Source: a virus. From it: a stretch of DNA of 64,000 bases. The notes under the pieces were generated by a model. That model made no database searches. It was given only the letters and a program-made list of their open reading frames with translations, and was not told where the DNA came from. A program made the translations under genes and the position numbers. Positions 1 through 64,000 of this stretch are shown piece after piece; positions within the stretch are counted from its first letter, which is position 1; each line of letters starts with the position of its first letter. Location of the stretch: positions 21,309 to 85,308 of the IMG/VR virus record IMGVR_UViG_3300044998_000260; one strand, given 5' to 3'.

Positions 1-1306
1 CATCGGTACGAACATCAAATTTGTATCTACGACCTTGTTGCAAATTGATTAATTTTCCCCATGTAATAAAATACGGGGCAGGGAGTTCACCATTAGCATA
101 AGCAATTTCAGGAATAGTTCGTACTAGTTCTGGCTGTATTTGTCTAGATTCAAATACACTTCTATTTGCATTTATTGGTCGAGGAATCCCGGCTTGTGAC
201 AATTGTGATGGACCATATCTACGTTCTACCCAACCATCTTCCTGAATTGGCGTAGACGGTGTAGGTGTAGGTGTGATTGGCGTACTTGGCGTTGGAGTAA
301 ACGGCGGCAATACAGGTGGCAACGGTTGCGGCTGCGGAGGTGCAGGTGGTGTCGGTGGCGGTGGTGGTAACGGATCAAAAATAGCTGAATTGCTCGTCAA
401 ATTGACAACACAATTTACTGCACTGACTCCTTCAGGATATGAGTCAATGACAGTAGGATCAAACAATACATCTACATCAATACTCGACGCTTTAGGCAAA
501 TCAAAAGTATGTGGATTGAAAGATACACCGGCCAAACCCAACATAGTCACCGTGATATCTACTTCCGATGAATTATTGCTCACCCGAATTTTTTCTTTTG
601 GAATATCACGCAAGGTACCTTTAATATACTGTCGATCAATTGTATATGCCGACAATGTTACCAAATCACGAAGATTAATGGTTCGAACGGTCGGTGGTGG
701 TGGCGGTGGTGGTGTTGGTGCCGGCGGAGATATTATAACCGGAGGGTTAACAGGTAGAACTGGATTAGTGCCCACCGGCGTAGTAACCTTATCATCCGGG
801 GGTAAAATTGGATTGGTGCCCACCGGCGTAGTAACCTTATCATCCGGGGGTAGAACTGGATCTTTTTTGTTAATTGGCGGAAAGTATCCATTATATTGAC
901 CGCCATTACTATTTTGGAATCGTCCTGCTAGTCGTGACCCATCAGGAAGTCTATCGAACCGTAACAAACCGGTATTAGCATCAACCCATGCGCCAATTTG
1001 ATCGGGGCCGCGTGTGTCACTATACCCTTTCATACCCGGAACGGGCTGATGAATTTCATTGAATCGACTACCGAACGGCCCTTCCACGCCCGTACCAGGA
1101 GGAATATCAGGTCTACCACCAAGTACAATTTGCGAAGGAGAAATGACGAGGCCAATATTTTGCTGCATTCGTTGAAATACTGCTAGATCTTCGGTGTATT
1201 TAGCCCAATCAATACTATACTGTGCCCAAGCAGCTAAATTAGTTGCTGGACTCCCTTCCGGTGGAGTTGGCGGTGTTGGTGGTGTTGATATTTGTATTAG
1301 TTCCAT
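1..1306 (-). CDS. Pro-rich protein, probably virion-associated; runs off left edge
   Basis: ATG at 1306 just after upstream stop; frame open to base 1; poly-Pro tracts and a 16-aa duplication P(V/I)LPPDDKVTTPVGTN (~760-860). Confidence 0.75.
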   Translation of the reverse strand, partial: MELIQISTPPTPPTPPEGSPATNLAAWAQYSIDWAKYTEDLAVFQRMQQNIGLVISPSQIVLGGRPDIPPGTGVEGPFGSRFNEIHQPVPGMKGYSDTRGPDQIGAWVDANTGLLRFDRLPDGSRLAGRFQNSNGGQYNGYFPPINKKDPVLPPDDKVTTPVGTNPILPPDDKVTTPVGTNPVLPVNPPVIISPPAPTPPPPPPPTVRTINLRDLVTLSAYTIDRQYIKGTLRDIPKEKIRVSNNSSEVDITVTMLGLAGVSFNPHTFDLPKASSIDVDVLFDPTVIDSYPEGVSAVNCVVNLTSNSAIFDPLPPPPPTPPAPPQPQPLPPVLPPFTPTPSTPITPTPTPSTPIQEDGWVERRYGPSQLSQAGIPRPINANRSVFESRQIQPELVRTIPEIAYANGELPAPYFITWGKLINLQQGRRYKFDVRTD

Positions 1307-1308
1307 TA

Positions 1309-2133
1309 TTATGTGACCTCAAATCGATTATCTATTTCACCACGGTCTCGCATATCCCGTACTACTTCTTGAATAGCTTCTGACATATATCGTTCAAGAT
1401 CTATCTCTTTAATATTACGAGTTTGTCTATCTTCTGCCATCTTATTTAGAACAATGGGATATGCTCGATCTAATACAGTAATAGTCATAATTTCATAGGC
1501 AACCATTGCATTAGCATACTTCAGACGAGCAGAGGTATCATTGATAAATATATCCGCGTCTAGTAATACCTTGTCAGAATCAAGTTGTTCTTCAGGAAGT
1601 GCGTCTAAACTTTGTCCAAAAGTCTGATCTATCAAACCTTGTGCAATCAATTTAGGAACAGACGGTACAGTAAACTCATAAATTTCTTGCATGATGCTAT
1701 TAGTTGGACGCGCCGCAGTTAACCGCAGTTCAGTACGATCTTCACTAATAGCTTCTAATGTGAGCTTTTCACCTGTTTCAGAACCAACTTCATTTCTAAA
1801 AATATTAACAACCAGTCCATATCGTCCTTGTTCTAAAGCTAGGCGACGAATGACATCACCAAAATCTATATTCAAGAATTCATATGCACCGGTATTATCC
1901 AAGGCAGTAGATAATCGGATTGCCGGGTCGTATACAGGCAATGTAATGTGGCCAGCAATTCTACCATCGGGAAAATAAATCCAAATTTCAATAACATCTC
2001 GTTCAGTAATACCAAAAAGAACCGGCTTTATTCCGGTTTGGAACTGTCTAGTATCAACAGAAGCAAGTCGCGATGGTCGTTCAAGAATAAGTTTGTCAGG
2101 TAACTTATCTGGAAAATTTAGTTGATTAGGCAC
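1309..2133 (-). CDS. hypothetical protein in virion module
   Basis: 274-aa ORF, tightly packed operon. Confidence 0.7.
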   Translation of the reverse strand: MPNQLNFPDKLPDKLILERPSRLASVDTRQFQTGIKPVLFGITERDVIEIWIYFPDGRIAGHITLPVYDPAIRLSTALDNTGAYEFLNIDFGDVIRRLALEQGRYGLVVNIFRNEVGSETGEKLTLEAISEDRTELRLTAARPTNSIMQEIYEFTVPSVPKLIAQGLIDQTFGQSLDALPEEQLDSDKVLLDADIFINDTSARLKYANAMVAYEIMTITVLDRAYPIVLNKMAEDRQTRNIKEIDLERYMSEAIQEVVRDMRDRGEIDNRFEVT

Positions 2134-2473
2134 GGCGCTGCCCCAATTGTGTGAATGCTCTACGTTGTGGACTAATTACACGTTCATATTGTGCTCTATT
2201 CCACCGTGGTGCATACAAATTAATAGCAAAATATTGTGAATTATTATTATTTGCGTCAACTTGTAGAAAGTCTGCAAAATCTCGTAAAATTTGATTGGGC
2301 AAAACATCCAATTGTTGAACGAGTGTTCTCTGTCGAAAACGATCATCAGGAGAAAACTCAATGGGATCATTCAAATAACCATCAGTAAATAACTGATCTG
2401 GATATCGTATTCGATCTACTTCACTCGGCGTTGCTACTGTGATGTTATTGAGTTGAATATTTTCCATTCCCAT
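2126..2473 (-). CDS. hypothetical protein
   Basis: 115-aa ORF overlapping both neighbours. Confidence 0.65.
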   Translation of the reverse strand: MGMENIQLNNITVATPSEVDRIRYPDQLFTDGYLNDPIEFSPDDRFRQRTLVQQLDVLPNQILRDFADFLQVDANNNNSQYFAINLYAPRWNRAQYERVISPQRRAFTQLGQRRA

Positions 2474-3534
2474 TAGACATTCTCTACAGTAAAGATGTAT
2501 CCGTTATCAATAATATGTTCAAATCCACCATCTACTACTTTGAACAATATCTTGTAATACCTTCCCGCATACATGGATTTTACTTTGAAATCAAAGAAAT
2601 TAACGGTTCCATCACAACTAATTTTTGAAAAGTCATCAAATGGAATTACTACAGTATTACTTTGTTGGTCTACAATACTAAAGTATGATGTTATCGGCAA
2701 TCTATTATTTCCAGCGTATGCAGAATACACAGTATCAAATGTCTTCTGAGGGTATCGTTCTCGCACCGATAGTGTCACTCGTACTGTTTCGCCAATTTTG
2801 TATTTTGGTTTTAAATTGCGAGGGAGTACAACCACATCACTTGGATTTGATGCCGACATTGAACCAGTCAAATATATTTGACTGTCCCATTTTGCCGACA
2901 AAGTTGGTAGATGAATCGTGTGACTATTTCTAGAAAAGAATCGAATGTTACCAGCGTTCTTTGTATCTGCTTCGGATTGTGTATCAAATCGTAACAAGAA
3001 TCCGTTATTTGGCACTGTGCCGGACACCCACGCCAATACTAAATTTGTAACATCAATTGATAGATCCTTCACGGGAGACGCAATGGACTTTGATACAATA
3101 GCACCAATTCCAATACTACCACTTGTTGACCATGTAGATCCACTTTCACGATATTTCCATGTTGTTCCATCATTTTCAAAATATCCGCCACTTGGATCTC
3201 GGCTAGACGTATACGGAACATTGGTATTTTGATAGAAATACCCCGTTCCCTCCACCCAACTTTCACTCACAGCTTGAATAAAAATTTGTTGGTTAATCTT
3301 GAGATCGTCAGCTCGAGCAACAAAAAGATTAAGATCAAATTTTGTATCAAGCGGAATATTACCTTCTACAAAACTACTTGAAATTTCTGAAACATCAAAC
3401 ATGATAAGTGACCGAATCCTTTTCGTTCCGGACTCGTCCTTACCAACTTCAAGAATTTCATCAAGACCTGTATTTTTCCAACTATACTTTTCGTATATCG
3501 AAGCGTCTTGTGTAGGAGAAAAGTGAATACGCAT
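2473..3534 (-). CDS. DNRLRE-like domain structural protein
   Basis: TQDASIYE..NTGLDEILEVGK..RSLIMFD and NNGFLL motifs; next to baseplate genes. Confidence 0.55.
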   Translation of the reverse strand: MRIHFSPTQDASIYEKYSWKNTGLDEILEVGKDESGTKRIRSLIMFDVSEISSSFVEGNIPLDTKFDLNLFVARADDLKINQQIFIQAVSESWVEGTGYFYQNTNVPYTSSRDPSGGYFENDGTTWKYRESGSTWSTSGSIGIGAIVSKSIASPVKDLSIDVTNLVLAWVSGTVPNNGFLLRFDTQSEADTKNAGNIRFFSRNSHTIHLPTLSAKWDSQIYLTGSMSASNPSDVVVLPRNLKPKYKIGETVRVTLSVRERYPQKTFDTVYSAYAGNNRLPITSYFSIVDQQSNTVVIPFDDFSKISCDGTVNFFDFKVKSMYAGRYYKILFKVVDGGFEHIIDNGYIFTVENV

Positions 3535-5474
3535 TACTGAACCGCCGAACCAATGATGTCTTTTTCAGGATAACGAACTTCAAAAATACACGGATCTAAC
3601 GATGGATAAATGACACCGCCTTGTGTTGCATCTTTGATATCATATAAGTAATCTTCATAGTCGGCACCATCGCGGAATCGGTATCGGTTAAATACATCCA
3701 CGCCAAGTACACTTTGTACACCCTCTACAGATGCAATTTCCATATACAAATCACTGAGAATGATAGGCTGATTAAGTTGCCATTTATCAATATTGAAAAA
3801 GTTGGCTACGGCGTCGATAGCTCGAGCCAATACCTCATTCATATTGTAGTTTTTATATACGCTAATTTTAAATCTCACACCAATATTAACAGGAAATGCG
3901 TCGAGAATACGTACCTCATCAGTTAACATTCGATATTGATCAAGATAGGTCTTAAGATTCTTTTTTGTATCAGGATTCAATCGCGTCAATTTCTTCTGTT
4001 GATTGTAACCCAACACATACATGTTAATAATACCTTGACCTGGGCGATTCTCTACAAAGATACCGTCAGGAATAATTTCTGCTTGATTTTGTGTTGCTCG
4101 CAAAATATTATTGATTTGTTCATCGCGAGTTACAAATACTTTTGATACACCGCCGTATTTTGGTGGCATGGCATATGCACGAACAATATAGTCTTCTACG
4201 GTAACCAATCGATTTTGTGCATTAAAAAACGCCAAGGCATTTTGACGAATTTCTTCAATGGTATCCTCGCCTTTACCTCCAGTAGCAGGCTCACTATTAT
4301 TTACGGCAATAGACCGAACCACTTCGTTCCACAAAGCACGTTCTTGTGGCGTAAATGCATTTACATCATTTATAGGTTCTACCGTAACTACTCGGTTAAT
4401 AGAGTTTGATGGAACATTTGATTCAATGCCGCCACCGACCGTATATGTTATCGTCATATCTATGTTACTTGGTGCCAATCCATATGACCGAGACGATAAG
4501 AAATCACTTGGATCAAGTGAGGTAGAAACTAGATTCGTTTCATATTCACTATTAGCAATTTTCTTAGATTCAAGATTAATTGAGTCGTCCATGTCATTAA
4601 TTACACCAGAACCAAAATTTATCTGTAACTTAAAATCTTCGGTATATCGTGTTACAAACCGTCGAGGTGTACGACGAATGCGAATCAAATATGTAGGAGG
4701 AACGCTAAAATCGGTATTATTGGCAGCAGCCGTGTTAATAACGTCCTCAAATATTAAATCTTGTGCCAGGTAATCTACTTCATACCAACGATTGCCATTT
4801 GAATCGGTGACAGACACTATATCAAGTACCTTTTCATCGGGAAGTTCAATTGATGTAAATCGTTCTGGATTTCCAAATGATTTCGTGTAAGTCTTAATAG
4901 TACCTGATACTACTTTGGCTTTCTTTCTGATCAGATATGTTAATGGACGATTATTAGTATCGGTAGCATATACCGTTATTTCGCGATCATTCGGATCAGC
5001 AAAATTAAGCTCTTGAATCGTTCGAAATGTCACATTTGTAAATTCGTCCGATGAAAACACAGCATTGGGCGCGAGACGTAAATAAAATCTTTCGTCGGGT
5101 TGATAGTTGCCTGTGATATCTTTTGCCGGACATAACTGAAATAAATCAACTTCACAAATTGCCGCCGTAGCAGGCTTTGTTTTATATCCAAATGCTTGTG
5201 CCATTGAAATAATATTATCACGTTCTTCCGCATATTGTAGTAGATTTTCACGGAAGTTTGTGTCAATATAATAACCTAATACATCGCCTACATAGGATGC
5301 CATTTCTATGAACATCATACCAGGAGAAGCTTCATTAAAATCCGTATAGGTATCAGGAAAATATACCTTAGCAAATTCTATGAGATTCTGGCGAAACTCA
5401 GGAAATGTTTTGCTAAGATATTTGATATCTCTATTTGACGGAGCAAATGACTTGTTAATTCGTCTAAGTGCCAC
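3534..5474 (-). CDS. baseplate wedge subunit (T4 gp6-like)
   Basis: YFPDTYTDFNEASPGMMFIEMASYVGDVL, GGKGEDTIEEIRQNA, RLVTVEDY. Confidence 0.85.
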   Translation of the reverse strand: MALRRINKSFAPSNRDIKYLSKTFPEFRQNLIEFAKVYFPDTYTDFNEASPGMMFIEMASYVGDVLGYYIDTNFRENLLQYAEERDNIISMAQAFGYKTKPATAAICEVDLFQLCPAKDITGNYQPDERFYLRLAPNAVFSSDEFTNVTFRTIQELNFADPNDREITVYATDTNNRPLTYLIRKKAKVVSGTIKTYTKSFGNPERFTSIELPDEKVLDIVSVTDSNGNRWYEVDYLAQDLIFEDVINTAAANNTDFSVPPTYLIRIRRTPRRFVTRYTEDFKLQINFGSGVINDMDDSINLESKKIANSEYETNLVSTSLDPSDFLSSRSYGLAPSNIDMTITYTVGGGIESNVPSNSINRVVTVEPINDVNAFTPQERALWNEVVRSIAVNNSEPATGGKGEDTIEEIRQNALAFFNAQNRLVTVEDYIVRAYAMPPKYGGVSKVFVTRDEQINNILRATQNQAEIIPDGIFVENRPGQGIINMYVLGYNQQKKLTRLNPDTKKNLKTYLDQYRMLTDEVRILDAFPVNIGVRFKISVYKNYNMNEVLARAIDAVANFFNIDKWQLNQPIILSDLYMEIASVEGVQSVLGVDVFNRYRFRDGADYEDYLYDIKDATQGGVIYPSLDPCIFEVRYPEKDIIGSAVQ

Positions 5475-5485
5475 AGATCTTCTCC

Positions 5486-5854
5486 TTAGAAGACGAGGGT
5501 AATACTATCAGTGATAGTTACGCTAGTATTGATGGAAAATGTAATGGTGGCAAATATTGAGTTTCTATTTTCATCCCGTTGTATTTGTACAGCTTCAATA
5601 TTCACATATGGGAGCCATATTTTTACAGCGGACTCAATAGTACCACGAACATTGGCTACATTATCATCTGTGATAGGTTCAAAAATAACCCTATGAATAT
5701 CACACCCAAAGTCAGGTTGTAAAACTCGTTCTCCCTTTTTAGTAAGTATCAAATTAGTTAGATTACTCTTTACTTGCGAAAGGATGTCTCGACCCTGAGC
5801 AAAATATCCGTTGTTACCACGTTCTAAAGGAAGTGTGATACCTAAATTAGCCAT
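5486..5854 (-). CDS. baseplate protein gp25/GPW-like
   Basis: VKSNLTNLILTKKGERVLQPDFGCDI..IKIWLPYV-type motif. Confidence 0.85.
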   Translation of the reverse strand: MANLGITLPLERGNNGYFAQGRDILSQVKSNLTNLILTKKGERVLQPDFGCDIHRVIFEPITDDNVANVRGTIESAVKIWLPYVNIEAVQIQRDENRNSIFATITFSINTSVTITDSITLVF

Positions 5855-6359
5855 TAAGTTTACCCATTTGTTGCATATGCTTCATTAACGCAGAATAATC
5901 ACGAGTAATAGCCGTAACAGTTTCGCTGTCTATAGGTAATTCATCGCTGTGGTCAAGAATAGATTCTACTTCGGAATTGTTTACCATAGAAGACGCGGTT
6001 TCTGCCAAAATATTACCTACAAGGCCGCCACCAAATGTTGATGAGTCTACACCAATTACAGATGGAGATTCTTGTATGGATCTCATTCGATCACGAATAC
6101 GTTTACGTTCTGCTTCAACATTTTCATTGGTTTTTTTTGAAACAGTTTTAGTAGGCATTGCTCGGGTTTGGGGTATATCAGGCCTTAGAATAGACGACAT
6201 TTTTGCCGGCGGACCCTTAGCGATGCCTTCTGCCAATAACGAAGCAAGAGCACCAGCCACGGCTTCCTGTACAAGAGGTTTCACCATTTTAGGAATAACA
6301 GACTTGAGTTGTTTAGAAACTTCAGCTTGTATTAATGCCTCAAATTCACTTTTTTTCAT
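5847..6359 (-). CDS. hypothetical protein
   Basis: 170-aa ORF in operon. Confidence 0.7.
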   Translation of the reverse strand: MKKSEFEALIQAEVSKQLKSVIPKMVKPLVQEAVAGALASLLAEGIAKGPPAKMSSILRPDIPQTRAMPTKTVSKKTNENVEAERKRIRDRMRSIQESPSVIGVDSSTFGGGLVGNILAETASSMVNNSEVESILDHSDELPIDSETVTAITRDYSALMKHMQQMGKLNG

Positions 6360-6362
6360 TAG

Positions 6363-7814
6363 TTATCCCTCTTGATATGGACTGATATTTCTTGCTTGCT
6401 GTGGAGGACTGTTGGTTCTGGTAGTAAAATTATCAAGACTTAGAATTCTTGCATTATTTTCACCACCAAGATATTGTTGTTTCCACTGTAAAAATTGTTG
6501 AATTCTTGAAGGATTTTGCGGCGATGGACTGCCAGGAACACCCGTAGTTTGTACAATCGGTTCAAGAACGAGGATTTGAATTAGTTTTTCTAATGCCTGT
6601 CTTAGTGTTGCTCCTAATACCAAAGGTTCACTTGTAGACGACTGAGTGCCGATATGAATCTTGGAACCCAAAAAACTAATACTTCGAGCCGAAAATGTTT
6701 GTGTATTTCCGGCAATTTGAATAATATTTCCCATTGCCGATCTATCAATGTTTCCGCCCACCGTCTCACGATAGTTCCGAACAACCCGGTCATTTCTATC
6801 TCGGGTAGTCCAAGAAATATGATCTTGGTCGGCGTCCATTGTAATATTTGCTTTTGTTGTCATATGAATGCCGTCATTCGTATCAACAATGACTCTCCGA
6901 CGGGCATTAATGACTACCAAACCTGTATTAGCGTAAATTCCTGCTCCATCAAACCGTTTCGGATAATCCGGGATACTAATTTGATGAATTGGGTGTTTAG
7001 TCGGTTTTATTGACTCAACTCGTAATGGAACAATTTGGTCTGTGGTCATCCACCATGAGGTAACATCTTTATTAATATCCTCAATGACTTGTCCAAATAT
7101 AGTATCTACGGTTCTAACCGCATCTGGATCTGGACCCACCCTAATAAGTAGATTCGGTTGTTGGTCTTTTTCTGTGGATTGCCACGGAATCTTTTTGTCT
7201 CTGGCCGTGGAGTTGACCTTGCCTCGCAGCCAAGCCGCTCCGAATCGAACTGTTTGGCCCGACCGACCTTCTAATAAGAAGTCGCCTTCAAAGTGCTTGA
7301 GGCGATATACCTTTTCTAAATCCTGAAAATACTCTCCTAGCGGCGGTTTTCCGGTAGAACCGACCTTTTTTGGTGCGACCGTTGATCGGTAGTCATCAGA
7401 TCTTTGAGATGCTGTATCTCCGGGGCCTGTTTCGGGAATAAGTTCCGGCAAATCTTGGGCAGTTACTCGGTTCGATACATTAAATTTAATTAGGTAATAC
7501 CATCGATTCAAACCCCGAAACACATATACAATCTCACCGATAAGAGGGTATTGACTGATATTTGCATACATCGGATACGCCCAGTCCAGTTGTTCTTCCG
7601 GTTTAAACGCATTGCTAGTAGTGCGTCGAAACTTTACCATGCCTACATTATATCCGTCTTTGGCATAGTCAGGATGTTCATTATTTACAATGACATCAGT
7701 GACAATGGCCTCTTCAAATTGATCATGTTGAACAGCAGATCCCAACCCGCTGGGCGGGGTGGGTTGAAATGGATTATAATTTCCGGCTACCGTAAAATTA
7801 CGAATTCTGTCCAC
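6363..7814 (-). CDS. putative baseplate hub/central spike-like protein
   Basis: 483-aa ORF; YPLIGEIVY in N-terminal region, beta-rich C-terminus; position; function is inference. Confidence 0.4.
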   Translation of the reverse strand: MDRIRNFTVAGNYNPFQPTPPSGLGSAVQHDQFEEAIVTDVIVNNEHPDYAKDGYNVGMVKFRRTTSNAFKPEEQLDWAYPMYANISQYPLIGEIVYVFRGLNRWYYLIKFNVSNRVTAQDLPELIPETGPGDTASQRSDDYRSTVAPKKVGSTGKPPLGEYFQDLEKVYRLKHFEGDFLLEGRSGQTVRFGAAWLRGKVNSTARDKKIPWQSTEKDQQPNLLIRVGPDPDAVRTVDTIFGQVIEDINKDVTSWWMTTDQIVPLRVESIKPTKHPIHQISIPDYPKRFDGAGIYANTGLVVINARRRVIVDTNDGIHMTTKANITMDADQDHISWTTRDRNDRVVRNYRETVGGNIDRSAMGNIIQIAGNTQTFSARSISFLGSKIHIGTQSSTSEPLVLGATLRQALEKLIQILVLEPIVQTTGVPGSPSPQNPSRIQQFLQWKQQYLGGENNARILSLDNFTTRTNSPPQQARNISPYQEG

Positions 7815-8181
7815 GCTGGACCTCTAACTTAGATTCAATTTTTACAATCTGATCATCTATTTCCGCAGCGTTTCTGAGAAGTTGTTCTTTCTCGGCATCA
7901 CTCAACAAAACTTCGTCGGCCGTTCCGGCATAAGACTGCGCCGTGACCATGCGTTGTACAATGGTAGCAACCTTAATGACCTGGTCATCGTTTTTGACGC
8001 CGACATCTATAAATTCTCGGATGATAGGCGCGAGTACAATAGCATCATCCTGAGTCTTCATCATGCCGACAAGCTGTGTAATAACACCATTTATGGTCGA
8101 ACGCTTGGTTAAAGCGTTATCGTGAATGTCCTTGAGAAGGTCAGAAAATCCTTTGCCTTCAAATACATCGGTATCTTTCAT
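7798..8181 (-). CDS. hypothetical protein
   Basis: 127-aa ORF with AGGAGG RBS. Confidence 0.75.
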   Translation of the reverse strand: MKDTDVFEGKGFSDLLKDIHDNALTKRSTINGVITQLVGMMKTQDDAIVLAPIIREFIDVGVKNDDQVIKVATIVQRMVTAQSYAGTADEVLLSDAEKEQLLRNAAEIDDQIVKIESKLEVQRGQNS

Positions 8182-8188
8182 AAAAAAA

Positions 8189-8220
8189 GCCCTCCTATAT
8201 GCTATAAATAGGAGGGCTCG
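8189..8220 (-). terminator. intrinsic terminator hairpin with late-promoter-like motif in its loop
   Basis: AGCCCTCCTAT/ATAGGAGGGCT stem + T7. Confidence 0.75.
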
Positions 8221-8233
8221 GAGATTTATTATT

Positions 8234-8986
8234 TTATTTGACCGTGTAAGAGAAAAACTTGTTTTCTGCTTCTGTGATTTCCCCTTCGGACTGGTACTGG
8301 TTGAGTTGTTTCATTACATGTGATCCCATTTTATTTACAACCTTGGTAATGTAACTAGATCTACAGTCCGTAATTTCTCTTATCATCAAATAGAGAGCTT
8401 TTTTATTAAAATTTTCAATTTTATCGGCTTTACGGAATAGTTCAATCACTGCATAAGCAATATCCGCATCCCGCTTTTTCTTGAAAACTCTTGGAATATT
8501 AGCATCCCAATAAGTAATCATCAAATTCACAAACTCCCGAAAATCTTGGCGTTCCTCGTCCGAGGAGACTTTCAGGTCCACTATTTCTTCAATTGGTAAA
8601 TGCAAATCATCATGCACATCAGACAAATATATCGTTCGCTTTTCTTGTTTGTATTCGTTGTTATTATTAAGAATTAGATAGTTCTTTGCAATAACGGAAA
8701 AATATGAGAATGATTTTGCTTTTGATGAATTATACTTGCCGAGATTCATTACTAAGAAACTAACAACTTGTTGTTTAATTTCTTCAAAGCTGTTATTGAT
8801 GTATGGAAACTTAAATCGGTTGATGATGTTCTCTGCCATCTTGTCCAATGGATAATCAAGATGTTCGACAAACAACTTTTCCCGTTCATCGGGATCCGAA
8901 GATTGATTGTATTGGTCTATAATTTGATCGAGATATTCAGGCCAATAGATTCTATTACTACCCGATCCCTTTTTACCCTTTGGCAT
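8234..8986 (-). CDS. late-transcription sigma factor (T4 gp55-like)
   Basis: FKFPYIN..KYNSSKAKSFSYFSVIAKNYLIL resembles gp55-family region 2. Confidence 0.65.
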   Translation of the reverse strand: MPKGKKGSGSNRIYWPEYLDQIIDQYNQSSDPDEREKLFVEHLDYPLDKMAENIINRFKFPYINNSFEEIKQQVVSFLVMNLGKYNSSKAKSFSYFSVIAKNYLILNNNNEYKQEKRTIYLSDVHDDLHLPIEEIVDLKVSSDEERQDFREFVNLMITYWDANIPRVFKKKRDADIAYAVIELFRKADKIENFNKKALYLMIREITDCRSSYITKVVNKMGSHVMKQLNQYQSEGEITEAENKFFSYTVK

Positions 8987-9287
8987 CAGTTTCCGGTGTC
9001 TGTTCCAGTCTGAACACTTCCAACGCCTCGACCATCGCTTTTAGTTGTCCAAATACAGACCCGACCTCATCATCTGTTTCAAAAGATCCACGAATATCAA
9101 TCTTTCTCATTTCTTCAATAGTATTTCGTAATTGAGTTTCTAATTGGTCGTTAAAAGCAAGATAAGTTTGTTCATTGACTTCATATAGTTCAATTTTATT
9201 TAGAGCGCGTCGTAATGTCAATATTAATCCGATTGATAAACCGACTAATAACAAAAGTACAACTGCCCAGAAAAATCCTATTTCCAT
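8973..9287 (-). CDS. single-TM coiled-coil protein
   Basis: N-terminal hydrophobic helix. Confidence 0.65.
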   Translation of the reverse strand: MEIGFFWAVVLLLLVGLSIGLILTLRRALNKIELYEVNEQTYLAFNDQLETQLRNTIEEMRKIDIRGSFETDDEVGSVFGQLKAMVEALEVFRLEQTPETDAKG

Positions 9288-9944
9288 TTATAATCCTCTC
9301 AAATCATAGTGAGCAAATCGCTTCATATATTCAGAAACATGCACACCATTACCATCATAAGTTCTGAAATTATATTGTTCTGGATAGAAAAACGCCAGCA
9401 CTCCGCCCGGCCCCACCAGGTGTGCGCCGGCTAAAATACCGGCTTTTGTGACATATACACCATTATATTCTACGCCATGATACTTCTTGATAAGACCTCG
9501 TAACGACCGAGCATTGTCTCGCATCCACATCAACATAACGGAATCTTGCAATTCTGGATTTTCTAAAAATTCTTCCTTAGATACTGTAACTCCCATCAAC
9601 CGGAGAGTTCTCGGATGAAACTGATACAATCCCAAATATCCGCTCTTACTGATCGTATTATACGATCCCAGTCCTTCAATCTTACCCATGTGTGCAAGAA
9701 ATGATCGTATATCACCGCGAATTTTTGGTCGTTTTACAACAACCTTCCCGGTAGTTTGCGGAAACGAAGATAGATCCGTCTTCCATAGTGGCGGAATCGC
9801 GTCGATTCTCAGTGACGGAACAGTATCGATTCCCGTAGACCATGTCCACCACATAGATTCTCTATGGGAATATTTGTAAGTTGCAATTGTCGCCAATCCA
9901 AAAATTGATAACAAGCAACACAGACGAACGAATTGATTTTTCAT
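9288..9944 (-). CDS. lysozyme-like/lytic transglycosylase with N-terminal hydrophobic anchor
   Basis: IEGLGSYN..SGYLGLYQF..FLENPELQD; ATGA overlap with upstream stop. Confidence 0.6.
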   Translation of the reverse strand: MKNQFVRLCCLLSIFGLATIATYKYSHRESMWWTWSTGIDTVPSLRIDAIPPLWKTDLSSFPQTTGKVVVKRPKIRGDIRSFLAHMGKIEGLGSYNTISKSGYLGLYQFHPRTLRLMGVTVSKEEFLENPELQDSVMLMWMRDNARSLRGLIKKYHGVEYNGVYVTKAGILAGAHLVGPGGVLAFFYPEQYNFRTYDGNGVHVSEYMKRFAHYDLRGL

Positions 9945-10543
9945 AGTAGTAAATGTGGTTTGGCTTCGGTAATACCAGCATTGGTAACAGTAACATATCG
10001 AGGCGCATAAGATTTCAACGATTCCGCACCTGCGTATGAACAAGCCGAACGAACTCCGTCTAACAAATCTTGAATGACAAAGTTTGCTCCGCCCTTGAAA
10101 GGAATCATCGTAGATTCGCCTTCAACATTACGTTCTGCCTGACCGTGGACCGACTTGGTTTCAAGTGAAGCGGCACCACGATACCGCTTGAATAGTCCTC
10201 TGGAAGTCTCTACAATTTTACCTGGTGATTCTTTTGTTCCTGCGAGTAGAGATCCCAGCATAACGGACTTTGCACCCACGGCTAGTGCTTTGGCGATGTC
10301 CCCACTAGTACGAATACCACCATCAGCAATGATGGGTATTCCTGAAGACTTGGCATGTTCTACACATTCTAAAATTGCAGTGACGTTTGGAACGCCAAAT
10401 CCCGTCTTGACGCGGGTGGTGCATAAAGAATTATGTACGACTATACCTTCAATGTTATATGAGTGATTGTCCTCAACCGTCAAGTCGTATACCTTTCCAA
10501 CATAATGCTTCCTTTCGATGGATGTTATTTTAACCAGCTTCAT
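9941..10543 (-). CDS. guaB: split-intein C-fragment + IMPDH/GMPR C-terminal half
   Basis: MKLVKI..VYDLTVEDNHSY..VVHN|SLCTTRVKTGFGVP..IADGGIRTSGDIAKALA. Confidence 0.92.
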   Translation of the reverse strand: MKLVKITSIERKHYVGKVYDLTVEDNHSYNIEGIVVHNSLCTTRVKTGFGVPNVTAILECVEHAKSSGIPIIADGGIRTSGDIAKALAVGAKSVMLGSLLAGTKESPGKIVETSRGLFKRYRGAASLETKSVHGQAERNVEGESTMIPFKGGANFVIQDLLDGVRSACSYAGAESLKSYAPRYVTVTNAGITEAKPHLLL

Positions 10544-10623
10544 AAAACCTCTTTTAGTTTATCTACAAATGTTCCATTTAAAATCTCAGTTTCCCACAGA
10601 CGAATCAGCTTAAAATTGTGTGA
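10540..10623 (-). pseudogene. C-terminal relic of Vsr/DUF559-like endonuclease
   Basis: SHNFKLIRLWETEILNGTFVDKLKEVL*, stop overlaps IntC ATG, no start codon. Confidence 0.55.
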
Positions 10624-10633
10624 CTATGATTTG

Positions 10634-11470
10634 TTACAATTCTATAAGAAGAAATTCGTCTGTTAGTTCTTCGGCTGAAGTCCATCGTGCGTATTGATGA
10701 ATATTTTCGTCGGTTACTAGATGTTCGTGGGACTTGTGAACCACATAAAATTCGTGGTTTTTAGTGCATTCGATCCCATTGATAATCATAATTTCTTCGT
10801 CACGGTCATATTCAAATTTATGAATAACTTCTTTTGGTTCACCTGTATGTGTATATACCACATCACCTATTTGAACATCTACAATGGGTTTCATTCCACT
10901 ACGAGTTCCTACCCGCATTTCGGGAGTAAAACACCCCCCACCGATTCCCACCCGAAGTGCGTCTGCACCCCAATCAATCAGATGTACAGTAGCTTCGCCA
11001 GTAACAATATTTCCTGCAATAACATCTACATTTAAATTGGCTTTGATGTGACCAATCGCATCCTTTACAAACTTGTGGTGCCCATGTGCCACATCTATTA
11101 ATATAACATTACATCCGTTTTTTGTCAACTCCTGCGCTCGTTCCAGATAATCTCCGTTAGCTCCAACCGCTGCGGCAACGGGAACATCAGTTAATCCATT
11201 GAATGTAGCATACTGATTTACCTTAGATACATGACTGGCCTGTTCTTGAATACTCATGAATCGGTGAATGACTCCAACTCCACCACAACTCATCATAGCA
11301 ATCGCCATATCAGACGCACATACAGTGTCCATAGGAGAAGCCACCAGTGGAATACCAAGATGGTAATTTTTTGTAAACTTAGTGGATAAGTCAACGTGCC
11401 CGCGAGATTCAATATTACTGTAAGACGGCACCAACTGAATATCATCGTATGTCAAGGCATGAGTAACCAT
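10634..11470 (-). CDS. guaB: IMPDH/GMPR N-terminal half + split-intein N-fragment
   Basis: LTYDDIQLVP..ASPMDTV..IDVAHGH..LRVGIGGG|CFTPEMRV..CTKNHEFYV. Confidence 0.92.
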   Translation of the reverse strand: MVTHALTYDDIQLVPSYSNIESRGHVDLSTKFTKNYHLGIPLVASPMDTVCASDMAIAMMSCGGVGVIHRFMSIQEQASHVSKVNQYATFNGLTDVPVAAAVGANGDYLERAQELTKNGCNVILIDVAHGHHKFVKDAIGHIKANLNVDVIAGNIVTGEATVHLIDWGADALRVGIGGGCFTPEMRVGTRSGMKPIVDVQIGDVVYTHTGEPKEVIHKFEYDRDEEIMIINGIECTKNHEFYVVHKSHEHLVTDENIHQYARWTSAEELTDEFLLIEL

Positions 11471-11481
11471 TTTGGTATTCC

Positions 11482-12240
11482 TTATTGAATCGTTTCGTAA
11501 AATTCGTTTTGCTTGGTTTGGCGATCCACGTCCTTATAATGACGAATCGCTAAATCTGGATCTTGTGGTAACATACCATATTGTTCGTATCCGACCAATT
11601 GTTCATGAACCGGCTTTGTCCACTTAATTTTCGGATCATTTTTGTATAGTCTCATTTGATAATCAGGCCATGCAACAATTGGTTCATAATATGTTACCAC
11701 GCCGTCTTCATCAGAAATAATAAAATCAAAACCTCGCAATAACTGATATTCGCCTGAATCTCGGTCAATTACCTTTATTCTACGATGATCTTCAAATTTT
11801 GTCAAGGTCCATCCCCATTTCTGGAGATGTTTGATTGTCAGCCCATCTATCGTATTGATACGAGGCACCCAAAATGCTTCTATGCCCGGATTCATATCAA
11901 TCAAATGCGGAATAAATGCCAGAAAGTCTTCGGTCACAAATTCATCAGCATCAATATTGAAAATCCAATCACCGGTACAACAAGAATTGAGAAAATTCTT
12001 ATGTTCATCATAACTCTTGTTGAGTGCATGTTGAAATAGTCGAATATGATCTTTAAAATTGTTCAATATACGAACAGTTTCTTCGTCTGTAGAAAAATCA
12101 TCAACCACTACTATTTCATACTCAACGCCGCTGCCAATATCTCGATTTATAAACTTTACAAGTTTATTCAATAATGACGCAATATACACACCTTCGTTGT
12201 GTGTACAAATTGCAAAACTAATCTTCATGCATTTCTCCAC
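11482..12240 (-). CDS. glycosyltransferase family 2
   Basis: ISFAICTHNE, VDDFSTD, IDADE, VHEQLVG. Confidence 0.85.
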   Translation of the reverse strand: MEKCMKISFAICTHNEGVYIASLLNKLVKFINRDIGSGVEYEIVVVDDFSTDEETVRILNNFKDHIRLFQHALNKSYDEHKNFLNSCCTGDWIFNIDADEFVTEDFLAFIPHLIDMNPGIEAFWVPRINTIDGLTIKHLQKWGWTLTKFEDHRRIKVIDRDSGEYQLLRGFDFIISDEDGVVTYYEPIVAWPDYQMRLYKNDPKIKWTKPVHEQLVGYEQYGMLPQDPDLAIRHYKDVDRQTKQNEFYETIQ

Positions 12241-13144
12241 TTTTAGTTTCGTATAACTCTCGATATTTTAACAATGCAAAATCTTTCATTTTTGCTTCCA
12301 AATCAATGTCAACCGGAACACCATAATCTTCAATACGATTGAATACATAATCAGCATGCGCACGAGGATTGCAATCAACAGACTCGTTGACGGCTTTGGA
12401 TTCACTATAATGAAATAACGGAGTCACATCACTGGGCCACGTCGCATATGCCATATGAAATGCAGATTTTTGATCTAGTTCGTCCGAATGAAAGTTATGA
12501 TGAAAGTAGTCAAAAGTAACAGGAATACCAAGTCTATTATGAATGTAGGTAACAAGTTGCGCTACGGAAAAGCCGGTATCTTTGTCGTCGTTTTCTACGA
12601 CGAGTCGAGACAATGCATTGGGCGACAACCGGCGAGCGGAAGCAACCCATCGGTCGGCGGTTTCTTCACTGAAATTCATACCAACATGAATATTGATTGC
12701 CGTATGGGGTGATGCTGGCAAACCCATAAGGTCAAAAATAAAGGATTGTAGCTCGAGTTCATTGATGGAATTATCTACAACATCCGGTCGCACGGAACCT
12801 AGTTTAACAAAATGATCGGGGTGTGCTGTGATGCGTTGGCCGGAGCGTTGAGCAATTTCACCGGCCGTTTGAAGATTGTCACAAATTTCAGACCAATCGG
12901 GCAAATCGGTAAGTTGATAGTGATTGGCCCACGGAAAGATACCAGAACCCATACGAAATACCGTAATATTGTGGTCGGCATTCCACTGCAAAACTTTGAT
13001 AAAGTCTCTGGTATTTGCCAATGCTAACTCGGAAGCATACGATACGCCCCGAGCATCAAAAGTTTTCTTAATCATGTCACGAGCATACATGATTTTTTTC
13101 TTTTGTAAAGATAAATTGATACAACAATATCCGACATTTGGCAT
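12218..13144 (-). CDS. uvsE: UV-damage endonuclease UvsE
   Basis: VGYCCIN, RITAHPDHF, INIHVG, LVVENDD, FDYFHH, RAHAD, DLEAKMKD. Confidence 0.92.
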   Translation of the reverse strand: MPNVGYCCINLSLQKKKIMYARDMIKKTFDARGVSYASELALANTRDFIKVLQWNADHNITVFRMGSGIFPWANHYQLTDLPDWSEICDNLQTAGEIAQRSGQRITAHPDHFVKLGSVRPDVVDNSINELELQSFIFDLMGLPASPHTAINIHVGMNFSEETADRWVASARRLSPNALSRLVVENDDKDTGFSVAQLVTYIHNRLGIPVTFDYFHHNFHSDELDQKSAFHMAYATWPSDVTPLFHYSESKAVNESVDCNPRAHADYVFNRIEDYGVPVDIDLEAKMKDFALLKYRELYETKSGEMHED

Positions 13145-13194
13145 AATATACCTCCGACCCGTAAGGTATATTACAACAACAATATTGTCAAGGT

Positions 13195-14184
13195 TTATCC
13201 CACTTGATTTTTCCAAGCCAATGCCTCGGGGTCGCGTTCCCAATCACCCCCAGGAACCCACTCAAACCCCTCTCTCCTGTAATAAGGTATATCACTAGAG
13301 CGTTGGTCGGGGTCAGTAATATCGGGCGTTATAGAGGGTTTTACGGGGTCAGAAACTTGAGCGTTTTTGCTCATTGGAGTAGTATCTGTGTCAAAAGTGG
13401 CAGTTTGGTAATTAAATTGTCCATTTTTAGTATTATTTATTGAAGTATTTTTCTTGACAATTAAATTGTAAGCTAAAAATAATGATATGCTCATGGGGTC
13501 AAATACAAACACAATAATAAGGGTGAACCATTTTACTACAGTATCCAACGGCACACCAATTGAATTTGCTACATAATAAAATGTACCTAACTTCCCGGAT
13601 GTTCCAATCTCTCCTTCGGTCTTTGTCGTTTGCGTTTGTAGAGAATCTTTGCGTGCCGAAAGTTCGTTGATTTGTTTTTGTAAAGAGGCAATTTCCCGGT
13701 CTTGTTCTCTGATGATCTGTTGTTGTGTTGCAGTTCCCCTACCAAGTCGTAATAATTCATCAACACGATTTTCTTGTTGTTCGCGTAATTTTACTAACTG
13801 GTCGGCTCGCGTTGAAAGTCGTTCAATGTTTTCATTAATATTTGATGTTTGCGATTTGTATAATACAATACGAGATTCTTTATCTTTGATATCTGTTGCC
13901 GATTTCGCGTAAGCAGAAGTCAAATATCCGTAGATGCCCACCGATGTTATTAACATCAAAATCAAGGTTCCAATGGACATATACACCTTTAAAATTCGCG
14001 GAATTTCTTGCCAATATCTGTAAAGAAAGCTAACCGATACAACCTTTCCGACTTCTAGGGCTGCCGCCATAACTCCAGCCGCAGCGGTAGCACCAACAAA
14101 TAGTTGTGCAATACCAGATACCGAAAACCATGCTGCACAGCCTGCTAATACAAATGCCGAAAACAAAATTACATATTTGAACAT
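13195..14184 (-). CDS. multi-TM long coiled-coil membrane protein
   Basis: AAWFSVSGIAQLF..LEVGKVV; IIVFVFDP. Confidence 0.7.
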   Translation of the reverse strand: MFKYVILFSAFVLAGCAAWFSVSGIAQLFVGATAAAGVMAAALEVGKVVSVSFLYRYWQEIPRILKVYMSIGTLILMLITSVGIYGYLTSAYAKSATDIKDKESRIVLYKSQTSNINENIERLSTRADQLVKLREQQENRVDELLRLGRGTATQQQIIREQDREIASLQKQINELSARKDSLQTQTTKTEGEIGTSGKLGTFYYVANSIGVPLDTVVKWFTLIIVFVFDPMSISLFLAYNLIVKKNTSINNTKNGQFNYQTATFDTDTTPMSKNAQVSDPVKPSITPDITDPDQRSSDIPYYRREGFEWVPGGDWERDPEALAWKNQVG

Positions 14185-14193
14185 AGTATGATT

Positions 14194-14228
14194 AAAAAGG
14201 CCTGAAGACTGGAATCTACAGGCCTTTT
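14194..14228 (-). terminator. stem-loop/terminator
   Basis: AAAAGGCCTG/CAGGCCTTTT inverted repeat. Confidence 0.6.
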
Positions 14229-14307
14229 CATTCTCCATTGGTTAAGTGTTGAGATTATCCGAAGTAACCGATATCGATCACCTCCTTATCTCAACATATT
14301 GTCTGGG

Positions 14308-14751
14308 TTACTTAATCTCGATCTTAACAGGGTCGTAAATGCCCCTCTTGAGTTTTGGAACTGTAACGGTGAGCAAACCATCTTCATACTTAGCCTCGAT
14401 GTTGTCTCGGTCAAGGTTTTGACCAAGCAGAATGGTTTTGGAAAATTTAGATCGCTTTAGTTCGCGTCGAAGATACTTCCCCTCCTGCTTTTCTGCTGAT
14501 GCTTCGCCTGAAACAACAAGGTTGTCTCCGACTATCTCTACACTAAGTTCGTTCTTCTTCCAACCGGAAAGACCCAGTTCGACAATAAATGCGGTGTCGT
14601 TTTCGATGATATCGGTCTTGGGAAATCCTAAATCAACCACTCCTAACTTTGTAGGATCTACATCAAAAAACTCACCAAATAGAGAATGAAATGCTGATAA
14701 TTCGGATGGAAGAACACCACGTTTCGTGGTGTGACGAGTAAGAAATGTCAT
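14308..14751 (-). CDS. small heat-shock protein Hsp20
   Basis: PKTDIIE..ELGLSG..EAKYEDGLLTVTVPK. Confidence 0.92.
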   Translation of the reverse strand: MTFLTRHTTKRGVLPSELSAFHSLFGEFFDVDPTKLGVVDLGFPKTDIIENDTAFIVELGLSGWKKNELSVEIVGDNLVVSGEASAEKQEGKYLRRELKRSKFSKTILLGQNLDRDNIEAKYEDGLLTVTVPKLKRGIYDPVKIEIK

Positions 14752-14837
14752 ATTGTTTTCTCCTTTACCAAAGGTCAAAAAAGAAGAGAGTGCCCGTCAG
14801 GCGCACTCCCCTATAAGTAGTCATTTTGAGTGAAAGT

Positions 14838-15476
14838 TTACCGTTTCAATAAACCCGCAATATCATCGTGTAATTGGGAAACTTGATTGTATAAATGATC
14901 GGCGGCGGCTTCACTGATGGTTGGAACTACCAGTGGATTACCCTCTCCACTCTTTCGGTTGATATGATTCTCAAGTACTTCTTCAAGTTGACGCATAATT
15001 CCACGGGCACGATAAACAGCACTTTCGACACGTTCCGTAACATCAGTAACATCTTCCCACCCACAAATTTCATCTTCACAGTCACATCCCTGACATCTAT
15101 CCTCGCAATCGCCTTCATTGGCACGTTCTTCTTCTTTCGTTCGTAGAAACAATTCGTAAAATTGACGTTCCATCTGATCGTCTTGTTCGGTAATATCCAC
15201 ATTATTATCTGTCCAGAGAGGAATATCAATAGTTGCTTGTCCCTGAGAATAAGCATTAAATTCAGCATATTCACCTTGACCATCACCAACTAGAGCTCGA
15301 CCATAATAAGTCATCTCCGGGGATGGTGCCCCTTCAACAAACACGTATCGTCCATCATTAGTAATCAACACATATTTTTTAACTTCATTATCTCGACCTT
15401 CATATGCATTCTGAAATTCAGGACTAATTGTGGAGGGAAATAAGTCATACACCAACGCGGTATCTATAGTATACAT
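14838..15476 (-). CDS. hypothetical protein
   Basis: ORF with Cys cluster. Confidence 0.65.
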   Translation of the reverse strand: MYTIDTALVYDLFPSTISPEFQNAYEGRDNEVKKYVLITNDGRYVFVEGAPSPEMTYYGRALVGDGQGEYAEFNAYSQGQATIDIPLWTDNNVDITEQDDQMERQFYELFLRTKEEERANEGDCEDRCQGCDCEDEICGWEDVTDVTERVESAVYRARGIMRQLEEVLENHINRKSGEGNPLVVPTISEAAADHLYNQVSQLHDDIAGLLKR

Positions 15477-15484
15477 TGTTATCC

Positions 15485-16216
15485 TCAGGTCCAAAGTGAC
15501 TCTCTAATTTGTAATACTTCAATAGCTTTCTCTGTAGCTTCTTTATATCGACGATTTTCTTCGGCCATTGCGGCGCGTGACGCCGCGTGATACTCGTTCC
15601 AAGCGGGATCATCCTTATGAAGATTTAATTCAAACATAGTGGGATTACCGCTCTCATCCCAATCACATGGAGTATAATCCAACAGTTTACCAGGTGGATC
15701 AGGGAGCATATCCCACGGATCGTTATACTTGTTGTATACATCATTATACCACAAGTAGAGTTCTTTTTGTTTTCTTGCCGACTCGGCTTGATGGGGGAGA
15801 TCACATTCATTGATTTCCCAGTCAAGATATTCCATAGCGAGTTGTCTACTAAGTTGCTTTCTCCACTTACGAGGCAAATATCGCAACTTCCACTTAGTCA
15901 CTCGGTCATACTTTTTCGGCTGACAAATTACTTCCATCCAAGCTTTTTGATTTTCGATGAATTCACAGAGAAGTTCAAATGTGGCTTCGAATAATCGGGT
16001 ATCAGTTTCAATCCAAGTCTTGCCACTAAATTTTGTCAGTTTGACCTTGTTGTGACCGCGAAAAATAATATTATAAAGAGCATATCGAAAATTACTCAAC
16101 ATCAAAAATGGCGCAGAATAATTGATATCAAATCGAATGTTGCCTATCTTACTATTCAGTTTTCTGCGCCACTTCGGAATTTTTGATGTTCCATTAATCT
16201 CTTCCGTGTCCGACAT
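15485..16216 (-). CDS. hypothetical protein
   Basis: long ORF. Confidence 0.7.
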   Translation of the reverse strand: MSDTEEINGTSKIPKWRRKLNSKIGNIRFDINYSAPFLMLSNFRYALYNIIFRGHNKVKLTKFSGKTWIETDTRLFEATFELLCEFIENQKAWMEVICQPKKYDRVTKWKLRYLPRKWRKQLSRQLAMEYLDWEINECDLPHQAESARKQKELYLWYNDVYNKYNDPWDMLPDPPGKLLDYTPCDWDESGNPTMFELNLHKDDPAWNEYHAASRAAMAEENRRYKEATEKAIEVLQIRESLWT

Positions 16217-16383
16217 TGCACTCTTTATTGCGTGTGAAGCTTTTAACATTAGCGTTCCTCAGTAATACCCACCAGGCACCTCCCGCTACCTGAAACGTCA
16301 TTAGTGACGTTAAAGGCAGTGGAAGTGTCGATGGAGTTCCGACTACAAATGATCCCACAAAAAACAACGTGGGTAAAAATGTC

Positions 16384-17982
16384 TTAAGCATAATTTTCTG
16401 CCTCACCAAGAGCATTTACAAACTCTTGACCGTATTTAGACATCTTTAGTAGATGATGTTGTGTAACCTTGGTCCCCTCGGCGTGAGCAATCGTTTGTGC
16501 CAACCGAATACTGTTCTTAATTTGACGACCGTTAATCTCAATCTTAGACAAAACATCCAGATCAAAAGTTGAATAATCAATTTTTGCCGCACTGAGTAGG
16601 TTCTTCCGGATTGACCGTCGAATCTCGTCGGTCATTTCACCGTAATGAATTGCCAATGAAATGCGGCTGTGGAATGCTCGGTCAAAATTCTTTACACGGT
16701 TCGTGGTGAGGAACATAACACCATTGAAATATTCGAGCAACCGAAGGAAGATACCAACCATTGCATTTCTTTCAAGATCATGGTCAGTACGCTGTTCTAG
16801 GAAAATGTCTGCTTCGTCAAGCAACAATACAGCATTCCATCGGCCGGCAAGTTCAAGAATCTGTCCCAGCTTGGTTTCAAGCTGTTGTGGATTCGTACCC
16901 AATTCACCAACAGACACCACATATAGTGGACGCTGAAGTGTTTCGGAGGTAGCTTCTGCGGTCAGCGTTTTACCAACACCAGGTGCGCCGTGTAACAGAA
17001 AAATGAACCCACCACTCTTACCACCAACGATATCGCTAAATCCCGATCCGTTGTGTTCTACTAGAGACTTGATGATAAACTTACGATCTTCGTCAAGTAC
17101 CAACTGATCAAACACGCCGGTATTGAACACCACCGGAGAAACAAAGTCTACCTTACCAATCGCCCAACGCTTATGACGGAAACTGAATACTGGAATAAAC
17201 GGCGAAGTCATATAGAGCTGGTCGTCGGGGATGACGAGTTCTGACTGTTGTGTATCGTCATTGTTGTGACGATGTTCCCACGAACGCATGCTCAGCGCGT
17301 CAAGTATGTTTGGTTCGTCGTTTCTCATACCCAGTCCATCAACCATTACTCGACCGTTACCAGACATAGGGAACCATCCTATCCATGATGGACGGAAGAT
17401 TTCTCCTTGGTAGTTCATGTATGATGCCTTACTGGTAACTTCTCGGAATACTCGACCACGTGCAACAAGCTTATCAAGCTCTGCGCCCGCTTCGAGCTTG
17501 CGGAATGGAAGCTCATTCATCGTGCGGGTACCTTCCCACCCGCGAAACGTTTGACTGTTTACCGCCAGTTCAATTGTGCCGCGCTCACCAATAGAAATAC
17601 AACGATATGAAATCTGAATCGTGGGACCGAAAAATCCATAATTGATGTTGATACTGACCAGTTCTCCACCAACGGATTCACCCATATAATTGACAATGAT
17701 CTTGTCACCACAATTGAACACGTCGGTTATATCGTCTACAATATAGTTACCACTTTCAAAGCGAAGCTTACGATTCTTTTCGTTTTCTCGCTTCTCGGCA
17801 CGTGTCAGTTTTTCACGAACGCGACGATCTTGGTCTTCGTTGGCAGTTGCCACTGCTTCCATTGCCTCCATCAAATCGTGTACAACACTTCTTGACGGCT
17901 TGCGGCGTGGTGCCTTTTTTACAGGCGTCTTTTTGGTAGCAACTTTCTTTACAACTTTCTTTGGGGTCTTTATAGTAGGCAT
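16384..17982 (-). CDS. AAA+ ATPase
   Basis: Walker A GAPGVGKT, Walker B LLLDEAD, FLTTNR..FHSRI. Confidence 0.92.
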   Translation of the reverse strand: MPTIKTPKKVVKKVATKKTPVKKAPRRKPSRSVVHDLMEAMEAVATANEDQDRRVREKLTRAEKRENEKNRKLRFESGNYIVDDITDVFNCGDKIIVNYMGESVGGELVSININYGFFGPTIQISYRCISIGERGTIELAVNSQTFRGWEGTRTMNELPFRKLEAGAELDKLVARGRVFREVTSKASYMNYQGEIFRPSWIGWFPMSGNGRVMVDGLGMRNDEPNILDALSMRSWEHRHNNDDTQQSELVIPDDQLYMTSPFIPVFSFRHKRWAIGKVDFVSPVVFNTGVFDQLVLDEDRKFIIKSLVEHNGSGFSDIVGGKSGGFIFLLHGAPGVGKTLTAEATSETLQRPLYVVSVGELGTNPQQLETKLGQILELAGRWNAVLLLDEADIFLEQRTDHDLERNAMVGIFLRLLEYFNGVMFLTTNRVKNFDRAFHSRISLAIHYGEMTDEIRRSIRKNLLSAAKIDYSTFDLDVLSKIEINGRQIKNSIRLAQTIAHAEGTKVTQHHLLKMSKYGQEFVNALGEAENYA

Positions 17983-17994
17983 CTTTTAGTTTAG

Positions 17995-18708
17995 TTATTC
18001 GTCGATTCCGGCGAGCCACTCCTGCTTGAGTGGGTCACGTTCAACGGTGGTTGCCATATGATCTGCCCAATGAATTACATAAGGCAGGTTGGTGTGAATT
18101 GGAAATTTACCATAGTTGACATAGTATGACTTATTGCTTTCATCATACAAACCATCGGAAAGCTTGATAGACAACCATTCCTTATAAGTTAGTTCAATTC
18201 CGCGAGACTGAAGAATGAACAACGCGCCATCAGTGACCTTCATGTAAGGCAATCGGTCATTATTCTTGAACATTTCGTTCTGATTTTTGCGGTGCCAATC
18301 AGAATCTTGTGGAATATAATAGGGTTCTCCTCCGGGCAAACCCAACTTCCAAAGGTCGTGATGAATTGCTGCCATAGTCAATTCACTCTTTGTAAAGTCT
18401 AACGAACCCCCTTTCTTATGAAGCACCTTAGCGAAGTCCATTGCACAATCATATACATGTAATACGTGGTCAATGTAGCCGCCGGCATAAGCATTATGAT
18501 AATGGAGCTTGCTTGACGCCGGAGCTTCCGTGAGTCGGCTGCCATAATCTTCATACATCGAAACTAACTTGTCCATTCGAGAACTGTGTTTGCCAAAGGC
18601 GTCTTCCATTACCGAAAAAAGTCGAGTCTTCTGTGCCTCAAGACGTTCCATCTCGGTTGTATATTCAGTTACAGCGTCTTGAATTTCAGGTTCAACGGTC
18701 GTGGTCAT
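17995..18708 (-). CDS. HD-domain phosphohydrolase
   Basis: PASSKLHYH..GGYIDH, HHDLWK, HWAD. Confidence 0.85.
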   Translation of the reverse strand: MTTTVEPEIQDAVTEYTTEMERLEAQKTRLFSVMEDAFGKHSSRMDKLVSMYEDYGSRLTEAPASSKLHYHNAYAGGYIDHVLHVYDCAMDFAKVLHKKGGSLDFTKSELTMAAIHHDLWKLGLPGGEPYYIPQDSDWHRKNQNEMFKNNDRLPYMKVTDGALFILQSRGIELTYKEWLSIKLSDGLYDESNKSYYVNYGKFPIHTNLPYVIHWADHMATTVERDPLKQEWLAGIDE

Positions 18709-18799
18709 AAATCCTCTATAAATGGAGAGGTCCGTATCATTACACCGGTAATATAGTGTGTTGATACGGACTCGTCAAGTCCCAATTTAATTGTAAAAA

Positions 18800-19330
18800 T
18801 TAAATAGTTCCGTTCCGTCGGGCTTTGCTACCGGCGCGTGCCCACAATTCAAAAATAGTTGGAATCGTGGGAGTTTTTCTCAGTTCCATACCAATTTCGT
18901 CAAGCAAAAAGTCGGCTTTTTTGTTATTACATGTAGAACACGCGGTAATAACATTCTTCCATTCGTCTTTACCACCCCTACTTTGCGGACGAATATGATC
19001 GCGGGTAAGAAATTCACTGGGCTTGAGATCTTGTCTATGCCGAGAGCAATATCCGCACCGGTAACCATCACGAAGAAATAAATTTCTCTGCGTAAGAATG
19101 GCCGGAACTCTGTGTGTTGGACGGCTCTTAACAAATTCCTTTAAAACTATCTGTGTGGGAACGGGCCAAATATCTTTAACAGAACTTACAGTGTATTCAG
19201 GATGTTCGGCCACAATATGAGCTTTTCCTTCAATGACGAGAATGAGTCCGCGCTTAGATGATACAACCGCCAATGGCTCGTAGCTTGCATTGAGAACAGT
19301 ACATCGGACTTGATCTAATACGGACAACAT
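18800..19330 (-). CDS. HNH endonuclease (McrA-like)
   Basis: CGYC..TRDHIRP..GG..WKNVITACSTCN. Confidence 0.9.
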   Translation of the reverse strand: MLSVLDQVRCTVLNASYEPLAVVSSKRGLILVIEGKAHIVAEHPEYTVSSVKDIWPVPTQIVLKEFVKSRPTHRVPAILTQRNLFLRDGYRCGYCSRHRQDLKPSEFLTRDHIRPQSRGGKDEWKNVITACSTCNNKKADFLLDEIGMELRKTPTIPTIFELWARAGSKARRNGTI

Positions 19331-19340
19331 TAATAAACTC

Positions 19341-19844
19341 CTATGAAGGTCGTCTGCTCTCGTTTTGTTTGTGCCGCGCCAATGTATCCCTACACCGTGC
19401 AGCCAGTTCATAATTTTCTTTCTTTACAAAATACGTCATCAGCGTATTCAACTGAGTTTCATATTCATGCCGTGAAAGTTGTGCCAGTTTGCGAGAGGGA
19501 CCAAACTGGAACAGCATGACATACGACATATCTTCCCTTACGGCTTTACGAATACGCTTGAGAATATACTTGTATACCAAATCCTCATGTAATTCCGTCA
19601 ATTGCATGAGAGCAACCGGATTATCACTTGGAATAATTACGAGGTCGTCGTTTTGTAACGGAAGACTTTTTGACAGACTTGGTTCTTCCGCTTGATTTTT
19701 CTGATTTAGCGGATTCAGCTTTGACTGATTTTCTGTCTTTTGGATTTTTACTATTACTGTTCTTGTTGGCGGGATCGGCGGTTGTCGTCCTTTTACGAGT
19801 TCGCGAAGCGACTGTTTTAGTTGGTTGAATAGGTTCCGATTCAT
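19341..19844 (-). CDS. hypothetical protein with C-terminal UVR-like motif
   Basis: ENYELAARCRD; start uncertain (overlap). Confidence 0.55.
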   Translation of the reverse strand: MNRNLFNQLKQSLRELVKGRQPPIPPTRTVIVKIQKTENQSKLNPLNQKNQAEEPSLSKSLPLQNDDLVIIPSDNPVALMQLTELHEDLVYKYILKRIRKAVREDMSYVMLFQFGPSRKLAQLSRHEYETQLNTLMTYFVKKENYELAARCRDTLARHKQNESRRPS

Positions 19845-20136
19845 CTACTTTCACTCCCCGGCGATATAGAACACCGTCTGGTGCTCGATACTTTTTCATA
19901 AACTGCCATCCTCGCGGGCGTCTCTCTTCTGGTGGCTTTGGCGTGTTATGTGATTCCGGCAAAGGCACCATTTTCGTAACGCATATAGAACAAATTACAG
20001 ATACAGCGTTCGGTGAAACTTTTGTTTCAATACGGCCACAGTTTTTACACGCCATCTCTTTTAATGACAGACCAGCCAATTTTCGTGACTCTTCAATTTC
20101 TTTCTTGGTAACTTTTTTTCTGTGGAATTGGACCAT
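19624..20136 (-). CDS. Zn-ribbon protein with basic tail
   Basis: CKNC..CSIC, RPRGWQFMK. Confidence 0.6.
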   Translation of the reverse strand: MVQFHRKKVTKKEIEESRKLAGLSLKEMACKNCGRIETKVSPNAVSVICSICVTKMVPLPESHNTPKPPEERRPRGWQFMKKYRAPDGVLYRRGVKVDESEPIQPTKTVASRTRKRTTTADPANKNSNSKNPKDRKSVKAESAKSEKSSGRTKSVKKSSVTKRRPRNYSK

Positions 20137-20335
20137 ATCTGTATTTTATAAGAAAAATTTGTTTATTCAAAACTTCAATCAATTTGGAACGCAATTCTTG
20201 ATCTATATTCGACGGCATTTTTTTGAGATATAATTTGGTGTATTGAACGGCCGAATTATATTGCGAAACTGTGCGGCAACTCTTGATTACTTTTACCACT
20301 TTTGAATAAATAGAAAGCAGTTCCTTGTAGTACAC
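20093..20335 (-). CDS. hypothetical protein
   Basis: 80-aa ORF in operon. Confidence 0.55.
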   Translation of the reverse strand: MYYKELLSIYSKVVKVIKSCRTVSQYNSAVQYTKLYLKKMPSNIDQELRSKLIEVLNKQIFLIKYRYGPIPQKKSYQERN

Positions 20336-20357
20336 ATTGGGTCTCCAAGGGTGCTCA

Positions 20358-20612
20358 TTAATTTATCTGAATAGCACCCCATTCCACATAATCCGGTAAA
20401 AGAATCTCGTGCTTCGCACAAATCTTTCTCACTCGATCAGTTAACTTGTTAATATCTTCCTGCTTAGTATTTTTAAATTGGCCAGGATTACTTGTGACAG
20501 CCGCCAAAGCTTGAATACATGCCACTAGTGCAGTGTAATCGTTAAGTTCTACGACGAGATCGTGAATACGTAACTGACATTCCTTTACTCGATTAGTAAT
20601 ATTAAGTTCCAT
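20358..20612 (-). CDS. hypothetical protein
   Basis: 84-aa ORF. Confidence 0.6.
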   Translation of the reverse strand: MELNITNRVKECQLRIHDLVVELNDYTALVACIQALAAVTSNPGQFKNTKQEDINKLTDRVRKICAKHEILLPDYVEWGAIQIN

Positions 20613-20625
20613 AATCGTCTCTCAA

Positions 20626-21027
20626 TTACTTACCTGCAACTTTTACGGCCAACTTCTCCATATACTTCTTAGCAACCGTCCACATTTCGTTGTGCGCTTC
20701 TAGCTCAATTACAAGTTGTGATCTTTCCTCGTCGATTTCCTTGATACGTGCTGTAATTTCCTTGATACGATTTTCCGCACCATCATTTACAGCACGAATA
20801 AGGTTAATCTTACTACCCGTTATCTTGGTAGGCATATCTGGTAGTGGATATGCAATCTCCTGAGTGTTATTGCTTCGTTCCGACATAGGAGGAGCATAAA
20901 CACGATTCAGATTGTCGAGAATACGTTCTGAATCAGGACGATTCACTCGCTTCTTACGCGACAAACCCAATCCAAGCAAAGTAGTCAAGGTGCCTCCAAT
21001 TATGAATAGTAAGTTTTTCTTTTTCAT
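20626..21027 (-). CDS. N-anchored coiled-coil protein
   Basis: basic-hydrophobic N-terminus. Confidence 0.6.
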   Translation of the reverse strand: MKKKNLLFIIGGTLTTLLGLGLSRKKRVNRPDSERILDNLNRVYAPPMSERSNNTQEIAYPLPDMPTKITGSKINLIRAVNDGAENRIKEITARIKEIDEERSQLVIELEAHNEMWTVAKKYMEKLAVKVAGK

Positions 21028-21035
21028 ATGTTAAG

Positions 21036-21378
21036 TGGACCTGAGGGGGAATCGAACCCCCTGTCCAAAGCATTATACTAAGTGACTCTTCTCCGTGCGC
21101 AGTTCGTTGTCTCATTTTTGATTCAATGTATCACACCGAACAAATCTACATTGTCTCTATCCGATTGTCAATCTCGATCTTATCGGAGTCTGTCAAGATT
21201 TACCCCTTATCGTGAGTTTTTCGTTATCAGGGGATTAACGAAAAACTTCTCGGCTATATTAAGCAGCGAGAGCAAGCGCAGGATTTGCACTTAAAAGTTT
21301 GATTCCATTTAACGAGATCGAATCAGTCTCGGCACGCTTCATTCACACTTCTAACCTCTGTCGAAACCTGGCAGGCCC
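21036..21378 (-). ncRNA. ssrA: tmRNA, tag ANPALALAA*
   Basis: GGGCCTG/CAGGTCC acceptor with G3-U, GGTTTCGAC, T-arm GGGGGTTCGATTCCCCC, tag ORF 21288-21259. Confidence 0.93.
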
Positions 21379-21389
21379 TTTGTTGCTTA

Positions 21390-21932
21390 TCAAACTTCAA
21401 TAAGCAGCTCATCAAGATAATCAAACAGACTATCAATTACAACAACCTGATCTGTGTCAAACTTGTGATAATTTGACTGCATTGCCAACTTGAAATCGTC
21501 GTGTTCCTTTCTATACATATCCACCAAACGACCACCTGATTCCACATTGGCAATGCGATCAGCCACCTTCACCAACACCGCTTTGTAGTTCTGGGCAATA
21601 CGCGGATACGCCTGCGCATGTCGCCACTTGCGATTGCCGCCCTTCGGTTCAGTGACCGCCGCCACAATGTCAGCAATTTCACGACCGAAGAAAGTAATTA
21701 AATCTTCGTATTCGGCATCAGTATCTTCAAGAACATCGTGCAGCCATGCGGCGACACGAAGATCTTCATCAAAAATACCAAATCGAAGTAACACACTTTC
21801 TACTGCCTGTAAGTGTAGAGCATACGGAAACTCGTCACCATACTTCTGCTCACCGTGGGCACGGACGGCAAATCGCTTTGCGCGGTATACCTTGTCTACG
21901 GCTTCGCGAGCCACAATGTTTACATCGGTCAT
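21390..21932 (-). CDS. RelA/SpoT-type HD hydrolase (small alarmone hydrolase-like)
   Basis: AHGEQKY..PYALHL, AAWLHDVLEDT, VKVADRIAN. Confidence 0.85.
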   Translation of the reverse strand: MTDVNIVAREAVDKVYRAKRFAVRAHGEQKYGDEFPYALHLQAVESVLLRFGIFDEDLRVAAWLHDVLEDTDAEYEDLITFFGREIADIVAAVTEPKGGNRKWRHAQAYPRIAQNYKAVLVKVADRIANVESGGRLVDMYRKEHDDFKLAMQSNYHKFDTDQVVVIDSLFDYLDELLIEV

Positions 21933-22008
21933 ATTATCTCCTAGATGCTTTGTTCTAATATACCACACCTAGGTCTCAAAGTCAAGTAACAATTGTAACA
22001 GGTTTGTA

Positions 22009-22413
22009 TCAGTCGGTTACAATAATTTGACGCTCTAAAAGCTCCTCAATCGCTTCCCGAATCTGCTTTCTAGTACGATTTGTAGGATATCGCATTTTTC
22101 TTTCAATCGTCCATACAGATTCGCACACTTCGTCTTCGGTCATGAATCTTGTAGACGACACAGATCGAATAATATCACCGTATTTACGACTTACATCCCG
22201 CATAATCGAACCACCAAAAATAGGCTTAACGATACCAGAATCAGAATACAAATTGAGTTTATAACGAACTGGTGTATCTACTACAGTTACGGACTTTTGT
22301 GGTTCCGACTTGGGCTCCGGCGCAATCTCCGGCTTCTTTTCCACAGCCTTCGTGGGTTCCGTCTTGACCGATTCTACGGTCGGAGTAACATTTTTTTCAG
22401 TAACATCAGACAT
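22009..22413 (-). CDS. hypothetical protein
   Basis: ORF. Confidence 0.6.
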   Translation of the reverse strand: MSDVTEKNVTPTVESVKTEPTKAVEKKPEIAPEPKSEPQKSVTVVDTPVRYKLNLYSDSGIVKPIFGGSIMRDVSRKYGDIIRSVSSTRFMTEDEVCESVWTIERKMRYPTNRTRKQIREAIEELLERQIIVTD

Positions 22414-22508
22414 AATATTATCCCCAAAAATGGGCAAAGAAAGGTCTACTATTGTAAATATCAATCAGATTGAAATAAATCAATGAACACTATTCATCAT
22501 TTATTTTT

Positions 22509-23168
22509 TTACACAAGAATCATTTCGAATTCGTCGAGGATTCTGCACTTTCCATCAATAACACTTCTGTGCATATGTCCACAATACATCTGCGGATTAC
22601 CCAAACTATCCCAAATATTCTGGACAATATCAGCATTATGATCGCGCCAATCCATAGGCACACCAAAAAATTGAAGAGCATCCTTACTGAAATTGCCTTG
22701 AATAACATTCTGTGGCGGAACATGCGTAATTAGCATGTCCACCTTATTGTTGTTTTGGCCAAGCTCCAAAAGCAATCGGTCCACATCCTGTTGGCGGATG
22801 TTTTCTTTATCGCTCCAATGCATACCATATATGAGTCTAATATTCTTGTCAATCGAGGCGGCACCGCCCATAAAGGCAATCGTGCGTCCATCAATCGTTA
22901 ATACACGTCCTCGCGGTACAAAAAAACAGTTATTATGAATATCGACCAAATCATCGGCATCAAGAAAAAGAGCATGTTGCTCATGATTACCATCAATCCA
23001 ATAGACCGGCAACGGCAACTTGTATTGAAACAAACGATTTATCACTCCATCGTAATATCCAAAGTCACCGACTTGAATGAGTGCGTTAGCGCCGGCTTCG
23101 TGCGCCTTAACTGCACGATCTTCCAACACTTCAAACGCGCCGTGAATGTCACCGAGAATTGCAATCAT
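22509..23168 (-). CDS. calcineurin-like metallophosphoesterase
   Basis: GDIHG, GDFG, GNHE, THVPP, CGHMH. Confidence 0.9.
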   Translation of the reverse strand: MIAILGDIHGAFEVLEDRAVKAHEAGANALIQVGDFGYYDGVINRLFQYKLPLPVYWIDGNHEQHALFLDADDLVDIHNNCFFVPRGRVLTIDGRTIAFMGGAASIDKNIRLIYGMHWSDKENIRQQDVDRLLLELGQNNNKVDMLITHVPPQNVIQGNFSKDALQFFGVPMDWRDHNADIVQNIWDSLGNPQMYCGHMHRSVIDGKCRILDEFEMILV

Positions 23169-23272
23169 AAAAATGACCTAGTTGGGGATGACTTTGAAAT
23201 ATACCTACTAGAAAAGAAAAAATCAAGGGTATTTGCCTTGACTTTTTCGGTATTACTAATTTGTTACATTAG

Positions 23273-23359
23273 CGGAAGACACGGGACTCGAACCCGCAAC
23301 TCCCTTGTGGGGAGCACCTCGTTTCCAGCGAGGCTCCTAATCCAATTCGGATATCTTCC
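23273..23359 (-). tRNA. tRNA-Ser(GGA)
   Basis: cloverleaf, long variable arm. Confidence 0.9.
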
Positions 23360-23484
23360 AAACGGGCCGACCTATACCACCTTCATCGAGAAGGTTTCTC
23401 TTGGCAAACGGTCCTAATTTACCCGGCAAGGTTATATTAAGCGTAACGGAAGACCAAGATTCGACCCAAGGTGACTATAAATAG

Positions 23485-23796
23485 TTAGACTGACTTGATT
23501 GCTTCAAGTTCTTCTTGTGCTTTTCGCAAATCTTCTTCTTTTTGCAAAAGCGAGGCCACCAAGAAAATACATCCCACAGCAACATCCATTGCTTCAGAGG
23601 CGACTTCTACGGGATCATTACTACGAACTGCCTCTAAAAGTTCGTGATATTCTTCTGCAATAATACCAAGTCCTTCGTGGTTGCTAACAAATGCTCCTTT
23701 ACCCTTCTGTTCAATACGGCCCCCCACGGCACGTACCATTTCTTCAAGAGTGCGATTCAAAATTTCATCAGTAACTTGCGGACGTATAAATGACAT
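23485..23796 (-). CDS. MazG-like NTP pyrophosphohydrolase
   Basis: IIAEEYHELLEA..EAMDVA. Confidence 0.6.
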   Translation of the reverse strand: MSFIRPQVTDEILNRTLEEMVRAVGGRIEQKGKGAFVSNHEGLGIIAEEYHELLEAVRSNDPVEVASEAMDVAVGCIFLVASLLQKEEDLRKAQEELEAIKSV

Positions 23797-23820
23797 ATAT
23801 CCTCTTTGTGGAGTCCATGA

Positions 23821-24894
23821 TTAAGAATAATACAAACGTGGCAAATTGTCAAGCCATATATGTTCACTTCTACGAACATATTTCTTGAGAGCCTTTCTTT
23901 GACACTCAAGCCATATAAAATGACGGTCATAGAATAGAACTCGCTTCATTGCTCGAACAATACTCTTAGTATCGGTAGTCTTGGCCGTGAAAAATTTCGG
24001 CATCCAATCCACTTCGGTAGATGTTACAATCGGTATATCGCGATTGACAAAATCCGCAGAAACAATATTGAATGTTTCCGAGAAACTCACTTGTAAACCA
24101 AGATCCATCTGATCAACCAATGCAATAAACTCATCACGATCAAGCCAATCGTGTTCTACGAGTTCATGCTTGCCGGCCACACCAGCAAATAATGCTCGCA
24201 AATTTTTCAGTACGACTTCACCGCGCTGTTCAATTCTACCCGCATTGATATGAAATCGGAGCTTCAATCCTTTTTGATCCGCAAATTGAATAGCCGCTGC
24301 TGCCTGTGTCAGATGATTTTTCATTGGACGAATTGCGCCAAAGCATCCAATGTCAATCGTTTCGCCTTTATCCCAGAATAATTCGGCCGGCGTTGTTCGA
24401 TCACCTACTGGATAGTAGTTTGGCAAGAACACCAATTTATGTGCCAAATTCCCATCAGTCGTGCTCTTGAAATAATTTATTAAATCGCGATGAGTGAAAT
24501 CTGAGTTTGCAGATACGAACACATTATCTTTTCGAACATAGGCATTGATCCACTCCATTGCAATACCTTCATTTGTTAAAAATGAAAGATCACTATGTAA
24601 ACGAATTATCCATTTGACATTGGGATGTAATCTTCGTAATACATCAAATTTCTCAGGTACCACCCAAAGAGCTTCGATGATAACGATATCGGGTTTGTAT
24701 GCGGTTACTTCACGATCAATAGAATTATTATCTACTACTTGAACAAGCTTTGATTCATATCCGTTCTTCAACAACATTTCATGTACAAATGTTGCAGAAT
24801 TGAACAGACCGGCACTCTTTAGAAGACGATCCCCGCTGTCAGGTCCGTACTGATGACGAAACTTTAGAATGAATAGAACTCGCGGCGTTTTCAT
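23821..24894 (-). CDS. glycosyltransferase-like protein
   Basis: IGCFGAIRPMKNH, SFSETFNIVSAD (GT-B-like). Confidence 0.5.
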   Translation of the reverse strand: MKTPRVLFILKFRHQYGPDSGDRLLKSAGLFNSATFVHEMLLKNGYESKLVQVVDNNSIDREVTAYKPDIVIIEALWVVPEKFDVLRRLHPNVKWIIRLHSDLSFLTNEGIAMEWINAYVRKDNVFVSANSDFTHRDLINYFKSTTDGNLAHKLVFLPNYYPVGDRTTPAELFWDKGETIDIGCFGAIRPMKNHLTQAAAAIQFADQKGLKLRFHINAGRIEQRGEVVLKNLRALFAGVAGKHELVEHDWLDRDEFIALVDQMDLGLQVSFSETFNIVSADFVNRDIPIVTSTEVDWMPKFFTAKTTDTKSIVRAMKRVLFYDRHFIWLECQRKALKKYVRRSEHIWLDNLPRLYYS

Positions 24895-25007
24895 GGATAC
24901 TTCTCGGCAAAGGTGAAATAACAACTATAAATAGTCAAGTCAATTTACGATGTGTGTGATTTTTATCGCGGTTCTTCTCTGAACTGTATGATAATACTTC
25001 CTAATAG

Positions 25008-25079
25008 TACCCTCGTTGGGATTTGAACCCAATCTTCATGTTTAGGAAACGAGCGTGCTGTCCATTACACCACGAAGGC
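25008..25079 (-). tRNA. tRNA-Arg(CCT), weak anticodon stem
   Basis: good acceptor/D/T arms; mismatched anticodon stem. Confidence 0.6.
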
Positions 25080-25081
25080 AT

Positions 25082-25291
25082 CTACGTGTCACGCATATTC
25101 ATATCAAGCGTATAATTACGACTTATGGTAATTTGATTTGAGTCGTAATGGTTAATCTTTCCGGTTTCAAGATTAGCAATCAACCAATGTGTGTTTTCAT
25201 GCGGACCATAATCAATAATGAATAAGGCCTGCCCCATACCATGTGGTGTGTTTACCCATAAAACTTGTTGTATTTCGTGAATGGTGGTCAT
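25082..25291 (-). CDS. hypothetical protein
   Basis: 69-aa ORF, ATGA-coupled to upstream gene. Confidence 0.65.
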   Translation of the reverse strand: MTTIHEIQQVLWVNTPHGMGQALFIIDYGPHENTHWLIANLETGKINHYDSNQITISRNYTLDMNMRDT

Positions 25292-25521
25292 GTAATATAC
25301 GCGACAAGTTTATCATCTTTGGTCTTTAACTCTAAATGACCTTTGAAACGAATGCTGGCCTTGGTATGTGGATTGTCCGGTGTTTCTTTGGTAGAAAATC
25401 CTCGTTCTGACTCAAAGTGCCAAATGTAATGTGTTTGACCCTTGTGCTTGATGATCCACGGTGGAATGTTCTATGGATCGGCGTTATGGGCTTTGTTATA
25501 GTGAAAGATAATGGTATCCAT
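25288..25521 (-). CDS. 77-codon gene with in-frame TAG at codon 17 (readthrough candidate or pseudogene)
   Basis: GAGGA RBS; MDTIIFHYNKAHNADP*NIPPWIIKHKGQ..AYIT; TGA overlaps next ATG. Confidence 0.6.
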
Positions 25522-25685
25522 ACATATTCCTCAATTTATAGTTGATATAATAAACGCCGTTAAGACAGGCCGTTGTTGACCCGCCTCAACGGCGTTGATG
25601 TTTGTCCATGTCCGCCTCAAGCCCACAGAGGTGATTCTAGTTCATAAATTCTTCTTCAATTGGATTGCATATATCCTTGTTTAAG

Positions 25686-25769
25686 CGGAAGCAGAGGGAT
25701 TCGAACCCCCAAAACCTTTCGGTTCGACACTTTTCAAGAGTGCTTAACACGCCAATTGTTCGTGCTTCC
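25686..25769 (-). tRNA. tRNA-Ser(TGA)
   Basis: cloverleaf. Confidence 0.9.
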
Positions 25770-25821
25770 ATTATTCATTATAACTTATACTTATCGTATT
25801 TTGTAGAAGTTAATTTTGCAG

Positions 25822-25894
25822 TGCTCACGGAAGGGATCGAACCTTCTATCTCTGCTATGTCAAAGCAGCGTGTTAGCCGGTACACCACGCGAGC
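25822..25894 (-). tRNA. tRNA-Val(GAC)
   Basis: cloverleaf. Confidence 0.9.
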
Positions 25895-25898
25895 AATA

Positions 25899-25971
25899 TG
25901 CCCATAGCGGGACTTGAACCCGCATCAACCGTTTTAGAGACGGTTGCTCTATGCCTTTGAGCTATATGGAC
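25899..25971 (-). tRNA. amber suppressor tRNA (CTA)
   Basis: ACCGT-CT CTA AA-ACGGT; complete 73-nt cloverleaf. Confidence 0.9.
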
Positions 25972-26046
25972 TGGAGGTACGAGGTGGATTTCAACCACCG
26001 CCTTCAGTTTTGCAAGCTGATGTCTTGAGCACTTGACTATCGTACC
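25972..26046 (-). tRNA. tRNA-Cys(GCA), CCA encoded
   Basis: cloverleaf. Confidence 0.8.
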
Positions 26047-26049
26047 ATT

Positions 26050-26126
26050 TGGTGGCAGACACGGGAGTCGAACCCGCTATCTCATTGGTTATGAGACAAA
26101 ATGGTTTTCCGTTCCACTCACCTGCA
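26050..26126 (-). tRNA. tRNA-Met(CAT)-like, weak anticodon stem
   Basis: 1-72 mismatch, CCA encoded. Confidence 0.6.
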
Positions 26127-26136
26127 ATTTTTCTAG

Positions 26137-26210
26137 TGGCGGGAGGAGGATTTGAACCTCCGACCTCGACGTTATGAGCGTCGCGAGCTACCAGGCTGCT
26201 CTATCCCGCA
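26137..26210 (-). tRNA. initiator-like tRNA-fMet(CAT)
   Basis: 1-72 mismatch, GAGCAGCCTGGTAGCTCG D-arm. Confidence 0.85.
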
Positions 26211-26211
26211 G

Positions 26212-26284
26212 TTGCTCTTCCAGGGATCGAACCTGGACTTTCCTGTTTCAGAGACAGGCGTGTTGCCTATTACACCAAAGAGCA
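26212..26284 (-). tRNA. tRNA-Gln(CTG)
   Basis: cloverleaf. Confidence 0.9.
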
Positions 26285-26293
26285 ATAAAAATG

Positions 26294-26488
26294 AATGTTC
26301 CGTAGCCGCAGTTCTGTTCTATCCTATCATTTATCTAAGCACCAACCCGCAGTTCTCTAGGGTCAAGCAATCTGCTGTTTGGCTTGCTGCGTTGCTGTGG
26401 TCTACGCGATGGTATTACCATCTTCCACATCCCCATTGCAGCTGCGAACTTCCTCCAGGTGTCACCACCCAGCGATAGGTCGAACATT
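26294..26488 (-). ncRNA. rnpB: minimal RNase P RNA (195 nt)
   Basis: GAGGAAGTTCGCAG..AGATAAATG..AACAGAACTGCGGCT; P1-P4, P6, P15 pair. Confidence 0.88.
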
Positions 26489-26509
26489 CATTAATATGTT
26501 TTACTATAG

Positions 26510-26582
26510 TCGGGATGGAGGGACTCGAACCCCCGATTTCTTGCTCCCAAAGCAAGTGCCATAGCCACTAGGCGACATCCCG
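26510..26582 (-). tRNA. tRNA-Pro(TGG)
   Basis: cloverleaf. Confidence 0.92.
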
Positions 26583-26588
26583 ATAAAA

Positions 26589-26919
26589 AGAAACGGACTG
26601 AGATTACATCCGTTTATGATTACCCGTTTGTTGGATTATTCCAACCCGTGTCCCCACGGGCCGTTCCCAACTTATCCACACCCTCATGGGCGTCGGCAAT
26701 CAGAGCGACCTTTTTTAAGGTGTGGCATTTCACCTGTCGTCTGGCGCTACTCAACCTTTTCTCTACCACCGAGCTTGCGGCCCGTTCAACTCCGCTAAGA
26801 GTTTATGTGCGAGTCTGGATTGATGAATCTCCGTCTTGGGAACATCGACTCAGCCACATTCGTTACCGTGTGGCATTACGCTCTTTTTCGCGTTCAGACC
26901 GAGGAAGTCTTTCCATTTT
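26589..26919 (-). ncRNA. short GOLLD-like structured RNA
   Basis: no ORF, many hairpins; GTTGAGTAG, GTGGATAAG, AATAATCC, GTAATCTCAG resemble GOLLD 3' domain (recalled). Confidence 0.5.
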
Positions 26920-26994
26920 TGGGTTCAATAGTGGGATTCGCACCCACAACCGATTCTTTAGCATAGAATTGCTCAACTATTGAGCTATATTGAA
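26920..26994 (-). tRNA. atypical tRNA-like gene, anticodon GCT, short variable region, C73, CCA encoded
   Basis: TTCAATA/TATTGAA acceptor; T-loop TGCGAAT. Confidence 0.6.
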
Positions 26995-26996
26995 AC

Positions 26997-27480
26997 CTTG
27001 AGCGAAGTGCTTCCTCAGTAGTTCCCGTATCTTTTGGATACAGAAATGCTACACTCCGCAGTTGTGTTCGGCTTGCGACCTACTTCACCATGTTTTGCGA
27101 CCACGAGCGGCACTTCTAACAGTCGCCCCGCCCAGACCACTCACATTGCAATTCAGCCCTTGACTGCAAAATCTCAAACTGAATTACTATCTGTTACCGA
27201 TACTTCCTCGGCCGTTGGTATGAAAGGAGCCCGGCACCACCCGTCAGACTTCGGTAACCCGCTTTCCTTTCGGGGCGTCGGCTACCGTTCTTTCCCTTTC
27301 ACGACCTTCGGACCTATCACCGCTTTGGGAGCGATGCCACCACAGTCGCTGTGGTGTCGGCCAGACTTGCTTCGGCGAGCGAGACTTTCATCTCACGGGG
27401 ATTACAAGGATACACCCCTTTATATGTCTTACGACATACTATTCTCACGGACCCGAAGCGGCCCGTTACTTCAGTTTTCA
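26997..27480 (-). ncRNA. ROOL-like large structured RNA
   Basis: TGAATTGCAAT, GTAGCATT, CCAAAAG..GGGAAC..ACTTCGC resemble ROOL 3' region (recalled); many hairpins. Confidence 0.5.
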
Positions 27481-27526
27481 ATCAACATTCACGGGGTGAA
27501 GCTGAACCAGCTTCACCCGCCACCAC

Positions 27527-27685
27527 TCACTTTTTATCGTTGTGTGAGTCAACTACTGTCAATCCTTGTCTCTTTGCCTGTTCTTGAAGAGCTTCTACAT
27601 GTCGCTTGCCAAGAGCCTCGGCTTCGGCAAGAAAAACCGGATAATTGGCTTCGGTAATAACGACTTCACACGAATTGTTTGCCAT
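27527..27685 (-). CDS. 52-aa hypothetical protein
   Basis: AGAGGA RBS; MANNSCEVVITEANYPVFL.. Confidence 0.55.
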   Translation of the reverse strand: MANNSCEVVITEANYPVFLAEAEALGKRHVEALQEQAKRQGLTVVDSHNDKK

Positions 27686-27708
27686 ATTTCCTCTTTTGTT
27701 TTAGAAAA

Positions 27709-27780
27709 TACCGGTACGGGGAATCGAACCCCGATTCTGAGATTGAAAGCCTCATGTCCTAGCCGTTAGACGATACCGGC
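27709..27780 (-). tRNA. tRNA-Glu(TTC)
   Basis: cloverleaf. Confidence 0.92.
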
Positions 27781-27787
27781 ATCTGGC

Positions 27788-27954
27788 TGTGAGGTATCTC
27801 CTCACTATCGCTTTGCCATGCGGCTCCGACGATGCCTCGGAACACGGCCGACTAAGACCGCCCCTTAGTCGAAGGCCCGTGTACATATTTCACCTGTGCT
27901 AGTCATACACGGCTGATTCGGCACTAGGCGCGGCTTTGATCTTGCCGCCTCACA
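27788..27954 (-). ncRNA. unclassified multibranched RNA
   Basis: closing stem TGTGAGG/CCTCACA with 3-4 internal hairpins. Confidence 0.5.
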
Positions 27955-27977
27955 ACACAAAGTATTGGAGTGTAGAG

Positions 27978-28050
27978 AGCAGATGGCGGGATTCGAACCC
28001 GCGACGACCGCCTTGGCAAGGCGACATTCTAGCCACTGAATTACATCTGC
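27978..28050 (-). tRNA. tRNA-Gly(GCC)
   Basis: cloverleaf. Confidence 0.92.
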
Positions 28051-28051
28051 G

Positions 28052-28125
28052 TGGAGCGGTTATACTGAGTTGAACAGTTCTTCCTTACTGGGAAGTAAGG
28101 CGTGCTGACGTTACACTAAAACCGC
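28052..28125 (-). tRNA. tRNA-Gly(CCC)-like, anticodon loop one nt short
   Basis: CCTTAC-TTCCCA-GTAAGG; CCA encoded. Confidence 0.6.
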
Positions 28126-28141
28126 ATAATTACATTTTTAA

Positions 28142-28212
28142 TTGGCCCCCAGGGATTCGAACCCCGATTAGCTGATCCAAAGTCAGCAGTCCTGCCGTTG
28201 AACGAGAGGCCA
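28142..28212 (-). tRNA. tRNA-Gln(TTG)
   Basis: cloverleaf. Confidence 0.92.
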
Positions 28213-28228
28213 ATAATTTATCTTTAAG

Positions 28229-28302
28229 AGCGGGTTACGGGATTCGAACCCGTACCGTCACCTTGGAAGGGTGTCATGCTAGCCATTGAACACCAAACCC
28301 GC
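28229..28302 (-). tRNA. tRNA-Gly(TCC)
   Basis: cloverleaf. Confidence 0.9.
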
Positions 28303-28304
28303 AT

Positions 28305-28415
28305 TTGAGCCTAGAATATAACATCTAATCTCAATCAGCATTTACTAGGCTCAACCCCGTTGTACCTTACGATATTATCGCGGGTCTGTTTCGGAGCAAT
28401 GTTATCTGATTGAGA
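28305..28415 (-). ncRNA. unclassified pseudoknot RNA
   Basis: two interleaved perfect 10-bp helices. Confidence 0.5.
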
Positions 28416-28418
28416 AAG

Positions 28419-28724
28419 TGCCTGTGGAGGGAGTCGAACCCACACTTCGGAGATTTTCTTACCACTATAACTTTCGTTACATTTCTACCTGATTATGATA
28501 GAAATTTTTGTGGTCTGGACTATACCTTTACCTTCAACTTTACTTGTTAAGGTACGCGCCGTCTAGTCTCTACACTTTCAATGAGAAAAAAAACAGTCTC
28601 AAAGCTTAGCTCGGGATTGGCAGTTAAGCTTTCCCCGAATTTGACGCGATTCACCAATCATATTTCTATGATAGTGCTCAAATTTGTTTAAGTCTCCTGC
28701 CTCTGCCAATTGGGCTACACAGGC
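28419..28724 (-). tRNA. tRNA-Leu(TAA) split by group I intron
   Basis: exons 28724-28690 and 28457-28419; CTT^AAAA. Confidence 0.9.
28458..28689 (-). mobile_element. group I intron (tRNA-Leu UAA type), 232 nt, no ORF
   Basis: P AATTCGGGGAA, Q AATCCCGAGC, R GTAGAGACTAGACGG, S AAGGTATAGTCC, terminal G. Confidence 0.9.
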
Positions 28725-28810
28725 ATATAATTATTTCACGATCAAGTTTTACTTCAATTGTCAATCAGCATTGTCTTACAAGTATAACTAGTGACAATTT
28801 ATTTGTCAAG

Positions 28811-28883
28811 TACCAGTAATGGGTGCCGACCCCATTTAGCCTTGTTTATGAGACAAGTGACGATGCCGACCGTCCCCACTGGC
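28811..28883 (-). tRNA. tRNA-Met/Ile2(CAT), atypical T-loop
   Basis: T-loop GTCGGCA. Confidence 0.7.
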
Positions 28884-28894
28884 ATATATCTTAG

Positions 28895-28968
28895 TGCCCT
28901 CGGTGAGATTTGAACTCACACTATTCAGTTTTTGAGACTGACGCCTCTGCCGGTTGGGCTACGAGGGC
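28895..28968 (-). tRNA. tRNA-Leu(CAA), short variable region
   Basis: cloverleaf. Confidence 0.85.
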
Positions 28969-29028
28969 ATATATCATTGATTATTTGATTACGTTGTTAT
29001 CATTCAACGGCCTTTCGGCTATGTCTTA

Positions 29029-29109
29029 TGCGCTTGGAGGGACTTGAACCCCCACTCCTTTCGAAACTTGATCCTAAGTCAAGCGTGTCTGCCATTCCAC
29101 CACAAGCGC
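29029..29109 (-). tRNA. tRNA-Leu(TAG)
   Basis: cloverleaf with variable arm. Confidence 0.92.
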
Positions 29110-29157
29110 GTTGTTTTCACTTCCATAAGTATAGAACATCTATTAAACGATGTCAAG

Positions 29158-29231
29158 TGCTCTTGAGAGGATTCGAACCTCCACTTGCAAGTTTCTCGAA
29201 CTTGTGCCTCTGCCTGTTGGGCTACAAGAGC
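29158..29231 (-). tRNA. tRNA-Leu(GAG), short variable region, C33
   Basis: loop TC GAG AA. Confidence 0.8.
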
Positions 29232-29274
29232 ATAGGTGCCGGTTTTGAGAGAACCGGCAAACTCATCCACCAGA

Positions 29275-29547
29275 TTAAGCGAGCGACCACTCGGTAATCG
29301 TGCGTCCCTTGGCCTCAGGCCGAGTCGAGTTCGTATAACCGACGCTACGGAATTCGCCGCCCTGAAACGCCGAATTGATAACGGCGATACGGCTGCGAAT
29401 CTTACCTTCGAGCATACCCTGGCGATTCATATAGTTCTGCGCGTCATCGGCAGTAACCGTCCGACTCGAACGCTTACGAGCCAAACTACGAAGGTATGAA
29501 CGAAGACTAGTGACAACACTCTCATTCCGCGAAGCAAGATTTGACAT
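29275..29547 (-). CDS. hypothetical protein
   Basis: RBS AGGAG; sigma70-like promoter upstream. Confidence 0.65.
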   Translation of the reverse strand: MSNLASRNESVVTSLRSYLRSLARKRSSRTVTADDAQNYMNRQGMLEGKIRSRIAVINSAFQGGEFRSVGYTNSTRPEAKGRTITEWSLA

Positions 29548-29644
29548 ACAACCATTTCTCCTTTTTTTGTGACGGGTCCATCCCGTCAACATAATGTAAT
29601 CTATGATAGGGGCGCGGATTTGTCAAGCCCCAATTTTTAATTAC

Positions 29645-30007
29645 CTAAATTGATGACAATGTGTGTTTTACAGGACAACCATTTTCGTCTACACAAACAA
29701 ATTTCATTTCTTCAATTTTGACAATTTCTTTTTGTGTAGTTAAATCTCTAACCACCACTTCCAGTGTCACAGAAGTTTTTCCTACCTGCTTAAGACTTAC
29801 ACCGATTTCTACTATGTCCCCTTGAAATGCCGGTGCAATAAAATTAATAGCAGAAATACTTTTTGTAACCACTCGACGATGCTTTGTTTCAATTGCTACA
29901 AATATTGCTGCTTCTTCGTCTACCCATTCCAGTAATCGTCCACCAAACAATGTATTATTTGCATTAAGATCATTCGGTTGAACTAATTTACGAGTTAAGA
30001 ATTTCAT
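29645..30007 (-). CDS. acyl-CoA thioesterase (HotDog fold)
   Basis: DLNANNTLFGGRLLEWVDEEAA..VGKTS. Confidence 0.9.
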   Translation of the reverse strand: MKFLTRKLVQPNDLNANNTLFGGRLLEWVDEEAAIFVAIETKHRRVVTKSISAINFIAPAFQGDIVEIGVSLKQVGKTSVTLEVVVRDLTTQKEIVKIEEMKFVCVDENGCPVKHTLSSI

Positions 30008-30013
30008 ATAACT

Positions 30014-30056
30014 GCAATGTTTAAACTATTGCCTCTGCCCGTTGAGCTACAAGGGC
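30014..30056 (-). pseudogene. tRNA 5'-half fragment
   Basis: GCCCTTGTAGCTCAACGGGCAGAGGC with no T-arm. Confidence 0.5.
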
Positions 30057-30640
30057 AGTGAAACTATCCAAGAAGTATTATGTAGATATACTTTATCACC
30101 AAATACCTCATCGACTGCTCTTTTAACTCCTGGCCAATCGTAATCATGACCCGCGATGACGCTTTCAGGTTTCATTTTTGGCATCCATAAATTAATATCT
30201 TCAAGAGCGCCCTCGTAAGAATGATCTGCATCAATAAACAGAAAATCGATTGACCGATCTTCAAATTCATTGTGTGCCACTCTTGTGGACATGCGAATTA
30301 GATTAACATAGGAATCCAATGAAAAATGCTTCAACACCGCTAACACTGAGTGATAACATGCATCTTCACTCATTGGAATATTCAGATAATTCATCCAATG
30401 AATATCTCCCGCACTCCACTCGCCGGCCGTAGCGCCGCGCAAATCCCAAAAATCAACACTATAAAACTTGATATTTTTTTTACTATTTTTGATACATTGA
30501 GCCATTTGAGCCGTGCTCCGACCCCACAAAGAACCAAGTTCTACAAATACAGATCCATCATCCGCCTCGTCCACATAATGAGCGTATATATCATCAAAAT
30601 TGCAAAATCCTGGAATTTGATAGATACTTGTTAAATTCAT
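30047..30640 (-). CDS. class I SAM methyltransferase (Methyltransf_24-like)
   Basis: FVELGSLWGRS, IDFLFIDADHSYEG, AGHDY. Confidence 0.9.
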   Translation of the reverse strand: MNLTSIYQIPGFCNFDDIYAHYVDEADDGSVFVELGSLWGRSTAQMAQCIKNSKKNIKFYSVDFWDLRGATAGEWSAGDIHWMNYLNIPMSEDACYHSVLAVLKHFSLDSYVNLIRMSTRVAHNEFEDRSIDFLFIDADHSYEGALEDINLWMPKMKPESVIAGHDYDWPGVKRAVDEVFGDKVYLHNTSWIVSLPL

Positions 30641-30697
30641 AATATTCACTGTAATGGTTAATAGTTGACCCACATTAATATTTCAATCACTTATCAG

Positions 30698-30772
30698 TAG
30701 GAGTGACGGGATTCGAACCCGCATTGCACTCGTTGAAAGCGAGGGTTCCTAGGCCAATTAGAAGACACTCCC
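30698..30772 (-). tRNA. tRNA-Glu(TTC)
   Basis: cloverleaf. Confidence 0.88.
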
Positions 30773-30777
30773 ATAAT

Positions 30778-30857
30778 GTGGTGCTCTACCTTTAAGCTAC
30801 ACAGCATAGCTCAAGTCGCGTCGCTGTGACGGGATTCGAACCCGCACCTACCACCAC
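30778..30857 (-). ncRNA. circularly permuted tRNA-like RNA
   Basis: T-arm and 3' acceptor precede 5' acceptor and D-arm; ends pair GTGGT/ACCAC. Confidence 0.75.
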
Positions 30858-30873
30858 TTTGACCTTTCGGCCA

Positions 30874-30946
30874 TACCGCTAGCGGGAATCGAACCCGCCT
30901 TTCCACTGTGAGAGAGTGGCGTCCTCAACCGATAGACGATAGCGGC
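30874..30946 (-). tRNA. tRNA-Glu(CTC)
   Basis: cloverleaf. Confidence 0.92.
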
Positions 30947-30950
30947 AAAG

Positions 30951-31028
30951 TGATGTAGATGCCAATGCTTTCCTTTGTCTTTAAGCCTTTCGGCGTTCGG
31001 ATACCACCTAGCTTGTGCATCTACATCA
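30951..31028 (-). ncRNA. unclassified stem-loop RNA
   Basis: 12-bp perfect closing stem TGATGTAGATGC/GCATCTACATCA; GCC-GAAA-GGC inside. Confidence 0.45.
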
Positions 31029-31029
31029 G

Positions 31030-31105
31030 TCGGGATAGCCAGATTCGAACTGGCGCACTCCTGTATCCGAAACAGGCGAGGTTGACCTGGCTCCTCCACA
31101 TCCCG
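31030..31105 (-). tRNA. tRNA-Pro(CGG)
   Basis: cloverleaf. Confidence 0.9.
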
Positions 31106-31112
31106 ATAAAAG

Positions 31113-31185
31113 CGCCCTTGGCAGGAATCGAACCCACATCTGCGGAGGTAGAAGCTCCGTGCCTTCTCCATTAGACCACAAGGGC
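31113..31185 (-). tRNA. tRNA-Arg(TCT)
   Basis: cloverleaf. Confidence 0.92.
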
Positions 31186-31310
31186 AATTCATTCATTGTC
31201 ATCAATATCATCGGACTCAAATTCAAATCCATCAATATTACGATACTTGTGTGCCGTTGGATGAGAATCGTATCCTCGGTTGTGACCTGTTCTCCAGTGC
31301 ATCGCCTTGT

Positions 31311-31883
31311 TCAACTTAGTCCCAACTTAGTCCACACATTGTTACGAAGCATCGACTCTCGGAGTTCACCAAACCGAGATTCAATCTCTTGATTGGGAAT
31401 CCAATGTTGAGTCACCATATTTGGTTCTTTACGAAATACCAAATAAAAGTCATTCATAAATACACAGCCAGTCACAATATACTTCTGTTTATAGCCACGA
31501 ATGTGTGTGACATCCACCCATTCACGTTTTGTGAAAAACGACTTGTGCTTTTCACTCAATTCATCGTATTGTTGTTGCGTCAAATACTTTGGCTTCTGTG
31601 GTATTGGTTCCCATTTATTCGTTTTCCAGTTACGACGAAGGAACTTTTCATTATTACAGAATTCAATCGTATTAATCTTATCTAGCACTTGTTGCATTTC
31701 TCGAGCATCTTTACGATTCTTTGCATCATCACTAAGAACATAATACCGAACCCATCCGCGCTGATACGGTTCTACATCGATCCATTCACCGCTCTTACGG
31801 CGTGCGTCAGACAAAGTCGTGTATTCGTTCCAGATACGGCGAATCCGCTTGTGTTCTTCGGTCTTATAATTACGCCGCATCAA
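31311..31883 (-). CDS. hypothetical protein, C-terminus frameshifted by 11-bp duplication
   Basis: CAACTTAGTCC x2 at 31312-31333. Confidence 0.7.
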   Translation of the reverse strand: MMRRNYKTEEHKRIRRIWNEYTTLSDARRKSGEWIDVEPYQRGWVRYYVLSDDAKNRKDAREMQQVLDKINTIEFCNNEKFLRRNWKTNKWEPIPQKPKYLTQQQYDELSEKHKSFFTKREWVDVTHIRGYKQKYIVTGCVFMNDFYLVFRKEPNMVTQHWIPNQEIESRFGELRESMLRNNVWTKLGLS

Positions 31884-32379
31884 TACCCTTATATTTCCGT
31901 AAATATCGGTTTCTTTTTGTATCTTTCTTTTGTCTAGTTACAAATGTTTCTGTTTGACTATGACAGTTGGGACATAAAAGTCTAAGGTTTTTCGGCAAAT
32001 TGTTATCACTATTGCCGTCTATGTGATCTAGTTGTAGAGTAAGTGGTTTGTTTAGATGTTTACCTAAATTTCCACAACCAACACATACATAACCAACAGT
32101 TCTAGTGATGTAGTTCTTTAGTGTTGAAGCTTGTGACACTTCGCCATTTTCTACTCTAATTCGTGTTATAGTCTCAAACTTGTAAGTCTTGTCACACTCA
32201 ATAGAACAACATCTGAATCGGCTTTCTTTGCCACAAACTCTACAATTATAGAGTGTTGATTTTCTTTGTCTTTTAGGAAATTTGTTGTTGTTGACGATTG
32301 CCGCACATTTCCGTGAACAAAATTTATTTTGTGGTTTACTAGAAATATCCGTATTGCAGTTTATACATAAATTTATCAT
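31870..32379 (-). CDS. HNH endonuclease with Zn ribbons
   Basis: LQLDHIDGNSDNNLPKNLRLLCPNCHSQT. Confidence 0.92.
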   Translation of the reverse strand: MINLCINCNTDISSKPQNKFCSRKCAAIVNNNKFPKRQRKSTLYNCRVCGKESRFRCCSIECDKTYKFETITRIRVENGEVSQASTLKNYITRTVGYVCVGCGNLGKHLNKPLTLQLDHIDGNSDNNLPKNLRLLCPNCHSQTETFVTRQKKDTKRNRYLRKYKGIDAA

Positions 32380-32439
32380 ATAGGATTCGAATTGTGGTTA
32401 CCTATATAAGTAATATTTACTGTTAGTTTCAATTCAAAA

Positions 32440-32516
32440 TACTCCGTGTAGGATTCGAACCTACGATCATATCCTGTATGTAAGACAGGTGCCCTGGGCC
32501 ACTAGGCGAACGGAGT
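32440..32516 (-). tRNA. tRNA-Val(TAC)
   Basis: cloverleaf. Confidence 0.88.
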
Positions 32517-32522
32517 GTAAAG

Positions 32523-32593
32523 TTACCCCACTACGATTCGAACGTAGATTCGTTGGTTCAAAGCCAACTGTCTTGCCATTAGACGATGGGGCA
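32523..32593 (-). tRNA. tRNA-Gln(TTG)
   Basis: cloverleaf. Confidence 0.9.
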
Positions 32594-32684
32594 ATGTATT
32601 GCCTTATCGTTGGATAAGGCAATAAATACGGACTCTAGCTACACTCCGGAGTGACTAGTTTAATCGGGTCCGTGCCGAAATCAA

Positions 32685-32758
32685 TGTGCCATACTGGAAT
32701 CGAACCAGTGACCACCGATTTATAAGACCGGTGCTCTAACCAACTGAGCTAATGGCAC
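32685..32758 (-). tRNA. tRNA-Ile(TAT)
   Basis: cloverleaf, CT TAT AA. Confidence 0.88.
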
Positions 32759-32764
32759 ATAAAA

Positions 32765-32838
32765 TGCACGTGGTAGGATTCGAACCTACGCACTTCGAAT
32801 TATGAGTTCGCTGCTCTAACCAACTGAGCTAAGGGACC
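32765..32838 (-). pseudogene. chimeric tRNA(CAT), acceptor strands do not pair
   Basis: 5' GGTCCCT vs 3' CACGTGC. Confidence 0.7.
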
Positions 32839-32858
32839 GTTAGAGATGTCGTTTATAA

Positions 32859-32958
32859 TACGCCTACTGGGACTTGAACCCAGAATAATCCGCATATCAG
32901 GCGGCTCCTTTCGGGCGGAGGTATAAGCTCCGTGCTTTAACCATTAAGCTATAGGCGC
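32859..32958 (-). tRNA. tRNA-Ile(TAT) with ~30-nt variable region
   Basis: cloverleaf + extra CCGC-CTGATAT-GCGG hairpin. Confidence 0.75.
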
Positions 32959-32974
32959 GTATATTCACCACAAG

Positions 32975-33051
32975 TCCGCCCAATAGGAATCGAACCTACG
33001 TGGTACCGTCTATTCTTTCAACCGCATATCAGGCGGAGGGAATATGGGCGG
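32975..33051 (-). ncRNA. rearranged tRNA-like RNA with GAT loop, copy 1
   Basis: 7-bp acceptor and T-arm; no canonical D/anticodon arms. Confidence 0.7.
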
Positions 33052-33067
33052 ATATTTTTACTACAAG

Positions 33068-33143
33068 TGCGCCCGACTGGAATTGAACCAGTGTGTACCG
33101 TCTACCTTTTCAACCGCTTATCAGGCGGAGAGGATACGGGCGC
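33068..33143 (-). ncRNA. rearranged tRNA-like RNA with GAT loop, copy 2
   Basis: same fold with compensatory changes. Confidence 0.7.
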
Positions 33144-33148
33144 GTATT

Positions 33149-33586
33149 TTACAAATATTCAAGTTTCCACCAATTAAAACTATGTGCTGTTTTTATTTGA
33201 TGACAATTTGCACATCTAATTATACACTTAGATATTTCTTGTTTTAAACGAGCCATTCCTATAGGACGTTTTGAAGAAATTTTTTCGCTTATATTAAAAT
33301 GTTTATTCGTTTGATGATCGAATTGTAGAGTTAGAATATTACGTTCACCACAATCTATACAAGGATTTTGTTTCAAATACTCTATAACATAATCACGTAT
33401 TTGTCTTATGCGTTTTTCTGAGTGTACGGATGCGGTTGTTATACGTTTTTGTCTATGTTTGATGTAATATTGTTCTTGATATGTTTTTTCACACAACTTA
33501 CATCTATGTGTAAGTCCGTTTCTTTTCTTGTAAAATTCAGAAACATGTTTTTCTTTATTACATATAGAACACTGTTTTGTATTCAT
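33149..33586 (-). CDS. HNH endonuclease
   Basis: CIDCG..LQFDH..CIIRCANCH. Confidence 0.9.
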   Translation of the reverse strand: MNTKQCSICNKEKHVSEFYKKRNGLTHRCKLCEKTYQEQYYIKHRQKRITTASVHSEKRIRQIRDYVIEYLKQNPCIDCGERNILTLQFDHQTNKHFNISEKISSKRPIGMARLKQEISKCIIRCANCHQIKTAHSFNWWKLEYL

Positions 33587-33758
33587 ATTATTCTCCAATG
33601 TGTGATACATATAATATGGAGTTGAACGTCAAAACGTATGTATCAGATCAACATATTTCCTTCTAAGAGCCCCCAATCGGTTCTGGTCCGTCCTCTCCGA
33701 GCCATTTATCTACTTCTTAATTTTCGTCCAAACCCTTTATTTTGCGAATACAGAAAAG

Positions 33759-33839
33759 AGCTGCCTGTGAGAATCGAACTCACAATATCTTACGATGCTA
33801 CCATACCAAGGTAGTGCCTTTCCATTAGGCTAAGGCAGC
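33759..33839 (-). tRNA. tRNA-Thr(GGT) with long variable arm
   Basis: variable ATC-GTAA-GAT hairpin. Confidence 0.8.
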
Positions 33840-33843
33840 ATTA

Positions 33844-33958
33844 TGGGAAACCAACATACATCCGAAGATAAGTTGTGTGGTGCTGTGTCAGCAGTCTTCG
33901 ATATTCATCTACCCTGACAGATAGTGAATCCTTATCTTTTCTTACCACTAAATTCCCA
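33844..33958 (-). ncRNA. unclassified RNA with possible kissing loops
   Basis: AAGATAAG/CTTATCTT stem; loops TGTCAG and CTGACA complementary. Confidence 0.45.
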
Positions 33959-33960
33959 AG

Positions 33961-34032
33961 AGCTCGATTAGAGAGTTGAACTCTATTCTCTGACTTACGA
34001 GGCCAGTGCATCACCCTTTATGCTTATCGAGC
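33961..34032 (-). tRNA. tRNA-Thr(CGT)
   Basis: cloverleaf. Confidence 0.85.
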
Positions 34033-34120
34033 AATTTCCACCAACCAAATTGCTTGGCTGTTTTACGTTTATGACAATTTGCACATCTAACTTCACATTT
34101 ACTAATTTCATTTAGATTAC
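34011..34120 (-). pseudogene. HNH endonuclease C-terminal relic
   Basis: EISKCEVRCANCHKRKTAKQFGWWK, paralogous to end of 33149-33586. Confidence 0.75.
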
Positions 34121-34123
34121 GAG

Positions 34124-34199
34124 ACTCTCCGACAGGATTTGAACCTGCGATTTGTACGGTTTTGCAGACCGTTGCCTTTGACCACTCAGCCACGGAGAG
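34124..34199 (-). tRNA. tRNA-Cys(GCA)
   Basis: cloverleaf. Confidence 0.88.
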
Positions 34200-34242
34200 A
34201 AGAAAACGTCACTTATCGGTGAGTATTACACACCTTAGACAA

Positions 34243-34326
34243 AGCTGGTGGTGGGATTCGAACCCACGGTGGGATTGCTCCGCTTGCTTACAAGGCAAGT
34301 CCTATCAACCGCTAAGGGACACCAGC
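34243..34326 (-). tRNA. tRNA-Thr(TGT) with long variable arm
   Basis: variable GGA-GCAA-TCC hairpin. Confidence 0.82.
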
Positions 34327-34359
34327 AAATTACAATTTACTTGTTTAAGCCGTCTACGA

Positions 34360-34409
34360 TTGTTAGATGGTTTACAAAACCTGTGCATCACCATTAATGC
34401 TTAAAGAGC
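34360..34409 (-). pseudogene. tRNA-Thr(TGT) 5' fragment
   Basis: acceptor 5', D-arm and anticodon only. Confidence 0.5.
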
Positions 34410-34490
34410 ATAAATCAACAAAAGTGGATTAGAACATCGTTGGTCTTACATGCTAACACTTCTATGTTTACAATCACACATTTTTTTGTG

Positions 34491-34557
34491 GTTTCCGTTC
34501 GGGTTGGGTTACTTTCTAAATCTACACAATAACAACTTTTTTGTCAAGCCCTCTGAT
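34491..34557 (-). promoter_or_regulatory. sigma70-type promoter + AACCCAACCCG leader, duplicated at 57969-58036
   Basis: TTGACA-17-TAGATT; ~65-bp near-identical copy. Confidence 0.75.
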
Positions 34558-34648
34558 CGCGATCAGAAAACGCCCCATGTTCCTATTGAAAAATTAAGTG
34601 GAGGATGAGAGAATTGCAATTCAATTTTGATGTTTTCCACTAATTATA

Positions 34649-34721
34649 TGGAGACTACGGGTAACGCTCCCGTTCCTACGCATTGCAAGTGCGTCGTGCC
34701 ACCTTTTAACACCTAGTCCCC
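34649..34721 (-). tRNA. tRNA-Ala(TGC), atypical T-loop
   Basis: G3-U70; T-loop AGCGTTA. Confidence 0.8.
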
Positions 34722-34722
34722 A

Positions 34723-35247
34723 ATGTCTTTCATTACTAAAATCTGCCAAGTGTGTGCCAAAGAATTTCAAGCAAAACTGTCGGAACATAAACGTGGCAAC
34801 TCAAAAACTTGTTCAAAGAAATGCGGTGCAGTTCTTAGTTCAAGGGTTCGTACAAAAATCAAAATTCCGAACGCCACCTGTGCATTTTGCAAAATCGAAT
34901 TTTACATGCGTCCATCATCCAAGAAAAATTCAAAGAGTGGTATTTTCTTTTGCTGCCGAACACATAAAGATATGGCACAACGGCTCGGTGGTATTCCAGA
35001 AATTCAACCAGCACACTACGGTACTGGTAATGGAATTAGTACATACAGAGACTTAGCATTTTCACATTACGATGCGCGGTGCAACCAATGTGGATATCAA
35101 AAGTTCAAAGAAGTGTTAGATGTTCATCACATTGATAATGATAGATCAAACAACAACATAGAAAATTTAGAAATACTCTGTCCTACATGCCACCGAGAAC
35201 GACACTATATACTAAAAACAGGATGGTATGCGCGATCAAAAAAGTAA
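34723..35247 (+). CDS. HNH endonuclease, antisense to tRNA array
   Basis: LDVHHIDNDRSNNNIENLEILCPTCH. Confidence 0.92.
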   Translation: MSFITKICQVCAKEFQAKLSEHKRGNSKTCSKKCGAVLSSRVRTKIKIPNATCAFCKIEFYMRPSSKKNSKSGIFFCCRTHKDMAQRLGGIPEIQPAHYGTGNGISTYRDLAFSHYDARCNQCGYQKFKEVLDVHHIDNDRSNNNIENLEILCPTCHRERHYILKTGWYARSKK

Positions 35248-35330
35248 TCATCATGTACCATACACTCGAAAGTGTAGATTGGACTCGAACCAATTTTAAC
35301 CAGAGAACAACAATTCATCGTACCACAAAC

Positions 35331-35402
35331 TACCACAGTAGGAGTCGAACCCTATCTTCCTCTTTGCAAGAGAGGCGCTTTCCCAAATTAAGCTACCGGC
35401 CC
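35331..35402 (-). pseudogene. chimeric tRNA-Ala(TGC), mispaired acceptor
   Basis: 5' GGGCCGG vs 3' CTGTGGT. Confidence 0.65.
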
Positions 35403-35407
35403 ATAAG

Positions 35408-35482
35408 AGTACCGTGTGGGGATCGAACCCACCTATAACTGTTTAACAGACAGCCGCAATCAACCAGACATGCCAACGGTAC
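35408..35482 (-). tRNA. tRNA-Asn(GTT)
   Basis: cloverleaf. Confidence 0.85.
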
Positions 35483-35588
35483 ATAATACATTTACATTTG
35501 TCGTGTGTAACTGGTGGACTCGCCTTCGCTACATTCGGACACGACACCGAATACAGTGTTTAACTCGCTCTGGCTGAGCCCACACAAG

Positions 35589-35660
35589 ATGGAGTGAAAG
35601 GAATTGAACCTTTATCATCGCTTTCAGAGAGCGAGGTAATTGCCGTTATACGACACTCAA
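35589..35660 (-). tRNA. tRNA-Gln(CTG)
   Basis: cloverleaf, one acceptor mismatch. Confidence 0.8.
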
Positions 35661-35665
35661 ATAAA

Positions 35666-36238
35666 TCAAATTAGTTCATACTTTTTTGCCCACTTACGAA
35701 CTGCGTTATCAGACACATTATATTTTCTACCTATCGCAGCCCATGAATATTTTTCTAAATCATGTTGTAATTCAATTTTTGTTGGTCTTTTCACAACACG
35801 ACGATTTAAAGATTTACAATCATCACAACATCTACGACTTTTACTAAATGTATTTAATGTAGTGTTACAATATTTACAAGTTCGAATCTTTGGTTGTCTT
35901 ACTTCACGATAATTTATATACGATTCATCAAACTTAATATAGTTATTTGGCAACTTTGTAACACCTGCTTCAACTTCTCTATGACAATTTGAACATAAAA
36001 GAACACACCTACGCAGTTCTTCTACAACAACATTCCATTTTTTTGGATTTGCTATTACTTGTGATATACTAAAGTTTTTTGTTGACGGATCTATGTGATG
36101 AAAATCCATTGCTTCTATGCATGAACAGTATCCACATATAACACATTTACCGCCCATAGAATCTACCATTAATTTTTTTGTAGATTTACGCCACTTGTTT
36201 ACTTTTTTACTATTACTACTCATAGAATTACTCCTCAT
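35666..36238 (-). CDS. HNH endonuclease with C-terminal HTH-like segment
   Basis: CVICGY..MDFHHIDP..CVLLCSNCH; SWAAIGRKYNVSDNAVRKW. Confidence 0.92.
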   Translation of the reverse strand: MRSNSMSSNSKKVNKWRKSTKKLMVDSMGGKCVICGYCSCIEAMDFHHIDPSTKNFSISQVIANPKKWNVVVEELRRCVLLCSNCHREVEAGVTKLPNNYIKFDESYINYREVRQPKIRTCKYCNTTLNTFSKSRRCCDDCKSLNRRVVKRPTKIELQHDLEKYSWAAIGRKYNVSDNAVRKWAKKYELI

Positions 36239-36287
36239 TTATCTATAAGTAGTTCGAACTATCGAAAAAGTAACATATACTGTTATA

Positions 36288-36359
36288 CAGGAGCGGAAAG
36301 ATTCGAACTTTCATTGACGGAGTAACAATCCGTGGGCTTGCCTTTTAGCCGACACTCCT
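36288..36359 (-). tRNA. tRNA-Asn(GTT)
   Basis: cloverleaf. Confidence 0.82.
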
Positions 36360-36407
36360 AAAAATGAAGGTTCCTCGCCGGCCTGCGCCGTCACCTACAA
36401 CCGACAG

Positions 36408-36481
36408 GGTGAATGACGGGATTTGAACCCGCGTCTGCAGCCTTCACAGGGCTGTGTAATATCCGCTATACTACATTCACC
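36408..36481 (-). tRNA. tRNA-His(GTG)
   Basis: G-1 and C73. Confidence 0.92.
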
Positions 36482-36627
36482 ATAATTGGCAGTTTTGTCG
36501 CCGAAGCGCCAGTGTCGAACTCTGCCAAACGACATTTTTGTTGTGTAAGGTGCCTTTCGGCTTTAAATGATCCGTTATCCTCTCTCCCACTCTGACGGAT
36601 CAAGCAGGTCAATTGACACAACATATA

Positions 36628-36700
36628 TGCACCGCCTGGGACTCGAACCCAAATCTTACCGGTTAAGAGCCGGATGTAATAGCCATTATACTAACGATGC
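36628..36700 (-). tRNA. tRNA-Lys(CTT)
   Basis: cloverleaf. Confidence 0.9.
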
Positions 36701-36704
36701 GTTA

Positions 36705-36779
36705 TGCCCCTGGTAGGATTCGAACCCACACCTGATAGATTAAAAGTCTACTGTGCTCGCCGTTAAACACCACAGAGGC
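36705..36779 (-). tRNA. tRNA-Lys(TTT)
   Basis: cloverleaf. Confidence 0.9.
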
Positions 36780-36791
36780 GTTGTACTACAG

Positions 36792-36867
36792 TCTGGACGA
36801 CTGGATTCGAACCAGCGTGCTCCTCCTCCCAAGGGAGGCGAGGTAAACCAGGCTCCTCAACGTCCAG
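36792..36867 (-). tRNA. tRNA-Pro(TGG)
   Basis: cloverleaf. Confidence 0.88.
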
Positions 36868-36873
36868 ATAAAG

Positions 36874-36945
36874 TGCCCTCATCAGGATTCGAACCTGAAA
36901 TCGGAGTTCCGTAGACTCCTGTGATGTCCATTTCACTACAAGGGC
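36874..36945 (-). tRNA. tRNA-Arg(ACG)
   Basis: cloverleaf. Confidence 0.9.
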
Positions 36946-37020
36946 ATAGTCCGATATTTGTATTGCGTGTCGGAATCAGCACGCTTGCCGTTATGGCTTT
37001 ATGTCAAAAATCTACTTCAG

Positions 37021-37108
37021 TGCGTGTGGAGGGAATTGAACCCCCGACGGGCTTTTACACCAACGGATTTACAGTCCGGTGCCACCAACCAGCATTGGCC
37101 TCACACGC
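37021..37108 (-). tRNA. tRNA-Tyr(GTA)
   Basis: GCGTGTG/CACACGC acceptor, long variable arm. Confidence 0.9.
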
Positions 37109-37184
37109 GACATCAAGTTAAGAATTTGCCAAACCGGCATACTTTCTTGATGTTTCGACTCCAACGAGTCATCATCAGGCGTGT
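37103..37184 (-). ncRNA. type I hammerhead ribozyme; predicted cut between 37109 and 37108
   Basis: ACACGC-CTGATGA-T-GACTC(GTTG)GAGTC-GAAA-CATCAAG..CTTGAT-GTC^GCGTGT. Confidence 0.9.
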
Positions 37185-37196
37185 CCTACTTTTTGT

Positions 37197-37225
37197 ATTA
37201 TACCTAATATCAACTTATTTGTCAA
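37197..37225 (-). promoter_or_regulatory. perfect sigma70 consensus promoter ahead of hammerhead-tRNA-Tyr
   Basis: TTGACA-17-TATAAT. Confidence 0.9.
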
Positions 37226-37230
37226 GCCAA

Positions 37231-37317
37231 CGGAAACGGCCGGAGTCGAACCGACATTGCCTTTTGAGGGGCTTGACTGTTTTCGAAACAGCTTGCTACA
37301 CCAATTGCCGCGTTTCC
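37231..37317 (-). tRNA. tRNA-Ser(CGA)
   Basis: cloverleaf. Confidence 0.88.
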
Positions 37318-37331
37318 AAATTCACTATCAG

Positions 37332-37420
37332 CGGAAAGTAAGGGATTCGAACCCTTTAAACCGTTTTACAGGTTTACTGCTTAGCAGGCAGTTGCACCGC
37401 GCCATCTGTGCCGACTTTCC
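37332..37420 (-). tRNA. tRNA-Ser(GCT)
   Basis: cloverleaf. Confidence 0.9.
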
Positions 37421-37424
37421 AAAG

Positions 37425-37496
37425 CGCCCCAAGAGGGATTCGAACCCCCACTAAAACGTTCGAAGCGTTTCGTGCTCTCCGTTACACTATCGAGGC
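37425..37496 (-). tRNA. tRNA-Arg(TCG)
   Basis: cloverleaf. Confidence 0.88.
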
Positions 37497-37512
37497 ATAT
37501 CACAACATCAAG

Positions 37513-37584
37513 TCCCACTGGCAGGGATCGAACCTGCCTCTCCGGTTCTTCAGACCGGCGCTAATCCATCTCAGCTACTGTGGG
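37513..37584 (-). tRNA. tRNA-Phe(GAA)
   Basis: cloverleaf. Confidence 0.88.
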
Positions 37585-37608
37585 ATATCTTGAACCCACA
37601 CCTATACA

Positions 37609-37682
37609 CAGGTCGGGAGGGAATCGAACCCATCTTTAAGGCAGTTTTGGAGACTGCTGTTCAACCGGAGAACATCCGACCC
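37609..37682 (-). tRNA. tRNA-Trp(CCA)
   Basis: cloverleaf. Confidence 0.85.
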
Positions 37683-37763
37683 ATAGTTTTATGACTTTTG
37701 CGTGCAATTTTCTGTGACAGTTGGCACATAAAACTACACATTTACTAATTTCTTAAATTTTGA

Positions 37764-37838
37764 CGGGATGTACGGGAATCGAACCCGTCTGTTGTCCGCA
37801 GTGACAGTGCGGTGGCCCCACCTTTGGCCCGACACCCC
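37764..37838 (-). tRNA. tRNA-Asp(GTC)
   Basis: cloverleaf. Confidence 0.88.
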
Positions 37839-38368
37839 AATTATTACACAACAATTATCAACATAGGTAAAACAAAAATCCCGCTTTGGCTTTTCTGCCT
37901 CAGCGGGACGGTGACTTCGGGTATTACCGATTATCAAGTTGTGATAATCACTCCAAAATTCACGCCCGCGTTTGGCGCAGACTCAATATTGCGACCGCTA
38001 AAGCGAGGCTTAGCGGCTTTGGTATCGTGTTGTGTATAGTGCCAAATATAAGAACGGGTCATAGTAAATTCCTTTGGGGTTTGATAATACATAGTTGCTA
38101 CGGTTAGAAAACCTCTGATTTTCTATTACTTTGTAAGATATTACACAGTTGGTTGTTTATCAACCTACGTTTCGTAACAGGTTTGTAACACACCAACCAT
38201 ATCGTTCATCTAACTTTAGGTAATGTAGGGGGTAGAAAGGTATTTGTCAAGCCCCCTACGCAGCGTTACTTATCTGTTACAATTCGTCTACGGTTAATCC
38301 ACAGGCAAATAAGATAGAAGATAGTCGCATATGTAATTTTGTTAGATGATAGTCAACGCTTTATTTTC

Positions 38369-38714
38369 TTATTCGTGAATTTCCTTCCAGTGACGTATAC
38401 GATGACAATTACTGCATCGTAACTCACACTTATCTAGTTCTTTTTTCAACTCAGACCAACGAAAAATATAGTTACCACTAATCTTAAATTCTTTTTCGCT
38501 GGGATTTTTGTGATCAAAGTCAAATGCAACGGGATGACCTTTATAACCGCAATCTTTGCAGACGCCTCCGAGATATTTGACCGCTCGTGCTTTTACATCT
38601 GATGCTTTTGTAAGTTTAATACATGTTGAACACTTTACGCGGTCGTCATTGTATTTCTTTTTCGGAACATACTTTGCGCCACAATCACAAGTATAAGTTT
38701 TGGTCAGAATGGCA
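38369..38714 (-). pseudogene. HNH endonuclease with out-of-frame ATG (or non-ATG start)
   Basis: ATG CCA TTC TGA; other frame LTKTYTCDCG..FDFDH..CELRCSNCH. Confidence 0.7.
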
Positions 38715-38770
38715 TATCTCCGATATAAACCGTGCCAGGTGATTATACATATCGGAGGCTCTACTTAATT

Positions 38771-39025
38771 TTAATTTGCTGGAATTACCATCCGGTCATG
38801 GCCAGTGACCACCTGAAGACTCTTGCCAAGTGCAGCGGCTACGTTTCGGAGCTTCGCGACATCAAAGTTCAAATCAATATCACCATACCAGAAGTCTCCG
38901 TCTTCTACTGTGCCTACTACGGCATTTGCAAGTACATGTTCCTTAATCTCAAGAAATCGTCCGGTAAACAGACCGTTCTTGTTCATAAGTTCTGCGGCTT
39001 CTTCCTGCACTTCTTCGTTAAACAT
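38771..39025 (-). CDS. hypothetical protein
   Basis: ORF in operon. Confidence 0.65.
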   Translation of the reverse strand: MFNEEVQEEAAELMNKNGLFTGRFLEIKEHVLANAVVGTVEDGDFWYGDIDLNFDVAKLRNVAAALGKSLQVVTGHDRMVIPAN

Positions 39026-39391
39026 TTAGTATTCCTCGTTAATGTATTCGAGGTAGTGGGCTCCACATAACGGAGGACTTCCGCTCTCGTCTTTCCGTCG
39101 TCGCCCGTAATTTCCACAAATCATGCACGTTAGAGCGGAATCTATCATAATCGTCCGTGCTACACGATTGAAGATGTCTATATGACCACCTTCACCCTTA
39201 ACATACAAGGTGCCATTTTTAATGTCAAGGGTATGAACTGTAACTTGACAGACAGTAGCAGCATCAAAAATAATCTGAACGAATTTATGCCATCCGATAG
39301 GCAAAAAATCGGTTACTTGATGTCTATCAAGTAATTTATTATCGTTTGATAATGTTTTTGAATTGCCGTTTATTACGATGGATCGAATCAT
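39026..39391 (-). CDS. hypothetical protein with CxxC/CxxH
   Basis: TCMICG..LCGAH. Confidence 0.65.
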   Translation of the reverse strand: MIRSIVINGNSKTLSNDNKLLDRHQVTDFLPIGWHKFVQIIFDAATVCQVTVHTLDIKNGTLYVKGEGGHIDIFNRVARTIMIDSALTCMICGNYGRRRKDESGSPPLCGAHYLEYINEEY

Positions 39392-39637
39392 ATTTTATGT
39401 CTGTGGGAAATATGTTATGAAGAAGTAGGACCGGAATTCAAATGTCAACTCTCAATTATCAAATTTCAATGCCTGGTGTCCGAATCAAGTATCAAATATC
39501 AACCGTCCGAAGACTGGAAAATAATAATTACGGAGTTCAATGGCTGAATAGTTTGAGGAGTTTCAATCCTTGAAAGATTTGTGGTTTCCATGTTCTACTT
39601 CAAACATATACATACTTGTCGATACTGTGTTAGCTAC

Positions 39638-40252
39638 CTATCCCACAGACTCTCTGTTTAGATCGGCCAGACCCGCCATTGTAAGGGTTACAACAGTTTC
39701 AGTAGACAATTCAATATACTTTGAGGAATTGATAGTTTCCAAACGTTCCTGAATATCATCAAGACGAACCTGAATATTTTGCAGTATCGTGTGTGCTCCT
39801 GATATCATCTCTTCCGTAAGGAATGGTATAGACATCGTTGCAATATTTCCAAAAGCACGCGCACCACCGCTCTTGTTAATGTCAACTTGACCGGTCTGAC
39901 GAGCGGTAATTTGCTCAACTGTGGGACGTATATTGGCGTGAGAAACAATACGCAAAACCACTGCACGTTGGCCAAGCAGCGCTGCTTGTTCTGTAAGTAG
40001 AGCATCTACGCCTTCTGCTGCATTGATTTGACCAATCGACTTGCGAATTTCCATCAAAGCAACTGATAGTGCCATATACCGTGCAAAGGCTTCGTTGAAG
40101 TGATCTGCTTCGTCATGTAGTTGATTGATCACATCAGGATCATAAATGTTTACTTCCTTATCCAGACGTGTAAGTTGACGGTCGTTGATTTCCTGCAATT
40201 TTGCAGAAACGCGATTGCGAATCTTAGCAGCTCTCCGCAATGTAATTTTCAT
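39638..40252 (-). CDS. helical/coiled-coil hypothetical protein
   Basis: 204-aa ORF, AGGAG RBS. Confidence 0.7.
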   Translation of the reverse strand: MKITLRRAAKIRNRVSAKLQEINDRQLTRLDKEVNIYDPDVINQLHDEADHFNEAFARYMALSVALMEIRKSIGQINAAEGVDALLTEQAALLGQRAVVLRIVSHANIRPTVEQITARQTGQVDINKSGGARAFGNIATMSIPFLTEEMISGAHTILQNIQVRLDDIQERLETINSSKYIELSTETVVTLTMAGLADLNRESVG

Positions 40253-40343
40253 ACAATCTCCTTATTTTGTATAGACAAAAGTATAAAAGGGAACTGATTA
40301 GAAATCAAGTCCCTTTAAATTATACTAATTTATGGTAATACCA

Positions 40344-40652
40344 TCAAATATTTTGAGCCCATCGTCTGAGAATATTTCGTACCTGTCTGTCCGATAGTTG
40401 ATTGACAATTTTTCTTTCCATTGTTAGCACCCATGTCTCAGATGCCTGTGGGTAGAAATAATGCAATGCTTCGTGGATCAATGTTGGTAGTATCGGATCT
40501 CTATGATCGAGATGGATTTCAGTGGGCTTATAGTCAATATAAATTTGACCTCGACGGTGAGGCATTTTACGAAATTTGAAGTCGTGTCCTTCATCTAGAA
40601 ATCTGTATAATTTCCGAGTAAAACGTCCGACATGATTCTTGGTTACAGTCAT
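40344..40652 (-). CDS. HExxH-motif protein
   Basis: LIHEALH. Confidence 0.6.
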   Translation of the reverse strand: MTVTKNHVGRFTRKLYRFLDEGHDFKFRKMPHRRGQIYIDYKPTEIHLDHRDPILPTLIHEALHYFYPQASETWVLTMERKIVNQLSDRQVRNILRRWAQNI

Positions 40653-41014
40653 GACAGGGCTCCAAATGAGGTATAATGATATTTAGTCTGTTAACCTGGT
40701 CTTGCGTTTTTTCTGATAAAAATTACTACAGATATCTAATTTAGTTGTAAAAAATTTAGTCAAGATACACTTCTGGCAGCTTCTAACAAGAAAGTTAGAA
40801 CTAGAAAATAATGGCGCTTCGCTTGTTTTTAAATGTTTTCTTTCTTTGGCCTACCTTTCTTTCTTTTGGCGAGAAGAAAGAACGCAGCACAAATTACCCG
40901 CCGTATTAGAGTGCAATAGGGCGCTAATAATTAGTGCCATCTTTTAGCGTCCGGAACGCCAATGTGGCCGTTTTTTTATCCTACAAGTTGACCTATACGT
41001 TCTCGATCAACCTA

Positions 41015-41278
41015 TTAAAACTCTACTATATCTGAACGTATCCATACAGCCCAACCGTTGTCAAGGGCCAAGTACCAATATGAGGGATCATCTTTGGATC
41101 GTGTCCAGTCATCCATCGGTGGTAATTGATGAATCGGCGCATCATTTGAGCGAAAATAATCAAAAAACCAACAGTTTATATCATACAAAAGTTTTGTTCT
41201 TGATGATTGGACTACGGTTTTTATTGTCTTTCCATTGTGAATAATGGCACCGATATGAACGGTTTTTACCAAGGCCAT
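41015..41278 (-). CDS. hypothetical protein
   Basis: ORF. Confidence 0.6.
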   Translation of the reverse strand: MALVKTVHIGAIIHNGKTIKTVVQSSRTKLLYDINCWFFDYFRSNDAPIHQLPPMDDWTRSKDDPSYWYLALDNGWAVWIRSDIVEF

Positions 41279-41286
41279 AGAAGTTC

Positions 41287-41520
41287 TCAGTAATAAAGTT
41301 TTTTCATTTCCTTGAATAACCGATCAGCGTTTATATCTCGTAGTGTCGGATCATCACCGTCGTTGTAATTATGAGTTTGTTTCCTGTGATGTAAATTCTT
41401 ATGTTCAATTTTATCGGAACTTTCTGTTTGTGAGACAGTCGCCGACGCTTTTCTATTTTTTTGAGCGAGAGCCACCACGGGATCTACACGAGTATGTTTC
41501 TTACCAGTATTTTTGGGCAT
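41287..41520 (-). CDS. hypothetical basic protein
   Basis: start refined to MPKNTG. Confidence 0.55.
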   Translation of the reverse strand: MPKNTGKKHTRVDPVVALAQKNRKASATVSQTESSDKIEHKNLHHRKQTHNYNDGDDPTLRDINADRLFKEMKKLYY

Positions 41521-41521
41521 T

Positions 41522-41803
41522 TTATATTTGGCGAGATCGAGAGAGTTCAAGAATTTGTAATTCCAATTTACGAATGCGATTTTCATGATCGTCAAGTCTA
41601 CGATCCTGTTCAATATTTTTAGTTTCTATAGGCGAGACTCGACGTTCATTATAGTCTACCACCGCTTCGGAAATTGCAGTTTCAAATTTCGTATCTCTGT
41701 TTGAGATGAAACTTTGATTGTTACCGAATATCTCTGCGGTAAATTTATTAAATTCTTCGGTAAGCCGGCCACGGAGAAAAGGTTTATTACTCACTTTTTC
41801 CAA
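41522..41803 (-). CDS. hypothetical protein
   Basis: ORF. Confidence 0.55.
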   Translation of the reverse strand: MEKVSNKPFLRGRLTEEFNKFTAEIFGNNQSFISNRDTKFETAISEAVVDYNERRVSPIETKNIEQDRRLDDHENRIRKLELQILELSRSRQI

Positions 41804-42183
41804 GGCTCCTTGTCATCATCGTCATCATTTGATTCACCTGTAATTTTTTCAAATACTGATTTAATGGCATTAATCTCGTCTGGCGTAAGTGGACCATCGG
41901 GGTCGCCGGCCATCATAGACAACAATTCTTCGAATGAACCAGCCGTGTATTTCCCATCAGCACTTTTCCAAATCTCTGACATGTTGTTATTATCGTCAAT
42001 TTGTAGATTAACATCGGCTGATAGCTTAGTAATTAGTTCTTCGGTTTTTGTCAAGCGTGATAACAGTTCCGGAATCCGTGTCGTGTCACGTGAAACTAGT
42101 AACAGAGTAGCGAATAATACTCCACTAGCAGCGAGGCCTACAATCAGTAATACTAGTAATACTGCGAGAGTTTCTACGCTCAT
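41791..42183 (-). CDS. single-TM protein
   Basis: hydrophobic N-terminus, GAGG RBS. Confidence 0.65.
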   Translation of the reverse strand: MSVETLAVLLVLLIVGLAASGVLFATLLLVSRDTTRIPELLSRLTKTEELITKLSADVNLQIDDNNNMSEIWKSADGKYTAGSFEELLSMMAGDPDGPLTPDEINAIKSVFEKITGESNDDDDDKEPWKK

Positions 42184-42293
42184 ATACCGTCCTCGTTTAA
42201 GTGAGTCTTGTATGGATAATTCAACATGATAAAATAATTTTATCGAGACGGATCAATCCATATCAGAAGTTACCTCTATAAATAGGTCCGGTC

Positions 42294-42785
42294 TTACACA
42301 TAGATTTCAATTTCTACATCTAAACCCCGCAGATACTTTTCCATGAGCGGTTTTACCTCATATTCCCAATTCAATCCGCCCAAACCACATCCTAATTTGG
42401 GGAATGCAATACTACGAATATTCCATTCTTTATGATATCGTACAAATGCTTGAAGGCCGGCTTCAATATATTCAACGCGAGATGGATTGGCCCAATGTTC
42501 TTTGGTGGGAAATAAACAGATCTTTTTATCGGGATCGGTTTTCGGCGTGTAGAACATTAATGTGCCAATTTTTAATTGGCCGGTTTCACATTGCATTTTG
42601 TAAGATTCAAACATCGATGGGTATCGTCGCTTAAAATCCAACGCGATTCCGGCACCCATTACACCTACGGTATTCACGGCATTGACTAAACACTCGGCCT
42701 GGCTATCAAATAAATTACCATGAACATAACGAATATTATCAATGTTCAATTGTTCTGTTTCAACAATGTTTGAATTATTGTCCAT
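42294..42785 (-). CDS. macrodomain ADP-ribose hydrolase (DarG-like)
   Basis: GNLF..VNAVNTVGVMGAGIAL..FPTK.HW..FPKLGCGLGGL. Confidence 0.88.
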   Translation of the reverse strand: MDNNSNIVETEQLNIDNIRYVHGNLFDSQAECLVNAVNTVGVMGAGIALDFKRRYPSMFESYKMQCETGQLKIGTLMFYTPKTDPDKKICLFPTKEHWANPSRVEYIEAGLQAFVRYHKEWNIRSIAFPKLGCGLGGLNWEYEVKPLMEKYLRGLDVEIEIYV

Positions 42786-42795
42786 AAATACAGAA

Positions 42796-43140
42796 TTATG
42801 CAGTAATAAAGTCGGAAATAATGCCTGCGGCGGCTCTGCCCAATTCCTTGAATTCCCCGAGCGTTACACGTTTTTCACCGTTGTATCTCGTAGCATGAAA
42901 TCGCTTTTTTCCGAGAAATTCGACCGTTCCAATAGCGTGTCCATTCAAAAACACTTCGCCGCGAGTTTCAGGATTTTCACGATCTACTTCAATACTCACA
43001 CGTAGTGAATTATAGGTGTCGTGATCAATAACACAACCATACTGAATCTGAAAATCATTTGCAAATCGATTGCGAGCCATATTACCTCTTAAAAAAAGAA
43101 TTTTGTGCAATATATCCGTATCTATATTTCTACCGAACAA
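42796..43140 (-). CDS. hypothetical protein
   Basis: ORF. Confidence 0.55.
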   Translation of the reverse strand: MFGRNIDTDILHKILFLRGNMARNRFANDFQIQYGCVIDHDTYNSLRVSIEVDRENPETRGEVFLNGHAIGTVEFLGKKRFHATRYNGEKRVTLGEFKELGRAAAGIISDFITA

Positions 43141-43508
43141 GTCTCAAAAAAATCATCTCTGGAACTCCACGTGGAGTTGGTATCATGACTAAATTTTACA
43201 GAAACTTCATCACCACGAATTAAAAATCCAATCATATTATTGTTGTGATGGTCAATGAAATAGAACTGTATCCATTTAGATAACCCGAGAATATCATAAC
43301 AAAAATTAGTTGTTACTTTGTGTATACGGGATGGATTATACGAACTTTCTTTTGTGGTACGTATTTCTCTGGTATCTAATATGATTTCGTCACCGACCAC
43401 AATCACGGGAATGACTTCCACGTTTATCGGCAAATACACAGGTTCACTCACGGTCATTGACGTAAAGTGTACACACTGCAAGAATTCGGATATCGGTAGA
43501 TGTACCAA
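43122..43508 (-). CDS. hypothetical protein
   Basis: ORF. Confidence 0.55.
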   Translation of the reverse strand: MVHLPISEFLQCVHFTSMTVSEPVYLPINVEVIPVIVVGDEIILDTREIRTTKESSYNPSRIHKVTTNFCYDILGLSKWIQFYFIDHHNNNMIGFLIRGDEVSVKFSHDTNSTWSSRDDFFETCSVEI

Positions 43509-43561
43509 AATAAAAACCCTCCTGTAATTTTCACGGTGTGAAAATTTTATTCAAGACGAGT

Positions 43562-43975
43562 TTACACATACAGAAGTTCGGTGTGTAATTTGTTTACAAC
43601 GAAAGCAATACATGTATATTCATCTATATCGGTTTGATATGCACCGGGTTTATAAAATATCCACAAATACTTGTATGCGTCTAATCCGTAAATTCTTTTA
43701 ACTTGGTTTATATCGATACGAATATCTCTCGTCGTGATTTTTGGATTTTGGTCGGGCATCATGACATATTCATATTCTCCGCGAGCGAACCGCAGTTGAT
43801 TATAAAAGTTGCATACCTGAGGATTCCACACCGCATGAAACGGCCAAATTGGGGTATCCTTTTTAATTAATATTTCATATACACTATCGTTTTTCTCGAA
43901 TGGCAACAATACCTGTGCCTTTTCAAGAAACAACACCGGTAATGGACGATTCACGGATGCAGGTAAGATCAACAT
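43562..43975 (-). CDS. hypothetical protein
   Basis: ORF. Confidence 0.6.
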   Translation of the reverse strand: MLILPASVNRPLPVLFLEKAQVLLPFEKNDSVYEILIKKDTPIWPFHAVWNPQVCNFYNQLRFARGEYEYVMMPDQNPKITTRDIRIDINQVKRIYGLDAYKYLWIFYKPGAYQTDIDEYTCIAFVVNKLHTELLYV

Positions 43976-43992
43976 GGTTCGTGAGTGGTTAT

Positions 43993-44424
43993 TTATTTGG
44001 TTTTACTTAACACCGGATCAATATCCATGAAAACTACATGTTCTCGTTTCACAATCAATGCATATCGTTGATTGCCGTGTGCATAAAATCCCATGATATT
44101 ATCACGCGCGTCACGCAAATACATGTCGGGATAAAATGTCATTGGTCGCCGCAATTTATGCAAGCCGATAAGCTCCCATCGACTCATAGCAAAATTACAT
44201 TCTAGTACCCAAATCGGAGTGTCCGTAAACACCAAGGCACTCCGATTTTGCGTTTCGGAAAAATCTCCGGAGTTTTGTAAATGTTGCAGAACATCATCCG
44301 TGACGGCGCGCGTGGTGTACCGTTTGGTAACGAACTTGCCATTTTCAGTGATTGTATTTGGACCGTCACCGTCAACCCACGATACAAAATTTATGTCATA
44401 AGCGTAAAGATCATTGGCGGTCAT
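43993..44424 (-). CDS. hypothetical protein
   Basis: start refined to MTANDLY. Confidence 0.55.
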   Translation of the reverse strand: MTANDLYAYDINFVSWVDGDGPNTITENGKFVTKRYTTRAVTDDVLQHLQNSGDFSETQNRSALVFTDTPIWVLECNFAMSRWELIGLHKLRRPMTFYPDMYLRDARDNIMGFYAHGNQRYALIVKREHVVFMDIDPVLSKTK

Positions 44425-44992
44425 CGGCGTCATCGTGGTTGCGATCTTGTTCTTCGAGTTGACGGAGCAACTTTTTAATGGGATCAATTTCCTCGGTATG
44501 TGCTTTGTGAATTGCGTCTTCTTGATCACGCATGGCCTTGTCCTGCATATCCAAATAATCAAGCGTGGCACTGACCGGATCAGCGGGTGCGTCACCTGGT
44601 ATGATTTTATTGTTGTGGCCACGCATCATATCTTCAATGGGGCGTTGCATGTGTTGCTCGAATTCGTATGCGCGTCGAGCATAAACGCCTCGGAGCATGG
44701 CACCGCTGACTCGATTTATCGTAGCCGATACCAACACGTCACCAATGAACAGAATCAACAAAAACCTGACCACGGTGACATTACCCCACCGAACCACGAG
44801 TTCGTCAAATCCGTAATACACGCCAAGGCCGACCACGCCGTAGATGATCAGTAAATGAAACATGATGTTCAGATACATGATAAAGTTCGCGAACGGTGAC
44901 GGATACGGAAAGAACATCAAGCGCAACGTGCGATGGCGTTCAGCACGGCTGGCTCGACCCCATGCAGAACGAAAACCGGAGAGTGCGTTCAT
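44411..44992 (-). CDS. two-TM membrane protein
   Basis: two hydrophobic segments. Confidence 0.6.
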   Translation of the reverse strand: MNALSGFRSAWGRASRAERHRTLRLMFFPYPSPFANFIMYLNIMFHLLIIYGVVGLGVYYGFDELVVRWGNVTVVRFLLILFIGDVLVSATINRVSGAMLRGVYARRAYEFEQHMQRPIEDMMRGHNNKIIPGDAPADPVSATLDYLDMQDKAMRDQEDAIHKAHTEEIDPIKKLLRQLEEQDRNHDDADDRQ

Positions 44993-45033
44993 AATATGTA
45001 GGTAATTAAATGGTATGGTTGATCACGAGCGGG

Positions 45034-45453
45034 TCACACGCAATGATATACCGCATCATCATTAATGTCAAGTTCATCAAAGCTTTCAATTTCCACATCA
45101 TAGGCAATGAAATTTTCATAATGACTGGCAAAGCCGAGCAACCACCCTGTTCCATCATTCATATATCGTGGAAACTCATAAACCATGTACTCTCCAGGAC
45201 GAATCCACGGCATTTTACCAAAATCTTCAGTAATTGGAAGTGCCCACATTTCATGAAGATTGCGGTCGTGACAAAAATATTCTCGCCGGGCAATGAGTTT
45301 TTGCGGTCGCAATTCCAGACACGGCACGTAGTTCACAAATGTGGAATAAATCGGAAACATCACGGCACCGACCGGCACACGCCAGATGATATTGTCGCGT
45401 TCGCGAAACGGATCACGAAACAGACGGGTTGGGAAGCGCAAACTATTGGTCAT
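45034..45453 (-). CDS. hypothetical protein
   Basis: ORF. Confidence 0.55.
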   Translation of the reverse strand: MTNSLRFPTRLFRDPFRERDNIIWRVPVGAVMFPIYSTFVNYVPCLELRPQKLIARREYFCHDRNLHEMWALPITEDFGKMPWIRPGEYMVYEFPRYMNDGTGWLLGFASHYENFIAYDVEIESFDELDINDDAVYHCV

Positions 45454-45549
45454 GTTTCAAAGTTTTCAAATTGCGAATACACCAGTAGACAGATGAACGT
45501 TCGAGCGTTCAAAACACCTATCAAAGCTGAACGAGCCGACCTATCAAAA

Positions 45550-45798
45550 CATTCATCAAAGCTGAACCTTCATCAAAGCTGAACCTTCATCAAAGCTGAA
45601 CCTTCATCAAAGCTGAACATTCATCAAAACATTCATCAAAGCTGAACATTCATCAAAACATTCATCAAAACATTCATCAAAACATTCATCAAAGCTGAAC
45701 ATTCATCAAAACATTCATCAAAGCTGAACATTCATCAAAACATTCATCAAAACATTCATCAAAGCTGAACATTCATCAAAACATTCATCAAAGCTGAA
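45550..45798. repeat. tandem array of nine 17-bp and eight 12-bp units
   Basis: C(A/C)TTCATCAAAGCTGAA and CATTCATCAAAA; flanked by TCAAAGCTGAACGAGCCGA. Confidence 0.97.
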
Positions 45799-46056
45799 CG
45801 AGCCGAAAAAATAGTAGAAAATAGTAGAAAGTCTAGCTGATTTACTCCTGGCCCACATAAAAATTGGCTAGGTCTTTTATCTTAGTAAAAAGATATTGCT
45901 TGAGTCCTAAAAAGTCATCGACTTGTTACACAATCGTTACAATGGGAAAAACTTTCCGCTCATAAGCCTAGAAAATTTATTCCCATTGTCGCAACGATGC
46001 AACAAGTGGTCTCAAAATCCACGCCCACCGCCAAAAACCCCTCAGGACGGAACCAC

Positions 46057-46398
46057 TCACGGTTGACTCTTGAGCACTTGGGTTATGTGTTTGCACGTCT
46101 TGCGGAACACGTAACCTGGGCACGTGCAAGTGGCCCGAGGTCCAGTCACGGTCACGGTATAGGTGCCCGTGCGTCCTTTGACGGTCACGGTTTTGACCTT
46201 GGGTGGATTGGCCGATTGGGACGATACGAAACGCTGCCATGAAATATCCTCAAGTCTAGTGCCTTCAGGCACCGCAGGGTAATCGCTCAAGGGCTTGACG
46301 CCGTTGACTAGCGTGATCGATCCACCGGCCAAGCACGGTTGACCCGTGGTTGGATGCCGAAAAATGGTCGGTCGTGCTGTGCTGACTACCGTGATCAT
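46057..46398 (-). CDS. SWIM zinc-finger protein
   Basis: CTCPGYVFRKTCKH. Confidence 0.8.
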   Translation of the reverse strand: MITVVSTARPTIFRHPTTGQPCLAGGSITLVNGVKPLSDYPAVPEGTRLEDISWQRFVSSQSANPPKVKTVTVKGRTGTYTVTVTGPRATCTCPGYVFRKTCKHITQVLKSQP

Positions 46399-46604
46399 AT
46401 TAGCGGTCGAGACGTCGGGTGAAATAAATCGCCAGCGCGAGAGAGAGCAGTGGTAGAATCATCTCGACGAACATCCGCTCACACCAACCGATGTGATCTG
46501 GGTCACGGCGCTGATGGGGCATTTTCCGTTCCTCGTTGAGGTTACCTACAATATAACAAAAATCATGCCATCCGCAAGGGGTGGTCTGAAATCGTTATAA
46601 TGTG

Positions 46605-46907
46605 TTAGAGGACAACAGCGCGTTTTGCTGCCGAGAGCATAGCGCGATGGATGTTACCAGCACCCACGGGGTTGCCACTGTGAACACGCCAGTCGGGCAT
46701 ACGAAACTCGGGGTTCGTATAGACTTGTTTCTCGATCCACAGAGCCACATCGTAACCCGTGCCACACTCGCGCTCGCCAAGATCGTGGTCAAAACTGATC
46801 ATGGTGATCTGACCAGTCTTGAGCATTTCAATCGCCTCAGCGGCAGTGTAGGCGCGAAGATCGAAATCAGGCGGTGTCTGGCGAAGGTCGTCGAGGTAGA
46901 GTCGCAT
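46605..46907 (-). CDS. cyclic-phosphate-processing receiver-like domain
   Basis: LYLDDLR.P..ISFDHDLG..GYDVA..HSGNPVG. Confidence 0.75.
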   Translation of the reverse strand: MRLYLDDLRQTPPDFDLRAYTAAEAIEMLKTGQITMISFDHDLGERECGTGYDVALWIEKQVYTNPEFRMPDWRVHSGNPVGAGNIHRAMLSAAKRAVVL

Positions 46908-47067
46908 ATCGTTAGCGGTGAAGTTACCTATAATATAACAAAAATCATGCCGTTCGCAAGGGGTGGTCTGAAATTGTTACAATGTGTCCACTTTAGAGGA
47001 CAACAACCATTCGTGCTGACACAAAAATCGTGTGAGGGGGGGGGGGGCTTGCGTTCTTCTGTGAAAT

Positions 47068-47406
47068 GTGGTATTATACATTATGACCACAACGACCAAG
47101 GAGACCATGAAAATCACCAATATCACTCCGTCGCGGAAGTATTTCCCGAGTCACCGCACAGGCGGTCTCAGCGGCATCACCGTTCGGGAAATCATCGCAT
47201 TTCTTGGATTCAAGCCGAACTTCGAGGATGATCCCGATAAAGTTGAAAACTCGTGGACCGCGAATGTGACGGTCAAGGGGTCGAAGCGGAAGGTCAAGAT
47301 CGCAATCTGGGATTACCGTGGCAGTCATCGATGGAAGGAGTTTTCCACCTATGGTCCACATGACGTTCTGCGGGCCATTTTCGGTGACTATTATGTTGGA
47401 TACTAA
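47068..47406 (+). CDS. hypothetical protein (likely start 47107)
   Basis: AAGGAG RBS; TTGCGT-17-TATTAT promoter. Confidence 0.65.
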   Translation: MVLYIMTTTTKETMKITNITPSRKYFPSHRTGGLSGITVREIIAFLGFKPNFEDDPDKVENSWTANVTVKGSKRKVKIAIWDYRGSHRWKEFSTYGPHDVLRAIFGDYYVGY

Positions 47407-47419
47407 CCTTTAACGCACG

Positions 47420-47722
47420 ATGTTCAGAATCACGCAGAACAAGGGCTTCCACATAACGTTTCAGAACGGATGGACACTCTCGGTGCAGTGGGGTCCACTT
47501 AACTATTGTGCCAATCGCAATGATGATCGGGTCTGGAATAGGCATGACATCGACGAGATCGCTGCCGAGGCGGGTAGCACTGGTAGCGCTGACGCCGAGA
47601 TCGCTGCGTGGGATGCTGCCGGCAAGATGTATGATTTCGGCAATGACACGGTGAAAGGTTGGGTGACGCCCGACGAGCTGGTCGAGTGGATCAATAAGTT
47701 TTCCACGATGCCACCGACCTAG
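47420..47722 (+). CDS. hypothetical phage protein
   Basis: GFHITFQNGWTLSVQWG. Confidence 0.7.
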   Translation: MFRITQNKGFHITFQNGWTLSVQWGPLNYCANRNDDRVWNRHDIDEIAAEAGSTGSADAEIAAWDAAGKMYDFGNDTVKGWVTPDELVEWINKFSTMPPT

Positions 47723-47749
47723 ATTCCACTTGCGGTTATCTGAGAAACG

Positions 47750-47779
47750 AAAAAAGAGCGAGAAATCGCTCTTTTTTTT
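47750..47779 (+). terminator. intrinsic terminator; near-identical inverted copy at 53293-53319
   Basis: AAAAAGAGCG-AGAAAT-CGCTCTTTTT. Confidence 0.85.
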
Positions 47780-47883
47780 ATGTCTATGACTTTCGTTATA
47801 TGATCTGTTCTATTTATCAGTTTTCTACTTATATATATGGTCTATGACCGTCTCCGTAACCCTCTTTCATTGAAGATAAAACT

Positions 47884-49005
47884 ATGTCCTTCTATCATCT
47901 ATGGCTTCGACTACTCGGCCGGCAACGGGGTCCACATACGACCACAACCACGGCTGATCCAACAACCACGACGCTAGCTCCAACCACGACTACAGTTGCA
48001 CCAACAACCACAACTACGGCTACGCCGACGACTACGACTCGTGCTCCAACCACAACCACGGCTGCACCGACGACTACAACTACGCTAGCACCGACAACCA
48101 CAACTCGAGCTCCAACAACGACGACGCTAGCTCCAACTACGACAACTCGAGCTCCAACAACGACGACGCTAGCTCCAACCACGACTACGGTTGCACCAAC
48201 AACCACAACCACGGCTACGCCGACGACTACGACGCTAGCACCGACAACCACGACTCGTGCTCCAACGACTACGACTCGTGCTCCAACAACGACAACGGCT
48301 GCACCAACAACAACCGCAGCGCCGCCAAGCGGCGTGCTGTTCAGTCATGGGTTCGATGATGGCGGCTGGGCGGGCATGGGTCGCTGGGGTTCTCCCCGCA
48401 TCGTGACCGATGCCACTGCTAATGGTGGACGATGCGTGCAGTTCGATTGGACACGAGGTGGTGATCGTGACCAGGCCATCTCCCACACGGTGACCGGGAC
48501 TCGTCTCAAGTTGCACGCACGATTCCGTTACAAGCAGTCGGCCAACGCCGACAACAGCGGCATCAAGAAGACCGTCCGGATCCGAGCCGACATCAATGGC
48601 CAGAGCGGCAGGGCCGTCGGCACCTTCAATATCCAGTGGAACGGCTTCCTGTTCTACGGCGACGATTTCGCAATAGCCCCATGGAACATCTGGCAGACTG
48701 GCTTCGAGACATCGCAAGCCATCTACACCCAGAACCATCCGAACACCTTCAGGGATCGCTGGCGATACATTGAGGTAATGTTGGACTACTCGGAACCCGG
48801 CAAGCAAAAGGCCGGAATGTGGATCGACGGGGTGCAGATCATCAATTACAGTGGGAACTTGGCCACACCGATGCCGTCGAACTTCTCGCTGCGGGATGTG
48901 TGGTTTGCGAGCTGGTTCAACGATCCCGCCGATACCCGATCCGAGTGGTTTGACGATATCGTGATATCAGATTCCTATATTGGGGTTCCAACAACCACCC
49001 AATAA
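47884..49005 (+). CDS. Thr-rich mucin-like repeats + beta-sandwich (LamG/lectin-like) domain
   Basis: about 14 TTTTxAP repeats then Trp-rich globular domain. Confidence 0.75.
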   Translation: MSFYHLWLRLLGRQRGPHTTTTTADPTTTTLAPTTTTVAPTTTTTATPTTTTRAPTTTTAAPTTTTTLAPTTTTRAPTTTTLAPTTTTRAPTTTTLAPTTTTVAPTTTTTATPTTTTLAPTTTTRAPTTTTRAPTTTTAAPTTTAAPPSGVLFSHGFDDGGWAGMGRWGSPRIVTDATANGGRCVQFDWTRGGDRDQAISHTVTGTRLKLHARFRYKQSANADNSGIKKTVRIRADINGQSGRAVGTFNIQWNGFLFYGDDFAIAPWNIWQTGFETSQAIYTQNHPNTFRDRWRYIEVMLDYSEPGKQKAGMWIDGVQIINYSGNLATPMPSNFSLRDVWFASWFNDPADTRSEWFDDIVISDSYIGVPTTTQ

Positions 49006-49051
49006 GTGTATGGGGAGCCGCAACAATCAAAAAAATAGGTTATTGAATCAT

Positions 49052-49453
49052 ATGACACAAAATCAAGTAATTGAACAATTATATTTGAATAAGCCAGAAT
49101 CTATACATGATGTCATTCCATCAGAATTTTTCACCAAGTATGACTCGTATTTCACCATTCCGAACGGTGTGTTCGGTGCAGAGCGTGCGTCGCCGATTTT
49201 AGAGTTTTGTGTTCAATCAATGAACAGTTCCTGTGGGTGGTATGGTCCGTCGTGGTTTGGCATGACCATCAAAAAATTTCTGGGATTACCGAACGAAATA
49301 CCACAGGCGCCGGTTGCTGAACAACTCCGAAATCATAACTACGAGTATTTTCATTACGGCAAATTTGAATCACAATATGCTCGGCACTGGTCATTGTATA
49401 GTTGGAGTCCTGAAGTATGGAATAAACTCAAGGATGGTGTGTATGAAGGATAA
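49052..49453 (+). CDS. possible glycosyltransferase-related protein
   Basis: NGVFGAE..SPIL..YARHWSLYSW. Confidence 0.45.
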   Translation: MTQNQVIEQLYLNKPESIHDVIPSEFFTKYDSYFTIPNGVFGAERASPILEFCVQSMNSSCGWYGPSWFGMTIKKFLGLPNEIPQAPVAEQLRNHNYEYFHYGKFESQYARHWSLYSWSPEVWNKLKDGVYEG

Positions 49454-50240
49454 AGTGAGTTTCGTCTGCACAACATTTCGTCGGGCGACCTGCGTTGAAC
49501 GTATCATTGCACAATTCCACGCTCAGACCTATCGACACGCCGAGCTCATCATTTTCAATACCGATCAGGAATATCCGATATCGTTGGCCGTCCCCGACGA
49601 ACAAATCATCGTGATCAACAATGACCGAAATTATCAGACTGGTCTTCCCTATACAAATCGCGGCGATATTTGCCGTGACGCGGTGACACACGCGACCGGG
49701 GAGTTTTTCATGTTGGCCGATGATGATGATATCTACTTACCGTGGCATTTACAACAAGCCGTAGAAGGCATCACAGAAATAGGAAAAGATGCGTGGAAAC
49801 CCGCAAATAGTTTCTTCGCCAGTCAACAAGGAATCATATTGGTTCAGAACACGTTGGAAGCCTCGGTTATTGTCCGTATGTCTCGCATTCGTGAAATTGG
49901 CTTTCGGTCGGACTTGACTGGATATGAAGGATTGAGTTGGTATACTCAACTCCGTGATGAACGACAACTTGACGAATACAACCCGAATTTTGTTCCGTCG
50001 TATTGTTTCAATTGGAGTGACCCCGCCGAGCTCGCCGGTCACAAACAAAGCGGCGATATTGATAATCCCGACAATTTTGAAAATCACAAGCAGCAATCCC
50101 GAGATCCAGCCACTCGGGCCTTGACGCCGTTTGCATCGTTGGATGATACCTATCGTCCATATTATGATTTCATTCGGAATAATCCCGATCTGTTCAATCG
50201 CGAATATGTCGCCAGATATGCCGCTCCGTTTCTGACTTGA
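49443..50240 (+). CDS. glycosyltransferase family 2
   Basis: VSFVCTTFRR, ADDDDIYLPWHL. Confidence 0.85.
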   Translation: MKDKVSFVCTTFRRATCVERIIAQFHAQTYRHAELIIFNTDQEYPISLAVPDEQIIVINNDRNYQTGLPYTNRGDICRDAVTHATGEFFMLADDDDIYLPWHLQQAVEGITEIGKDAWKPANSFFASQQGIILVQNTLEASVIVRMSRIREIGFRSDLTGYEGLSWYTQLRDERQLDEYNPNFVPSYCFNWSDPAELAGHKQSGDIDNPDNFENHKQQSRDPATRALTPFASLDDTYRPYYDFIRNNPDLFNREYVARYAAPFLT

Positions 50241-50318
50241 TCGAACCGGTTTGTAACGAGAATGTAACAACGATAACGAGGGGTTGTGTTTCAAACACTT
50301 TCGAGCTATTATTCTTCC

Positions 50319-50564
50319 ATGACTGATACGCAAACCTACACCCACCCAGTGGAAGGGCGAGTTTCCATGATTGATATGCAAACCTACACCCAATGGAAGG
50401 GCAAGGTGAACTTCTTGCTCGTTCGCTCGTTCGGTCTTGGCGTCGATGACCTTCCGGATTGCCCGTATCGCGACTGGTATGAAGACGACGTTAGCCCCGC
50501 TACGGCGGCGAAGCGAGCCATCGCTGCGGCAGAGTTTGGAGACTACGACGCTTACGACGACTAA
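50319..50564 (+). CDS. hypothetical protein with duplicated start segment
   Basis: MTDTQTYT/MIDMQTYT ~48-bp duplication. Confidence 0.6.
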   Translation: MTDTQTYTHPVEGRVSMIDMQTYTQWKGKVNFLLVRSFGLGVDDLPDCPYRDWYEDDVSPATAAKRAIAAAEFGDYDAYDD

Positions 50565-50679
50565 CCTTTTACACCGGTCGTTCCACCCTTGACCGACTAC
50601 ACCCTTTAGTTGATCCCCGGTGTCCTCAAAAGAGGACATCGTGAGGCGGTCTGTAACAATTGTGTAATATGGACCCTAG

Positions 50680-50901
50680 TTATGGACCTCCGAGGGCGGC
50701 GACCGTAACTTTGCATACGGCATTATACCCGTGGCGGGCAATGAGCTTATCAATCTCACGGCCTGCGTCACCACCGACACGATCCAAGGTCAGTTCCGCC
50801 GCTTCGTCCCACGAACAAGGGATGGCATCGGGTGACACCTCGGCCCACACGCGACGGAGCGCGGTTTCGGTTTCATCGGACATCTTGATGCGGGGTGCCA
50901 T
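50680..50901 (-). CDS. hypothetical protein
   Basis: ORF. Confidence 0.55.
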   Translation of the reverse strand: MAPRIKMSDETETALRRVWAEVSPDAIPCSWDEAAELTLDRVGGDAGREIDKLIARHGYNAVCKVTVAALGGP

Positions 50902-51159
50902 GTTGCCTTTGCCTTAGAGGGTTGCGCGTCATGCTCTTTACACGGGGTAATCTACGCGAAAATGGGGGCGAAATCAAGACCCAATCGGCGTTGTTAGATT
51001 TTTGTTACTTACCGCCGATTTTATCTTTTTTGATTAAACGATTAATTCCGCGCTTGGCTGAGGCAAGCGACCGATAAATTTGTGCATGCCCCGCCACATA
51101 ATACTCGCCTTCCGGCAGTTTCACATAAATCGTGAAATTTTTGTATTCGGTGACACGCT

Positions 51160-51558
51160 TCACACCGACACCGCCGTCAGGTATCCACTGCCGCCCTTGA
51201 CGGGAACCATCTTCCAGGGAGTGCCAAACTTCGCTCTCGCTTCGTATCCGCCCCAGTTGAAATCGTCAATCGTCCACAGCGTGCCAAAACTACGATTGAA
51301 GTTCGGAGCATTGTGACTCGCCGAGGCGAAGATCACGCCGTCGGTCAGTCGGACGAAATACCGAACACTGGACCCCACGATGACCTTGGCAAACTTGCGA
51401 CCCATTGCGATCTTGACGTGCGCGTTTTCCATGTTCGCTGCACAGTCGAGTCTGTCAGCAATCAAACGATTCATCGTATCGCGTCCGATTGTCCAGGCGA
51501 AGGTGTTGAGAAGGTCCGACATTGCCGTTTTCTGAATCATCGCGTTGCTCATGATCAC
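51160..51558 (-). CDS. hypothetical phage protein
   Basis: GRKFAKV..YFVRLTDGVIF..AP. Confidence 0.65.
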   Translation of the reverse strand: MIMSNAMIQKTAMSDLLNTFAWTIGRDTMNRLIADRLDCAANMENAHVKIAMGRKFAKVIVGSSVRYFVRLTDGVIFASASHNAPNFNRSFGTLWTIDDFNWGGYEARAKFGTPWKMVPVKGGSGYLTAVSV

Positions 51559-51583
51559 TTGTTCCCGTTCGTGAAGTTTTCCA

Positions 51584-51814
51584 TTAGCGGGTTTGCTCCT
51601 TCAAAAGACGAGCCTTGCGAAATCGGTTGATTCCGTTTTCAGCACGGCGTTGAAGGTCATGCTTACCGTTCACGGGTTCGGTGGAACGCCGCACGGGTTC
51701 GAAAATGGGTTCGTCTACTTCGTCGAAATCAAGATGTTGCAGATTCAAGCGAGGCACAGCAGTATTCGTTGGGGTTATGGCTGATTGTGAGGCGGTCGTT
51801 ATGCGGAGATCCAA
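51584..51814 (-). CDS. hypothetical protein
   Basis: ORF. Confidence 0.5.
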   Translation of the reverse strand: MDLRITTASQSAITPTNTAVPRLNLQHLDFDEVDEPIFEPVRRSTEPVNGKHDLQRRAENGINRFRKARLLKEQTR

Positions 51815-51996
51815 TGGATCAGTGCGGCCGCTTCCTCGGGTGTGCGCATCGGAAATACTGCCACCTGCCGACTCAAACGGCCTTCCACCGTCTTGACGAG
51901 CCAGCCAGCGGGCAAAAGGCGCGTGACGCGCCCAGTCACATAAATGCCATCCACAGGAAAGGCGACCGTATCGCCTACAGCGATGCGATTGCGCAT
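51799..51996 (-). CDS. hypothetical protein
   Basis: ORF. Confidence 0.55.
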   Translation of the reverse strand: MRNRIAVGDTVAFPVDGIYVTGRVTRLLPAGWLVKTVEGRLSRQVAVFPMRTPEEAAALIHWISA

Positions 51997-51997
51997 A

Positions 51998-52288
51998 TCA
52001 GCCTCGGTGAATCTTGACGATGGTGAGCTTACCGTCTACGACGGTGGCAATGTGCCACCAATCGTATGTCGGGGTATAACCATCTTCGTCGGGTTCCGGG
52101 GATCGAACCACGTTCTCGGCATCCTCGACGGACTCAAAGGTGCCGATGAAATCCAACATCCCACCTTTGGGATAGTAGGTCGATCCAGCAAACAGGAAAA
52201 GCGGAGTCGTTTCAGTCATGTGAGTAATATAGTCAACATCGGACGGAATACAAGGGGAACAACGTGTCGTTACACTTTCGTTACACAC
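51998..52288 (-). CDS. hypothetical phage protein
   Basis: FLFAGSTYYPKGGMLDF..YDWWHI. Confidence 0.65.
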   Translation of the reverse strand: MCNESVTTRCSPCIPSDVDYITHMTETTPLFLFAGSTYYPKGGMLDFIGTFESVEDAENVVRSPEPDEDGYTPTYDWWHIATVVDGKLTIVKIHRG

Positions 52289-52318
52289 CGGTGTGGGCGC
52301 GGTGTCAGGGGGTCACAC

Positions 52319-52633
52319 CTAGTTCGTGGTCCATTCCTCGTACCCGTCAGAGTCTCGGACGGGGATCCTGTTTCCACGTTCGTCATACGTGAACCACTCC
52401 TCGTATCCGTTAGAGTCTCGGAAATGGGTCTTGTTCCCGAGATCGTCGTACGTGGTCCATTCCTCGTACCCGGTGGAGGTTCGGAAATGGGTTTCGTTTC
52501 CGCGTTCGTCGTACGTGGACCACTCCTCGTATCCGTTAGAGTCTCGGAAATGGGTCTTGTTCCCGAGATCGTCGTACGTGGACCATGACTCGTACCCGTT
52601 GTCGTACACCATGTGCTCGACCCGATTTTTCAT
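52319..52633 (-). CDS. 20-aa tandem repeat protein
   Basis: YD(D/E)xGNxTHFRDSNGYEEW x4-5. Confidence 0.8.
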   Translation of the reverse strand: MKNRVEHMVYDNGYESWSTYDDLGNKTHFRDSNGYEEWSTYDERGNETHFRTSTGYEEWTTYDDLGNKTHFRDSNGYEEWFTYDERGNRIPVRDSDGYEEWTTN

Positions 52634-52782
52634 GTGTGCTCCGTTCAGGGGAAAGGTGACATAATAATAATAACCCGCAAGGGCGCGGTTGTCAAGGGCA
52701 ATGCGGTCTGTTACACGGTCGTTACAAACCGGTTCGGCCCCACCGAAAAATCTAGTGCCGATTTATTCGGTTACACGAACCG

Positions 52783-53028
52783 TTAGTCCCATTCGCCGTA
52801 ATAACCATAGTCCTCGTCAGTGCCGAAGCCAGCATCACGCAGACCCGTGGCGTGGTCACCATCCATATCGTCGTCGAAGTCATATTCGTCGTCGAAGTCA
52901 TCTTCGTCGTCGAAATCGTCGTCAAACAGTTCCTCGAGCTCTTCCTCGGTCAGTTCCTCAAACTCAGACTCATCGATTTCGTCCTCAAGTTCCTGCGAAC
53001 GATTGTCGAGATCGTTGAAATCCAGCAT
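52783..53028 (-). CDS. highly acidic protein (possible DNA mimic)
   Basis: D/E-rich 81 aa, GAGG RBS. Confidence 0.6.
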   Translation of the reverse strand: MLDFNDLDNRSQELEDEIDESEFEELTEEELEELFDDDFDDEDDFDDEYDFDDDMDGDHATGLRDAGFGTDEDYGYYGEWD

Positions 53029-53042
53029 GGTATCCTCTTGGG

Positions 53043-53246
53043 TTAGATGATTTCAAGCATGTGCTTGATTTCCTGATCAAACACATCGCTCTGCTCTTCG
53101 GCGGGATATTCCTCGGTCACGGCATCGCTGAGCATCGCGTCGCGTTCGGCTTCCAGATAAAACGAATAATCCATGAGATCGTATTCCACAAGCCGCTCCG
53201 TGTTGAGGTTATGAGTGTAATATAAACCGTCTGGGGGTTCGATCAA
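53043..53246 (-). CDS. hypothetical acidic protein
   Basis: ORF. Confidence 0.5.
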   Translation of the reverse strand: MIEPPDGLYYTHNLNTERLVEYDLMDYSFYLEAERDAMLSDAVTEEYPAEEQSDVFDQEIKHMLEII

Positions 53247-53332
53247 GCCCTTACGCTCCGTGTTACATTCTCGTTACAGGCCGGGCGGTATGAAAAAAGA
53301 GCGATTTCTCGCCCTTTTTCTATTTGAGGGGA

Positions 53333-53710
53333 TTAGTTTTCCGACTCCATCGACACGCCATATTCACGGCGTCCGTCGATATGGTAGAACACCGCATACT
53401 CGCTATTACGAGGAGCGGTATCGCACAGCTCGTAGTCCACCTGACCACGATTCCAAACATACTGCTTGGGCATATCTACCGAACCTTCGCAGCGGTCCCA
53501 CACGGAACACCAGCGGTCGCCACAACATTCGCAGTCATAGCCCTTGGCCACGCCGTCGAAATACACGCCGATGTCTTCGGCCTTGCTATTTGCTTCGGCG
53601 GCGGTGAACGCCTGAATGTAGACGTAGTTGCCAACGGAATCGTTGAACACGAGCCTACCGCCAGGGTTGTTCTGGCGGAACTCAAACCACTTGGGAGTCA
53701 GCTTGCCCAT
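53333..53710 (-). CDS. hypothetical phage protein
   Basis: FRQNNPGG..DCECCGDRW. Confidence 0.7.
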   Translation of the reverse strand: MGKLTPKWFEFRQNNPGGRLVFNDSVGNYVYIQAFTAAEANSKAEDIGVYFDGVAKGYDCECCGDRWCSVWDRCEGSVDMPKQYVWNRGQVDYELCDTAPRNSEYAVFYHIDGRREYGVSMESEN

Positions 53711-53723
53711 ATTTGCTCCGTAG

Positions 53724-54059
53724 TTAGTTAGCGATGTCCACGTAGGCGCACTGCGTTACCAGAAAATCGAGCAGGTTCGCGCAGTAAACGTCAATCTCGG
53801 AATCGTTGTAATCCAGATCCTCAAGCCGATTGATGAGAAACTCCACAAACTCGTTGTTGCCCACCATTACACGGTTCGTGTCGCCCCAAGTCCACGGCGC
53901 TTGATCCGTGATACTGTCCAGAAAATCGTCGGCACTTTCACCGAGCATTCCAAAGTGCTCGATCACATCACGATAGATCGCATTGGCCGAAACAAACTGA
54001 CACGTCTCAAGGTTAGCGCTGGTAATCATGGACAGCCTCGATTTCAGATACCGTGGCAC
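53724..54059 (-). CDS. hypothetical protein, paralog of 62790-63044
   Basis: shared TWGDxNR. Confidence 0.6.
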   Translation of the reverse strand: MPRYLKSRLSMITSANLETCQFVSANAIYRDVIEHFGMLGESADDFLDSITDQAPWTWGDTNRVMVGNNEFVEFLINRLEDLDYNDSEIDVYCANLLDFLVTQCAYVDIAN

Positions 54060-54282
54060 TTACGGTGCGCTGGATGTAGCGCAATGCCGCTTCCACGGTG
54101 TTGTAACTCGCAGGAATGGTGACCTGCCGAATCGGACACTTGCGACCGTTGAGATCGGTGCCGATGATGTTCCACGAACGCCAGAATGTATGGTCTGCCA
54201 TGTTACTTGCCCTCACGGCGAAGTTGCTTGAAACGACGATGAGCTTTGATGTCATCATCTTTATCACAGTGGAATAATACAC
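54013..54282 (-). CDS. hypothetical protein
   Basis: ORF; start uncertain. Confidence 0.45.
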   Translation of the reverse strand: MYYSTVIKMMTSKLIVVSSNFAVRASNMADHTFWRSWNIIGTDLNGRKCPIRQVTIPASYNTVEAALRYIQRTVSATVSEIEAVHDYQR

Positions 54283-54478
54283 CCAAACCAGTTTGAATAC
54301 AAGGGGTTTAGGCTGTTGTTACACGGATGTTACATACCGGTCCAATGACAAACGGGCCGCTAGAGTATTGTCATCGAGCGACCTTTACTGGCGTTGTTAG
54401 TTTTATGCAAGGACAGGAGATTATCTAACCGCCATTCGGCTGCACTGTATGAACCCAGCGGGTAATTCCAGCCTTTAG

Positions 54479-54551
54479 TGCTTCGAACAGGAGTCGAACC
54501 TGTAACCTACTGATTAAAAGTCAGCTGCTCTGCCAATTGAGCTATCGAAGC
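54479..54551 (-). tRNA. tRNA-Lys(TTT)
   Basis: cloverleaf. Confidence 0.93.
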
Positions 54552-54815
54552 GTAAATCACCCCGAGAATTTCTCGACCTCTGATCTAAGGATGAATAGTG
54601 GTGATGTCCGGGTTTCGCCTATTCAGATGTTTCCCGGATTTTTGCCTTATGTTAATGGCTAATTGCAGCTGCCACTGCTCAACCTGTGTGACCAGAAACT
54701 GGCAGGTTTCTGATCACAGACCCCTCCTTGGGGCGGCCAGGCATCACACACAACGATTGTCAAACATCGCCGAGATCGGCTGCGTCGGATCATCCGACGG
54801 GTAATTCCTATGTCC

Positions 54816-54888
54816 GCTATAATCACAATGGGACTCGAACCCATATCTGCCCCCCCAGGGGCCGTCCTATCCGTTAGACCATGTGATA
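54816..54888 (-). pseudogene. degenerate tRNA, collapsed anticodon arm
   Basis: D- and T-arm intact; GGCCCCTGGGGGGGC in place of anticodon arm. Confidence 0.6.
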
Positions 54889-55121
54889 TCCGATAATGTA
54901 TATTTGGCGCTATACAAAATCGGTCGCTTCTACCGAGCGTGCTTAGTGCGCCAACACCGTTCACACTGGTAGCCACTTGCGCAGTTTATTAAAGAGTATC
55001 AGCGCCATTCTCTTATAGGCAGTTTTCAGAGATGCCGAGCTCTTTATCGAATTGGTCGTAACGAGACTCGAACTCGTCCGGATGACCCACGAATGACCCA
55101 TCCATACCCATCGACCATAGG

Positions 55122-55193
55122 TGACGCTAACGGGAGTCGAACCCGTGTTCTGAGATTGAAAGTCTCATGTCCTAGCCACTAGACGATAGCGCC
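55122..55193 (-). tRNA. tRNA-Glu(TTC)
   Basis: cloverleaf, close to 27709 copy. Confidence 0.93.
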
Positions 55194-55475
55194 ATAAACG
55201 AGCGACGGACGCGAGAGCCGTCATTAGTCCCGACGGTCGGTGGCAGGACACTCGTTTCGTTTGTCAATCAACGTTAGTAAGATAACCCATTCGGTGTCTC
55301 AGGTCAAGCTTACTTTTGTAACACTTTTGTTACGGACCACGGGTGCCGCTCTTGATACCTGGTCAAGAGTCCGTCACCATTTCGGTTGGTGACCACCGTT
55401 CATCATTTACTCTAAATAAATAATACACCAGAGGCGACTAAACCACAAGCCCCCAAATCCCATGTTACACGGTCG

Positions 55476-55886
55476 TTACACGCCGGCGTGTAGCGTAAGT
55501 GCTTGTCTTGCAACAACATAGACCACACCGATTGTGCCGACCCATATTGCAAAATCGGCGAAATTGGCAATGCCAATGCCAGGCACGGGAATGAAATCAA
55601 GCACACCCGGTGGATCTGATACATAGCTCACCAAATTAGCTAATGATCCAGCGACCGCTGTAGCAGCATAGGGCTTGATATTGGCAATGTCCTGTCGCTG
55701 ACCAAGCTCCCAAAAAAACCAGCAGAGCATTACGGTCAACACGATATGTCCGATGTTGCTCAAACCGACCTTGCTTATCTCGGTGTTGTATACTACGAAT
55801 GATGGCAACCACCAAGTTGCGAGTTGCTTGGTGGCGAGATCCACGCCGAACACGACAAGGAAAGTCTTGCGCACTATATGCTCCAA
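55476..55886 (-). CDS. lspA: lipoprotein signal peptidase II-like
   Basis: VDLATK, AGSLANL, GVLDFI, NFADFAI; four hydrophobic segments. Confidence 0.7.
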   Translation of the reverse strand: MEHIVRKTFLVVFGVDLATKQLATWWLPSFVVYNTEISKVGLSNIGHIVLTVMLCWFFWELGQRQDIANIKPYAATAVAGSLANLVSYVSDPPGVLDFIPVPGIGIANFADFAIWVGTIGVVYVVARQALTLHAGV

Positions 55887-56280
55887 TATGTTTCGGACGC
55901 CGGCGAGCAGCAGATCGGCATATCTTCAGCTTCCTGATATGGCAGATCCGACAGCAAGTTAATGCGAGTGACCATTTTGACTGGTGTTTGTGGAGGGGGC
56001 TGCGGGCGCAACCCCAGTTATTCGTTCCACGGATCATCGCTCGGCGGCGAAAGATCATTCAGGTCGCTGAGCAGGTGCTTATGGGTCAACGAAGGTTGTT
56101 ACACGGATGTTACATGTCGGGCAAACGATTCCAGGTCGTGCCACCGCGACACGACCTGGAGGTGTATCAACTGAAGGGATGGGTTCCTGTCCGTCACACT
56201 CCCCGGCGGTCTAACGACCGTGCCTTTAGGCTACTTCGGATTATCCATCCGTCTGTGGCGACAGTTGATTACGAACGCGA

Positions 56281-56574
56281 TTATCGCTTCACGAACGTCC
56301 GAGCCAGTGCAACCGCCTGCGACTCGACCTCGGCATCGACGATGGTTGCGGCCACGCCGAGCTGTGCGAGAACCTGCTCGAGCTGAGTCTTGATATCGCC
56401 GTTGAGCTTCGCCACCTCGGCAGTCAGAGTCTCACGCGCCTTCTCGAAAGAACGGGCGATCTTCTCGGCCGAGCGGATCTGCGCGGTAATCGACTTACGC
56501 TCCTGCACCGTGCGCTTGCGAGCCATCGCCTTGGCCGACGGAGCCTTCACGGTCTTTGCAGCCTTTGCGGTCAT
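56281..56574 (-). CDS. Lys/Ala-rich coiled-coil protein
   Basis: AGAGGA RBS. Confidence 0.65.
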   Translation of the reverse strand: MTAKAAKTVKAPSAKAMARKRTVQERKSITAQIRSAEKIARSFEKARETLTAEVAKLNGDIKTQLEQVLAQLGVAATIVDAEVESQAVALARTFVKR

Positions 56575-56838
56575 GTTCGTTTTCCTCTTTTGAGTTGGGT
56601 TTTGTCTAATCGGAAGGTGACGGGGGTTTTTACGCTTTGTGAGGCGACCCGTCAACCATTTCGATTTTGTTTTCGTCAGTCATTACACTATAATAATACC
56701 CCAATCCCCCAACACAATCAAGCCCCTTTTTGCGGTGTTACAATTCCGTTACATGCCGCCCGCCAACGAAAAAGGGTCAAGTCCATTTCTGGACTCGGCC
56801 CTTTTTCTGCCCCAACCCGATTGGGGACTCCTTGGTGA

Positions 56839-57948
56839 TTACGCCGTGACCGGAACGCCGCCGAGATCGCGAATCTCATTCTCGATGCGAGCGATCTTGT
56901 CTGCGAGGCGACCACTTTCCTCGGCGAGTTCTCCGATCTCGTTCTCCATGTCGTTGGCCTCATCCTCGAGCGCCGGCGCATCACCGCCGAGATCGTTGAT
57001 CCTCGCGATGCGGTCGTAAAGGTCATCGAGGTCGGACTGCATCGACTCAATCTCACGGTCTACTTCCGACTGGCGTTCGAGCCAACCCTTGAGCACTTCG
57101 TTCTTGCGCTGGATTTCACTCTCCGACCAACGACTCTCACTAACATCCGTGCTGTTCGTCACGCCGAGATCGCTGTTGGTATACACCTCACGCTTCGGCA
57201 GCGGGCCACCCCGACCCGTGATTTCCGCGATGATCTCGTAACGCCACGTGCGACCCTTCTGATTGTTGTAATCGCTCGGGATGGCGACAACATCGGCGGG
57301 ATTGATCTTCATCACGACAAGGCGAAGGTTCACCCCATCAATCGTGCCAGCCCACGTGCTCGCATATTCGTAACTGGCGAAATGCAGACCCGTCGAGCAC
57401 GTGCGGTCGCGATCATCGTCAACCGCCTGACGCGGCATCTGGACCACGCTACCAACCGTGTTGAGGATGGTGCCGGAGTGAATGTCCTTGTAGTCTCCAC
57501 GCACGCTCTTGTAGGCGATGATATCACCATCAGCGTGGATCATGAAGTTGTTGGCGACGCAGAACAGCAAGAGTTCGTCCTGTGCAGCAACTCGCGGGTT
57601 CTGGCGAACCTTGCGCAGGAAGTTGTAAATCGGTTCGGCGGGCTGACCCTCGGCAATCATGTTGAGCACCTTTTCAGTCACTTCAAAGGTGAACGGCTTA
57701 CCATCCAGCGCGAGGAAGTCACCGATCATCGTGAAACCAGGAGCGTTCACGGAACCGACATAACGGTTGACCGCGCTGCGAACATCGAGCAGTGCCGGAA
57801 TCTTGTCGAAATCGGACGCAGCGATGGCATCCTTGACGGCCTGGAAGTTAGGATGATCGTTCGGCGCAACCAACACCTGACCATCAATAAAGATGGTAAT
57901 GCCGGTGTCGGTGACGATCATCGGAGGAACAGCGTTCGTTGCAGTCAT
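56839..57948 (-). CDS. rIIB: rIIB-like protein
   Basis: IIAYKSVR.DYKDIHSG..VDDDRDRTCSTGLH..INPADVVAIPSDYN. Confidence 0.9.
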   Translation of the reverse strand: MTATNAVPPMIVTDTGITIFIDGQVLVAPNDHPNFQAVKDAIAASDFDKIPALLDVRSAVNRYVGSVNAPGFTMIGDFLALDGKPFTFEVTEKVLNMIAEGQPAEPIYNFLRKVRQNPRVAAQDELLLFCVANNFMIHADGDIIAYKSVRGDYKDIHSGTILNTVGSVVQMPRQAVDDDRDRTCSTGLHFASYEYASTWAGTIDGVNLRLVVMKINPADVVAIPSDYNNQKGRTWRYEIIAEITGRGGPLPKREVYTNSDLGVTNSTDVSESRWSESEIQRKNEVLKGWLERQSEVDREIESMQSDLDDLYDRIARINDLGGDAPALEDEANDMENEIGELAEESGRLADKIARIENEIRDLGGVPVTA

Positions 57949-58180
57949 CTTGAGTATCCTCTTTTGGGGTTTCCGTTCGGGTTGGGTTACTTTCTAAATC
58001 TACACAATAACAACTTTTTCGTCAAGCCCTCTGATCCAATCAAAAGACGCCTTCTGGTCGTATAGTATGAACATACCCCATTCTCGGCAGAATGGAAGGG
58101 GTCAAAACCGTCTGTTACACGGTCGTTACACGCCGCCATCGGCCCCACCGAAAAATCTAGTGGGGCCGATGATTTACAGT

Positions 58181-60331
58181 TTACCGATTAGTGATGTAAT
58201 CGGTAATCTGATCCTTATACTGGTAAAACGGGTTTTGCGTTCCACCGTAGCCGAAACCTGACGCAGGTGCAATGCCGATCATCACGCCGATCATCGGATA
58301 CTTGGCAATGATCTTGTCCAACATCGTCTGCAATGACGGCACGATGTTGTTATCAACGGTCGGCCATTCCACGTTGAGGCCCAGACGACGCGAAGATGAA
58401 GAAATCTTCTGTGCGATCAAAAGGTTCTCGTTCATCTTCACCTTGTTGACCTGGGCGAGTTCGGCGTGGAAATCCGCGAAATCGGCGAGGATGCCAACCG
58501 CGTCGATAATCTTGCGCATCATCACCATTGGCCGCGTGATCTCACGCTGGAACCGCACGGCAGCGGCCGGGTCGGCATCAATCAACTTCTGCGCGGCGTC
58601 CTTCAGCGTCGGAATGAGCGGCTTCCACTCCGAAGCGTCAAACGTTGATACTTCGTTGTGCTTGATACCATACAACTGCTTGACTTCAATCTTGAGATCA
58701 CGGGCAATGGTGAGCAGTTCACGAACGTCCGAAGCGTCGAACGATGCAGGCACCCAACGCTTGCTGTGGACATCCTGATGCAGCTCGAGGTAGTAGAACG
58801 GTCCACCAGTCGGCACGTTCACACGAGCACCCCATGTCTTACCACCGTCGAAACGATAGAGTGCGTCGTTACCCTTCTGACCAGCAGGCAGCTTCACCTT
58901 GCCGCTCACCTGCGAAGCCAACAGAATGTCGTTCACAGGGAACCCGCCGAAGAAATCACTGAGCTGCTGCTTCGTCAACTTCGTCTTCACAAGAACAACG
59001 TGACCGATGGTATGCCCATACTTGAGCGTCCGCCCCGCTCGCGGGGTGCGATTCACAAGGTGCGTGTAGCAGTATCCCTTTGCGACGCGGGCGGCACCCT
59101 TCGTCAGGTCATCAATCATCAGGTACGTATGCTGGTTCGGAGCCAGTCGCATCGTTGCGCCGGACTGCTCTTCTGGCGTTCCGTGAACCGTGCTGCTGAC
59201 ACCGTAGCAACTGATCTCCGCCGTATCGTCGAGCGCCAGAAGTTCTTCGGCCGTGCGCACGACGCCGCGCGTCGTATCAATCTCTTTACCACGATACCAG
59301 ACCGACTTCACAACATCACGAAGCCCTCGCAGCGTGTTCATATTCTGAAACTGCGCGTGCGCTGCCCACTCCGTCGGCGCGTTATCAATCGTGCGAGACA
59401 CTACCGCGCCGAGATCACGCACCATTGCGTCGAACGCGGCCTTCACGGAGGCAATCGTGCGATCCGTATACTTCAGGTCATCACGTGACGGCACAATGTC
59501 CACGGTGCCAATCGGCACATACAGATCAACGTTGTTCTGTAGCAGATTCCATCCGCTGAGATCACACTGCTGTACGTCAACATCGTAGGGCACATTGCCC
59601 ATAATGATACGGGTGCGCCCCCACCGTCGCCAGTCATGCGATCCGCTGATATCGATACCATATCCGTTGCCGGAAATGATATACGTCGGCTTCGTGATCG
59701 GCTCATCGGCATTGAGCACAACGATGTCCATCGGGAAGTATGGCACATACTTACGGGCTGCCACGTGAACGTCCTGCACGTGCTCACGACGGATCGGAAT
59801 GCGAATCGTGACGCCGTTCGCTTCCCTCGTCGGCACGGTCGTTACGTGCGTGATGTTCGGAATGCCGTCTTCGCCAACAAACGCCATGAACGTCATCAGC
59901 TCGCCATTGTAGCGGCTTTCAATCGTCCACTGCTGACCGTTGTTGTAGCAGAACGCCGTCTTGCTGCCGAGGCCGAAGCCACCGACTTCGTCGTTGTTGT
60001 CGTTCTTCGTGGAGTTACCATACTGGGAATACACTTCCCAAACAGTCTCGAAGCTCATGCCGACGCCGTAATCCTTGAACACAAGGAACGGCGACAACGC
60101 CGTGGGCAGGTGAAGTTCGCACGGCGTATAGGTTGCGTTCGGGTTCTTGCGCTTGAGTGCGAGCCACGCATCGTACATGTTCGTGGTGTATTCACGAACC
60201 ATAGCATCGACGGGGTTCTTGTAAAGGCCGCTGAGCACGGACATAATGTGCGCACCGACCTTGACGGTAAACTCGCGCTGCGCCTTCATGCCAGCCACGG
60301 TGGCATTTCGCTTTTCGGTGATAATCTGCAT
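58181..60331 (-). CDS. rIIA: rIIA-like protein (GHKL ATPase N-terminus)
   Basis: LYKNP..VREYTTN..DYGVGMS..STK..GGFGLGSK. Confidence 0.9.
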   Translation of the reverse strand: MQIITEKRNATVAGMKAQREFTVKVGAHIMSVLSGLYKNPVDAMVREYTTNMYDAWLALKRKNPNATYTPCELHLPTALSPFLVFKDYGVGMSFETVWEVYSQYGNSTKNDNNDEVGGFGLGSKTAFCYNNGQQWTIESRYNGELMTFMAFVGEDGIPNITHVTTVPTREANGVTIRIPIRREHVQDVHVAARKYVPYFPMDIVVLNADEPITKPTYIISGNGYGIDISGSHDWRRWGRTRIIMGNVPYDVDVQQCDLSGWNLLQNNVDLYVPIGTVDIVPSRDDLKYTDRTIASVKAAFDAMVRDLGAVVSRTIDNAPTEWAAHAQFQNMNTLRGLRDVVKSVWYRGKEIDTTRGVVRTAEELLALDDTAEISCYGVSSTVHGTPEEQSGATMRLAPNQHTYLMIDDLTKGAARVAKGYCYTHLVNRTPRAGRTLKYGHTIGHVVLVKTKLTKQQLSDFFGGFPVNDILLASQVSGKVKLPAGQKGNDALYRFDGGKTWGARVNVPTGGPFYYLELHQDVHSKRWVPASFDASDVRELLTIARDLKIEVKQLYGIKHNEVSTFDASEWKPLIPTLKDAAQKLIDADPAAAVRFQREITRPMVMMRKIIDAVGILADFADFHAELAQVNKVKMNENLLIAQKISSSSRRLGLNVEWPTVDNNIVPSLQTMLDKIIAKYPMIGVMIGIAPASGFGYGGTQNPFYQYKDQITDYITNR

Positions 60332-60487
60332 GTCGAATCCGTTTCGGGTTGGGTTCGTTTCGTATGGTATGAACATACCCCCATTCTCGACAGAATGGAA
60401 GGGGTCAAAACCGTCTGTTACACGGTCGTTACACACCGCCTCGACCCCACTAGAAAATCTAGTGGGGCCGATTTTGCCGATTTACAA

Positions 60488-60757
60488 TTACGATTCCTGC
60501 GGCTGCGGGGCCTGGGGCTGTGACGCCGCCTTGGTGCTACCCTTCGGGCGACCACGGAACGTCTGCTCAAGACGAGAGGCACCGACCACGACTCGTGCGC
60601 CTCGCAACGTCTCAAGCGACGCATCCTGCACCTTGCAGCGCCACGATCCGTTTTCCTCCTGCTTGAGAATCACAACGCGAGTACCAGCGGGAACCAGTTC
60701 GCCGCTAACGGTAGAAACGGCACGGGTGACGCGAAGAACCTGAGCACGCTTGAACAT
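60488..60757 (-). CDS. hypothetical protein
   Basis: AGGAG RBS. Confidence 0.65.
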   Translation of the reverse strand: MFKRAQVLRVTRAVSTVSGELVPAGTRVVILKQEENGSWRCKVQDASLETLRGARVVVGASRLEQTFRGRPKGSTKAASQPQAPQPQES

Positions 60758-60790
60758 ATGGTTTTCTCCTGTTGAGTGGGGTTGGGTTGA

Positions 60791-61090
60791 TTAGATTGCG
60801 AAACGCGCATAGCGCTCAATTTGGCAAATATACAATTCAATTTGCAAATCCGAATCGTTGTCGCCGCGACTCACGAGCGCTTTGACCATCACATCACCAG
60901 AGCACACGAAGTACTGCCGAACATCATCGGGGTCACTGAGTTCGCGCACGAGATTGTTGCGATCTCGCTCGATATTGTCGATGAGACAGTTAGCCATATC
61001 CAACACGACATCGTTGCCGAGGCGCACCGCATCACGCGGGGGAACGGCAACGCTCCTGCTACTTCCAACCTTCACACGAAAGTTATTCAT
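60791..61090 (-). CDS. hypothetical protein
   Basis: ORF. Confidence 0.6.
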   Translation of the reverse strand: MNNFRVKVGSSRSVAVPPRDAVRLGNDVVLDMANCLIDNIERDRNNLVRELSDPDDVRQYFVCSGDVMVKALVSRGDNDSDLQIELYICQIERYARFAI

Positions 61091-61103
61091 GGTGGCCCCT
61101 TGT

Positions 61104-61862
61104 TTAGTTCTGAACGAAACCGCTATCGTCCTTTTTCGCCTTGCCCTTCGCCTTCAGACCGACAATGACACCCTTCGGGTCCAGGAACCGCAGGTCCGTT
61201 GCGTCGCCGTCGATCACGGGCACACTAAGGAACACCTTGGGCACCGTGCGGAACACCGCAGCAACGTTCATACCGTTGGCGAGCGCCCGCTCGGCGTCGG
61301 CAAGATTGCTCTCGGCCAGCGAGAACGTCAGGTGGTAGTTAGCGGGCAGATCGCGACGGTTGGCGATTTTCGTATAATCGTAAAACTGCACATTCGGAAA
61401 CATCGCCATAATGTTGTCGAAACCGTCAACCTTCACCGTTTCCCAACGAATGTCGCTCGTGCCGTTCAGACGAAACACGGGAGTCAGGTTATACTTCGCG
61501 GCACGCTTGATCGCCGCCTTGACTTCCTTCACCAGTTGCGCCATAAACGCCGCACGATTCTCGAAGAAAAATCGGGTGCGGGCGATGCGGGCAAGTTGAA
61601 TCTTATTCGTGATCCGACCGTCCATAATGGCCTGTACCAGGTCGGCACCTGACAGAACGCCCGTCGCGTGACCAGCGAACAGTCCGCCACGCCCCGCCGT
61701 ATTGAGGCACGCAGCGGCGCAACCCTTCGTCGCCATCGGGCACGTATTGTATCCCGACATACGGCTCGGGGCCAGGTGGAGAATGTTAGTCAGGTAACCC
61801 TGAGACTGGCCCTTGGCAACCTTGGGGTTGCCCGTCGTGAGAAGCTTGATCGTGTTGGTCAT
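61104..61862 (-). CDS. GP88-like protein
   Basis: TCPMATKGCAAACLNTAGRG, RLNGTSDIRW, FYDYTK, YHLTFS. Confidence 0.8.
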   Translation of the reverse strand: MTNTIKLLTTGNPKVAKGQSQGYLTNILHLAPSRMSGYNTCPMATKGCAAACLNTAGRGGLFAGHATGVLSGADLVQAIMDGRITNKIQLARIARTRFFFENRAAFMAQLVKEVKAAIKRAAKYNLTPVFRLNGTSDIRWETVKVDGFDNIMAMFPNVQFYDYTKIANRRDLPANYHLTFSLAESNLADAERALANGMNVAAVFRTVPKVFLSVPVIDGDATDLRFLDPKGVIVGLKAKGKAKKDDSGFVQN

Positions 61863-61972
61863 ACAATAATAATAACACTTCCCGACAGAATAACAAGCCC
61901 CCTAGGCGGTTGTTACAATTCCGTTACACATCGGCCGGACATTACATTTGTGACATTACCACAATCCATTTA

Positions 61973-62602
61973 TCAGATCGAAGCGGATGCCACAAATCCG
62001 ATCACAAAATGCTTTTTTCGTGGAACGGGATTTGAGAACAGGTAGATTGCATACCGCGCGCCTCTCGCGTTCATTTCCAGAAAACGCGAGAACTTCGGAT
62101 CGGCGGGCACGTCCACTGGCGGTTCCTCAATGGTAATCGCACGATTCAACTTCACCGACTTCGCGCACCATATGGTCGCCGACTGCCACCACACGGAATC
62201 TACTACGGGATTTTTCGAACGAGCATGAACGGGCCAAACTTTCGTGCCTTCTTTGAAGACTGTGGTCGTCCCATCTCCGTGTAGGTCGGACTTACACGGA
62301 GACGATATCACCGCGTAAGTCACGGTATTACCCTTTCGGGTCTTACGAATGTATCCGTGCGACTGAAGCAAACCGAACAAGTATGCGCCCCAACCTCGGG
62401 TGACCGTGTTCCCACGATTGGGACCATACACAAGTTCTTTCACGATGGTGCGACCGAAAACATCACGCAAAATATCTGCCTTCGTCGCGTGCGGGTGGGT
62501 GCGAAGATATGCCAACACCTTGTTGGCGCGGGAGTCGGGACGGGACATCGACTTACTGAGGTCCATACCGTTGGGCATGCGGAGGCGAGGAGTATTTTTC
62601 AT
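61973..62602 (-). CDS. hypothetical protein, possible winged-helix N-terminus
   Basis: VLAYLRTHPHATKADILRDVFG. Confidence 0.5.
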   Translation of the reverse strand: MKNTPRLRMPNGMDLSKSMSRPDSRANKVLAYLRTHPHATKADILRDVFGRTIVKELVYGPNRGNTVTRGWGAYLFGLLQSHGYIRKTRKGNTVTYAVISSPCKSDLHGDGTTTVFKEGTKVWPVHARSKNPVVDSVWWQSATIWCAKSVKLNRAITIEEPPVDVPADPKFSRFLEMNARGARYAIYLFSNPVPRKKHFVIGFVASASI

Positions 62603-62789
62603 AGTGTAAACATATACCATATATGAAGCAAAATCCAGTAGAGGAAACCAGTTGTTACGATTCCGTTACACACCGGTCGAGTGTCACATTTGTGACATCC
62701 TTAATAGAGAGAAGAAAACCATGCCCACACCAGAATAATAATCCGGTGTAGGCGCGGCGTCAGGGGGAATGGGAATAACCAGAAAAAGG

Positions 62790-63044
62790 TCAGTTCTCCA
62801 TATCGATATACACCCCCTGAGGGATAGCGTCGATGCGAGCCAACACGTCCGAAATATCTTCGGCGTCGTCTTCCCGGTTGTCGTTCATCTCCACCAGTTC
62901 ACCTCGTACTCGTGAAACGTCCATCAGGGTGCGGTTAGCGTCTCCCCACGTCATGTCCGAAGATTCAGCCAAAAGCTCAAAGAGATGGAGCTTGTCCCCA
63001 ACAATCTCGCTGAGATGGACGAACCGTGCAGTCTGAATGTTCAT
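62790..63044 (-). CDS. hypothetical protein
   Basis: GGAG RBS; flanked by 40-bp promoter repeats. Confidence 0.6.
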   Translation of the reverse strand: MNIQTARFVHLSEIVGDKLHLFELLAESSDMTWGDANRTLMDVSRVRGELVEMNDNREDDAEDISDVLARIDAIPQGVYIDMEN

Positions 63045-63283
63045 TCTAGCTCCGTCGAAAGAAAGGTGAAACATCGAGGCCCACACCAGAATAATAATCC
63101 GGTGTAGGCGCGGCGTCAAGGACAACGCGACTATCGGGCGCTTGTATGCAGCCCCGCCTACATTGGATTTTTTGTTACCATGTATAATACAACATTCCCT
63201 CGCCGAATACAAGGGATGACCTCGGTTGTTACATTGATGTGACACGTCGGTCGGATATCACATTTGTGACACCCTTTTACCGA

Positions 63284-63514
63284 TTATGGTTGGGGACGAT
63301 ATCGCTTGAACAGCTCGTCAACTTCATCGCTGACGCCACGCTGATCCAGCGACTCCGCCAGTCGGCGAATGGCGTTATACTGTTGGTGACCCCTCGACCA
63401 TACGCTATAATCGTCGCTGAAGTCATAATACCAGTCATGCGATTCCATCAGCTTGCGAAGGCGAATGAGATCAGCGTCGATGAGATGACGGTCGATTTCG
63501 GATTGAACGGACAC
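63284..63514 (-). CDS. hypothetical phage protein
   Basis: HDWYYDFSDD; GGAG RBS. Confidence 0.65.
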   Translation of the reverse strand: MSVQSEIDRHLIDADLIRLRKLMESHDWYYDFSDDYSVWSRGHQQYNAIRRLAESLDQRGVSDEVDELFKRYRPQP

Positions 63515-63518
63515 GATG

Positions 63519-63743
63519 TTACTCCTTAGTGAGACTGTTGACGTGGACCAAACCGAGAAAGTCGCCGTCCAACGATTCAATATGGCAGTGACCCGCCGTA
63601 TTGCACTTAGGTGCGCCAGTAAGATTCACGACGCGCACGCGCTGACCAGGTTCCGCGTCCGTCTGAGGATAGATCACATCAATCATCACAGGACGGAACA
63701 CATAAACGGACCCCGCTCGAACTCGGTTGAACCTTGCCATCAC
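63519..63743 (-). CDS. hypothetical protein
   Basis: coupled ORF. Confidence 0.6.
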   Translation of the reverse strand: MMARFNRVRAGSVYVFRPVMIDVIYPQTDAEPGQRVRVVNLTGAPKCNTAGHCHIESLDGDFLGLVHVNSLTKE

Positions 63744-63970
63744 TTCGCCCTCCGCACGACGATGTCAGCGGGATAACCGTCGTGCTCGATAAGCGAGCGC
63801 CGCACTTCCTCGACAGTCATCTTCGGGTGTTCCGAATAGAAAACGGTGTCGATGCACCGCGTCGAGGAACCGCCGAAAAGATCACGTTCGGTGCGGAACA
63901 CGTCAAACGCTTGATTGCGGATCAGCTTTGCCATCGTGCTGTTCTCCATAGAGGTTGGAATCGCTTTCAC
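63740..63970 (-). CDS. hypothetical protein
   Basis: coupled ORF. Confidence 0.6.
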   Translation of the reverse strand: MKAIPTSMENSTMAKLIRNQAFDVFRTERDLFGGSSTRCIDTVFYSEHPKMTVEEVRRSLIEHDGYPADIVVRRAK

Positions 63971-64000
63971 AATGTATAATATAACAGTCGCTCGCCGAAT

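Follow-up and report, generated by a model that had tools for sequence, protein, structure and literature searches.

The window, i.e., the whole stretch of 64,000 nt, belongs to a large uncultured phage (IMGVR_UViG_3300044998_000260) and holds its tRNA gene island, a region of 17 kb. The island is probably a jumbo-phage tRNA region plus three kinds of catalytic RNA, with heterogeneous spacers and with a tRNA maturation that depends on the host. The phage genome has about 220 kb, and the fragment containing the window has 105 kb. The window's own genome is about 48% complete, and, thus, absence was judged on G001, a complete syntenic relative of 217.7 kb. The tRNA order of G001 is near-identical to that of the window, and the match includes the GOLLD RNA, the RNase P RNA, the amber suppressor, and the tmRNA. 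G001 is the only syntenic relative, so that conservation of the small spacer modules refers to a pairwise comparison only.

The tRNA complement, tmRNA, and intron

About 50 tRNA and tRNA-like genes are present in the island. ARAGORN detected 45 tRNAs on the minus strand between 23272 and 37839, and further tRNAs were matched by Rfam. As had been claimed by a sequence-only reading of this DNA, all 20 amino acids are covered, but alanine only by atypical genes; the tRNA-Ala(UGC) candidate reached 28.0 bits with Rfam, just below the gathering score of 29. The same reading had proposed an amber suppressor, a tmRNA, and a self-splicing intron, and all three were borne out. The suppressor Sup-CUA was found by Rfam (tRNA, 67 bits) and ARAGORN, as was the tmRNA (RF00023, 127.4 bits, gathering score 47). 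The group I intron was recovered by Rfam at 28498-28699 within tRNA-Leu(UAA) (RF00028, 64.9 bits, gathering score 50) and by the ARAGORN intron call.

21033-21378, minus strand: tmRNA, tag peptide ANPALALAA, 77% identity to the G001 tmRNA
25899-25971, minus strand: amber-suppressor tRNA(CUA), directly abutting the CCA end of tRNA-Cys
28418-28724, minus strand: tRNA-Leu(UAA), 232-nt group I intron in the anticodon loop
34649-34720, minus strand: tRNA-Ala(UGC) candidate, G3:U70 and A73 present, odd T-loop
35331-35400, minus strand: degenerate Ala-like tRNA, second Ala candidate, acceptor stem poorly paired

Recoding of TAG was not seen in the phage genome, which uses the standard code. The intron, one of the three catalytic RNAs, would be mobile; tRNA-Leu(UAA) of G002 has a group I intron, and that of G001 has none.

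The island resembles those of T4-like, T5-like, and jumbo phages, which are also dense one-strand tRNA arrays with interspersed homing endonucleases and small stable RNAs, and which also cover all amino acids. The T4 tRNA region carries the stable RNAs species 1 and 2. Xanthomonas phage XacN1, for example, has 56 tRNAs, which cover all 20 amino acids (PMC5852040). The present island differs in that its 17 kb also accommodate a tmRNA, GOLLD, a fusion of hammerhead and tRNA, an RNase P RNA, and several rearranged tRNA-like genes. Codon supply and the replacement of tRNAs that host nucleases have destroyed were proposed as roles of phage tRNA islands, and it is established for the tRNAs themselves that they counter anticodon nucleases (PMC10264068, PMC11555353, PMC11464382). 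Because these roles of phage tRNAs are established, we infer a role in translation support: the near-complete tRNA set, the suppressor, and the tmRNA would keep phage translation running. The island would be transcribed leftward from several sigma-70-type promoters.

A miniaturised RNase P RNA

26291-26491, minus strand: miniaturised RNase P RNA, 201 nt, catalytic domain intact, specificity domain nearly gone

The claim that the array encodes an RNase P RNA was corroborated by the core motifs and by compensatory changes in P1, P2, and P4, which were seen against four phage homologues (five phage sequences). GAGGAA, CGGGU, TAGA..ATGA, and ACAGAA as well as the bulged U of P4 can be read from the sequence. 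The score (RF00373, 46.8 bits, E 1e-10) is under every Rfam cut-off; the G001 homologue attains the cut-off. Of 48 distinct viral sequences, 94% form P4 as a perfect 5-bp helix, compared with 41% when partners were shuffled.

One motif scan yielded 65 near-full-length viral mini RNase P RNAs with a median of 207 nt. More than half (38/65) lie at most 300 nt from a tRNA on the same strand, and 19/65 lie at most 30 nt upstream of one. Two viral RNase P RNAs in tRNA arrays pass the Rfam cut-off, and the cultured Stenotrophomonas phage DLP_6 contains an unannotated 249-nt copy 3 nt before tRNA-Arg. Mini RNase P RNAs are widespread across phage tRNA arrays, which is a new observation.

With the bacterial type A RNA (RF00010) the phage RNA has in common P1-P4, GAGGAA, TAGA..ATGA, ACAGAA, the P4 bulged U, and the L15 GGU motif. 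Most of the specificity domain is lost, as in the type T RNase P RNA of Pyrobaculum, a reduced form from which this domain is largely deleted. In contrast to both types, it is phage-encoded, lies within a tRNA operon, stays below the Rfam cut-offs, and has no phage-encoded protein partner. For typical bacterial RNase P RNAs, PMC5066622 gives about 400 nt, versus 201 nt here.

Most likely, the RNA would borrow the host RnpA to cut pre-tRNA leaders, and the position just upstream of tRNAs fits co-expression with the substrates. That it is instead a decoy, which soaks up host RnpA or pre-tRNAs and thereby stops host tRNA maturation, is very unlikely. A decoy would agree with the failure to find a phage RnpA gene and with the missing specificity domain, normally the reader of the T-loop. 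However, it would need neither the universally conserved catalytic nucleotides nor the P4 geometry with the bulged U, all of which are kept, and the regular location a few nt upstream of a tRNA inside tRNA operons also speaks against it.

A hammerhead fused to tRNA-Tyr

37020-37225, minus strand: self-contained tRNA-Tyr unit of promoter, hammerhead, and tRNA
37197-37225, minus strand: sigma-70-type promoter, 12/12
37103-37184, minus strand: type I hammerhead
37020-37108, minus strand: tRNA-Tyr(GUA)

The proposed tRNA-linked hammerhead was confirmed as type I, with a predicted cut at base 1 of tRNA-Tyr: the first base past the cleavage site, 37108, is G1 of the tRNA. The nascent transcript folds into the hammerhead three-way junction. 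The ribozyme would form during transcription of tRNA-Tyr, with the tRNA's own 5' acceptor strand as part of stem I. The mature 5' end of a tRNA is normally the product of RNase P. Judging from the anatomy, self-cleavage would release a tRNA-Tyr that starts at G1 with a 5'-OH, and RNase P would be dispensable. Stems I and II have no obvious loop contact, and, therefore, the hammerhead may be slow.

A descriptor search that covered 1.3 Mb of phage loci as well as the window and its genome matched this hammerhead only; a looser descriptor yielded none in 2.3 Mb of loci, and the Rfam models did not detect it. The core has an extra U, a variant that also occurs in 38 natural type III hammerheads and is a populated natural class. 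G001 lacks the hammerhead and has a gap of 11 nt at the corresponding position; the element was found in the window's genome only. A published precedent for processing in cis is given by the theta (HDV-like) ribozymes beside phage tRNAs (PMC10879173), in a paper that does not mention hammerheads. Both are small self-cleaving ribozymes in cis with a phage tRNA and proposed substitutes for a host nuclease step, but theta ribozymes are located on the 3' side of the tRNA, where they remove the trailer, whereas the hammerhead lies 5' and would generate the mature 5' end.

GOLLD and atypical tRNA-like genes

26595-27482, minus strand: full-length GOLLD, about 890 nt, next to the RNase P RNA
27072-27482, minus strand: GOLLD 5' variable region
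26920-26994, minus strand: tRNA-like insert of GOLLD, which also has a conserved 3' region

Two large ornate RNAs had been described, but there is one GOLLD, since 27482-26593 aligns with G001 as one continuous block of 900 nt with 76% identity. The reading as a short GOLLD beside a 'ROOL-like' RNA was not upheld: ROOL had no Rfam match, and GOLLD was matched at 26595-27061 (RF02032, 198 bits, gathering score 150). The architecture was assigned according to cryo-EM work on GOLLD nanocages (bioRxiv 10.1101/2024.12.08.627333). It matches known GOLLDs in its length (more than 800 nt), in the variable 5' part, in the conserved 3' part with its tRNA-like insert, and in its location in a phage tRNA island; nothing is notably different.

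26047-26135, minus strand: non-canonical tRNA-like gene, CAU anticodon loop, CCA encoded, 78% identity to the syntenic G001 tRNA-Met
28052-28125, minus strand: tRNA with a 6-nt anticodon loop (UUCCCA), CCA encoded (ARAGORN; Rfam 30.4 bits)
28811-28887, minus strand: tRNA-like element, CAU loop, 82% identity to a G001 element placed after a different tRNA
30758-30866, minus strand: tRNA-like module of T-arm, loop-closed acceptor, and D-arm
32773-33146, minus strand: cluster of atypical tRNA-like genes, comprising the next three lines
32773-32831, minus strand: tRNA(CAU) without acceptor stem
32859-32958, minus strand: 100-nt tRNA-Ile(UAU), the variable arm being a GAU anticodon hairpin
32972-33054 and 33065-33146, minus strand: two tRNA-like genes with a GAU arm nested in the D-stem

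The last two genes belong to a new, covarying tRNA-like family with a GAU anticodon arm inside the D-stem. The family model (R1) recovered four further members outside the training set; both sides had changed in 13/22 pairs, and 92.9% of the cells were paired, versus about 42% with the partners slid. Locus L026 has '???' tRNAs similar to 28052-28125. The module 30758-30866 resembles YrlA, a bacterial Y RNA whose tRNA-like domain likewise has a T-arm, a loop-closed acceptor, and a D-arm. However, the Ro-binding stem is absent from the alignment, RF02553 gave 37.4 bits, half of its gathering score of 69, and a search for a Ro/TROVE gene as partner found none.

Protein genes and spacers

The island had been called RNA-only, which is contradicted by the protein genes: ORFs occupy about 7.5 kb of 16.8 kb, i.e., nearly half, and encode at least 14 proteins, including four HNH homing endonucleases. 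Protein-family matches were obtained for 10 ORFs (HD, metallophosphoesterase, MazG-like, thioesterase, methyltransferase, and four HNH).

21390-21968, minus strand: HD-domain phosphohydrolase (HD_4, RelA/SpoT-hydrolase type; PF13328 E 3e-12, PHROG 990 E 3.5e-38)
22509-23168, minus strand: metallophosphoesterase (PF00149 E 1e-11, PHROG 1649 E 7e-31)
23485-23796, minus strand: MazG-like pyrophosphohydrolase (PF01503 E 6e-5)
23821-24924, minus strand: 367-aa protein, 73 relatives in IMG/VR
29275-30673, minus strand: three genes inside the array, i.e., a conserved 105-aa ORF, a thioesterase, and a methyltransferase
31311-32379, minus strand: 190-aa ORF, kept in G001, and HNH homing endonuclease (31870-32379)
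33149-33610, minus strand: HNH homing endonuclease (PHROG 2255 E 2e-30)
34723-35247, plus strand: HNH endonuclease between the two Ala tRNA candidates
35666-36238, minus strand: HNH homing endonuclease (PHROG 35854 E 6e-33)
34032-34154, minus strand: decayed HNH fragment filling a spacer, C..C..NCH motif (motif alignment; tblastn 56% over 41 aa, E 2e-12)
37681-37752, minus strand: decayed HNH fragment in the Asp-to-Trp spacer (alignment; tblastn E 4e-5)

The 367-aa protein may be a GT4-type glycosyltransferase, a lead from an Atlas feature search (GT4 clusters). The 105-aa ORF is 62% identical to G001 (tblastn), and the thioesterase and the methyltransferase matched PF03061 (E 1e-14) and PF13578 (E 7e-20).

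Folding was analysed for 29 spacers of at least 47 nt on the transcribed strand with a threshold of z <= -2.5, which nine of them reached; many are unstructured (z > -1). Five of the nine are accounted for by a terminator-like hairpin (two cases), a tRNA-like gene, GOLLD, and the hammerhead. About ten unexplained structured spacers had been counted, which is an overstatement, because most have ordinary explanations and about four to six are left.

25553-25596, minus strand: 19-bp terminator-like hairpin within the 393-nt 'spacer' 25292-25684; this 'spacer' owes its strong fold signal to the hairpin and consists of small ORFs elsewhere
27782-27976, minus strand: structured spacer without explanation, 195 nt, GC 0.55, z -2.7
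28303-28417, minus strand: hairpin module after tRNA-Leu(UAA), z -3.1
28781-28809, minus strand: sigma-70-type promoter, 11/12, after the tRNA-like element 28811-28887
28969-29028, minus strand: spacer with a conserved GCC-GAAA-GGC hairpin, G001 alignment z 8.3
29029-29109, minus strand: tRNA-Leu(UAG)
29128-29156, minus strand: promoter spacer, 11/12
30948-31028, minus strand: long imperfect hairpin without explanation, 15-bp outer stem, z -4.8 (minus) and -6.4 (plus strand)
32594-32683, minus strand: hairpin pair without explanation, the second a perfect 12-bp stem, z -3.3 (minus) and -5.3 (plus strand)
36481-36535, minus strand: conserved two-hairpin leader immediately before tRNA-His, G001 alignment z 8.3

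The spacers consist of promoters, terminator-like hairpins, intact and decayed HNH genes, protein genes, non-canonical tRNA-like genes, and other hairpins, of which a few short modules are common to G001 and four to six are lineage-specific. The pairwise alignment with G001 showed that 28303-28417 keeps the outer stem CUCCG/CGGGG with a different inner hairpin sequence, and that the tRNA-His leader has one compensatory pair (GGCAG/CUGCC versus GACAG/CUGUC). The GCC-GAAA-GGC hairpin has three exact copies and one near-exact copy, exclusively on the transcribed strand of the array. The hairpin 30948-31028 is not conserved in G001, and for 27782-27976, neither the 2.3 Mb of related loci nor Rfam gave a match. 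Spacer content turns over fast: a promoter spacer of 47 nt in the window corresponds to 713 nt in a relative with 81% amino-acid identity.

This turnover, the four intact and two decayed HNH genes, the tRNA(CAU) without acceptor stem, and the degenerate Ala-like tRNA could indicate that invasion by homing endonucleases and recombination left mostly debris without function, in the form of spacers and odd tRNA-like genes, and that the mini RNase P RNA was captured from a host and is in decay. As a general explanation this is unlikely. The mini RNase P RNAs hold P1, P2, and P4 by compensatory change over dozens of phage contigs and keep the catalytic motifs, the GAU-in-D-stem family has the double changes described above, and GOLLD is conserved across 900 nt. 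The conservation of these three shows that the larger elements are under selection, and, thus, debris explains some small spacers only.

Dependence of maturation on the host

The idea that the spacers act in cis as dedicated RNA elements for processing or protection, which make the array self-maturing and resistant to anticodon nucleases, is highly improbable. In its favour, two 'spacers' hold true processing RNAs (RNase P RNA and hammerhead), a precedent exists in the theta ribozymes on the 3' side of phage tRNAs (PMC10879173), four short modules are shared with G001, and the GCC-GAAA-GGC repeats are restricted to the transcribed strand. However, the majority of the spacers turned out to be promoters, terminator-like hairpins, intact or remnant HNH genes, protein genes, or tRNA-like genes, many are unstructured, and their content differs even in the relative with 81% identity. 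Besides the intron, no ribozyme family was matched at Rfam E <= 1. A single spacer class was thus not supported: the spacers are heterogeneous and turn over fast, and the syntenic relative lacks the hammerhead. What stands of RNA-based processing in the array is the RNase P RNA with its catalytic core, the tRNA-Tyr hammerhead, and the intron.

Independence from host maturation was contradicted. CCA is encoded in 3/44 tRNAs, and the other 41 need 3' cleavage and CCA addition. RnpA, SmpB, an RNase Z fold, RtcB, and an Rnl2-type RNA ligase were not found in the complete G001. A phage CCA-adding enzyme was seen in relatives only, and maturation would still rely on the host together with such an enzyme.

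Composition and setting of the tRNA island

The source record comprises 105,488 bases, is about 48% complete according to CheckV, and contributes its bases 21309-85308 to the window. Every RNA gene of the flagged stretch (21036-37838) is carried by the minus strand. ARAGORN predicted 45 tRNAs between 23272 and 37839, a suppressor among them, and several tRNAs that it missed were recovered with Rfam at the gathering score. The suppressor and the further RNA genes found at this level were the following:

21035-21378, minus strand, tmRNA; ARAGORN and RF00023 (127.4 bits, above the gathering score); tag frame ANPALALAA*
25899-25971, minus strand, suppressor tRNA with a CUA anticodon; ARAGORN
26595-27061, minus strand, GOLLD RNA; RF02032, 198.4 bits versus a gathering score of 150
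28498-28699, minus strand, group I intron; RF00028, 64.9 bits versus a gathering score of 50

With the intron search switched on, ARAGORN placed a 232-nt intron into the anticodon loop of a tRNA-Leu(UAA) at 28418-28724, the exons of which join. A gene for SmpB was absent from the phage genomes searched. Matches to hammerhead, ROOL, HDV-like RNAs and other small ribozymes were absent from the region in Rfam scans, both at the gathering score and at E <= 1. The relaxed scan added one strong lead, an RNase P RNA at 26291-26491, and a weak YrlA match at 30758-30866. A second small tRNA group (Lys-UUU, a call with a two-base anticodon, and Glu-UUC) was seen at 54478-55193, 17 kb from the main array.

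The best relative was G001, a complete and terminally repeated phage genome of 217,729 bp. The tRNAs of both phages follow nearly the same order (Asp, Phe, Arg, Ser, Ser, Tyr and onwards to Ser(GGA) and tmRNA), and the run of GOLLD, tRNA-Pro, RNase P RNA and tRNA-Gln is found at the equivalent position, while the arrays of other relatives are shuffled. A comparison of 26000-30000 with GenBank phages gave only tRNA-level matches and no close relative. A metagenome scan with a 105-aa ORF retrieved three short contigs only, the closest of which (81% identity) has a different spacer.

Phage tRNA islands are already known, as is the presence of GOLLD, tmRNA and introns inside them. The inventory of the sequence-only reading was confirmed for the most part, and its wealth of catalytic RNAs is unusual. 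The unifying interpretation failed on three counts: proteins are encoded in the array as well, the array depends on the host, and the spacers do not form one class of protective elements. The results that we regard as lasting are a family of phage mini RNase P RNAs, a unit of hammerhead and tRNA-Tyr, and a family of rearranged tRNA-Ile-like genes.

A mini RNase P RNA in the window

The element at 26291-26491 is 201 nt long and scored 46.8 bits (E 1e-10) with RF00373, which is under the cut-off of 84; it had no match to RF00010 at E <= 0.01. In the cmscan alignment it matches the RNase P model end to end. The motifs GAGGAA, AGCAA..CAAACAG, CGGGU (with the L15 GGU), TAGA..ATGA and ACAGAA..GGCUA are kept, and P4 consists of A-U, G-C, a bulged U, U·G, C-G, G-C, C-G, A-U and G-C. 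The specificity domain (P7-P14) is almost absent, with about 40 nt aligned in place of 121 model positions. The core motifs and the P4 with its bulged U are those of a type A-like RNase P RNA, at a score below the Rfam gathering score. The predicted cleavage of pre-tRNAs would need a host protein, because no RnpA gene was found in G001 or in two other genomes searched (G000 and G004).

A family of mini RNase P RNAs in phages

The homologue in G001 is 264 nt long and reached 100.1 bits with RF00010, the cut-off of which is 100. Two more related phage contigs gave sub-threshold RNase P matches, and another relative gave a blastn match. Across five phage sequences (the window, G001 and three others) P1, P2 and P4 are altered on both strands; the P4 pairs are CGCAG/CUGCG, CGCUG/CAGCG, CGGCG/CGCCG, CAGG/CCUG and CCGG/CCGG. 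A further, unannotated RNase P-like element of 249 nt was reached via blastn in the Stenotrophomonas phage DLP_6 (KU682439.2, 105774-106022; positions 2305-2553 of the fetched locus L090). It scored 54.7 bits (E 1e-15) with RF00010, and tRNA-Arg(CCG) follows 3 nt downstream.

The family was enlarged by one scan of IMG/VR with a degenerate 16-base motif, which gave 116 loci, followed by an nhmmer profile of six sequences, and it was assessed by nhmmer and a direct count of P4 pairing. Near-full-length matches numbered 65 among the 116 loci, with a median length of 207 nt and a range of 165-376. A same-strand tRNA was located at most 300 nt away in 38 of these 65, and a tRNA started at most 30 nt downstream in 19. 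The P4 core was perfectly paired in 94% of 48 distinct viral sequences, versus 41% (maximum 58%) with shuffled partners. Two loci within tRNA arrays, L193 (180.7 bits) and L091 (143.3 bits), exceed the Rfam cut-off, and in one of them a tmRNA is adjacent.

Alignments and pairing counts show that these predicted mini RNase P RNAs form a widespread, covarying and strongly reduced family inside phage tRNA operons. They would be some of the smallest RNase P RNAs in nature and represent a natural experiment on the purpose of the specificity domain. No report of a phage-encoded RNase P RNA was found in the openly accessible literature. A bench test is possible, because one copy sits in a cultured phage-host pair (DLP_6).

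A hammerhead at the 5' end of tRNA-Tyr

The next unit comprises tRNA-Tyr and its 5' flank (37020-37225, minus strand). A 12-of-12 promoter (TTGACA-17-TATAAT) lies upstream, and the transcript then contains, in this order, ACACGC, CUGAUGA, U, GACUC-GUUG-GAGUC, GAAA, CAUCAAG...CUUGAUG, UC and GCGUGU. The hammerhead core C3-U4-G5-A6-N7-G8-A9 and G12-A13-A14 is thus present as CUGAUGA and GAAA, with one extra U between A9 and G10.1. Three helices can be formed with G10.1-C11.1 and A15.1-U16.1, i.e., stem I of 6 bp, stem II of 5 bp and stem III of 7 bp, and the NUH triplet is GUC. Judged by its sequence, the 5' element of tRNA-Tyr is a predicted type I hammerhead. The predicted cleavage after C 37109 would leave tRNA-Tyr with its first base, G 37108, at the 5' end, and the tRNA's own acceptor strand serves as the 3' strand of stem I.

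No Rfam hammerhead model matched the 146-nt stretch even at E <= 10, likely because of the extra U and of a 28-nt insert in the loop of stem III. The extra U is no defect of the core: of 39 viral contigs that share this core with its additional nucleotide, 38 contain a complete type III hammerhead, the stems of which covary. This well-populated type III class (L207-L245, loci from IMG/VR) carries an additional U or A between A9 and G10.1, a stem II of the form GAC(U/C)C-AAAA-G(A/G)GUC, and covariation in stems I and III. With a strict descriptor this site was the sole match on either strand of the window, of its genome and of 1.3 Mb of phage loci, and a looser descriptor had no match in 2.3 Mb of loci.

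In MFE predictions the nascent RNA adopts the three-way junction of a hammerhead and the full precursor favours the acceptor stem of the tRNA; this difference suggests that the predicted cleavage would have to occur during transcription. In G001 the gap between tRNA-Ser and tRNA-Tyr is 11 nt only, and, thus, the unit is lineage-specific. No hammerhead-tRNA units in phages were found in the openly accessible literature. A natural hammerhead generating the 5' end of a tRNA would correspond, on the 5' side, to the theta ribozymes, and the unit would be a natural version of a long-used laboratory trick for producing tRNA transcripts. A phage tRNA-Tyr has been described that overcomes a retron effector degrading host tRNA-Tyr (PMC11555353), which is a lead and not evidence for the hammerhead unit.

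Rearranged tRNA-like genes

In addition to the canonical tRNAs, nine non-canonical tRNA-like genes were located, all on the minus strand:

26047-26135, tRNA-like gene
28811-28887, tRNA-like gene
30758-30866, tRNA-like gene with the weak YrlA match
32773-32831, tRNA-like gene
32859-32958, tRNA-Ile(UAU) of 100 nt
32972-33054, tRNA-like gene
33065-33146, tRNA-like gene
34649-34720, tRNA-like gene
35331-35400, tRNA-like gene

The elements at 32972-33146 occupy the place of two tRNA-Ile(GAU) genes in G001, and a canonical tRNA-Ile(GAU) is absent from the window. The acceptor stem of these elements has 7 bp, a T-arm and A73 are present, the hairpin with the GAU anticodon is nested inside the D-stem, and a conserved 12-nt linker stands in place of the normal anticodon arm. 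With a covariance model of this family, other phage contigs yielded four additional members; changes on both sides affect 13 of 22 pairs, and 92.9% of the cells are paired, versus about 42% with slid partners. The neighbouring tRNA-Ile(UAU) has a long variable arm that is a copy of the anticodon stem-loop of tRNA-Ile(GAU) (CCGCCUGAUAUGCGG) and may serve as a built-in recognition handle for IleRS.

The element at 30758-30866 scored 37.4 bits with YrlA, versus 69 required, the positions of the Ro-binding stem are deleted in the alignment, and no Ro (TROVE) gene was found; it is thus not assigned to the YrlA/Y RNAs. A tRNA with a 6-nt anticodon loop (reported by ARAGORN as '???' with a two-base anticodon) was seen at 28052-28125, and similar ones at about 13143 and 14829 of L026, a locus of a relative; that at 28052-28125 is among the few with an encoded CCA.

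Maturation of the tRNAs and dependence on the host

The proposal that the array matures independently of the host is contradicted by the 3' ends and by the gene content. CCA is encoded in only 3 of 44 tRNAs, and in 27 of 44 C-U follows directly after the discriminator (23272-37839). The tRNAs of G001 have U-A (18) or C-U (16) at this position and no CCA, those of the genome G002 also lack CCA, and more distant relatives encode CCA in all tRNAs. The 3' ends point to a host without CCA in its own tRNA genes; the C-U may also be a conserved signal for 3' processing or for pairing with L15 of RNase P. A gene for a CCA-adding enzyme was found in G001 and G004 only. No RNase Z-type fold was found in G001, nor RnpA, SmpB, RtcB, Ro or an Rnl2-type ligase; PF12706, PF00825, PF01668, PF01139 and PF09414 were absent in G000, G001 and G002 or G004. 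Judged by its CCA ends and these genes, the array is no self-sufficient module for the maturation or repair of tRNAs. The search with PF09511 had no positive control.

A tentative joint reading, which we consider rather doubtful, is that phages with large arrays combine their own RNase P RNAs of 165-260 nt, consisting of the catalytic domain only, with host RnpA to form a hybrid enzyme without T-loop proofreading. This enzyme would mature non-canonical tRNAs and tRNA-like RNAs (GAU in the D-stem, odd T-loop, 6-nt anticodon loop) and would sustain 5' processing of tRNAs late in infection. The putative hammerhead would additionally spare tRNA-Tyr any need for RNase P, and the frequent C74-U75 (27 of 44 tRNAs) could act as a stand-in for CCA by pairing with the retained L15 GGU.

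A single GOLLD RNA

The sequence-only reading had described two large RNAs, a short GOLLD and a ROOL-like RNA. ROOL (RF03087) had no match at E <= 1 over 20000-39500. The region 27482-26593 aligned with G001 as a single unbroken block of 900 nt with 76% identity, including the 5' region, and the Rfam GOLLD model spans the conserved 3' part only. GOLLD RNAs often exceed 800 nt and are found near phage tRNA islands; their 5' region is less conserved, their linker is variable and may contain a tRNA, and their 3' region is conserved (bioRxiv 10.1101/2024.12.08.627333). Because of the unbroken block, the limited extent of the model and this published architecture, the two RNAs were merged to one GOLLD of about 890 nt, which has the 5' variable region, the linker and the 3' region and passes the gathering score.

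Protein genes and genetic code

About 7.5 kb of the 16.8 kb are open reading frame, so that the island cannot be called RNA-only. Pfam and PHROGs assigned the following genes:

21390-21968, HD_4 phosphohydrolase (RelA/SpoT-hydrolase type)
22509-23168, metallophosphoesterase
23485-23796, MazG-like protein
29645-30007, thioesterase
30047-30673, methyltransferase
31870-32379, HNH homing endonuclease
33149-33610, HNH homing endonuclease
34723-35247, plus strand, HNH homing endonuclease
35666-36238, HNH homing endonuclease

Additional ORFs of the island are kept in relatives. The genes for HD_4 and the MazG-like pyrophosphohydrolase are placed between the tmRNA and the array; both proteins may help to sustain translation by hydrolysing alarmones or nucleotides. 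A protein of 367 aa (23821-24924) has 73 relatives among viral contigs and no sequence match in Pfam, PHROG or PDB. A role as translation factor was considered and dropped, as the only lead was to glycosyltransferases.

Recoding of TAG was rejected: with TAG as sense codon the ORFs were lengthened no more than in the controls, and TAG is the stop codon of 16 of 139 long ORFs. Thus, the standard code applies to this genome. A 77-codon ORF with a good RBS was seen at 25288-25521, at a distance of 378 nt from the amber suppressor tRNA; its codon 17 is an in-frame TAG, and it has no homologue in the fetched loci.

Heterogeneous spacers

Nine of the 29 spacers of at least 47 nt fold at z <= -2.5 on the transcribed strand. 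The spacers had been proposed to be processing or protective elements; they are not protective elements of one class, and those explained were assigned to promoters, terminator-like hairpins, remnants of HNH genes and the tRNA-like genes:

37197-37225, strong promoter
29128-29156, strong promoter
28781-28809, strong promoter
34519-34547, strong promoter
25553-25596, terminator-like hairpin
23216-23248, terminator-like hairpin
34032-34154, decayed HNH fragment (C..C..NCH motif)
37681-37752, decayed HNH fragment (C..C..NCH motif)

After these assignments the following structured spacers were left:

27782-27976, structured spacer
27483-27707, structured spacer
30948-31028, structured spacer
32594-32683, structured spacer
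33840-33959, weaker structured spacer
35483-35587, weaker structured spacer

When each spacer was compared by blastn with 77 and then 206 related loci, most had no homologue, and a sequence look-up of two leftover spacers in other genomes gave nothing similar. In the window 47 nt separate tRNA-Leu(GAG) from tRNA-Leu(UAG), versus 713 nt in the metagenome relative with 81% protein identity.

Four modules are common to the window and G001:

after tRNA-Leu(UAG), GCC-GAAA-GGC hairpin
before tRNA-His, two-hairpin leader with one compensatory pair
between tRNA-Tyr and tRNA-Arg, part of the spacer
after tRNA-Leu(UAA), outer stem

Copies of the GCC-GAAA-GGC hairpin were seen at 29010-29019, 30862-30871, 30985-30994 and 36552-36561, three of them exact and one with one mismatch. 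All are on the transcribed strand and inside the array, and about 0.1 exact copies would be expected by chance.

What the first reader, a model, noticed from the sequence alone, without database searches (positions are those of the whole stretch)
26294..26488. 195-nt phage RNase P RNA with the specificity domain largely deleted
Seen: P1 AAUGUUC/GAACAUU, P2 CCUAUCG/UGAUAGG, P3 with GUGA loop, P4 G(U)UCGCAG/CUGCGGC with bulged U and compensatory changes relative to the usual CCGGG/CCCGG, P6 GCAAU/AUUGC, P15 GCCAA/UUGGU with the GGU CCA-binding motif; no P18/P19, and P10-P14 replaced by a short UGUGG/CCACA helix plus one hairpin. Known: bacterial RNase P RNAs are roughly twice as long; archaeal type T RNAs are similarly truncated. 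Inference: lacking the S-domain that reads the T-loop, it could process this array's atypical T-loop tRNAs and use or titrate host RnpA.
Basis: partly seen in the sequence, partly recalled or inferred. Interest (0 to 1): 0.86.

Follow-up and report, generated by a model that had tools for sequence, protein, structure and literature searches.

The report
Phage-encoded minimal RNase P RNA
A T4-like phage carries, inside its tRNA gene array, a ~200-nt version of the tRNA-processing ribozyme RNase P that keeps the whole catalytic half and has lost almost all of the substrate-recognition half. It belongs to a large family, apparently undescribed, found in many big phages, including a cultured one and the largest phage genomes published.

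Summary
Window 26290-26492 (minus strand) is a real RNase P RNA homologue. Rfam's bacterial type A model matches it end to end (55.4 bits, E 2e-16), with the S-domain and P18 columns collapsed. That score is below Rfam's cut-off of 100, so standard annotation misses it.

It is not a one-off. I found over 110 distinct relatives in viral and metagenome contigs. Only 8 pattern matches turned up in 185,579 species genomes. Relatives sit in tRNA arrays on the same strand (559 same-strand tRNAs against 2 opposite).

Helices P4, P5, P6, the stub helix and its hairpin, P15, P16 and P17 covary strongly: 96.6% of cells pair, against 70% when shuffled. P2 and P3 show weaker support.

Members occur unannotated in the cultured Stenotrophomonas phage DLP6 and in published 484-735 kb phage genomes. 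Two circularly permuted subtypes exist.

- P6 is UGGGG/CCCUA, not GCAAU/AUUGC.
- The tRNAs have normal T-loops, so the "atypical T-loop" rationale fails.

No phage RnpA gene was found. The most likely role is an active ribozyme working with host RnpA on phage pre-tRNAs. Activity is untested. I found no prior report, in the paper library or in this scan's earlier notes on other DNA.

The parts
26290..26492 (-). Whole minimal RNase P RNA, from P1 5' strand to P1 3' strand, about 203 nt
   Evidence: Rfam RF00010 at 26287-26491(-), 55.4 bits, model 1-367. Family model R1 at 26288-26499(-), 116 bits. All helices verified.
26482..26492 (-). P1 5' strand; pairs with 26290-26300 (11 bp)
26473..26479 (-). 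P2 5' strand (CCUAUCG); pairs with 26323-26329
   Evidence: Family P2 columns are 74% paired with many pair types, against 29-46% when slid.
26455..26472 (-). P3 hairpin: 7 bp with a GUGA (GNRA) loop at 26462-26465
26442..26454 (-). J3/4 (AGGA; the first G of the conserved GAGGAAG is the last base of P3) followed by the P4 5' strand. The bulged U is at 26447 and aligns with E. coli U69.
   Evidence: Ungapped alignment to the RF00010 consensus. P4 pairs covary in the family. GAGGAAG and the bulged U are 85-95% or more conserved, although the search patterns did not require them.
26304..26311 (-). P4 3' strand (CUGCGGCU)
26438..26441 (-). P5 5' strand (CUGC); pairs with 26387-26390
   Evidence: The family's three main P5 pairs are 98.7% paired; the fourth, innermost pair is 89.6%.
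26431..26435 (-). P6 pseudoknot 5' strand (UGGGG); pairs with CCCUA at 26358-26362 in the P17 loop
   Evidence: Family P6 columns are 91.5% paired with CG, UA, AU and GC types, against 13-50% when slid. The window pairing sits in the same register.
26396..26429 (-). Vestige of the S-domain: a P7-like helix (26425-26429 with 26396-26400) enclosing one hairpin (26408-26422) and a 7-nt strand (26401-26407)
   Evidence: Both helices covary in the family (helices 4 and 5). The enclosed segment varies from 18 to 163 nt across members and its loop is not conserved.
26384..26386 (-). J5/15 CAA. A at 26385 aligns with E. coli A248, which contacts the -1 nucleotide of the substrate.
   Evidence: alignment. 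GCAA is 85-95% or more conserved in the family.
26341..26383 (-). P15-P16-P17 arm: P15 is 26380-26383 with 26341-26344; P16 is 26372-26375 with 26349-26352; P17 is 26365-26367 with 26355-26357; the L15 GGU is at 26345-26347
   Evidence: (helices 6-8). GGU is at least 85% conserved.
26312..26340 (-). J15/2 (equivalent to J18/2, UUAGAUAAAU), the P2 3' strand, and J2/4 (AUAGAACAGAA). P18 is absent.
   Evidence: 24 model columns for P18 are matched by 0 nt.
26510..26582 (-). Upstream tRNA-Pro(UGG). Its discriminator base lies 17 nt before P1.
26212..26284 (-). Downstream tRNA-Gln(CUG). Its +1 base lies 5 nt after the end of P1, so RNase P cleavage here would set the ribozyme's own 3' end.
28781..28809 (-). 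Nearest strong sigma-70-like promoter match upstream (TTGACA, 17 nt, TATACT). No terminator-like site on the minus strand lies between it and the RNA.
   Evidence: This is a consensus match only.

Best explanation
This is a phage-encoded, trans-acting RNase P ribozyme reduced almost to its catalytic domain.

Shown:
- It is a homologue of bacterial type-A RNase P RNA and keeps P1-P6 and P15-P17.
- It keeps the bulged U of P4, the A248-equivalent in J5/15, the GGU of L15, J18/2 and J2/4.
- It lacks P18 and everything in the S-domain beyond a capped P7-like stub.
- It belongs to a large virus-restricted family under strong structural selection. The gene is single-copy, and in the 71 of 116 loci that hold tRNA genes it shares their strand.

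Inferred:
- It is transcribed as part of the tRNA polycistron and released by the ordinary tRNA end-processing of its neighbours. Its 3' end lies 5 nt before tRNA-Gln +1.
- It pairs with the host's RnpA protein, since no phage copy was found.
- It removes 5' leaders from the flood of phage pre-tRNAs, and probably the phage pre-tmRNA.
- Without the S-domain it would recognise only the acceptor stem, the -1 and 73 positions and the 3' end. Nearly all tRNA genes in these phages encode C74 after the discriminator, so part of the GGU pairing is available on primary transcripts.
For: - RF00010 matches end to end, with only the S-domain and P18 columns missing.
- The family model R1 hits 89 + 48 loci, with exactly one hit in the window and one per genome in 5 of 5 large phage records.
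- Covariation is strong: 96.6% of cells paired against 70% shuffled and 28-42% slid, and 26 of 30 pairs show double changes. The P6 pseudoknot is 91.5% paired.
- Catalytic-core bases that the search patterns did not require are conserved: GAGGAAG, the bulged U, GCAA and GGU.
- Around 116 distinct members there are 559 same-strand tRNAs and 2 opposite-strand ones. About 13% of members abut a downstream tRNA.
- The family is almost absent from cellular genomes: 8 pattern hits in 185,579 species, of which 5 were confirmed, all in MAG contigs.
- Of 522 parsed tRNAs in relatives, 510 have C after the discriminator.
- Published biochemistry: the E. coli C-domain alone cleaves substrates with and without C5 protein, needs a P6-type interaction, and gains nothing from P18 once the S-domain is gone (PMC5839562). 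That is the set of elements this natural RNA keeps and loses.
- Archaeal type T shows that a natural RNase P RNA lacking most of its S-domain exists as the only one found in those genomes (PMC3579882). That it is active in vitro (Lai et al. 2010) is from my own knowledge.
Against: - No activity, expression or end-mapping data exist. No RNA-seq run holds this sequence.
- Two P4 base pairs next to the catalytic metal site, near-invariant in cellular RNase P, are changed throughout the family: A67-U359 to G-C and G68-C358 to U.G or C-G. Helix geometry is kept, but catalysis could be weakened or altered.
- C-domain-only constructs are much less efficient than full-length RNA in vitro.
- Use of host RnpA is pure inference. 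This contig is only about 48% complete, so a phage cofactor elsewhere in this genome cannot be excluded.
- The host already has RNase P, so the selective benefit is not demonstrated.
Confidence: 0.6

Rival explanations
1. It is an RnpA decoy or regulator. The RNA keeps the protein-binding face of RNase P RNA (P2-P3, J18/2, J2/4, P15) but is catalytically dead or feeble. It titrates or re-targets host RnpA and so shifts host RNA processing during infection.
For: - No phage RnpA gene was found.
- Near-universal P4 pairs next to the active site are altered.
- The loss of the S-domain would lower activity.
Against: - Bases that serve substrate binding and catalysis rather than protein binding are conserved: the bulged U, the A248-equivalent and the L15 GGU. 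So is the P6 pseudoknot that C-domain catalysis depends on.
- Tight linkage to tRNA arrays fits processing better than sequestration.
Confidence: 0.12
2. It is a protein-independent, or phage-cofactor-dependent, enzyme. It would work where host RNase P is unavailable, for example after host shut-off or inside a phage-made compartment, or on non-tRNA RNAs of the array such as GOLLD, tmRNA or tRNA-like RNAs that lack a normal elbow.
For: - It is found in the largest phages known, at 484-735 kb.
- It sits next to GOLLD and near a tmRNA.
- An enzyme without an S-domain does not need the T-loop/D-loop elbow, by established RNase P biochemistry.
Against: - No conserved neighbouring protein gene was found. 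The best ORF cluster occurs in 12 of 116 loci and is acidic.
- RNA-alone activity of bacterial RNase P RNA needs unphysiological salt.
- The tRNAs here are overwhelmingly canonical.
Confidence: 0.15
3. It is a cis-acting element. The RNA cleaves only the tRNA tethered to its own 3' end, as a self-cleaving conjugate, or it merely acts as a folded spacer that insulates neighbouring tRNAs.
For: - In the window the tRNA-Gln +1 base lies 5 nt after P1.
- Similar abutment occurs in DLP6, at 7 nt, and in about 13% of members.
Against: - Most members are not flush with a tRNA, and 44 of 116 loci show no tRNA in the stretch fetched.
- A spacer role does not explain conservation of the catalytic core.
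Confidence: 0.08
4. It is a decaying fragment of a captured host rnpB gene with no function.
For: It scores below Rfam's gathering threshold. Its predicted folding energy is not unusual (z = -0.99).
Against: - There are more than 110 distinct sequences at roughly 50-60% identity, with compensatory changes in every helix.
- The gene is single-copy per genome.
- The family has its own conserved signature, absent from cellular genomes.
Confidence: 0.02

Closest known systems
Bacterial type A RNase P RNA (Rfam RF00010; E. coli M1 RNA, T. maritima)
   Same: - The full catalytic domain: P1-P5, the P4 pseudoknot with a bulged U, the P6 pseudoknot and P15-P16-P17 with the L15 GGU.
- The J5/15 GCAA, J18/2 UAGAURAAUG and J2/4 ACAGAA motifs.
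- It is the best-scoring Rfam family for the window.
   Different: - About 200 nt instead of 350-400.
- No P8/P9-P14 beyond one hairpin, no CR-II/CR-III, and no P18.
- Family-wide GAGGAAGYUC...GGCUAM replaces GAGGAAAGUCC...GGCUUA, which changes two near-invariant P4 pairs.
- It is encoded by viruses, inside tRNA arrays.
- It scores 55 bits against a gathering score of 100.
[quoted passage not shown] 2010; Chan, Brown & Lowe 2012, PMC3579882)
   Same: It is a natural RNase P RNA of about 200 nt that keeps the catalytic domain and has lost most of the specificity domain. It too was missed by the existing models until a dedicated one was built.
   Different: - Type T has an archaeal-type core with a 3-bp P2, a shortened P15 and a 2-nt P5/P15 linker. 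Here P2 is 7 bp and the linker is 3 nt (CAA).
- Type T works with archaeal Pop5, Rpp30 and Rpp29.
- Type T is the only RNase P RNA found in those genomes, whereas this one is an extra, viral copy.
- The resemblance is convergent reduction, not membership.
Engineered C-domain-only and 'mini' bacterial RNase P RNAs (Eco CP RPR, Mao et al. 2018, PMC5839562; from my own knowledge also Min 1 RNA of Waugh, Green & Pace 1989 and Green et al. 1996)
   Same: The same architecture was reached by design. The C-domain alone is catalytic with and without C5 protein, the P6-type interaction matters, and P18 is dispensable once the S-domain is gone.
   Different: Those are laboratory constructs with reduced efficiency. 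This is a natural, selected gene family that retains a capped P7 stub.
Reduced bacterial and organellar RNase P RNAs: Mycoplasma fermentans and CPR bacteria lacking P12-P14 and P18 (Lui et al. 2021, PMC8172020); yeast mitochondrial RPM1-type RNAs (my own knowledge)
   Same: They have lost peripheral and S-domain helices and are hard to detect with standard models.
   Different: Those are the sole cellular or organellar enzymes, and the bacterial ones mostly keep P10/P11 and the T-loop-binding core. The same paper reports that Rfam found only tRNAs and a tmRNA in megaphages, so this family was not seen there.

Membership tests
RNase P RNA (clan CL00002), catalytic core | P4 long-range helix with a bulged U, flanked by CR-I (GAGGAA...) and CR-V (ACAGAA...GGCU.A) | tested here: met
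   There is an ungapped alignment to the RF00010 consensus. P4 has 8 pairs and 6 of them show double compensatory changes across 82 sequences. The window pairs were verified.
RNase P RNA (clan CL00002), catalytic core | CR-IV / J18/2 (AGAURAAUG) and the J5/15 adenosines (A248 equivalent) | tested here: met
   J18/2 was part of the search pattern, so its invariance across the family is partly forced. GCAA was not in the pattern and is still 85-95% or more conserved.
RNase P RNA (clan CL00002), catalytic core | Endonucleolytic removal of pre-tRNA 5' leaders | not testable with these tools
   No biochemical or transcript-end data are available. No RNA-seq run holds the locus.
Bacterial type A RNase P RNA (RF00010) | P15-P16-P17 arm with the L15 GGU, and a P6 pseudoknot between J5/7 and L17 | tested here: met
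   Helices 6-8 covary. P6 is 91.5% paired with four pair types. The window coordinates were verified.
Bacterial type A RNase P RNA (RF00010) | Specificity domain with P8-P14 and CR-II/CR-III (the T-loop-binding module) | tested here: not met
   About 145 model columns are replaced by about 39 nt. Only a P7-like helix and one hairpin remain.
Bacterial type A RNase P RNA (RF00010) | Score at or above Rfam's gathering threshold (100 bits) | tested here: not met
   It scores 55.4 bits and is absent from the gathering-threshold scan. Relatives score 28-63 bits or go undetected.
Bacterial type A RNase P RNA (RF00010) | P18 with a GNRA loop docking on P8 | tested here: not met
   The 24 model columns for P18 are matched by 0 nt. 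Some larger family members do carry a P18-like insertion.
[quoted passage not shown] | 3-bp P2, 2-nt P5/P15 linker, shortened P15, archaeal-type core (PMC3579882) | tested here: not met
   Here P2 is 7 bp and the linker is CAA, 3 nt. Within the clan the best-scoring model is the bacterial type A model, not type T. The genome carries tmRNA and bacterial-type tRNAs.
Phage minimal RNase P RNA family (defined here, model R1) | GAGGAAGYUC...GGCUAM signature; capped P7 stub; P5, P6, P15, P16 and P17 in family register; same strand as neighbouring tRNA genes | tested here: met
   It scores 116 bits on R1, E 4e-30. The window was one of the 31 training sequences. It is flanked by tRNA-Pro and tRNA-Gln. 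Its P17 is shorter than in the rest of the family and the model treats it as an insertion.

The most novel reading that the evidence does not exclude
Large tailed phages carry their own RNase P ribozyme. It is a virus-specific, S-domain-less class of bacterial-type RNase P RNA that is catalytically active in infected cells, with host RnpA or alone. It is embedded in and matured from tRNA polycistrons. It has also evolved naturally circularly permuted forms. If so, this would be the first virus-encoded RNase P and the first natural bacterial-type 'C-domain-only' enzyme.
Probability: 0.5. Interest if true: 0.92.

Novelty: new variant of a known kind. Interest (0 to 1): 0.86.

Why it matters
RNase P RNA is one of the few universal ribozymes, and the two-domain design is the textbook picture for bacteria. 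Here selection has kept, in more than a hundred viral lineages, essentially the minimal catalytic core that biochemists reached by deletion. This has several consequences.

- It gives a natural test of what the S-domain is for.
- It shows that phages with big tRNA arrays bring not only tRNAs and tmRNA but also the enzyme RNA that matures them.
- It offers compact ribozyme scaffolds for structure work, about 180-210 nt, some of them permuted.
- It explains why annotation pipelines have reported only tRNAs and a tmRNA in megaphages.

A cultured phage with a known host, Stenotrophomonas phage DLP6, carries a member, so the biology can be tested directly.

Tried and rejected
- **Rfam at gathering thresholds.** It found no RNase P in the window. 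The whole-genome RF00010 search of the window's own contig also reported nothing at E <= 0.01. Only the permissive scan of a short region found the match.
- **Thermodynamic folding alone.** It is uninformative: the MFE z-score is -0.99, and the MFE misses P4, P5 and P6.
- **Similarity searches of deposited phages.**
  - Megablast of 6 kb around the locus found only a tRNA match.
  - Blastn of the RNA found only a 38-nt match. That match led to DLP6.
- **My unconstrained 'longest helix' test for P2 and P6.** It barely separated true partners from swapped ones, because family members share sequence. I replaced it with column-wise counts.
- **Searches for a protein partner.**
  - RnpA (PF00825) is absent from this contig and from five related large phage records.
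  - No CCA-adding enzyme (PF01743) is present in this contig.
  - ORFs inside the tRNA region gave no tRNA-processing domains.
  - No neighbouring ORF is conserved across the family.
- **Expression evidence.** The only runs holding the sequence are DNA runs from hot-spring and microbial-mat samples. The RNA runs share only about 5% of the words. I therefore did not lay reads.
Rejected, because GCAAU/AUUGC conflicts with P5.
Rejected, because the tRNAs are canonical.
- **A protein-coding reading.** Rejected. Only short or antisense ORFs overlap the region, including a 108-codon ORF that runs antisense through the tRNA genes.
- **Literature.** Seven full-text searches on this question found no report of a phage- or virus-encoded RNase P RNA. 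The DLP6 genome paper does not mention RNase P. Subscription-only papers were not searchable.

Full report
**What is at the coordinates.** The window is part of a 105-kb IMG/VR viral contig that CheckV rates about 48% complete. It encodes a baseplate wedge protein, RIIA and RIIB, so it is a T4-like tailed phage. Between about 21 and 38 kb the minus strand carries some 45 tRNA genes, a tmRNA, a GOLLD RNA and a group I intron. The finding occupies the 224-nt gap between tRNA-Pro (26510-26582) and tRNA-Gln (26212-26284). It is read on that same minus strand.

**Is it RNase P RNA?** At Rfam's gathering thresholds nothing is reported there. A permissive scan of 26200-26600 gives a global match of the bacterial type A model RF00010 to 26287-26491(-). 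The match covers model positions 1-367 at 55.4 bits, E 1.9e-16.

The alignment runs without gaps through three conserved stretches:
- GAGGAA..UC and the P4 5' strand;
- GCAGCAA, then P15, then CGGGU;
- UAGAUAAAUG, then AACAGAAC, then GGCUAC.

The roughly 145 columns of P7-P14 are matched by about 39 nt, and the 24 columns of P18 by none.

A script confirmed that every proposed pair is a standard pair, and gave exact coordinates for P1 (11 bp), P2, P3 (GUGA loop), P4 (8 bp, bulged U at 26447), P5, a P7-like helix enclosing one hairpin, P15, P16, P17 and a P6 pseudoknot.

**It is one member of a large family.** Three pattern scans were built from conserved blocks.
- They recovered about 20 IMG/VR contigs, many of them 100-500 kb.
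- They recovered only 8 stretches in one genome each of 185,579 prokaryote species. Five of these were confirmed, all in MAG contigs.

A covariance model built from 31 short members (R1) matched 89 + 48 loci. It found a single hit in the window, at 116 bits.

On the resulting alignment of 82 distinct sequences, 96.6% of cells form standard pairs. The figures are 70% after shuffling and 28-42% when partners are slid. Twenty-six of 30 pairs show changes on both sides, and the covariation score is 0.58 against 0.16.

The model's eight helix segments all covary; they make up P4, P5, the P7-like helix, its hairpin, P15, P16 and P17. My own column counts add three more:
- the P6 pseudoknot between J5/7 and the P17 loop, 91.5% paired, with CG, UA, AU and GC types;
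- P2, 74% paired;
- P3, 75% paired.

P2 and P3 lie in a part of the alignment that the model aligned by sequence only.

Some bases were not required by my search patterns and are nevertheless 85-95% or more conserved. These are GAGGAAG, the bulged U, GCAA and GGU.

Model hits span 196-363 nt with a median of 221, including about 18 nt of flank. The segment enclosed by the P7-like helix ranges from 18 to 163 nt and has no conserved loop. Some members also carry a P18-like insertion. The window's RNA is near the minimal extreme and is the most divergent in the P17 region.

**Context.**
- Around 116 distinct members, ARAGORN finds 559 tRNA genes on the same strand and 2 on the opposite strand.
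- About 13% of members abut a downstream tRNA and about 12% an upstream one.
- Five large phage records each have exactly one copy. Two of them are 95% and 100% complete, at 385 and 357 kb.
- None of these five records, nor the window's own contig, has a recognisable RnpA gene.
- No protein gene is consistently adjacent to the RNA.
- In the window, two strong sigma-70-like promoter matches lie upstream at about 28.8 and 29.1 kb. No minus-strand terminator-like site intervenes, which is compatible with co-transcription with the tRNAs. These are consensus matches only.

1. *P6.* GCAAU/AUUGC would consume G and C of P5, and P5 is 98.7% paired across the family. In the family register P6 starts one to two bases after P5 and pairs with the 3' part of the P17 loop. 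In the window this is UGGGG (26431-26435) with CCCUA (26358-26362).
2. *The bulged U.* It is the second U, at 26447. Members with GCUC pair the first position as C-G.
3. *T-loops.* Of 38 cleanly parsed tRNAs, 36 have UUCRANY. The exceptions are tRNA-Cys at 25972-26046 and the tRNA-like element inside GOLLD. The idea that the enzyme exists to serve atypical T-loops therefore has no support.

**A difference from cellular enzymes.** The window aligns to the type A consensus without gaps. On that alignment P4 has the normal length, but five of its eight pairs are changed compensatorily. Two of the changes are constant in the family:
- E. coli A67-U359 becomes G-C;
- E. coli G68-C358 becomes U.G or C-G.

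These give the signature GAGGAAGYUC...GGCUAM. From my own knowledge, these pairs flank the catalytic metal site and are nearly invariant in cellular RNase P. This is the main structural reason for caution about full activity.

**Mechanism.** The retained and lost elements match published biochemistry closely. The E. coli C-domain alone cleaves substrates with or without C5 protein. It depends on a P6-type interaction, and it gains nothing from P18 once the S-domain is absent (PMC5839562). Archaeal type T RNAs show that a natural RNase P RNA lacking most of its S-domain serves as the only one found in those genomes (PMC3579882).

I therefore think the RNA is an active ribozyme that acts in trans on phage pre-tRNAs and pre-tmRNA, most probably with host RnpA. 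I also think it is released from the polycistron by cleavage at the flanking tRNAs.

In the window's tRNA genes, 28 of 38 are followed by CU after the discriminator and 3 by CC. In relatives, 510 of 522 have C74. The L15 GGU can therefore still pair with N73-C74 on primary transcripts. This last point is an inference.

Four rivals are weighed in their own section: an RnpA decoy, a protein-independent or compartment-specific enzyme, a cis-only element, and a dead relic. Covariation excludes the relic.

**Known or new?** Seven full-text searches on this question found no description of a phage- or virus-encoded RNase P RNA. A 2024 review of RNase P discusses phages only as a source of substrates. 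A paper on complete megaphage genomes states that Rfam detected only tRNAs and a tmRNA in them (PMC8172020).

Rfam models score family members at 28-63 bits or miss them altogether.

Members are present but unannotated in two kinds of deposited genome:
- Stenotrophomonas phage vB_SmaS-DLP_6, KU682439.2, at about 105,766-106,021. It scores 82.6 bits and lies 7 nt upstream of tRNA-Arg. The genome paper does not mention RNase P.
- Uncultured huge-phage genomes LR756501.1 (735 kb), LR745206.1 (635 kb), LR756511.1 (595 kb) and LR756508.1 (484 kb), at 72-140 bits.

This scan's earlier notes hold no equivalent finding on other DNA.

I class it as a new variant of a known kind. It is clearly an RNase P RNA, but it forms a distinct virus-restricted, S-domain-less class.

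**Limits.**
- There is no expression or activity evidence.
- The harvest of relatives depended on three conserved motifs, so the invariance of J18/2, ACAGAA and GGCUAM is partly forced, and more divergent members were missed.
- The window sequence was one of the 31 used to train R1. The Rfam hit is the independent evidence.
- Subscription-only literature could not be searched.

Noticed in passing
L019:771-1073(-) (same as L065); L097:1151-1480(+): These look like circularly permuted RNase P RNAs. The transcript order is J18/2, P2 3' strand, J2/4, P4 3' strand, a short cap where P1 would be, P2 5' strand, P3, GAGGAAGUUC, P4 5' strand, a larger S-domain with CR-II/III-like motifs, then P15. P2 and P4 still pair, and the two sequences differ by compensatory changes in P2. 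Rfam matches only model positions 11-317 of the type B model, consistent with the 3' elements having moved upstream.
   Followed up: partly
L069, L070, L085, L088, L099 (e.g. L088:1503-1760(+)): This is a second permutation type. The RNA starts at the P5 3' strand, runs through P15-P17, J18/2, P2', J2/4 and P4', has a capped P1 position, then P2, P3, J3/4, P4 and P5, and ends with the P7 stub. In L070 the stub appears to hold a T-arm-like hairpin (GUAGGUUCGAGUCCUAC).
   Followed up: partly
L021:10596-10802(+); L014:676-884(-): These are other short RNase P RNAs in phage tRNA arrays, and they keep the bacterial GAGGAAAGUCCGG signature. L021 is about 207 nt yet scores 118.5 bits on RF00010, above the cut-off. 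It seems to have lost the P15-P17 arm rather than the whole S-domain, so it is a different route of reduction.
   Followed up: partly
L165:1297-1552(+) = KU682439.2 about 105,766-106,021: The cultured Stenotrophomonas maltophilia phage DLP6 has an unannotated member of the family inside its 30-tRNA cluster. This gives a laboratory system with a known host.
   Followed up: yes
L166-L169 (LR756501.1, LR745206.1, LR756508.1, LR756511.1): Four deposited huge-phage genomes of 484-735 kb each carry one family member, at 72-140 bits on R1. The records have no annotation.
   Followed up: yes
window 26595-27061(-): A GOLLD RNA (Rfam, 198 bits, above the cut-off of 150) lies one tRNA upstream of the RNase P RNA. 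Embedded in it is a tRNA-like element (26920-26994) with an atypical T-loop (UGCGAAU) and an encoded CCA.
   Followed up: no
window tRNA array, and tRNAs in 116 related loci: Almost every tRNA gene encodes C after the discriminator but not a full CCA. In the window 28 of 38 have CU. In relatives 510 of 522 have C, followed by C, A or U. The meaning for 3' processing and for pairing with the L15 GGU is unknown.
   Followed up: partly
window 25899-25971(-), 21033-21378(-), 28498-28699(-): The window also holds an amber-suppressor-type tRNA (anticodon CUA), a phage tmRNA (tag ANPALALAA) and a group I intron lying between tRNA genes.
   Followed up: no
L119:3526-3648(+): A second, partial match to the family model (positions 57-159, 80.6 bits) lies 420 nt downstream of a full-length copy. 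It may be a fragment or a split gene.
   Followed up: no
L027:3518-3701(+): Only the 3' half of the RNA, from P5' to P4', is recognisable, directly before a tRNA-Leu. The 5' half was not found nearby, so this may be a split or decayed gene.
   Followed up: no

Follow-up and report, generated by a model that had tools for sequence, protein, structure and literature searches.

The window analysed here is a 64,000-nucleotide stretch of DNA that forms part of a 105-kb virus contig judged to be 48% complete. The phage lineage is T4-like, with rIIA/rIIB neighbours and very large tRNA arrays, and the public sequencing runs that contain the phage sequence are hot-spring and microbial-mat metagenomes. 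ARAGORN makes 48 calls in the window (tRNAs together with one tmRNA), 45 of which fall between approximately positions 21000 and 38000, all on the minus strand; the same region of that strand also carries a GOLLD RNA and a group I intron. The array is mosaic in that HNH endonuclease genes are found inside it and entire blocks differ between strains. Family searches of the 105-kb contig detected no RtcB or RNA ligase, no CCA-adding enzyme, and no capsid or terminase families. A related phage (L268) encodes an RtcB RNA ligase beside a small tRNA cluster.

Embedded in this polycistronic array, with tRNA-Glu(CUC) to its 5' side and tRNA-Glu(UUC) to its 3' side, the sequence reads as a circularly permuted tRNA body in which the anticodon loop is absent (Table 1). 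The element runs through tRNA positions 40–73, a linker and then positions 1–30, and is missing only positions 31–39; all the segments listed in the original prediction were found on the minus strand at the place given for them. The two acceptor strands pair at seven of seven positions (one of them G-U), and the nucleotides of the tRNA core are present (U8, A14, G18, G19, A21, U54U55C56, A58 and A73). After the acceptor stem A-C-G-C is encoded, and not CCA. A 21-nt stretch that includes the T-arm is identical to the T-arm region of the adjoining tRNA-Glu(UUC), and further truncated or odd tRNA-like pieces are found near the element. A 190-aa open reading frame at 31311-31883 has no family match and is not an obligatory neighbour, because a strain variant of the phage (L126) that lacks the frame still keeps the module.

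Table 1. Positions in the window of the permuted element, its parts and other landmarks of the tRNA array; parts of the element and its flanks are given in transcript order.
Feature	Position	Strand	Remarks
One-piece tmRNA, normal	21033-21378		
Conserved 367-aa protein, within the array	23821-24924		Many relatives
RNase P RNA-like gene	26287-26491		55 bits, under the cut-off
190-aa open reading frame	31311-31883		
tRNA-Glu(CUC), upstream neighbour	30873-30947	minus	
5' flank: hairpin GGCC-GAAA-GGUC (30861-30872) and AAAGUG	30855-30872	minus	
Permuted element, whole	30778-30854	minus	77 nt
Closing helix, 5' strand GUGG (anticodon-stem-like)	30851-30854	minus	Pairs with CCAC; invariant in four genomes
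Variable loop UAGGU, positions 44-48	30846-30850	minus	Three of five columns vary in relatives
T-arm GCGGG-UUCGAAU-CCCGU	30829-30845	minus	Invariant in relatives
3' acceptor strand CACAGCG	30822-30828	minus	Invariant
Discriminator-like A73	30821	minus	Invariant
14-nt linker CGCGACUUGAGCUA	30807-30820	minus	Caps the acceptor stem; 11 of 14 positions invariant in four genomes
5' acceptor strand UGCUGUG	30800-30806	minus	Invariant
U8A9	30798-30799	minus	
D-arm GCUU-AAAGGUA-GAGC	30783-30797	minus	
A26	30782	minus	Varies in relatives
Closing helix, 3' strand CCAC	30778-30781	minus	Invariant
Trailer AUUAU, 5 nt	30773-30777	minus	Reaches the 5' end of tRNA-Glu(UUC)
tRNA-Glu(UUC), downstream neighbour	30697-30772	minus	

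The helix that closes the element is of 4 bp only. A 5-bp helix, GUGGU/ACCAC, had been proposed, with its 5' strand at 30853-30857; this is possible in the window allele, where the sequence GUGGUGG allows two closing registers, but L126 retains only the 4-bp GUGG/CCAC register, with which A26 is canonical and the variable loop is 5 nt long. Because the L126 sequence upstream of GUGG is unrelated to that of the window, the comparison fixes both the 5' edge of the unit and the 4-bp register.

Folding and a set of comparisons with chance expectation confirmed that the permuted tRNA body is real. The minimum free energy fold of the 77-nt core at 37°C is the permuted cloverleaf for both alleles tested: the tRNA helices form, the ends of the RNA lie in the anticodon stem and there is no anticodon loop, all as originally predicted. 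The energy z-score of the core is unremarkable, as is expected of tRNAs. When the flanks are included, and at 55°C for the window allele, an alternative hairpin competes with the cloverleaf, in which the last five bases of the linker (AGCUA) pair with U8–U12. A contiguous tRNA with an anticodon was called at 30778-30857 by neither ARAGORN nor the Rfam tRNA model (RF00005); when the halves were un-permuted and joined by a dummy 9-nt anticodon insert, ARAGORN did call a tRNA, and the missing part is therefore exactly positions 31–39. Pairing of seven out of seven acceptor positions across the junction was found at none of the 29 junctions between neighbouring tRNAs of the same array and at two of the 117 T-loop-to-D-arm junctions that a pattern search of IMG/VR returned from other viral contigs. 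These 117 loci are almost all tandem tRNAs, and the two that pair fully are a YrlA-like module (L021) and a tandem tRNA pair. A strict scan of 1.94 Mb of DNA for permuted tRNAs returned the element, its allele and two chance-like matches, and nothing else. Assemblies made independently from other samples show the same arrangement, which rules out an assembly artefact or mis-join.

Homologues are known from four related phage contigs of a single lineage (the window, L126, L274 and L282), and in all four the element is positioned after tRNA-Glu(CUC) and before tRNA-Glu(UUC). L126 is a JGI contig that was reached via a 90%-cluster member of the neighbouring methyltransferase. It differs from the window at five of the 77 nt, of which three belong to the variable loop and two to the linker; both linker changes recur in contigs from other runs, and the variable-loop sequence of L126 is that of tRNA-His. 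In place of the window's 5' flank L126 has a 158-nt structured RNA together with an open reading frame of HNH type, both unrelated to the window. L274 and L282 were found through relatives of the 367-aa array protein (67% and 66% identical, respectively), which succeeded as a synteny anchor because its relatives are many. Model R1, which gives the window element 109 bits, gives 94.8 bits to L274 and 101 bits to L282, with a range of about 95–109 bits across L126, L274 and L282. In both L274 and L282 the small 5' hairpin is kept, with a G-U to A-U change, and an insertion of 222 nt, a conserved structured RNA, separates CCAC-AUU from tRNA-Glu(UUC); this RNA folds on itself, with five compensatory pairs among the 62 predicted. 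Two separate broken tRNAs, the arrangement that was looked for in relatives as evidence against a permuted RNA, were not what the relatives contain: they keep the whole permuted unit intact.

Outside this lineage the searches yielded no further homologue. Two related phage lineages, whose array protein is 61–64% identical (L275–L281), have no element in the 10 kb examined, and the other two anchors led elsewhere, relatives of the methyltransferase to sugar-modification clusters without tRNAs and relatives of the rIIA-like gene to a small tRNA cluster only. An exact 21-mer covering the T-arm and acceptor strand had no match in IMG/VR. Of two metagenome scans, both of which may omit near-identical records, one returned no match and the other at least 120 random hairpins, with no T-loop among the matches listed. 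BLAST against 50,697 cultured phage records gave T-arm matches only, and model R1, run against 50 viral records, found only tandem-tRNA junctions (up to 41 bits) and the YrlA-like L021 (43 bits). Neither in the array nor among 1,957 phage tRNAs was there a close paralogue, a parent tRNA or an amino-acid identity for the element.

As judged from pairwise identity, the element is conserved in the related phages as carefully as real tRNAs are. Between the four genomes it is 91–96% identical, compared with 89–100% for tRNA-Glu(UUC), 48–88% for tRNA-Glu(CUC) and 97–100% for tRNA-Pro(CGG), and most of the spacers can no longer be aligned. In the four-genome alignment 10 of the 78 columns vary, and all 10 are among the 38 unpaired columns. 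The variable loop contributes three of them and the linker another three (positions 1, 8 and 9); the others are positions 16 and 20 of the D-loop, together with an insertion there, and position 26. The 40 paired bases are without change, all 20 base pairs being standard and invariant in every genome, and the T-loop, U8, A14, G18G19, A21 and A73 are likewise invariant. The chance that ten changes placed at random would all be unpaired is approximately 4 in 10,000, a figure that is weaker if adjacent changes are single events. No covariation is found in the four genomes, since every pair is invariant, and it is consequently conservation and thermodynamics that carry the fold. With an identity at the level of tRNAs and flanks that turn over, the module behaves as a constant unit that evolves like a functional tRNA gene, and the element is probably a working tRNA look-alike.

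On the evidence of alignment and architecture, the closest known relative of the element is the tRNA-like domain of the YrlA Y RNAs. The Rfam YrlA model (RF02553) is its best match other than tRNA, with 37.4 bits and a local E-value of 7e-7, and aligns to the T-arm, the closed acceptor stem and the D-arm in that order; L126 and L274 score 36.1 and 33.9 bits. YrlA and the element share a permuted tRNA body composed of a T-arm, a loop-capped acceptor stem and a D-arm; in both of them the ends of the RNA lie at the anticodon-stem position and the anticodon loop is absent, and the T- and D-arm sequences of the element are near to the YrlA consensus. Unlike YrlA, the element is a tRNA-like domain alone, without the long terminal helix, a conserved Ro motif or a nearby rsr gene; its acceptor ‘loop’ is of 15 nt and it is located inside a tRNA operon. 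The original prediction of a Y-RNA-like mimic thus holds for the architecture, as seen in the order of the Rfam alignment, and finds no support as regards a Ro60 partner.

This difference bears on how the element is to be classified. Were it a true YrlA-family Y RNA, its Ro60/Rsr would be encoded either by the host or in that half of the phage genome which lies outside the contig, and the RNA would tether Ro to a nuclease. YrlA-type RNAs do occur in mycobacteriophages (PMC4201824), the contig is incomplete, and YrlA leads the non-tRNA Rfam matches in the window and its relatives alike; in addition, the Ro60/Rsr-binding motif of YrlA has been published as GNCGAAN0-1G (PMC4201824), and GCCGAAAG in the window allele fits it, 18 nt before the T-stem and with a spacing similar to that of the model. 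Yet the bit scores, in the window and in the relatives, are about half of the YrlA gathering score of 69, the Ro-binding terminal helix of the model (positions 13–19 and 91–97) is aligned as a deletion, and with the next tRNA beginning 5 nt beyond the module the 3' strand of that helix could not be accommodated. Nor is the motif conserved: GCCGAAAG belongs to a type of GAAA hairpin of which the array has four occurrences, the corresponding sequence is ACCGAAAG or ACCGAACG in L274 and L282, and L126 has no such motif at that place. With few exceptions, YrlA genes are encoded on the strand that carries rsr and no more than 4 kb from it (Chen et al. 2014; PMC4201824), but no TROVE (rsr) gene was found anywhere in the 105-kb contig by a search in which control genomes were positive, which extends to the whole contig the absence of Ro60/Rsr already noticed in the window, and the genes listed for the 19 kb downstream in L274 and in L282 include none either. 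A Ro60-tethering Y RNA is therefore an improbable identification. It is about as doubtful that the element is non-functional recombination debris, left when, of two identical tRNAs in tandem, each was deprived of its outer half. The mosaic array with its HNH genes, blocks that differ between strains and odd tRNA-like pieces nearby is a setting in which this could happen, and exchange of T-arms and variable loops between array members is visible (as in the tRNA-His loop of L126). Debris would not be expected, however, to remain 91–96% identical whilst the spacers become unalignable and the conserved array protein falls to 66–67% identity, nor to change in a way that avoids every paired base and the tRNA core; only unpaired columns vary and the unit stays whole whilst its flanks are swapped or carry insertions, which argues for an autonomous, selected RNA. 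There is little to commend the view that the element is one domain of a larger structured RNA that in relatives includes the 222-nt RNA on its 3' side, a part that the window phage would have lost. The 222-nt RNA does lie directly 3' of the module in L274 and L282 and has its own compensatory pairs, but the window and L126 are without it and their module is unchanged, it folds on itself, and it has no conserved pairing with the 5' flank of the module. As a permuted intron or ribozyme the 222-nt RNA was rejected, there being no family match at E-values up to 5 and no intron half upstream.

Permuted tRNA genes form another point of comparison. In Cyanidioschyzon merolae, other algae and Thermofilum pendens, permuted tRNA genes encode every nucleotide of the tRNA, and the RNAs are circularized at a bulge-helix-bulge by the archaeal/eukaryotic splicing machinery, giving decoding tRNAs. 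Such genes were reportedly described by Soma and colleagues in 2007 and by Chan and colleagues in 2011. The element resembles them in that the 3' half is encoded first, the acceptor strands are joined by a short linker and, as in those genes, the linker could be removed by RNase P and a 3' nuclease; the RtcB of phage L268 and the RNase P-like RNA in this phage lineage could also be taken to favour a genuine permuted tRNA gene, the ends of which would be joined into a circular intermediate before removal of the linker yields a decoding tRNA. It differs from them in lacking positions 31–39, a bulge-helix-bulge and conserved flanks. Nine nucleotides including the anticodon are not encoded in the element, the leader and trailer, from which they would have to come, are not the same in the four genomes, neither leader–trailer complementarity nor a bulge-helix-bulge motif was seen around the element, the flanks match no intron or ribozyme family, and the contig contains no RtcB or RNA ligase with which to join the ends. 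It is thus very improbable that the element is a gene of this kind, and the suggestion of a precursor that is ligated into a decoding tRNA was not borne out. Least probable of all, to the point of being negligible, is that the element serves as acceptor piece in a two-piece (permuted) tmRNA. It matches the permuted cyanobacterial tmRNA model weakly (10.3 bits) and a composite tmRNA match is found in L126 (22 bits), but both are far below the respective cut-offs of 70 and 47; the element has a true 4-bp D-stem in place of the D-loop analogue of tmRNA, a normal one-piece tmRNA is already present in the array, and the next tRNA begins 29 nt after the 5' acceptor strand, too close for a tag reading frame or pseudoknots to fit in between. 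The anatomy refutes membership of RF01851 and its relatives. The tRNA-like domain of tmRNA and the TYMV TLS are nevertheless alike to the element in that they represent L-shaped tRNA mimicry outside decoding; unlike it they encode a free CCA at the 3' terminus and have a different connectivity, and the matches to them are negligible.

The reading that we favour, at a probability of roughly 0.6, is that the element is an autonomous small non-coding RNA with a permuted tRNA body, of YrlA-like design without the Ro60 handle, the most likely role of which is that of a decoy or adaptor. The transcription, processing and role of such an RNA are what we infer from the sequence, fold and conservation described above. 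Neither a promoter nor a terminator was found adjoining the element, and it would therefore be made within the tRNA precursor, transcribed as part of the long tRNA operon of the phage and freed by the enzymes that trim the neighbouring tRNAs. The RNase P cut at the 5' end of tRNA-Glu(UUC) would set the 3' end of the element, leaving CCAC-AUUAU, which an exonuclease could trim, whilst the small 5' hairpin and AAAGUG would probably stay attached as a 5' leader.

Processing of the linker itself has a precedent in YrlA. The YrlA of M. smegmatis, the one YrlA whose acceptor stem has 7 bp, undergoes RNase P cleavage in vitro at the position of a tRNA 5' end (PMC4201824), and in vivo it is found cut and with CCA added (PMC4201824; Wang et al. 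2018, bioRxiv 10.1101/312249); two bacterial Y RNAs that were tested in parallel by Chen et al. were not cut by RNase P (PMC4201824). The phage's own RNase P RNA-like gene is counted beside this precedent. [quoted passage not shown] RNase P is predicted to cut the linker between 30807 (A, −1) and 30806 (U, +1), just before U1; the new 3' end would be trimmed back to A73 (the next base being C) and CCA would be added to A73, for which the CCA-adding enzyme of the host would be needed as none is encoded in the contig. The product would consist of two pieces that stay associated as an L-shaped RNA, one that has a free acceptor end and no anticodon loop and does not decode, and such a two-piece tRNA-like RNA, formed after cleavage of the linker, is predicted to be the most likely processing fate. 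A spacer destined only for removal would not readily explain why 11 of the 14 linker bases are invariant; this invariance, together with the alternative pairing of AGCUA with U8–U12, suggests that the linker may have a role of its own. A search for an antisense target of the linker in the window found none beyond chance.

As to function, our best guess is that the element serves as a tRNA decoy or adaptor, because it keeps all of the recognition surfaces of a tRNA except the one that is used in decoding and by anticodon nucleases. It would engage a host or phage protein that reads the tRNA body or the acceptor end, and would be neither usable nor cleavable at the anticodon. A more specific version of this role, in which the matured RNA is a two-piece, anticodon-less tRNA made on purpose either as a defence decoy or as a non-ribosomal carrier of amino acids, is unlikely. 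If the former is true, the RNA would be an uncleavable decoy that soaks up tRNA-targeting defence proteins of the host, either anticodon nucleases or toxins that modify the acceptor end; if the latter, it would be a carrier that can be charged with an amino acid but is of no use to the ribosome. Either use, if true, would make the element a stand-alone, Ro60-independent class of phage tRNA mimic.

The permuted-tRNA topology itself has already been described for YrlA. What is new is a tRNA-like domain that exists alone, with no Ro handle and no rsr within reach, and the combination of a full-length acceptor stem and a long linker with conservation at the level of tRNAs in one T4-like phage lineage. 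Selection can therefore maintain a tRNA-like domain of the YrlA type by itself, in the absence of a Ro60 handle, which separates the mimic function from the Ro60-tether function, a question that was left open by Chen et al. The element is small and sharply bounded and comes with a precise prediction for RNase P (30807/30806), all of which make it a convenient model. Phage tRNA arrays are increasingly viewed as weapons with which to counter those host defences that cut tRNAs or deplete them, and the presence in such an array of a conserved, tRNA-shaped member that does not decode suggests that the arrays encode decoys or adaptors besides spare tRNAs.

Within the tRNA array of the phage, the 205-nt stretch that matches the bacterial RNase P class A model is, on its sequence, a putative and much shortened RNase P RNA-like gene. 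The match covers the whole model with a local E of 2e-16, and its score of 55.4 bits falls below the cut-off of 100 bits. Other RNA genes of the array are listed in the table; of these, GOLLD and the tmRNA are both present too in L274 and L282, contigs of more distant phages that carry the permuted tRNA module.

Several tRNAs of the array are unusual. The extra arm of the UAU-anticodon tRNA is 28 nt long and contains a second anticodon-like hairpin, CCGC-CUGAUAU-GCGG (GAU), and in the tRNA-like RNA just upstream the same hairpin replaces the D-arm region; in L126, the strain variant, an ordinary tRNA-Ile(GAU) occupies the matching place. The CAU-anticodon body, which has no acceptor stem, is matched by the tRNA model at positions 8-63 only.

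Structured RNAs were also found beside the permuted module in relatives. A 222-nt RNA is conserved in the two related phages L274 and L282, with the module on one side and tRNA-Glu(UUC) on the other; 62 pairs are predicted for it, five of which show compensatory changes, and up to an E of 5 no Rfam family matches it. Neither the window nor L126 contains this RNA. Upstream of the module, L126 has in place of the small hairpin a 158-nt structured RNA, which is closed by a 13-bp stem and includes a T-arm-like hairpin (ACCCG-UUCGAGU-CGGG) and a stretch, GUGAAGCUGGAUUCG, resembling the 5' end of tmRNA; together with the T-arm of the module it gives a composite tmRNA match of 22 bits. A YrlA-like permuted tRNA module was additionally observed inside the tRNA array of L021, an unrelated 100-kb viral contig. 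A 4-nt loop caps its acceptor stem of 6-7 bp; a V-arm-like hairpin is present as well, and the closing stem has 8-9 bp.

Hairpins recur in the array itself. The 80-nt spacer between tRNA-Pro(CGG) and tRNA-Glu(CUC) forms a long hairpin, closed by an 11-bp stem (GAUGUAGAUGC/GCAUCUACAUC), tipped by GCC-GAAA-GGC and kept in L126 and L282. C-GAAA-G tetraloop hairpins are repeated in spacers and extra arms across the whole array, four of those listed having the form GCC-GAAA-GG.

Features of the window and of related or other viral contigs
Feature	Location	Strand	Score
tmRNA, tag ANPALALAA	window 21033-21378	-	
tRNA, CUA anticodon (amber suppressor type)	window 25899-25971	-	
RNase P RNA-like gene	window 26287-26491	-	55.4 bits (below cut-off)
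GOLLD RNA, enclosing a tRNA-like call	window 26595-27061	-	198 bits
Group I intron	window 28498-28699	-	65 bits
Long spacer hairpin	window 30948-31028	-	
CAU-anticodon tRNA body	window 32773-32831	-	47 bits (tRNA model)
UAU-anticodon tRNA with 28-nt extra arm, and tRNA-like RNA just upstream	window 32859-32958 and 32975-33060	-	
C-GAAA-G hairpins	window 25716, 27267, 29012, 29058, 30864, 30987, 32908, 36554	-	
751-aa ATPase-like protein, probable rIIA	window 58181-60436	-	
Locus beside the ATPase-like gene	window 56839-57948	-	
222-nt RNA	L274:1396-1624; L282:1587-1813		
158-nt RNA	L126:5651-5786		z-score -3.2
YrlA-like module	L021:308-373	-	43 bits (R1, covariance model of the permuted module)
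RtcB RNA ligase gene	L268:17208-18416		

No RtcB RNA ligase was found in the contig of the window. An RtcB gene adjoins a small tRNA cluster in L268, a relative whose rIIA is 67% identical to that of the window. The ATPase-like protein of the window is probably rIIA, because in relatives its homologue adjoins a homologue of rIIB, and this probable identity marks the phage as T4-like.
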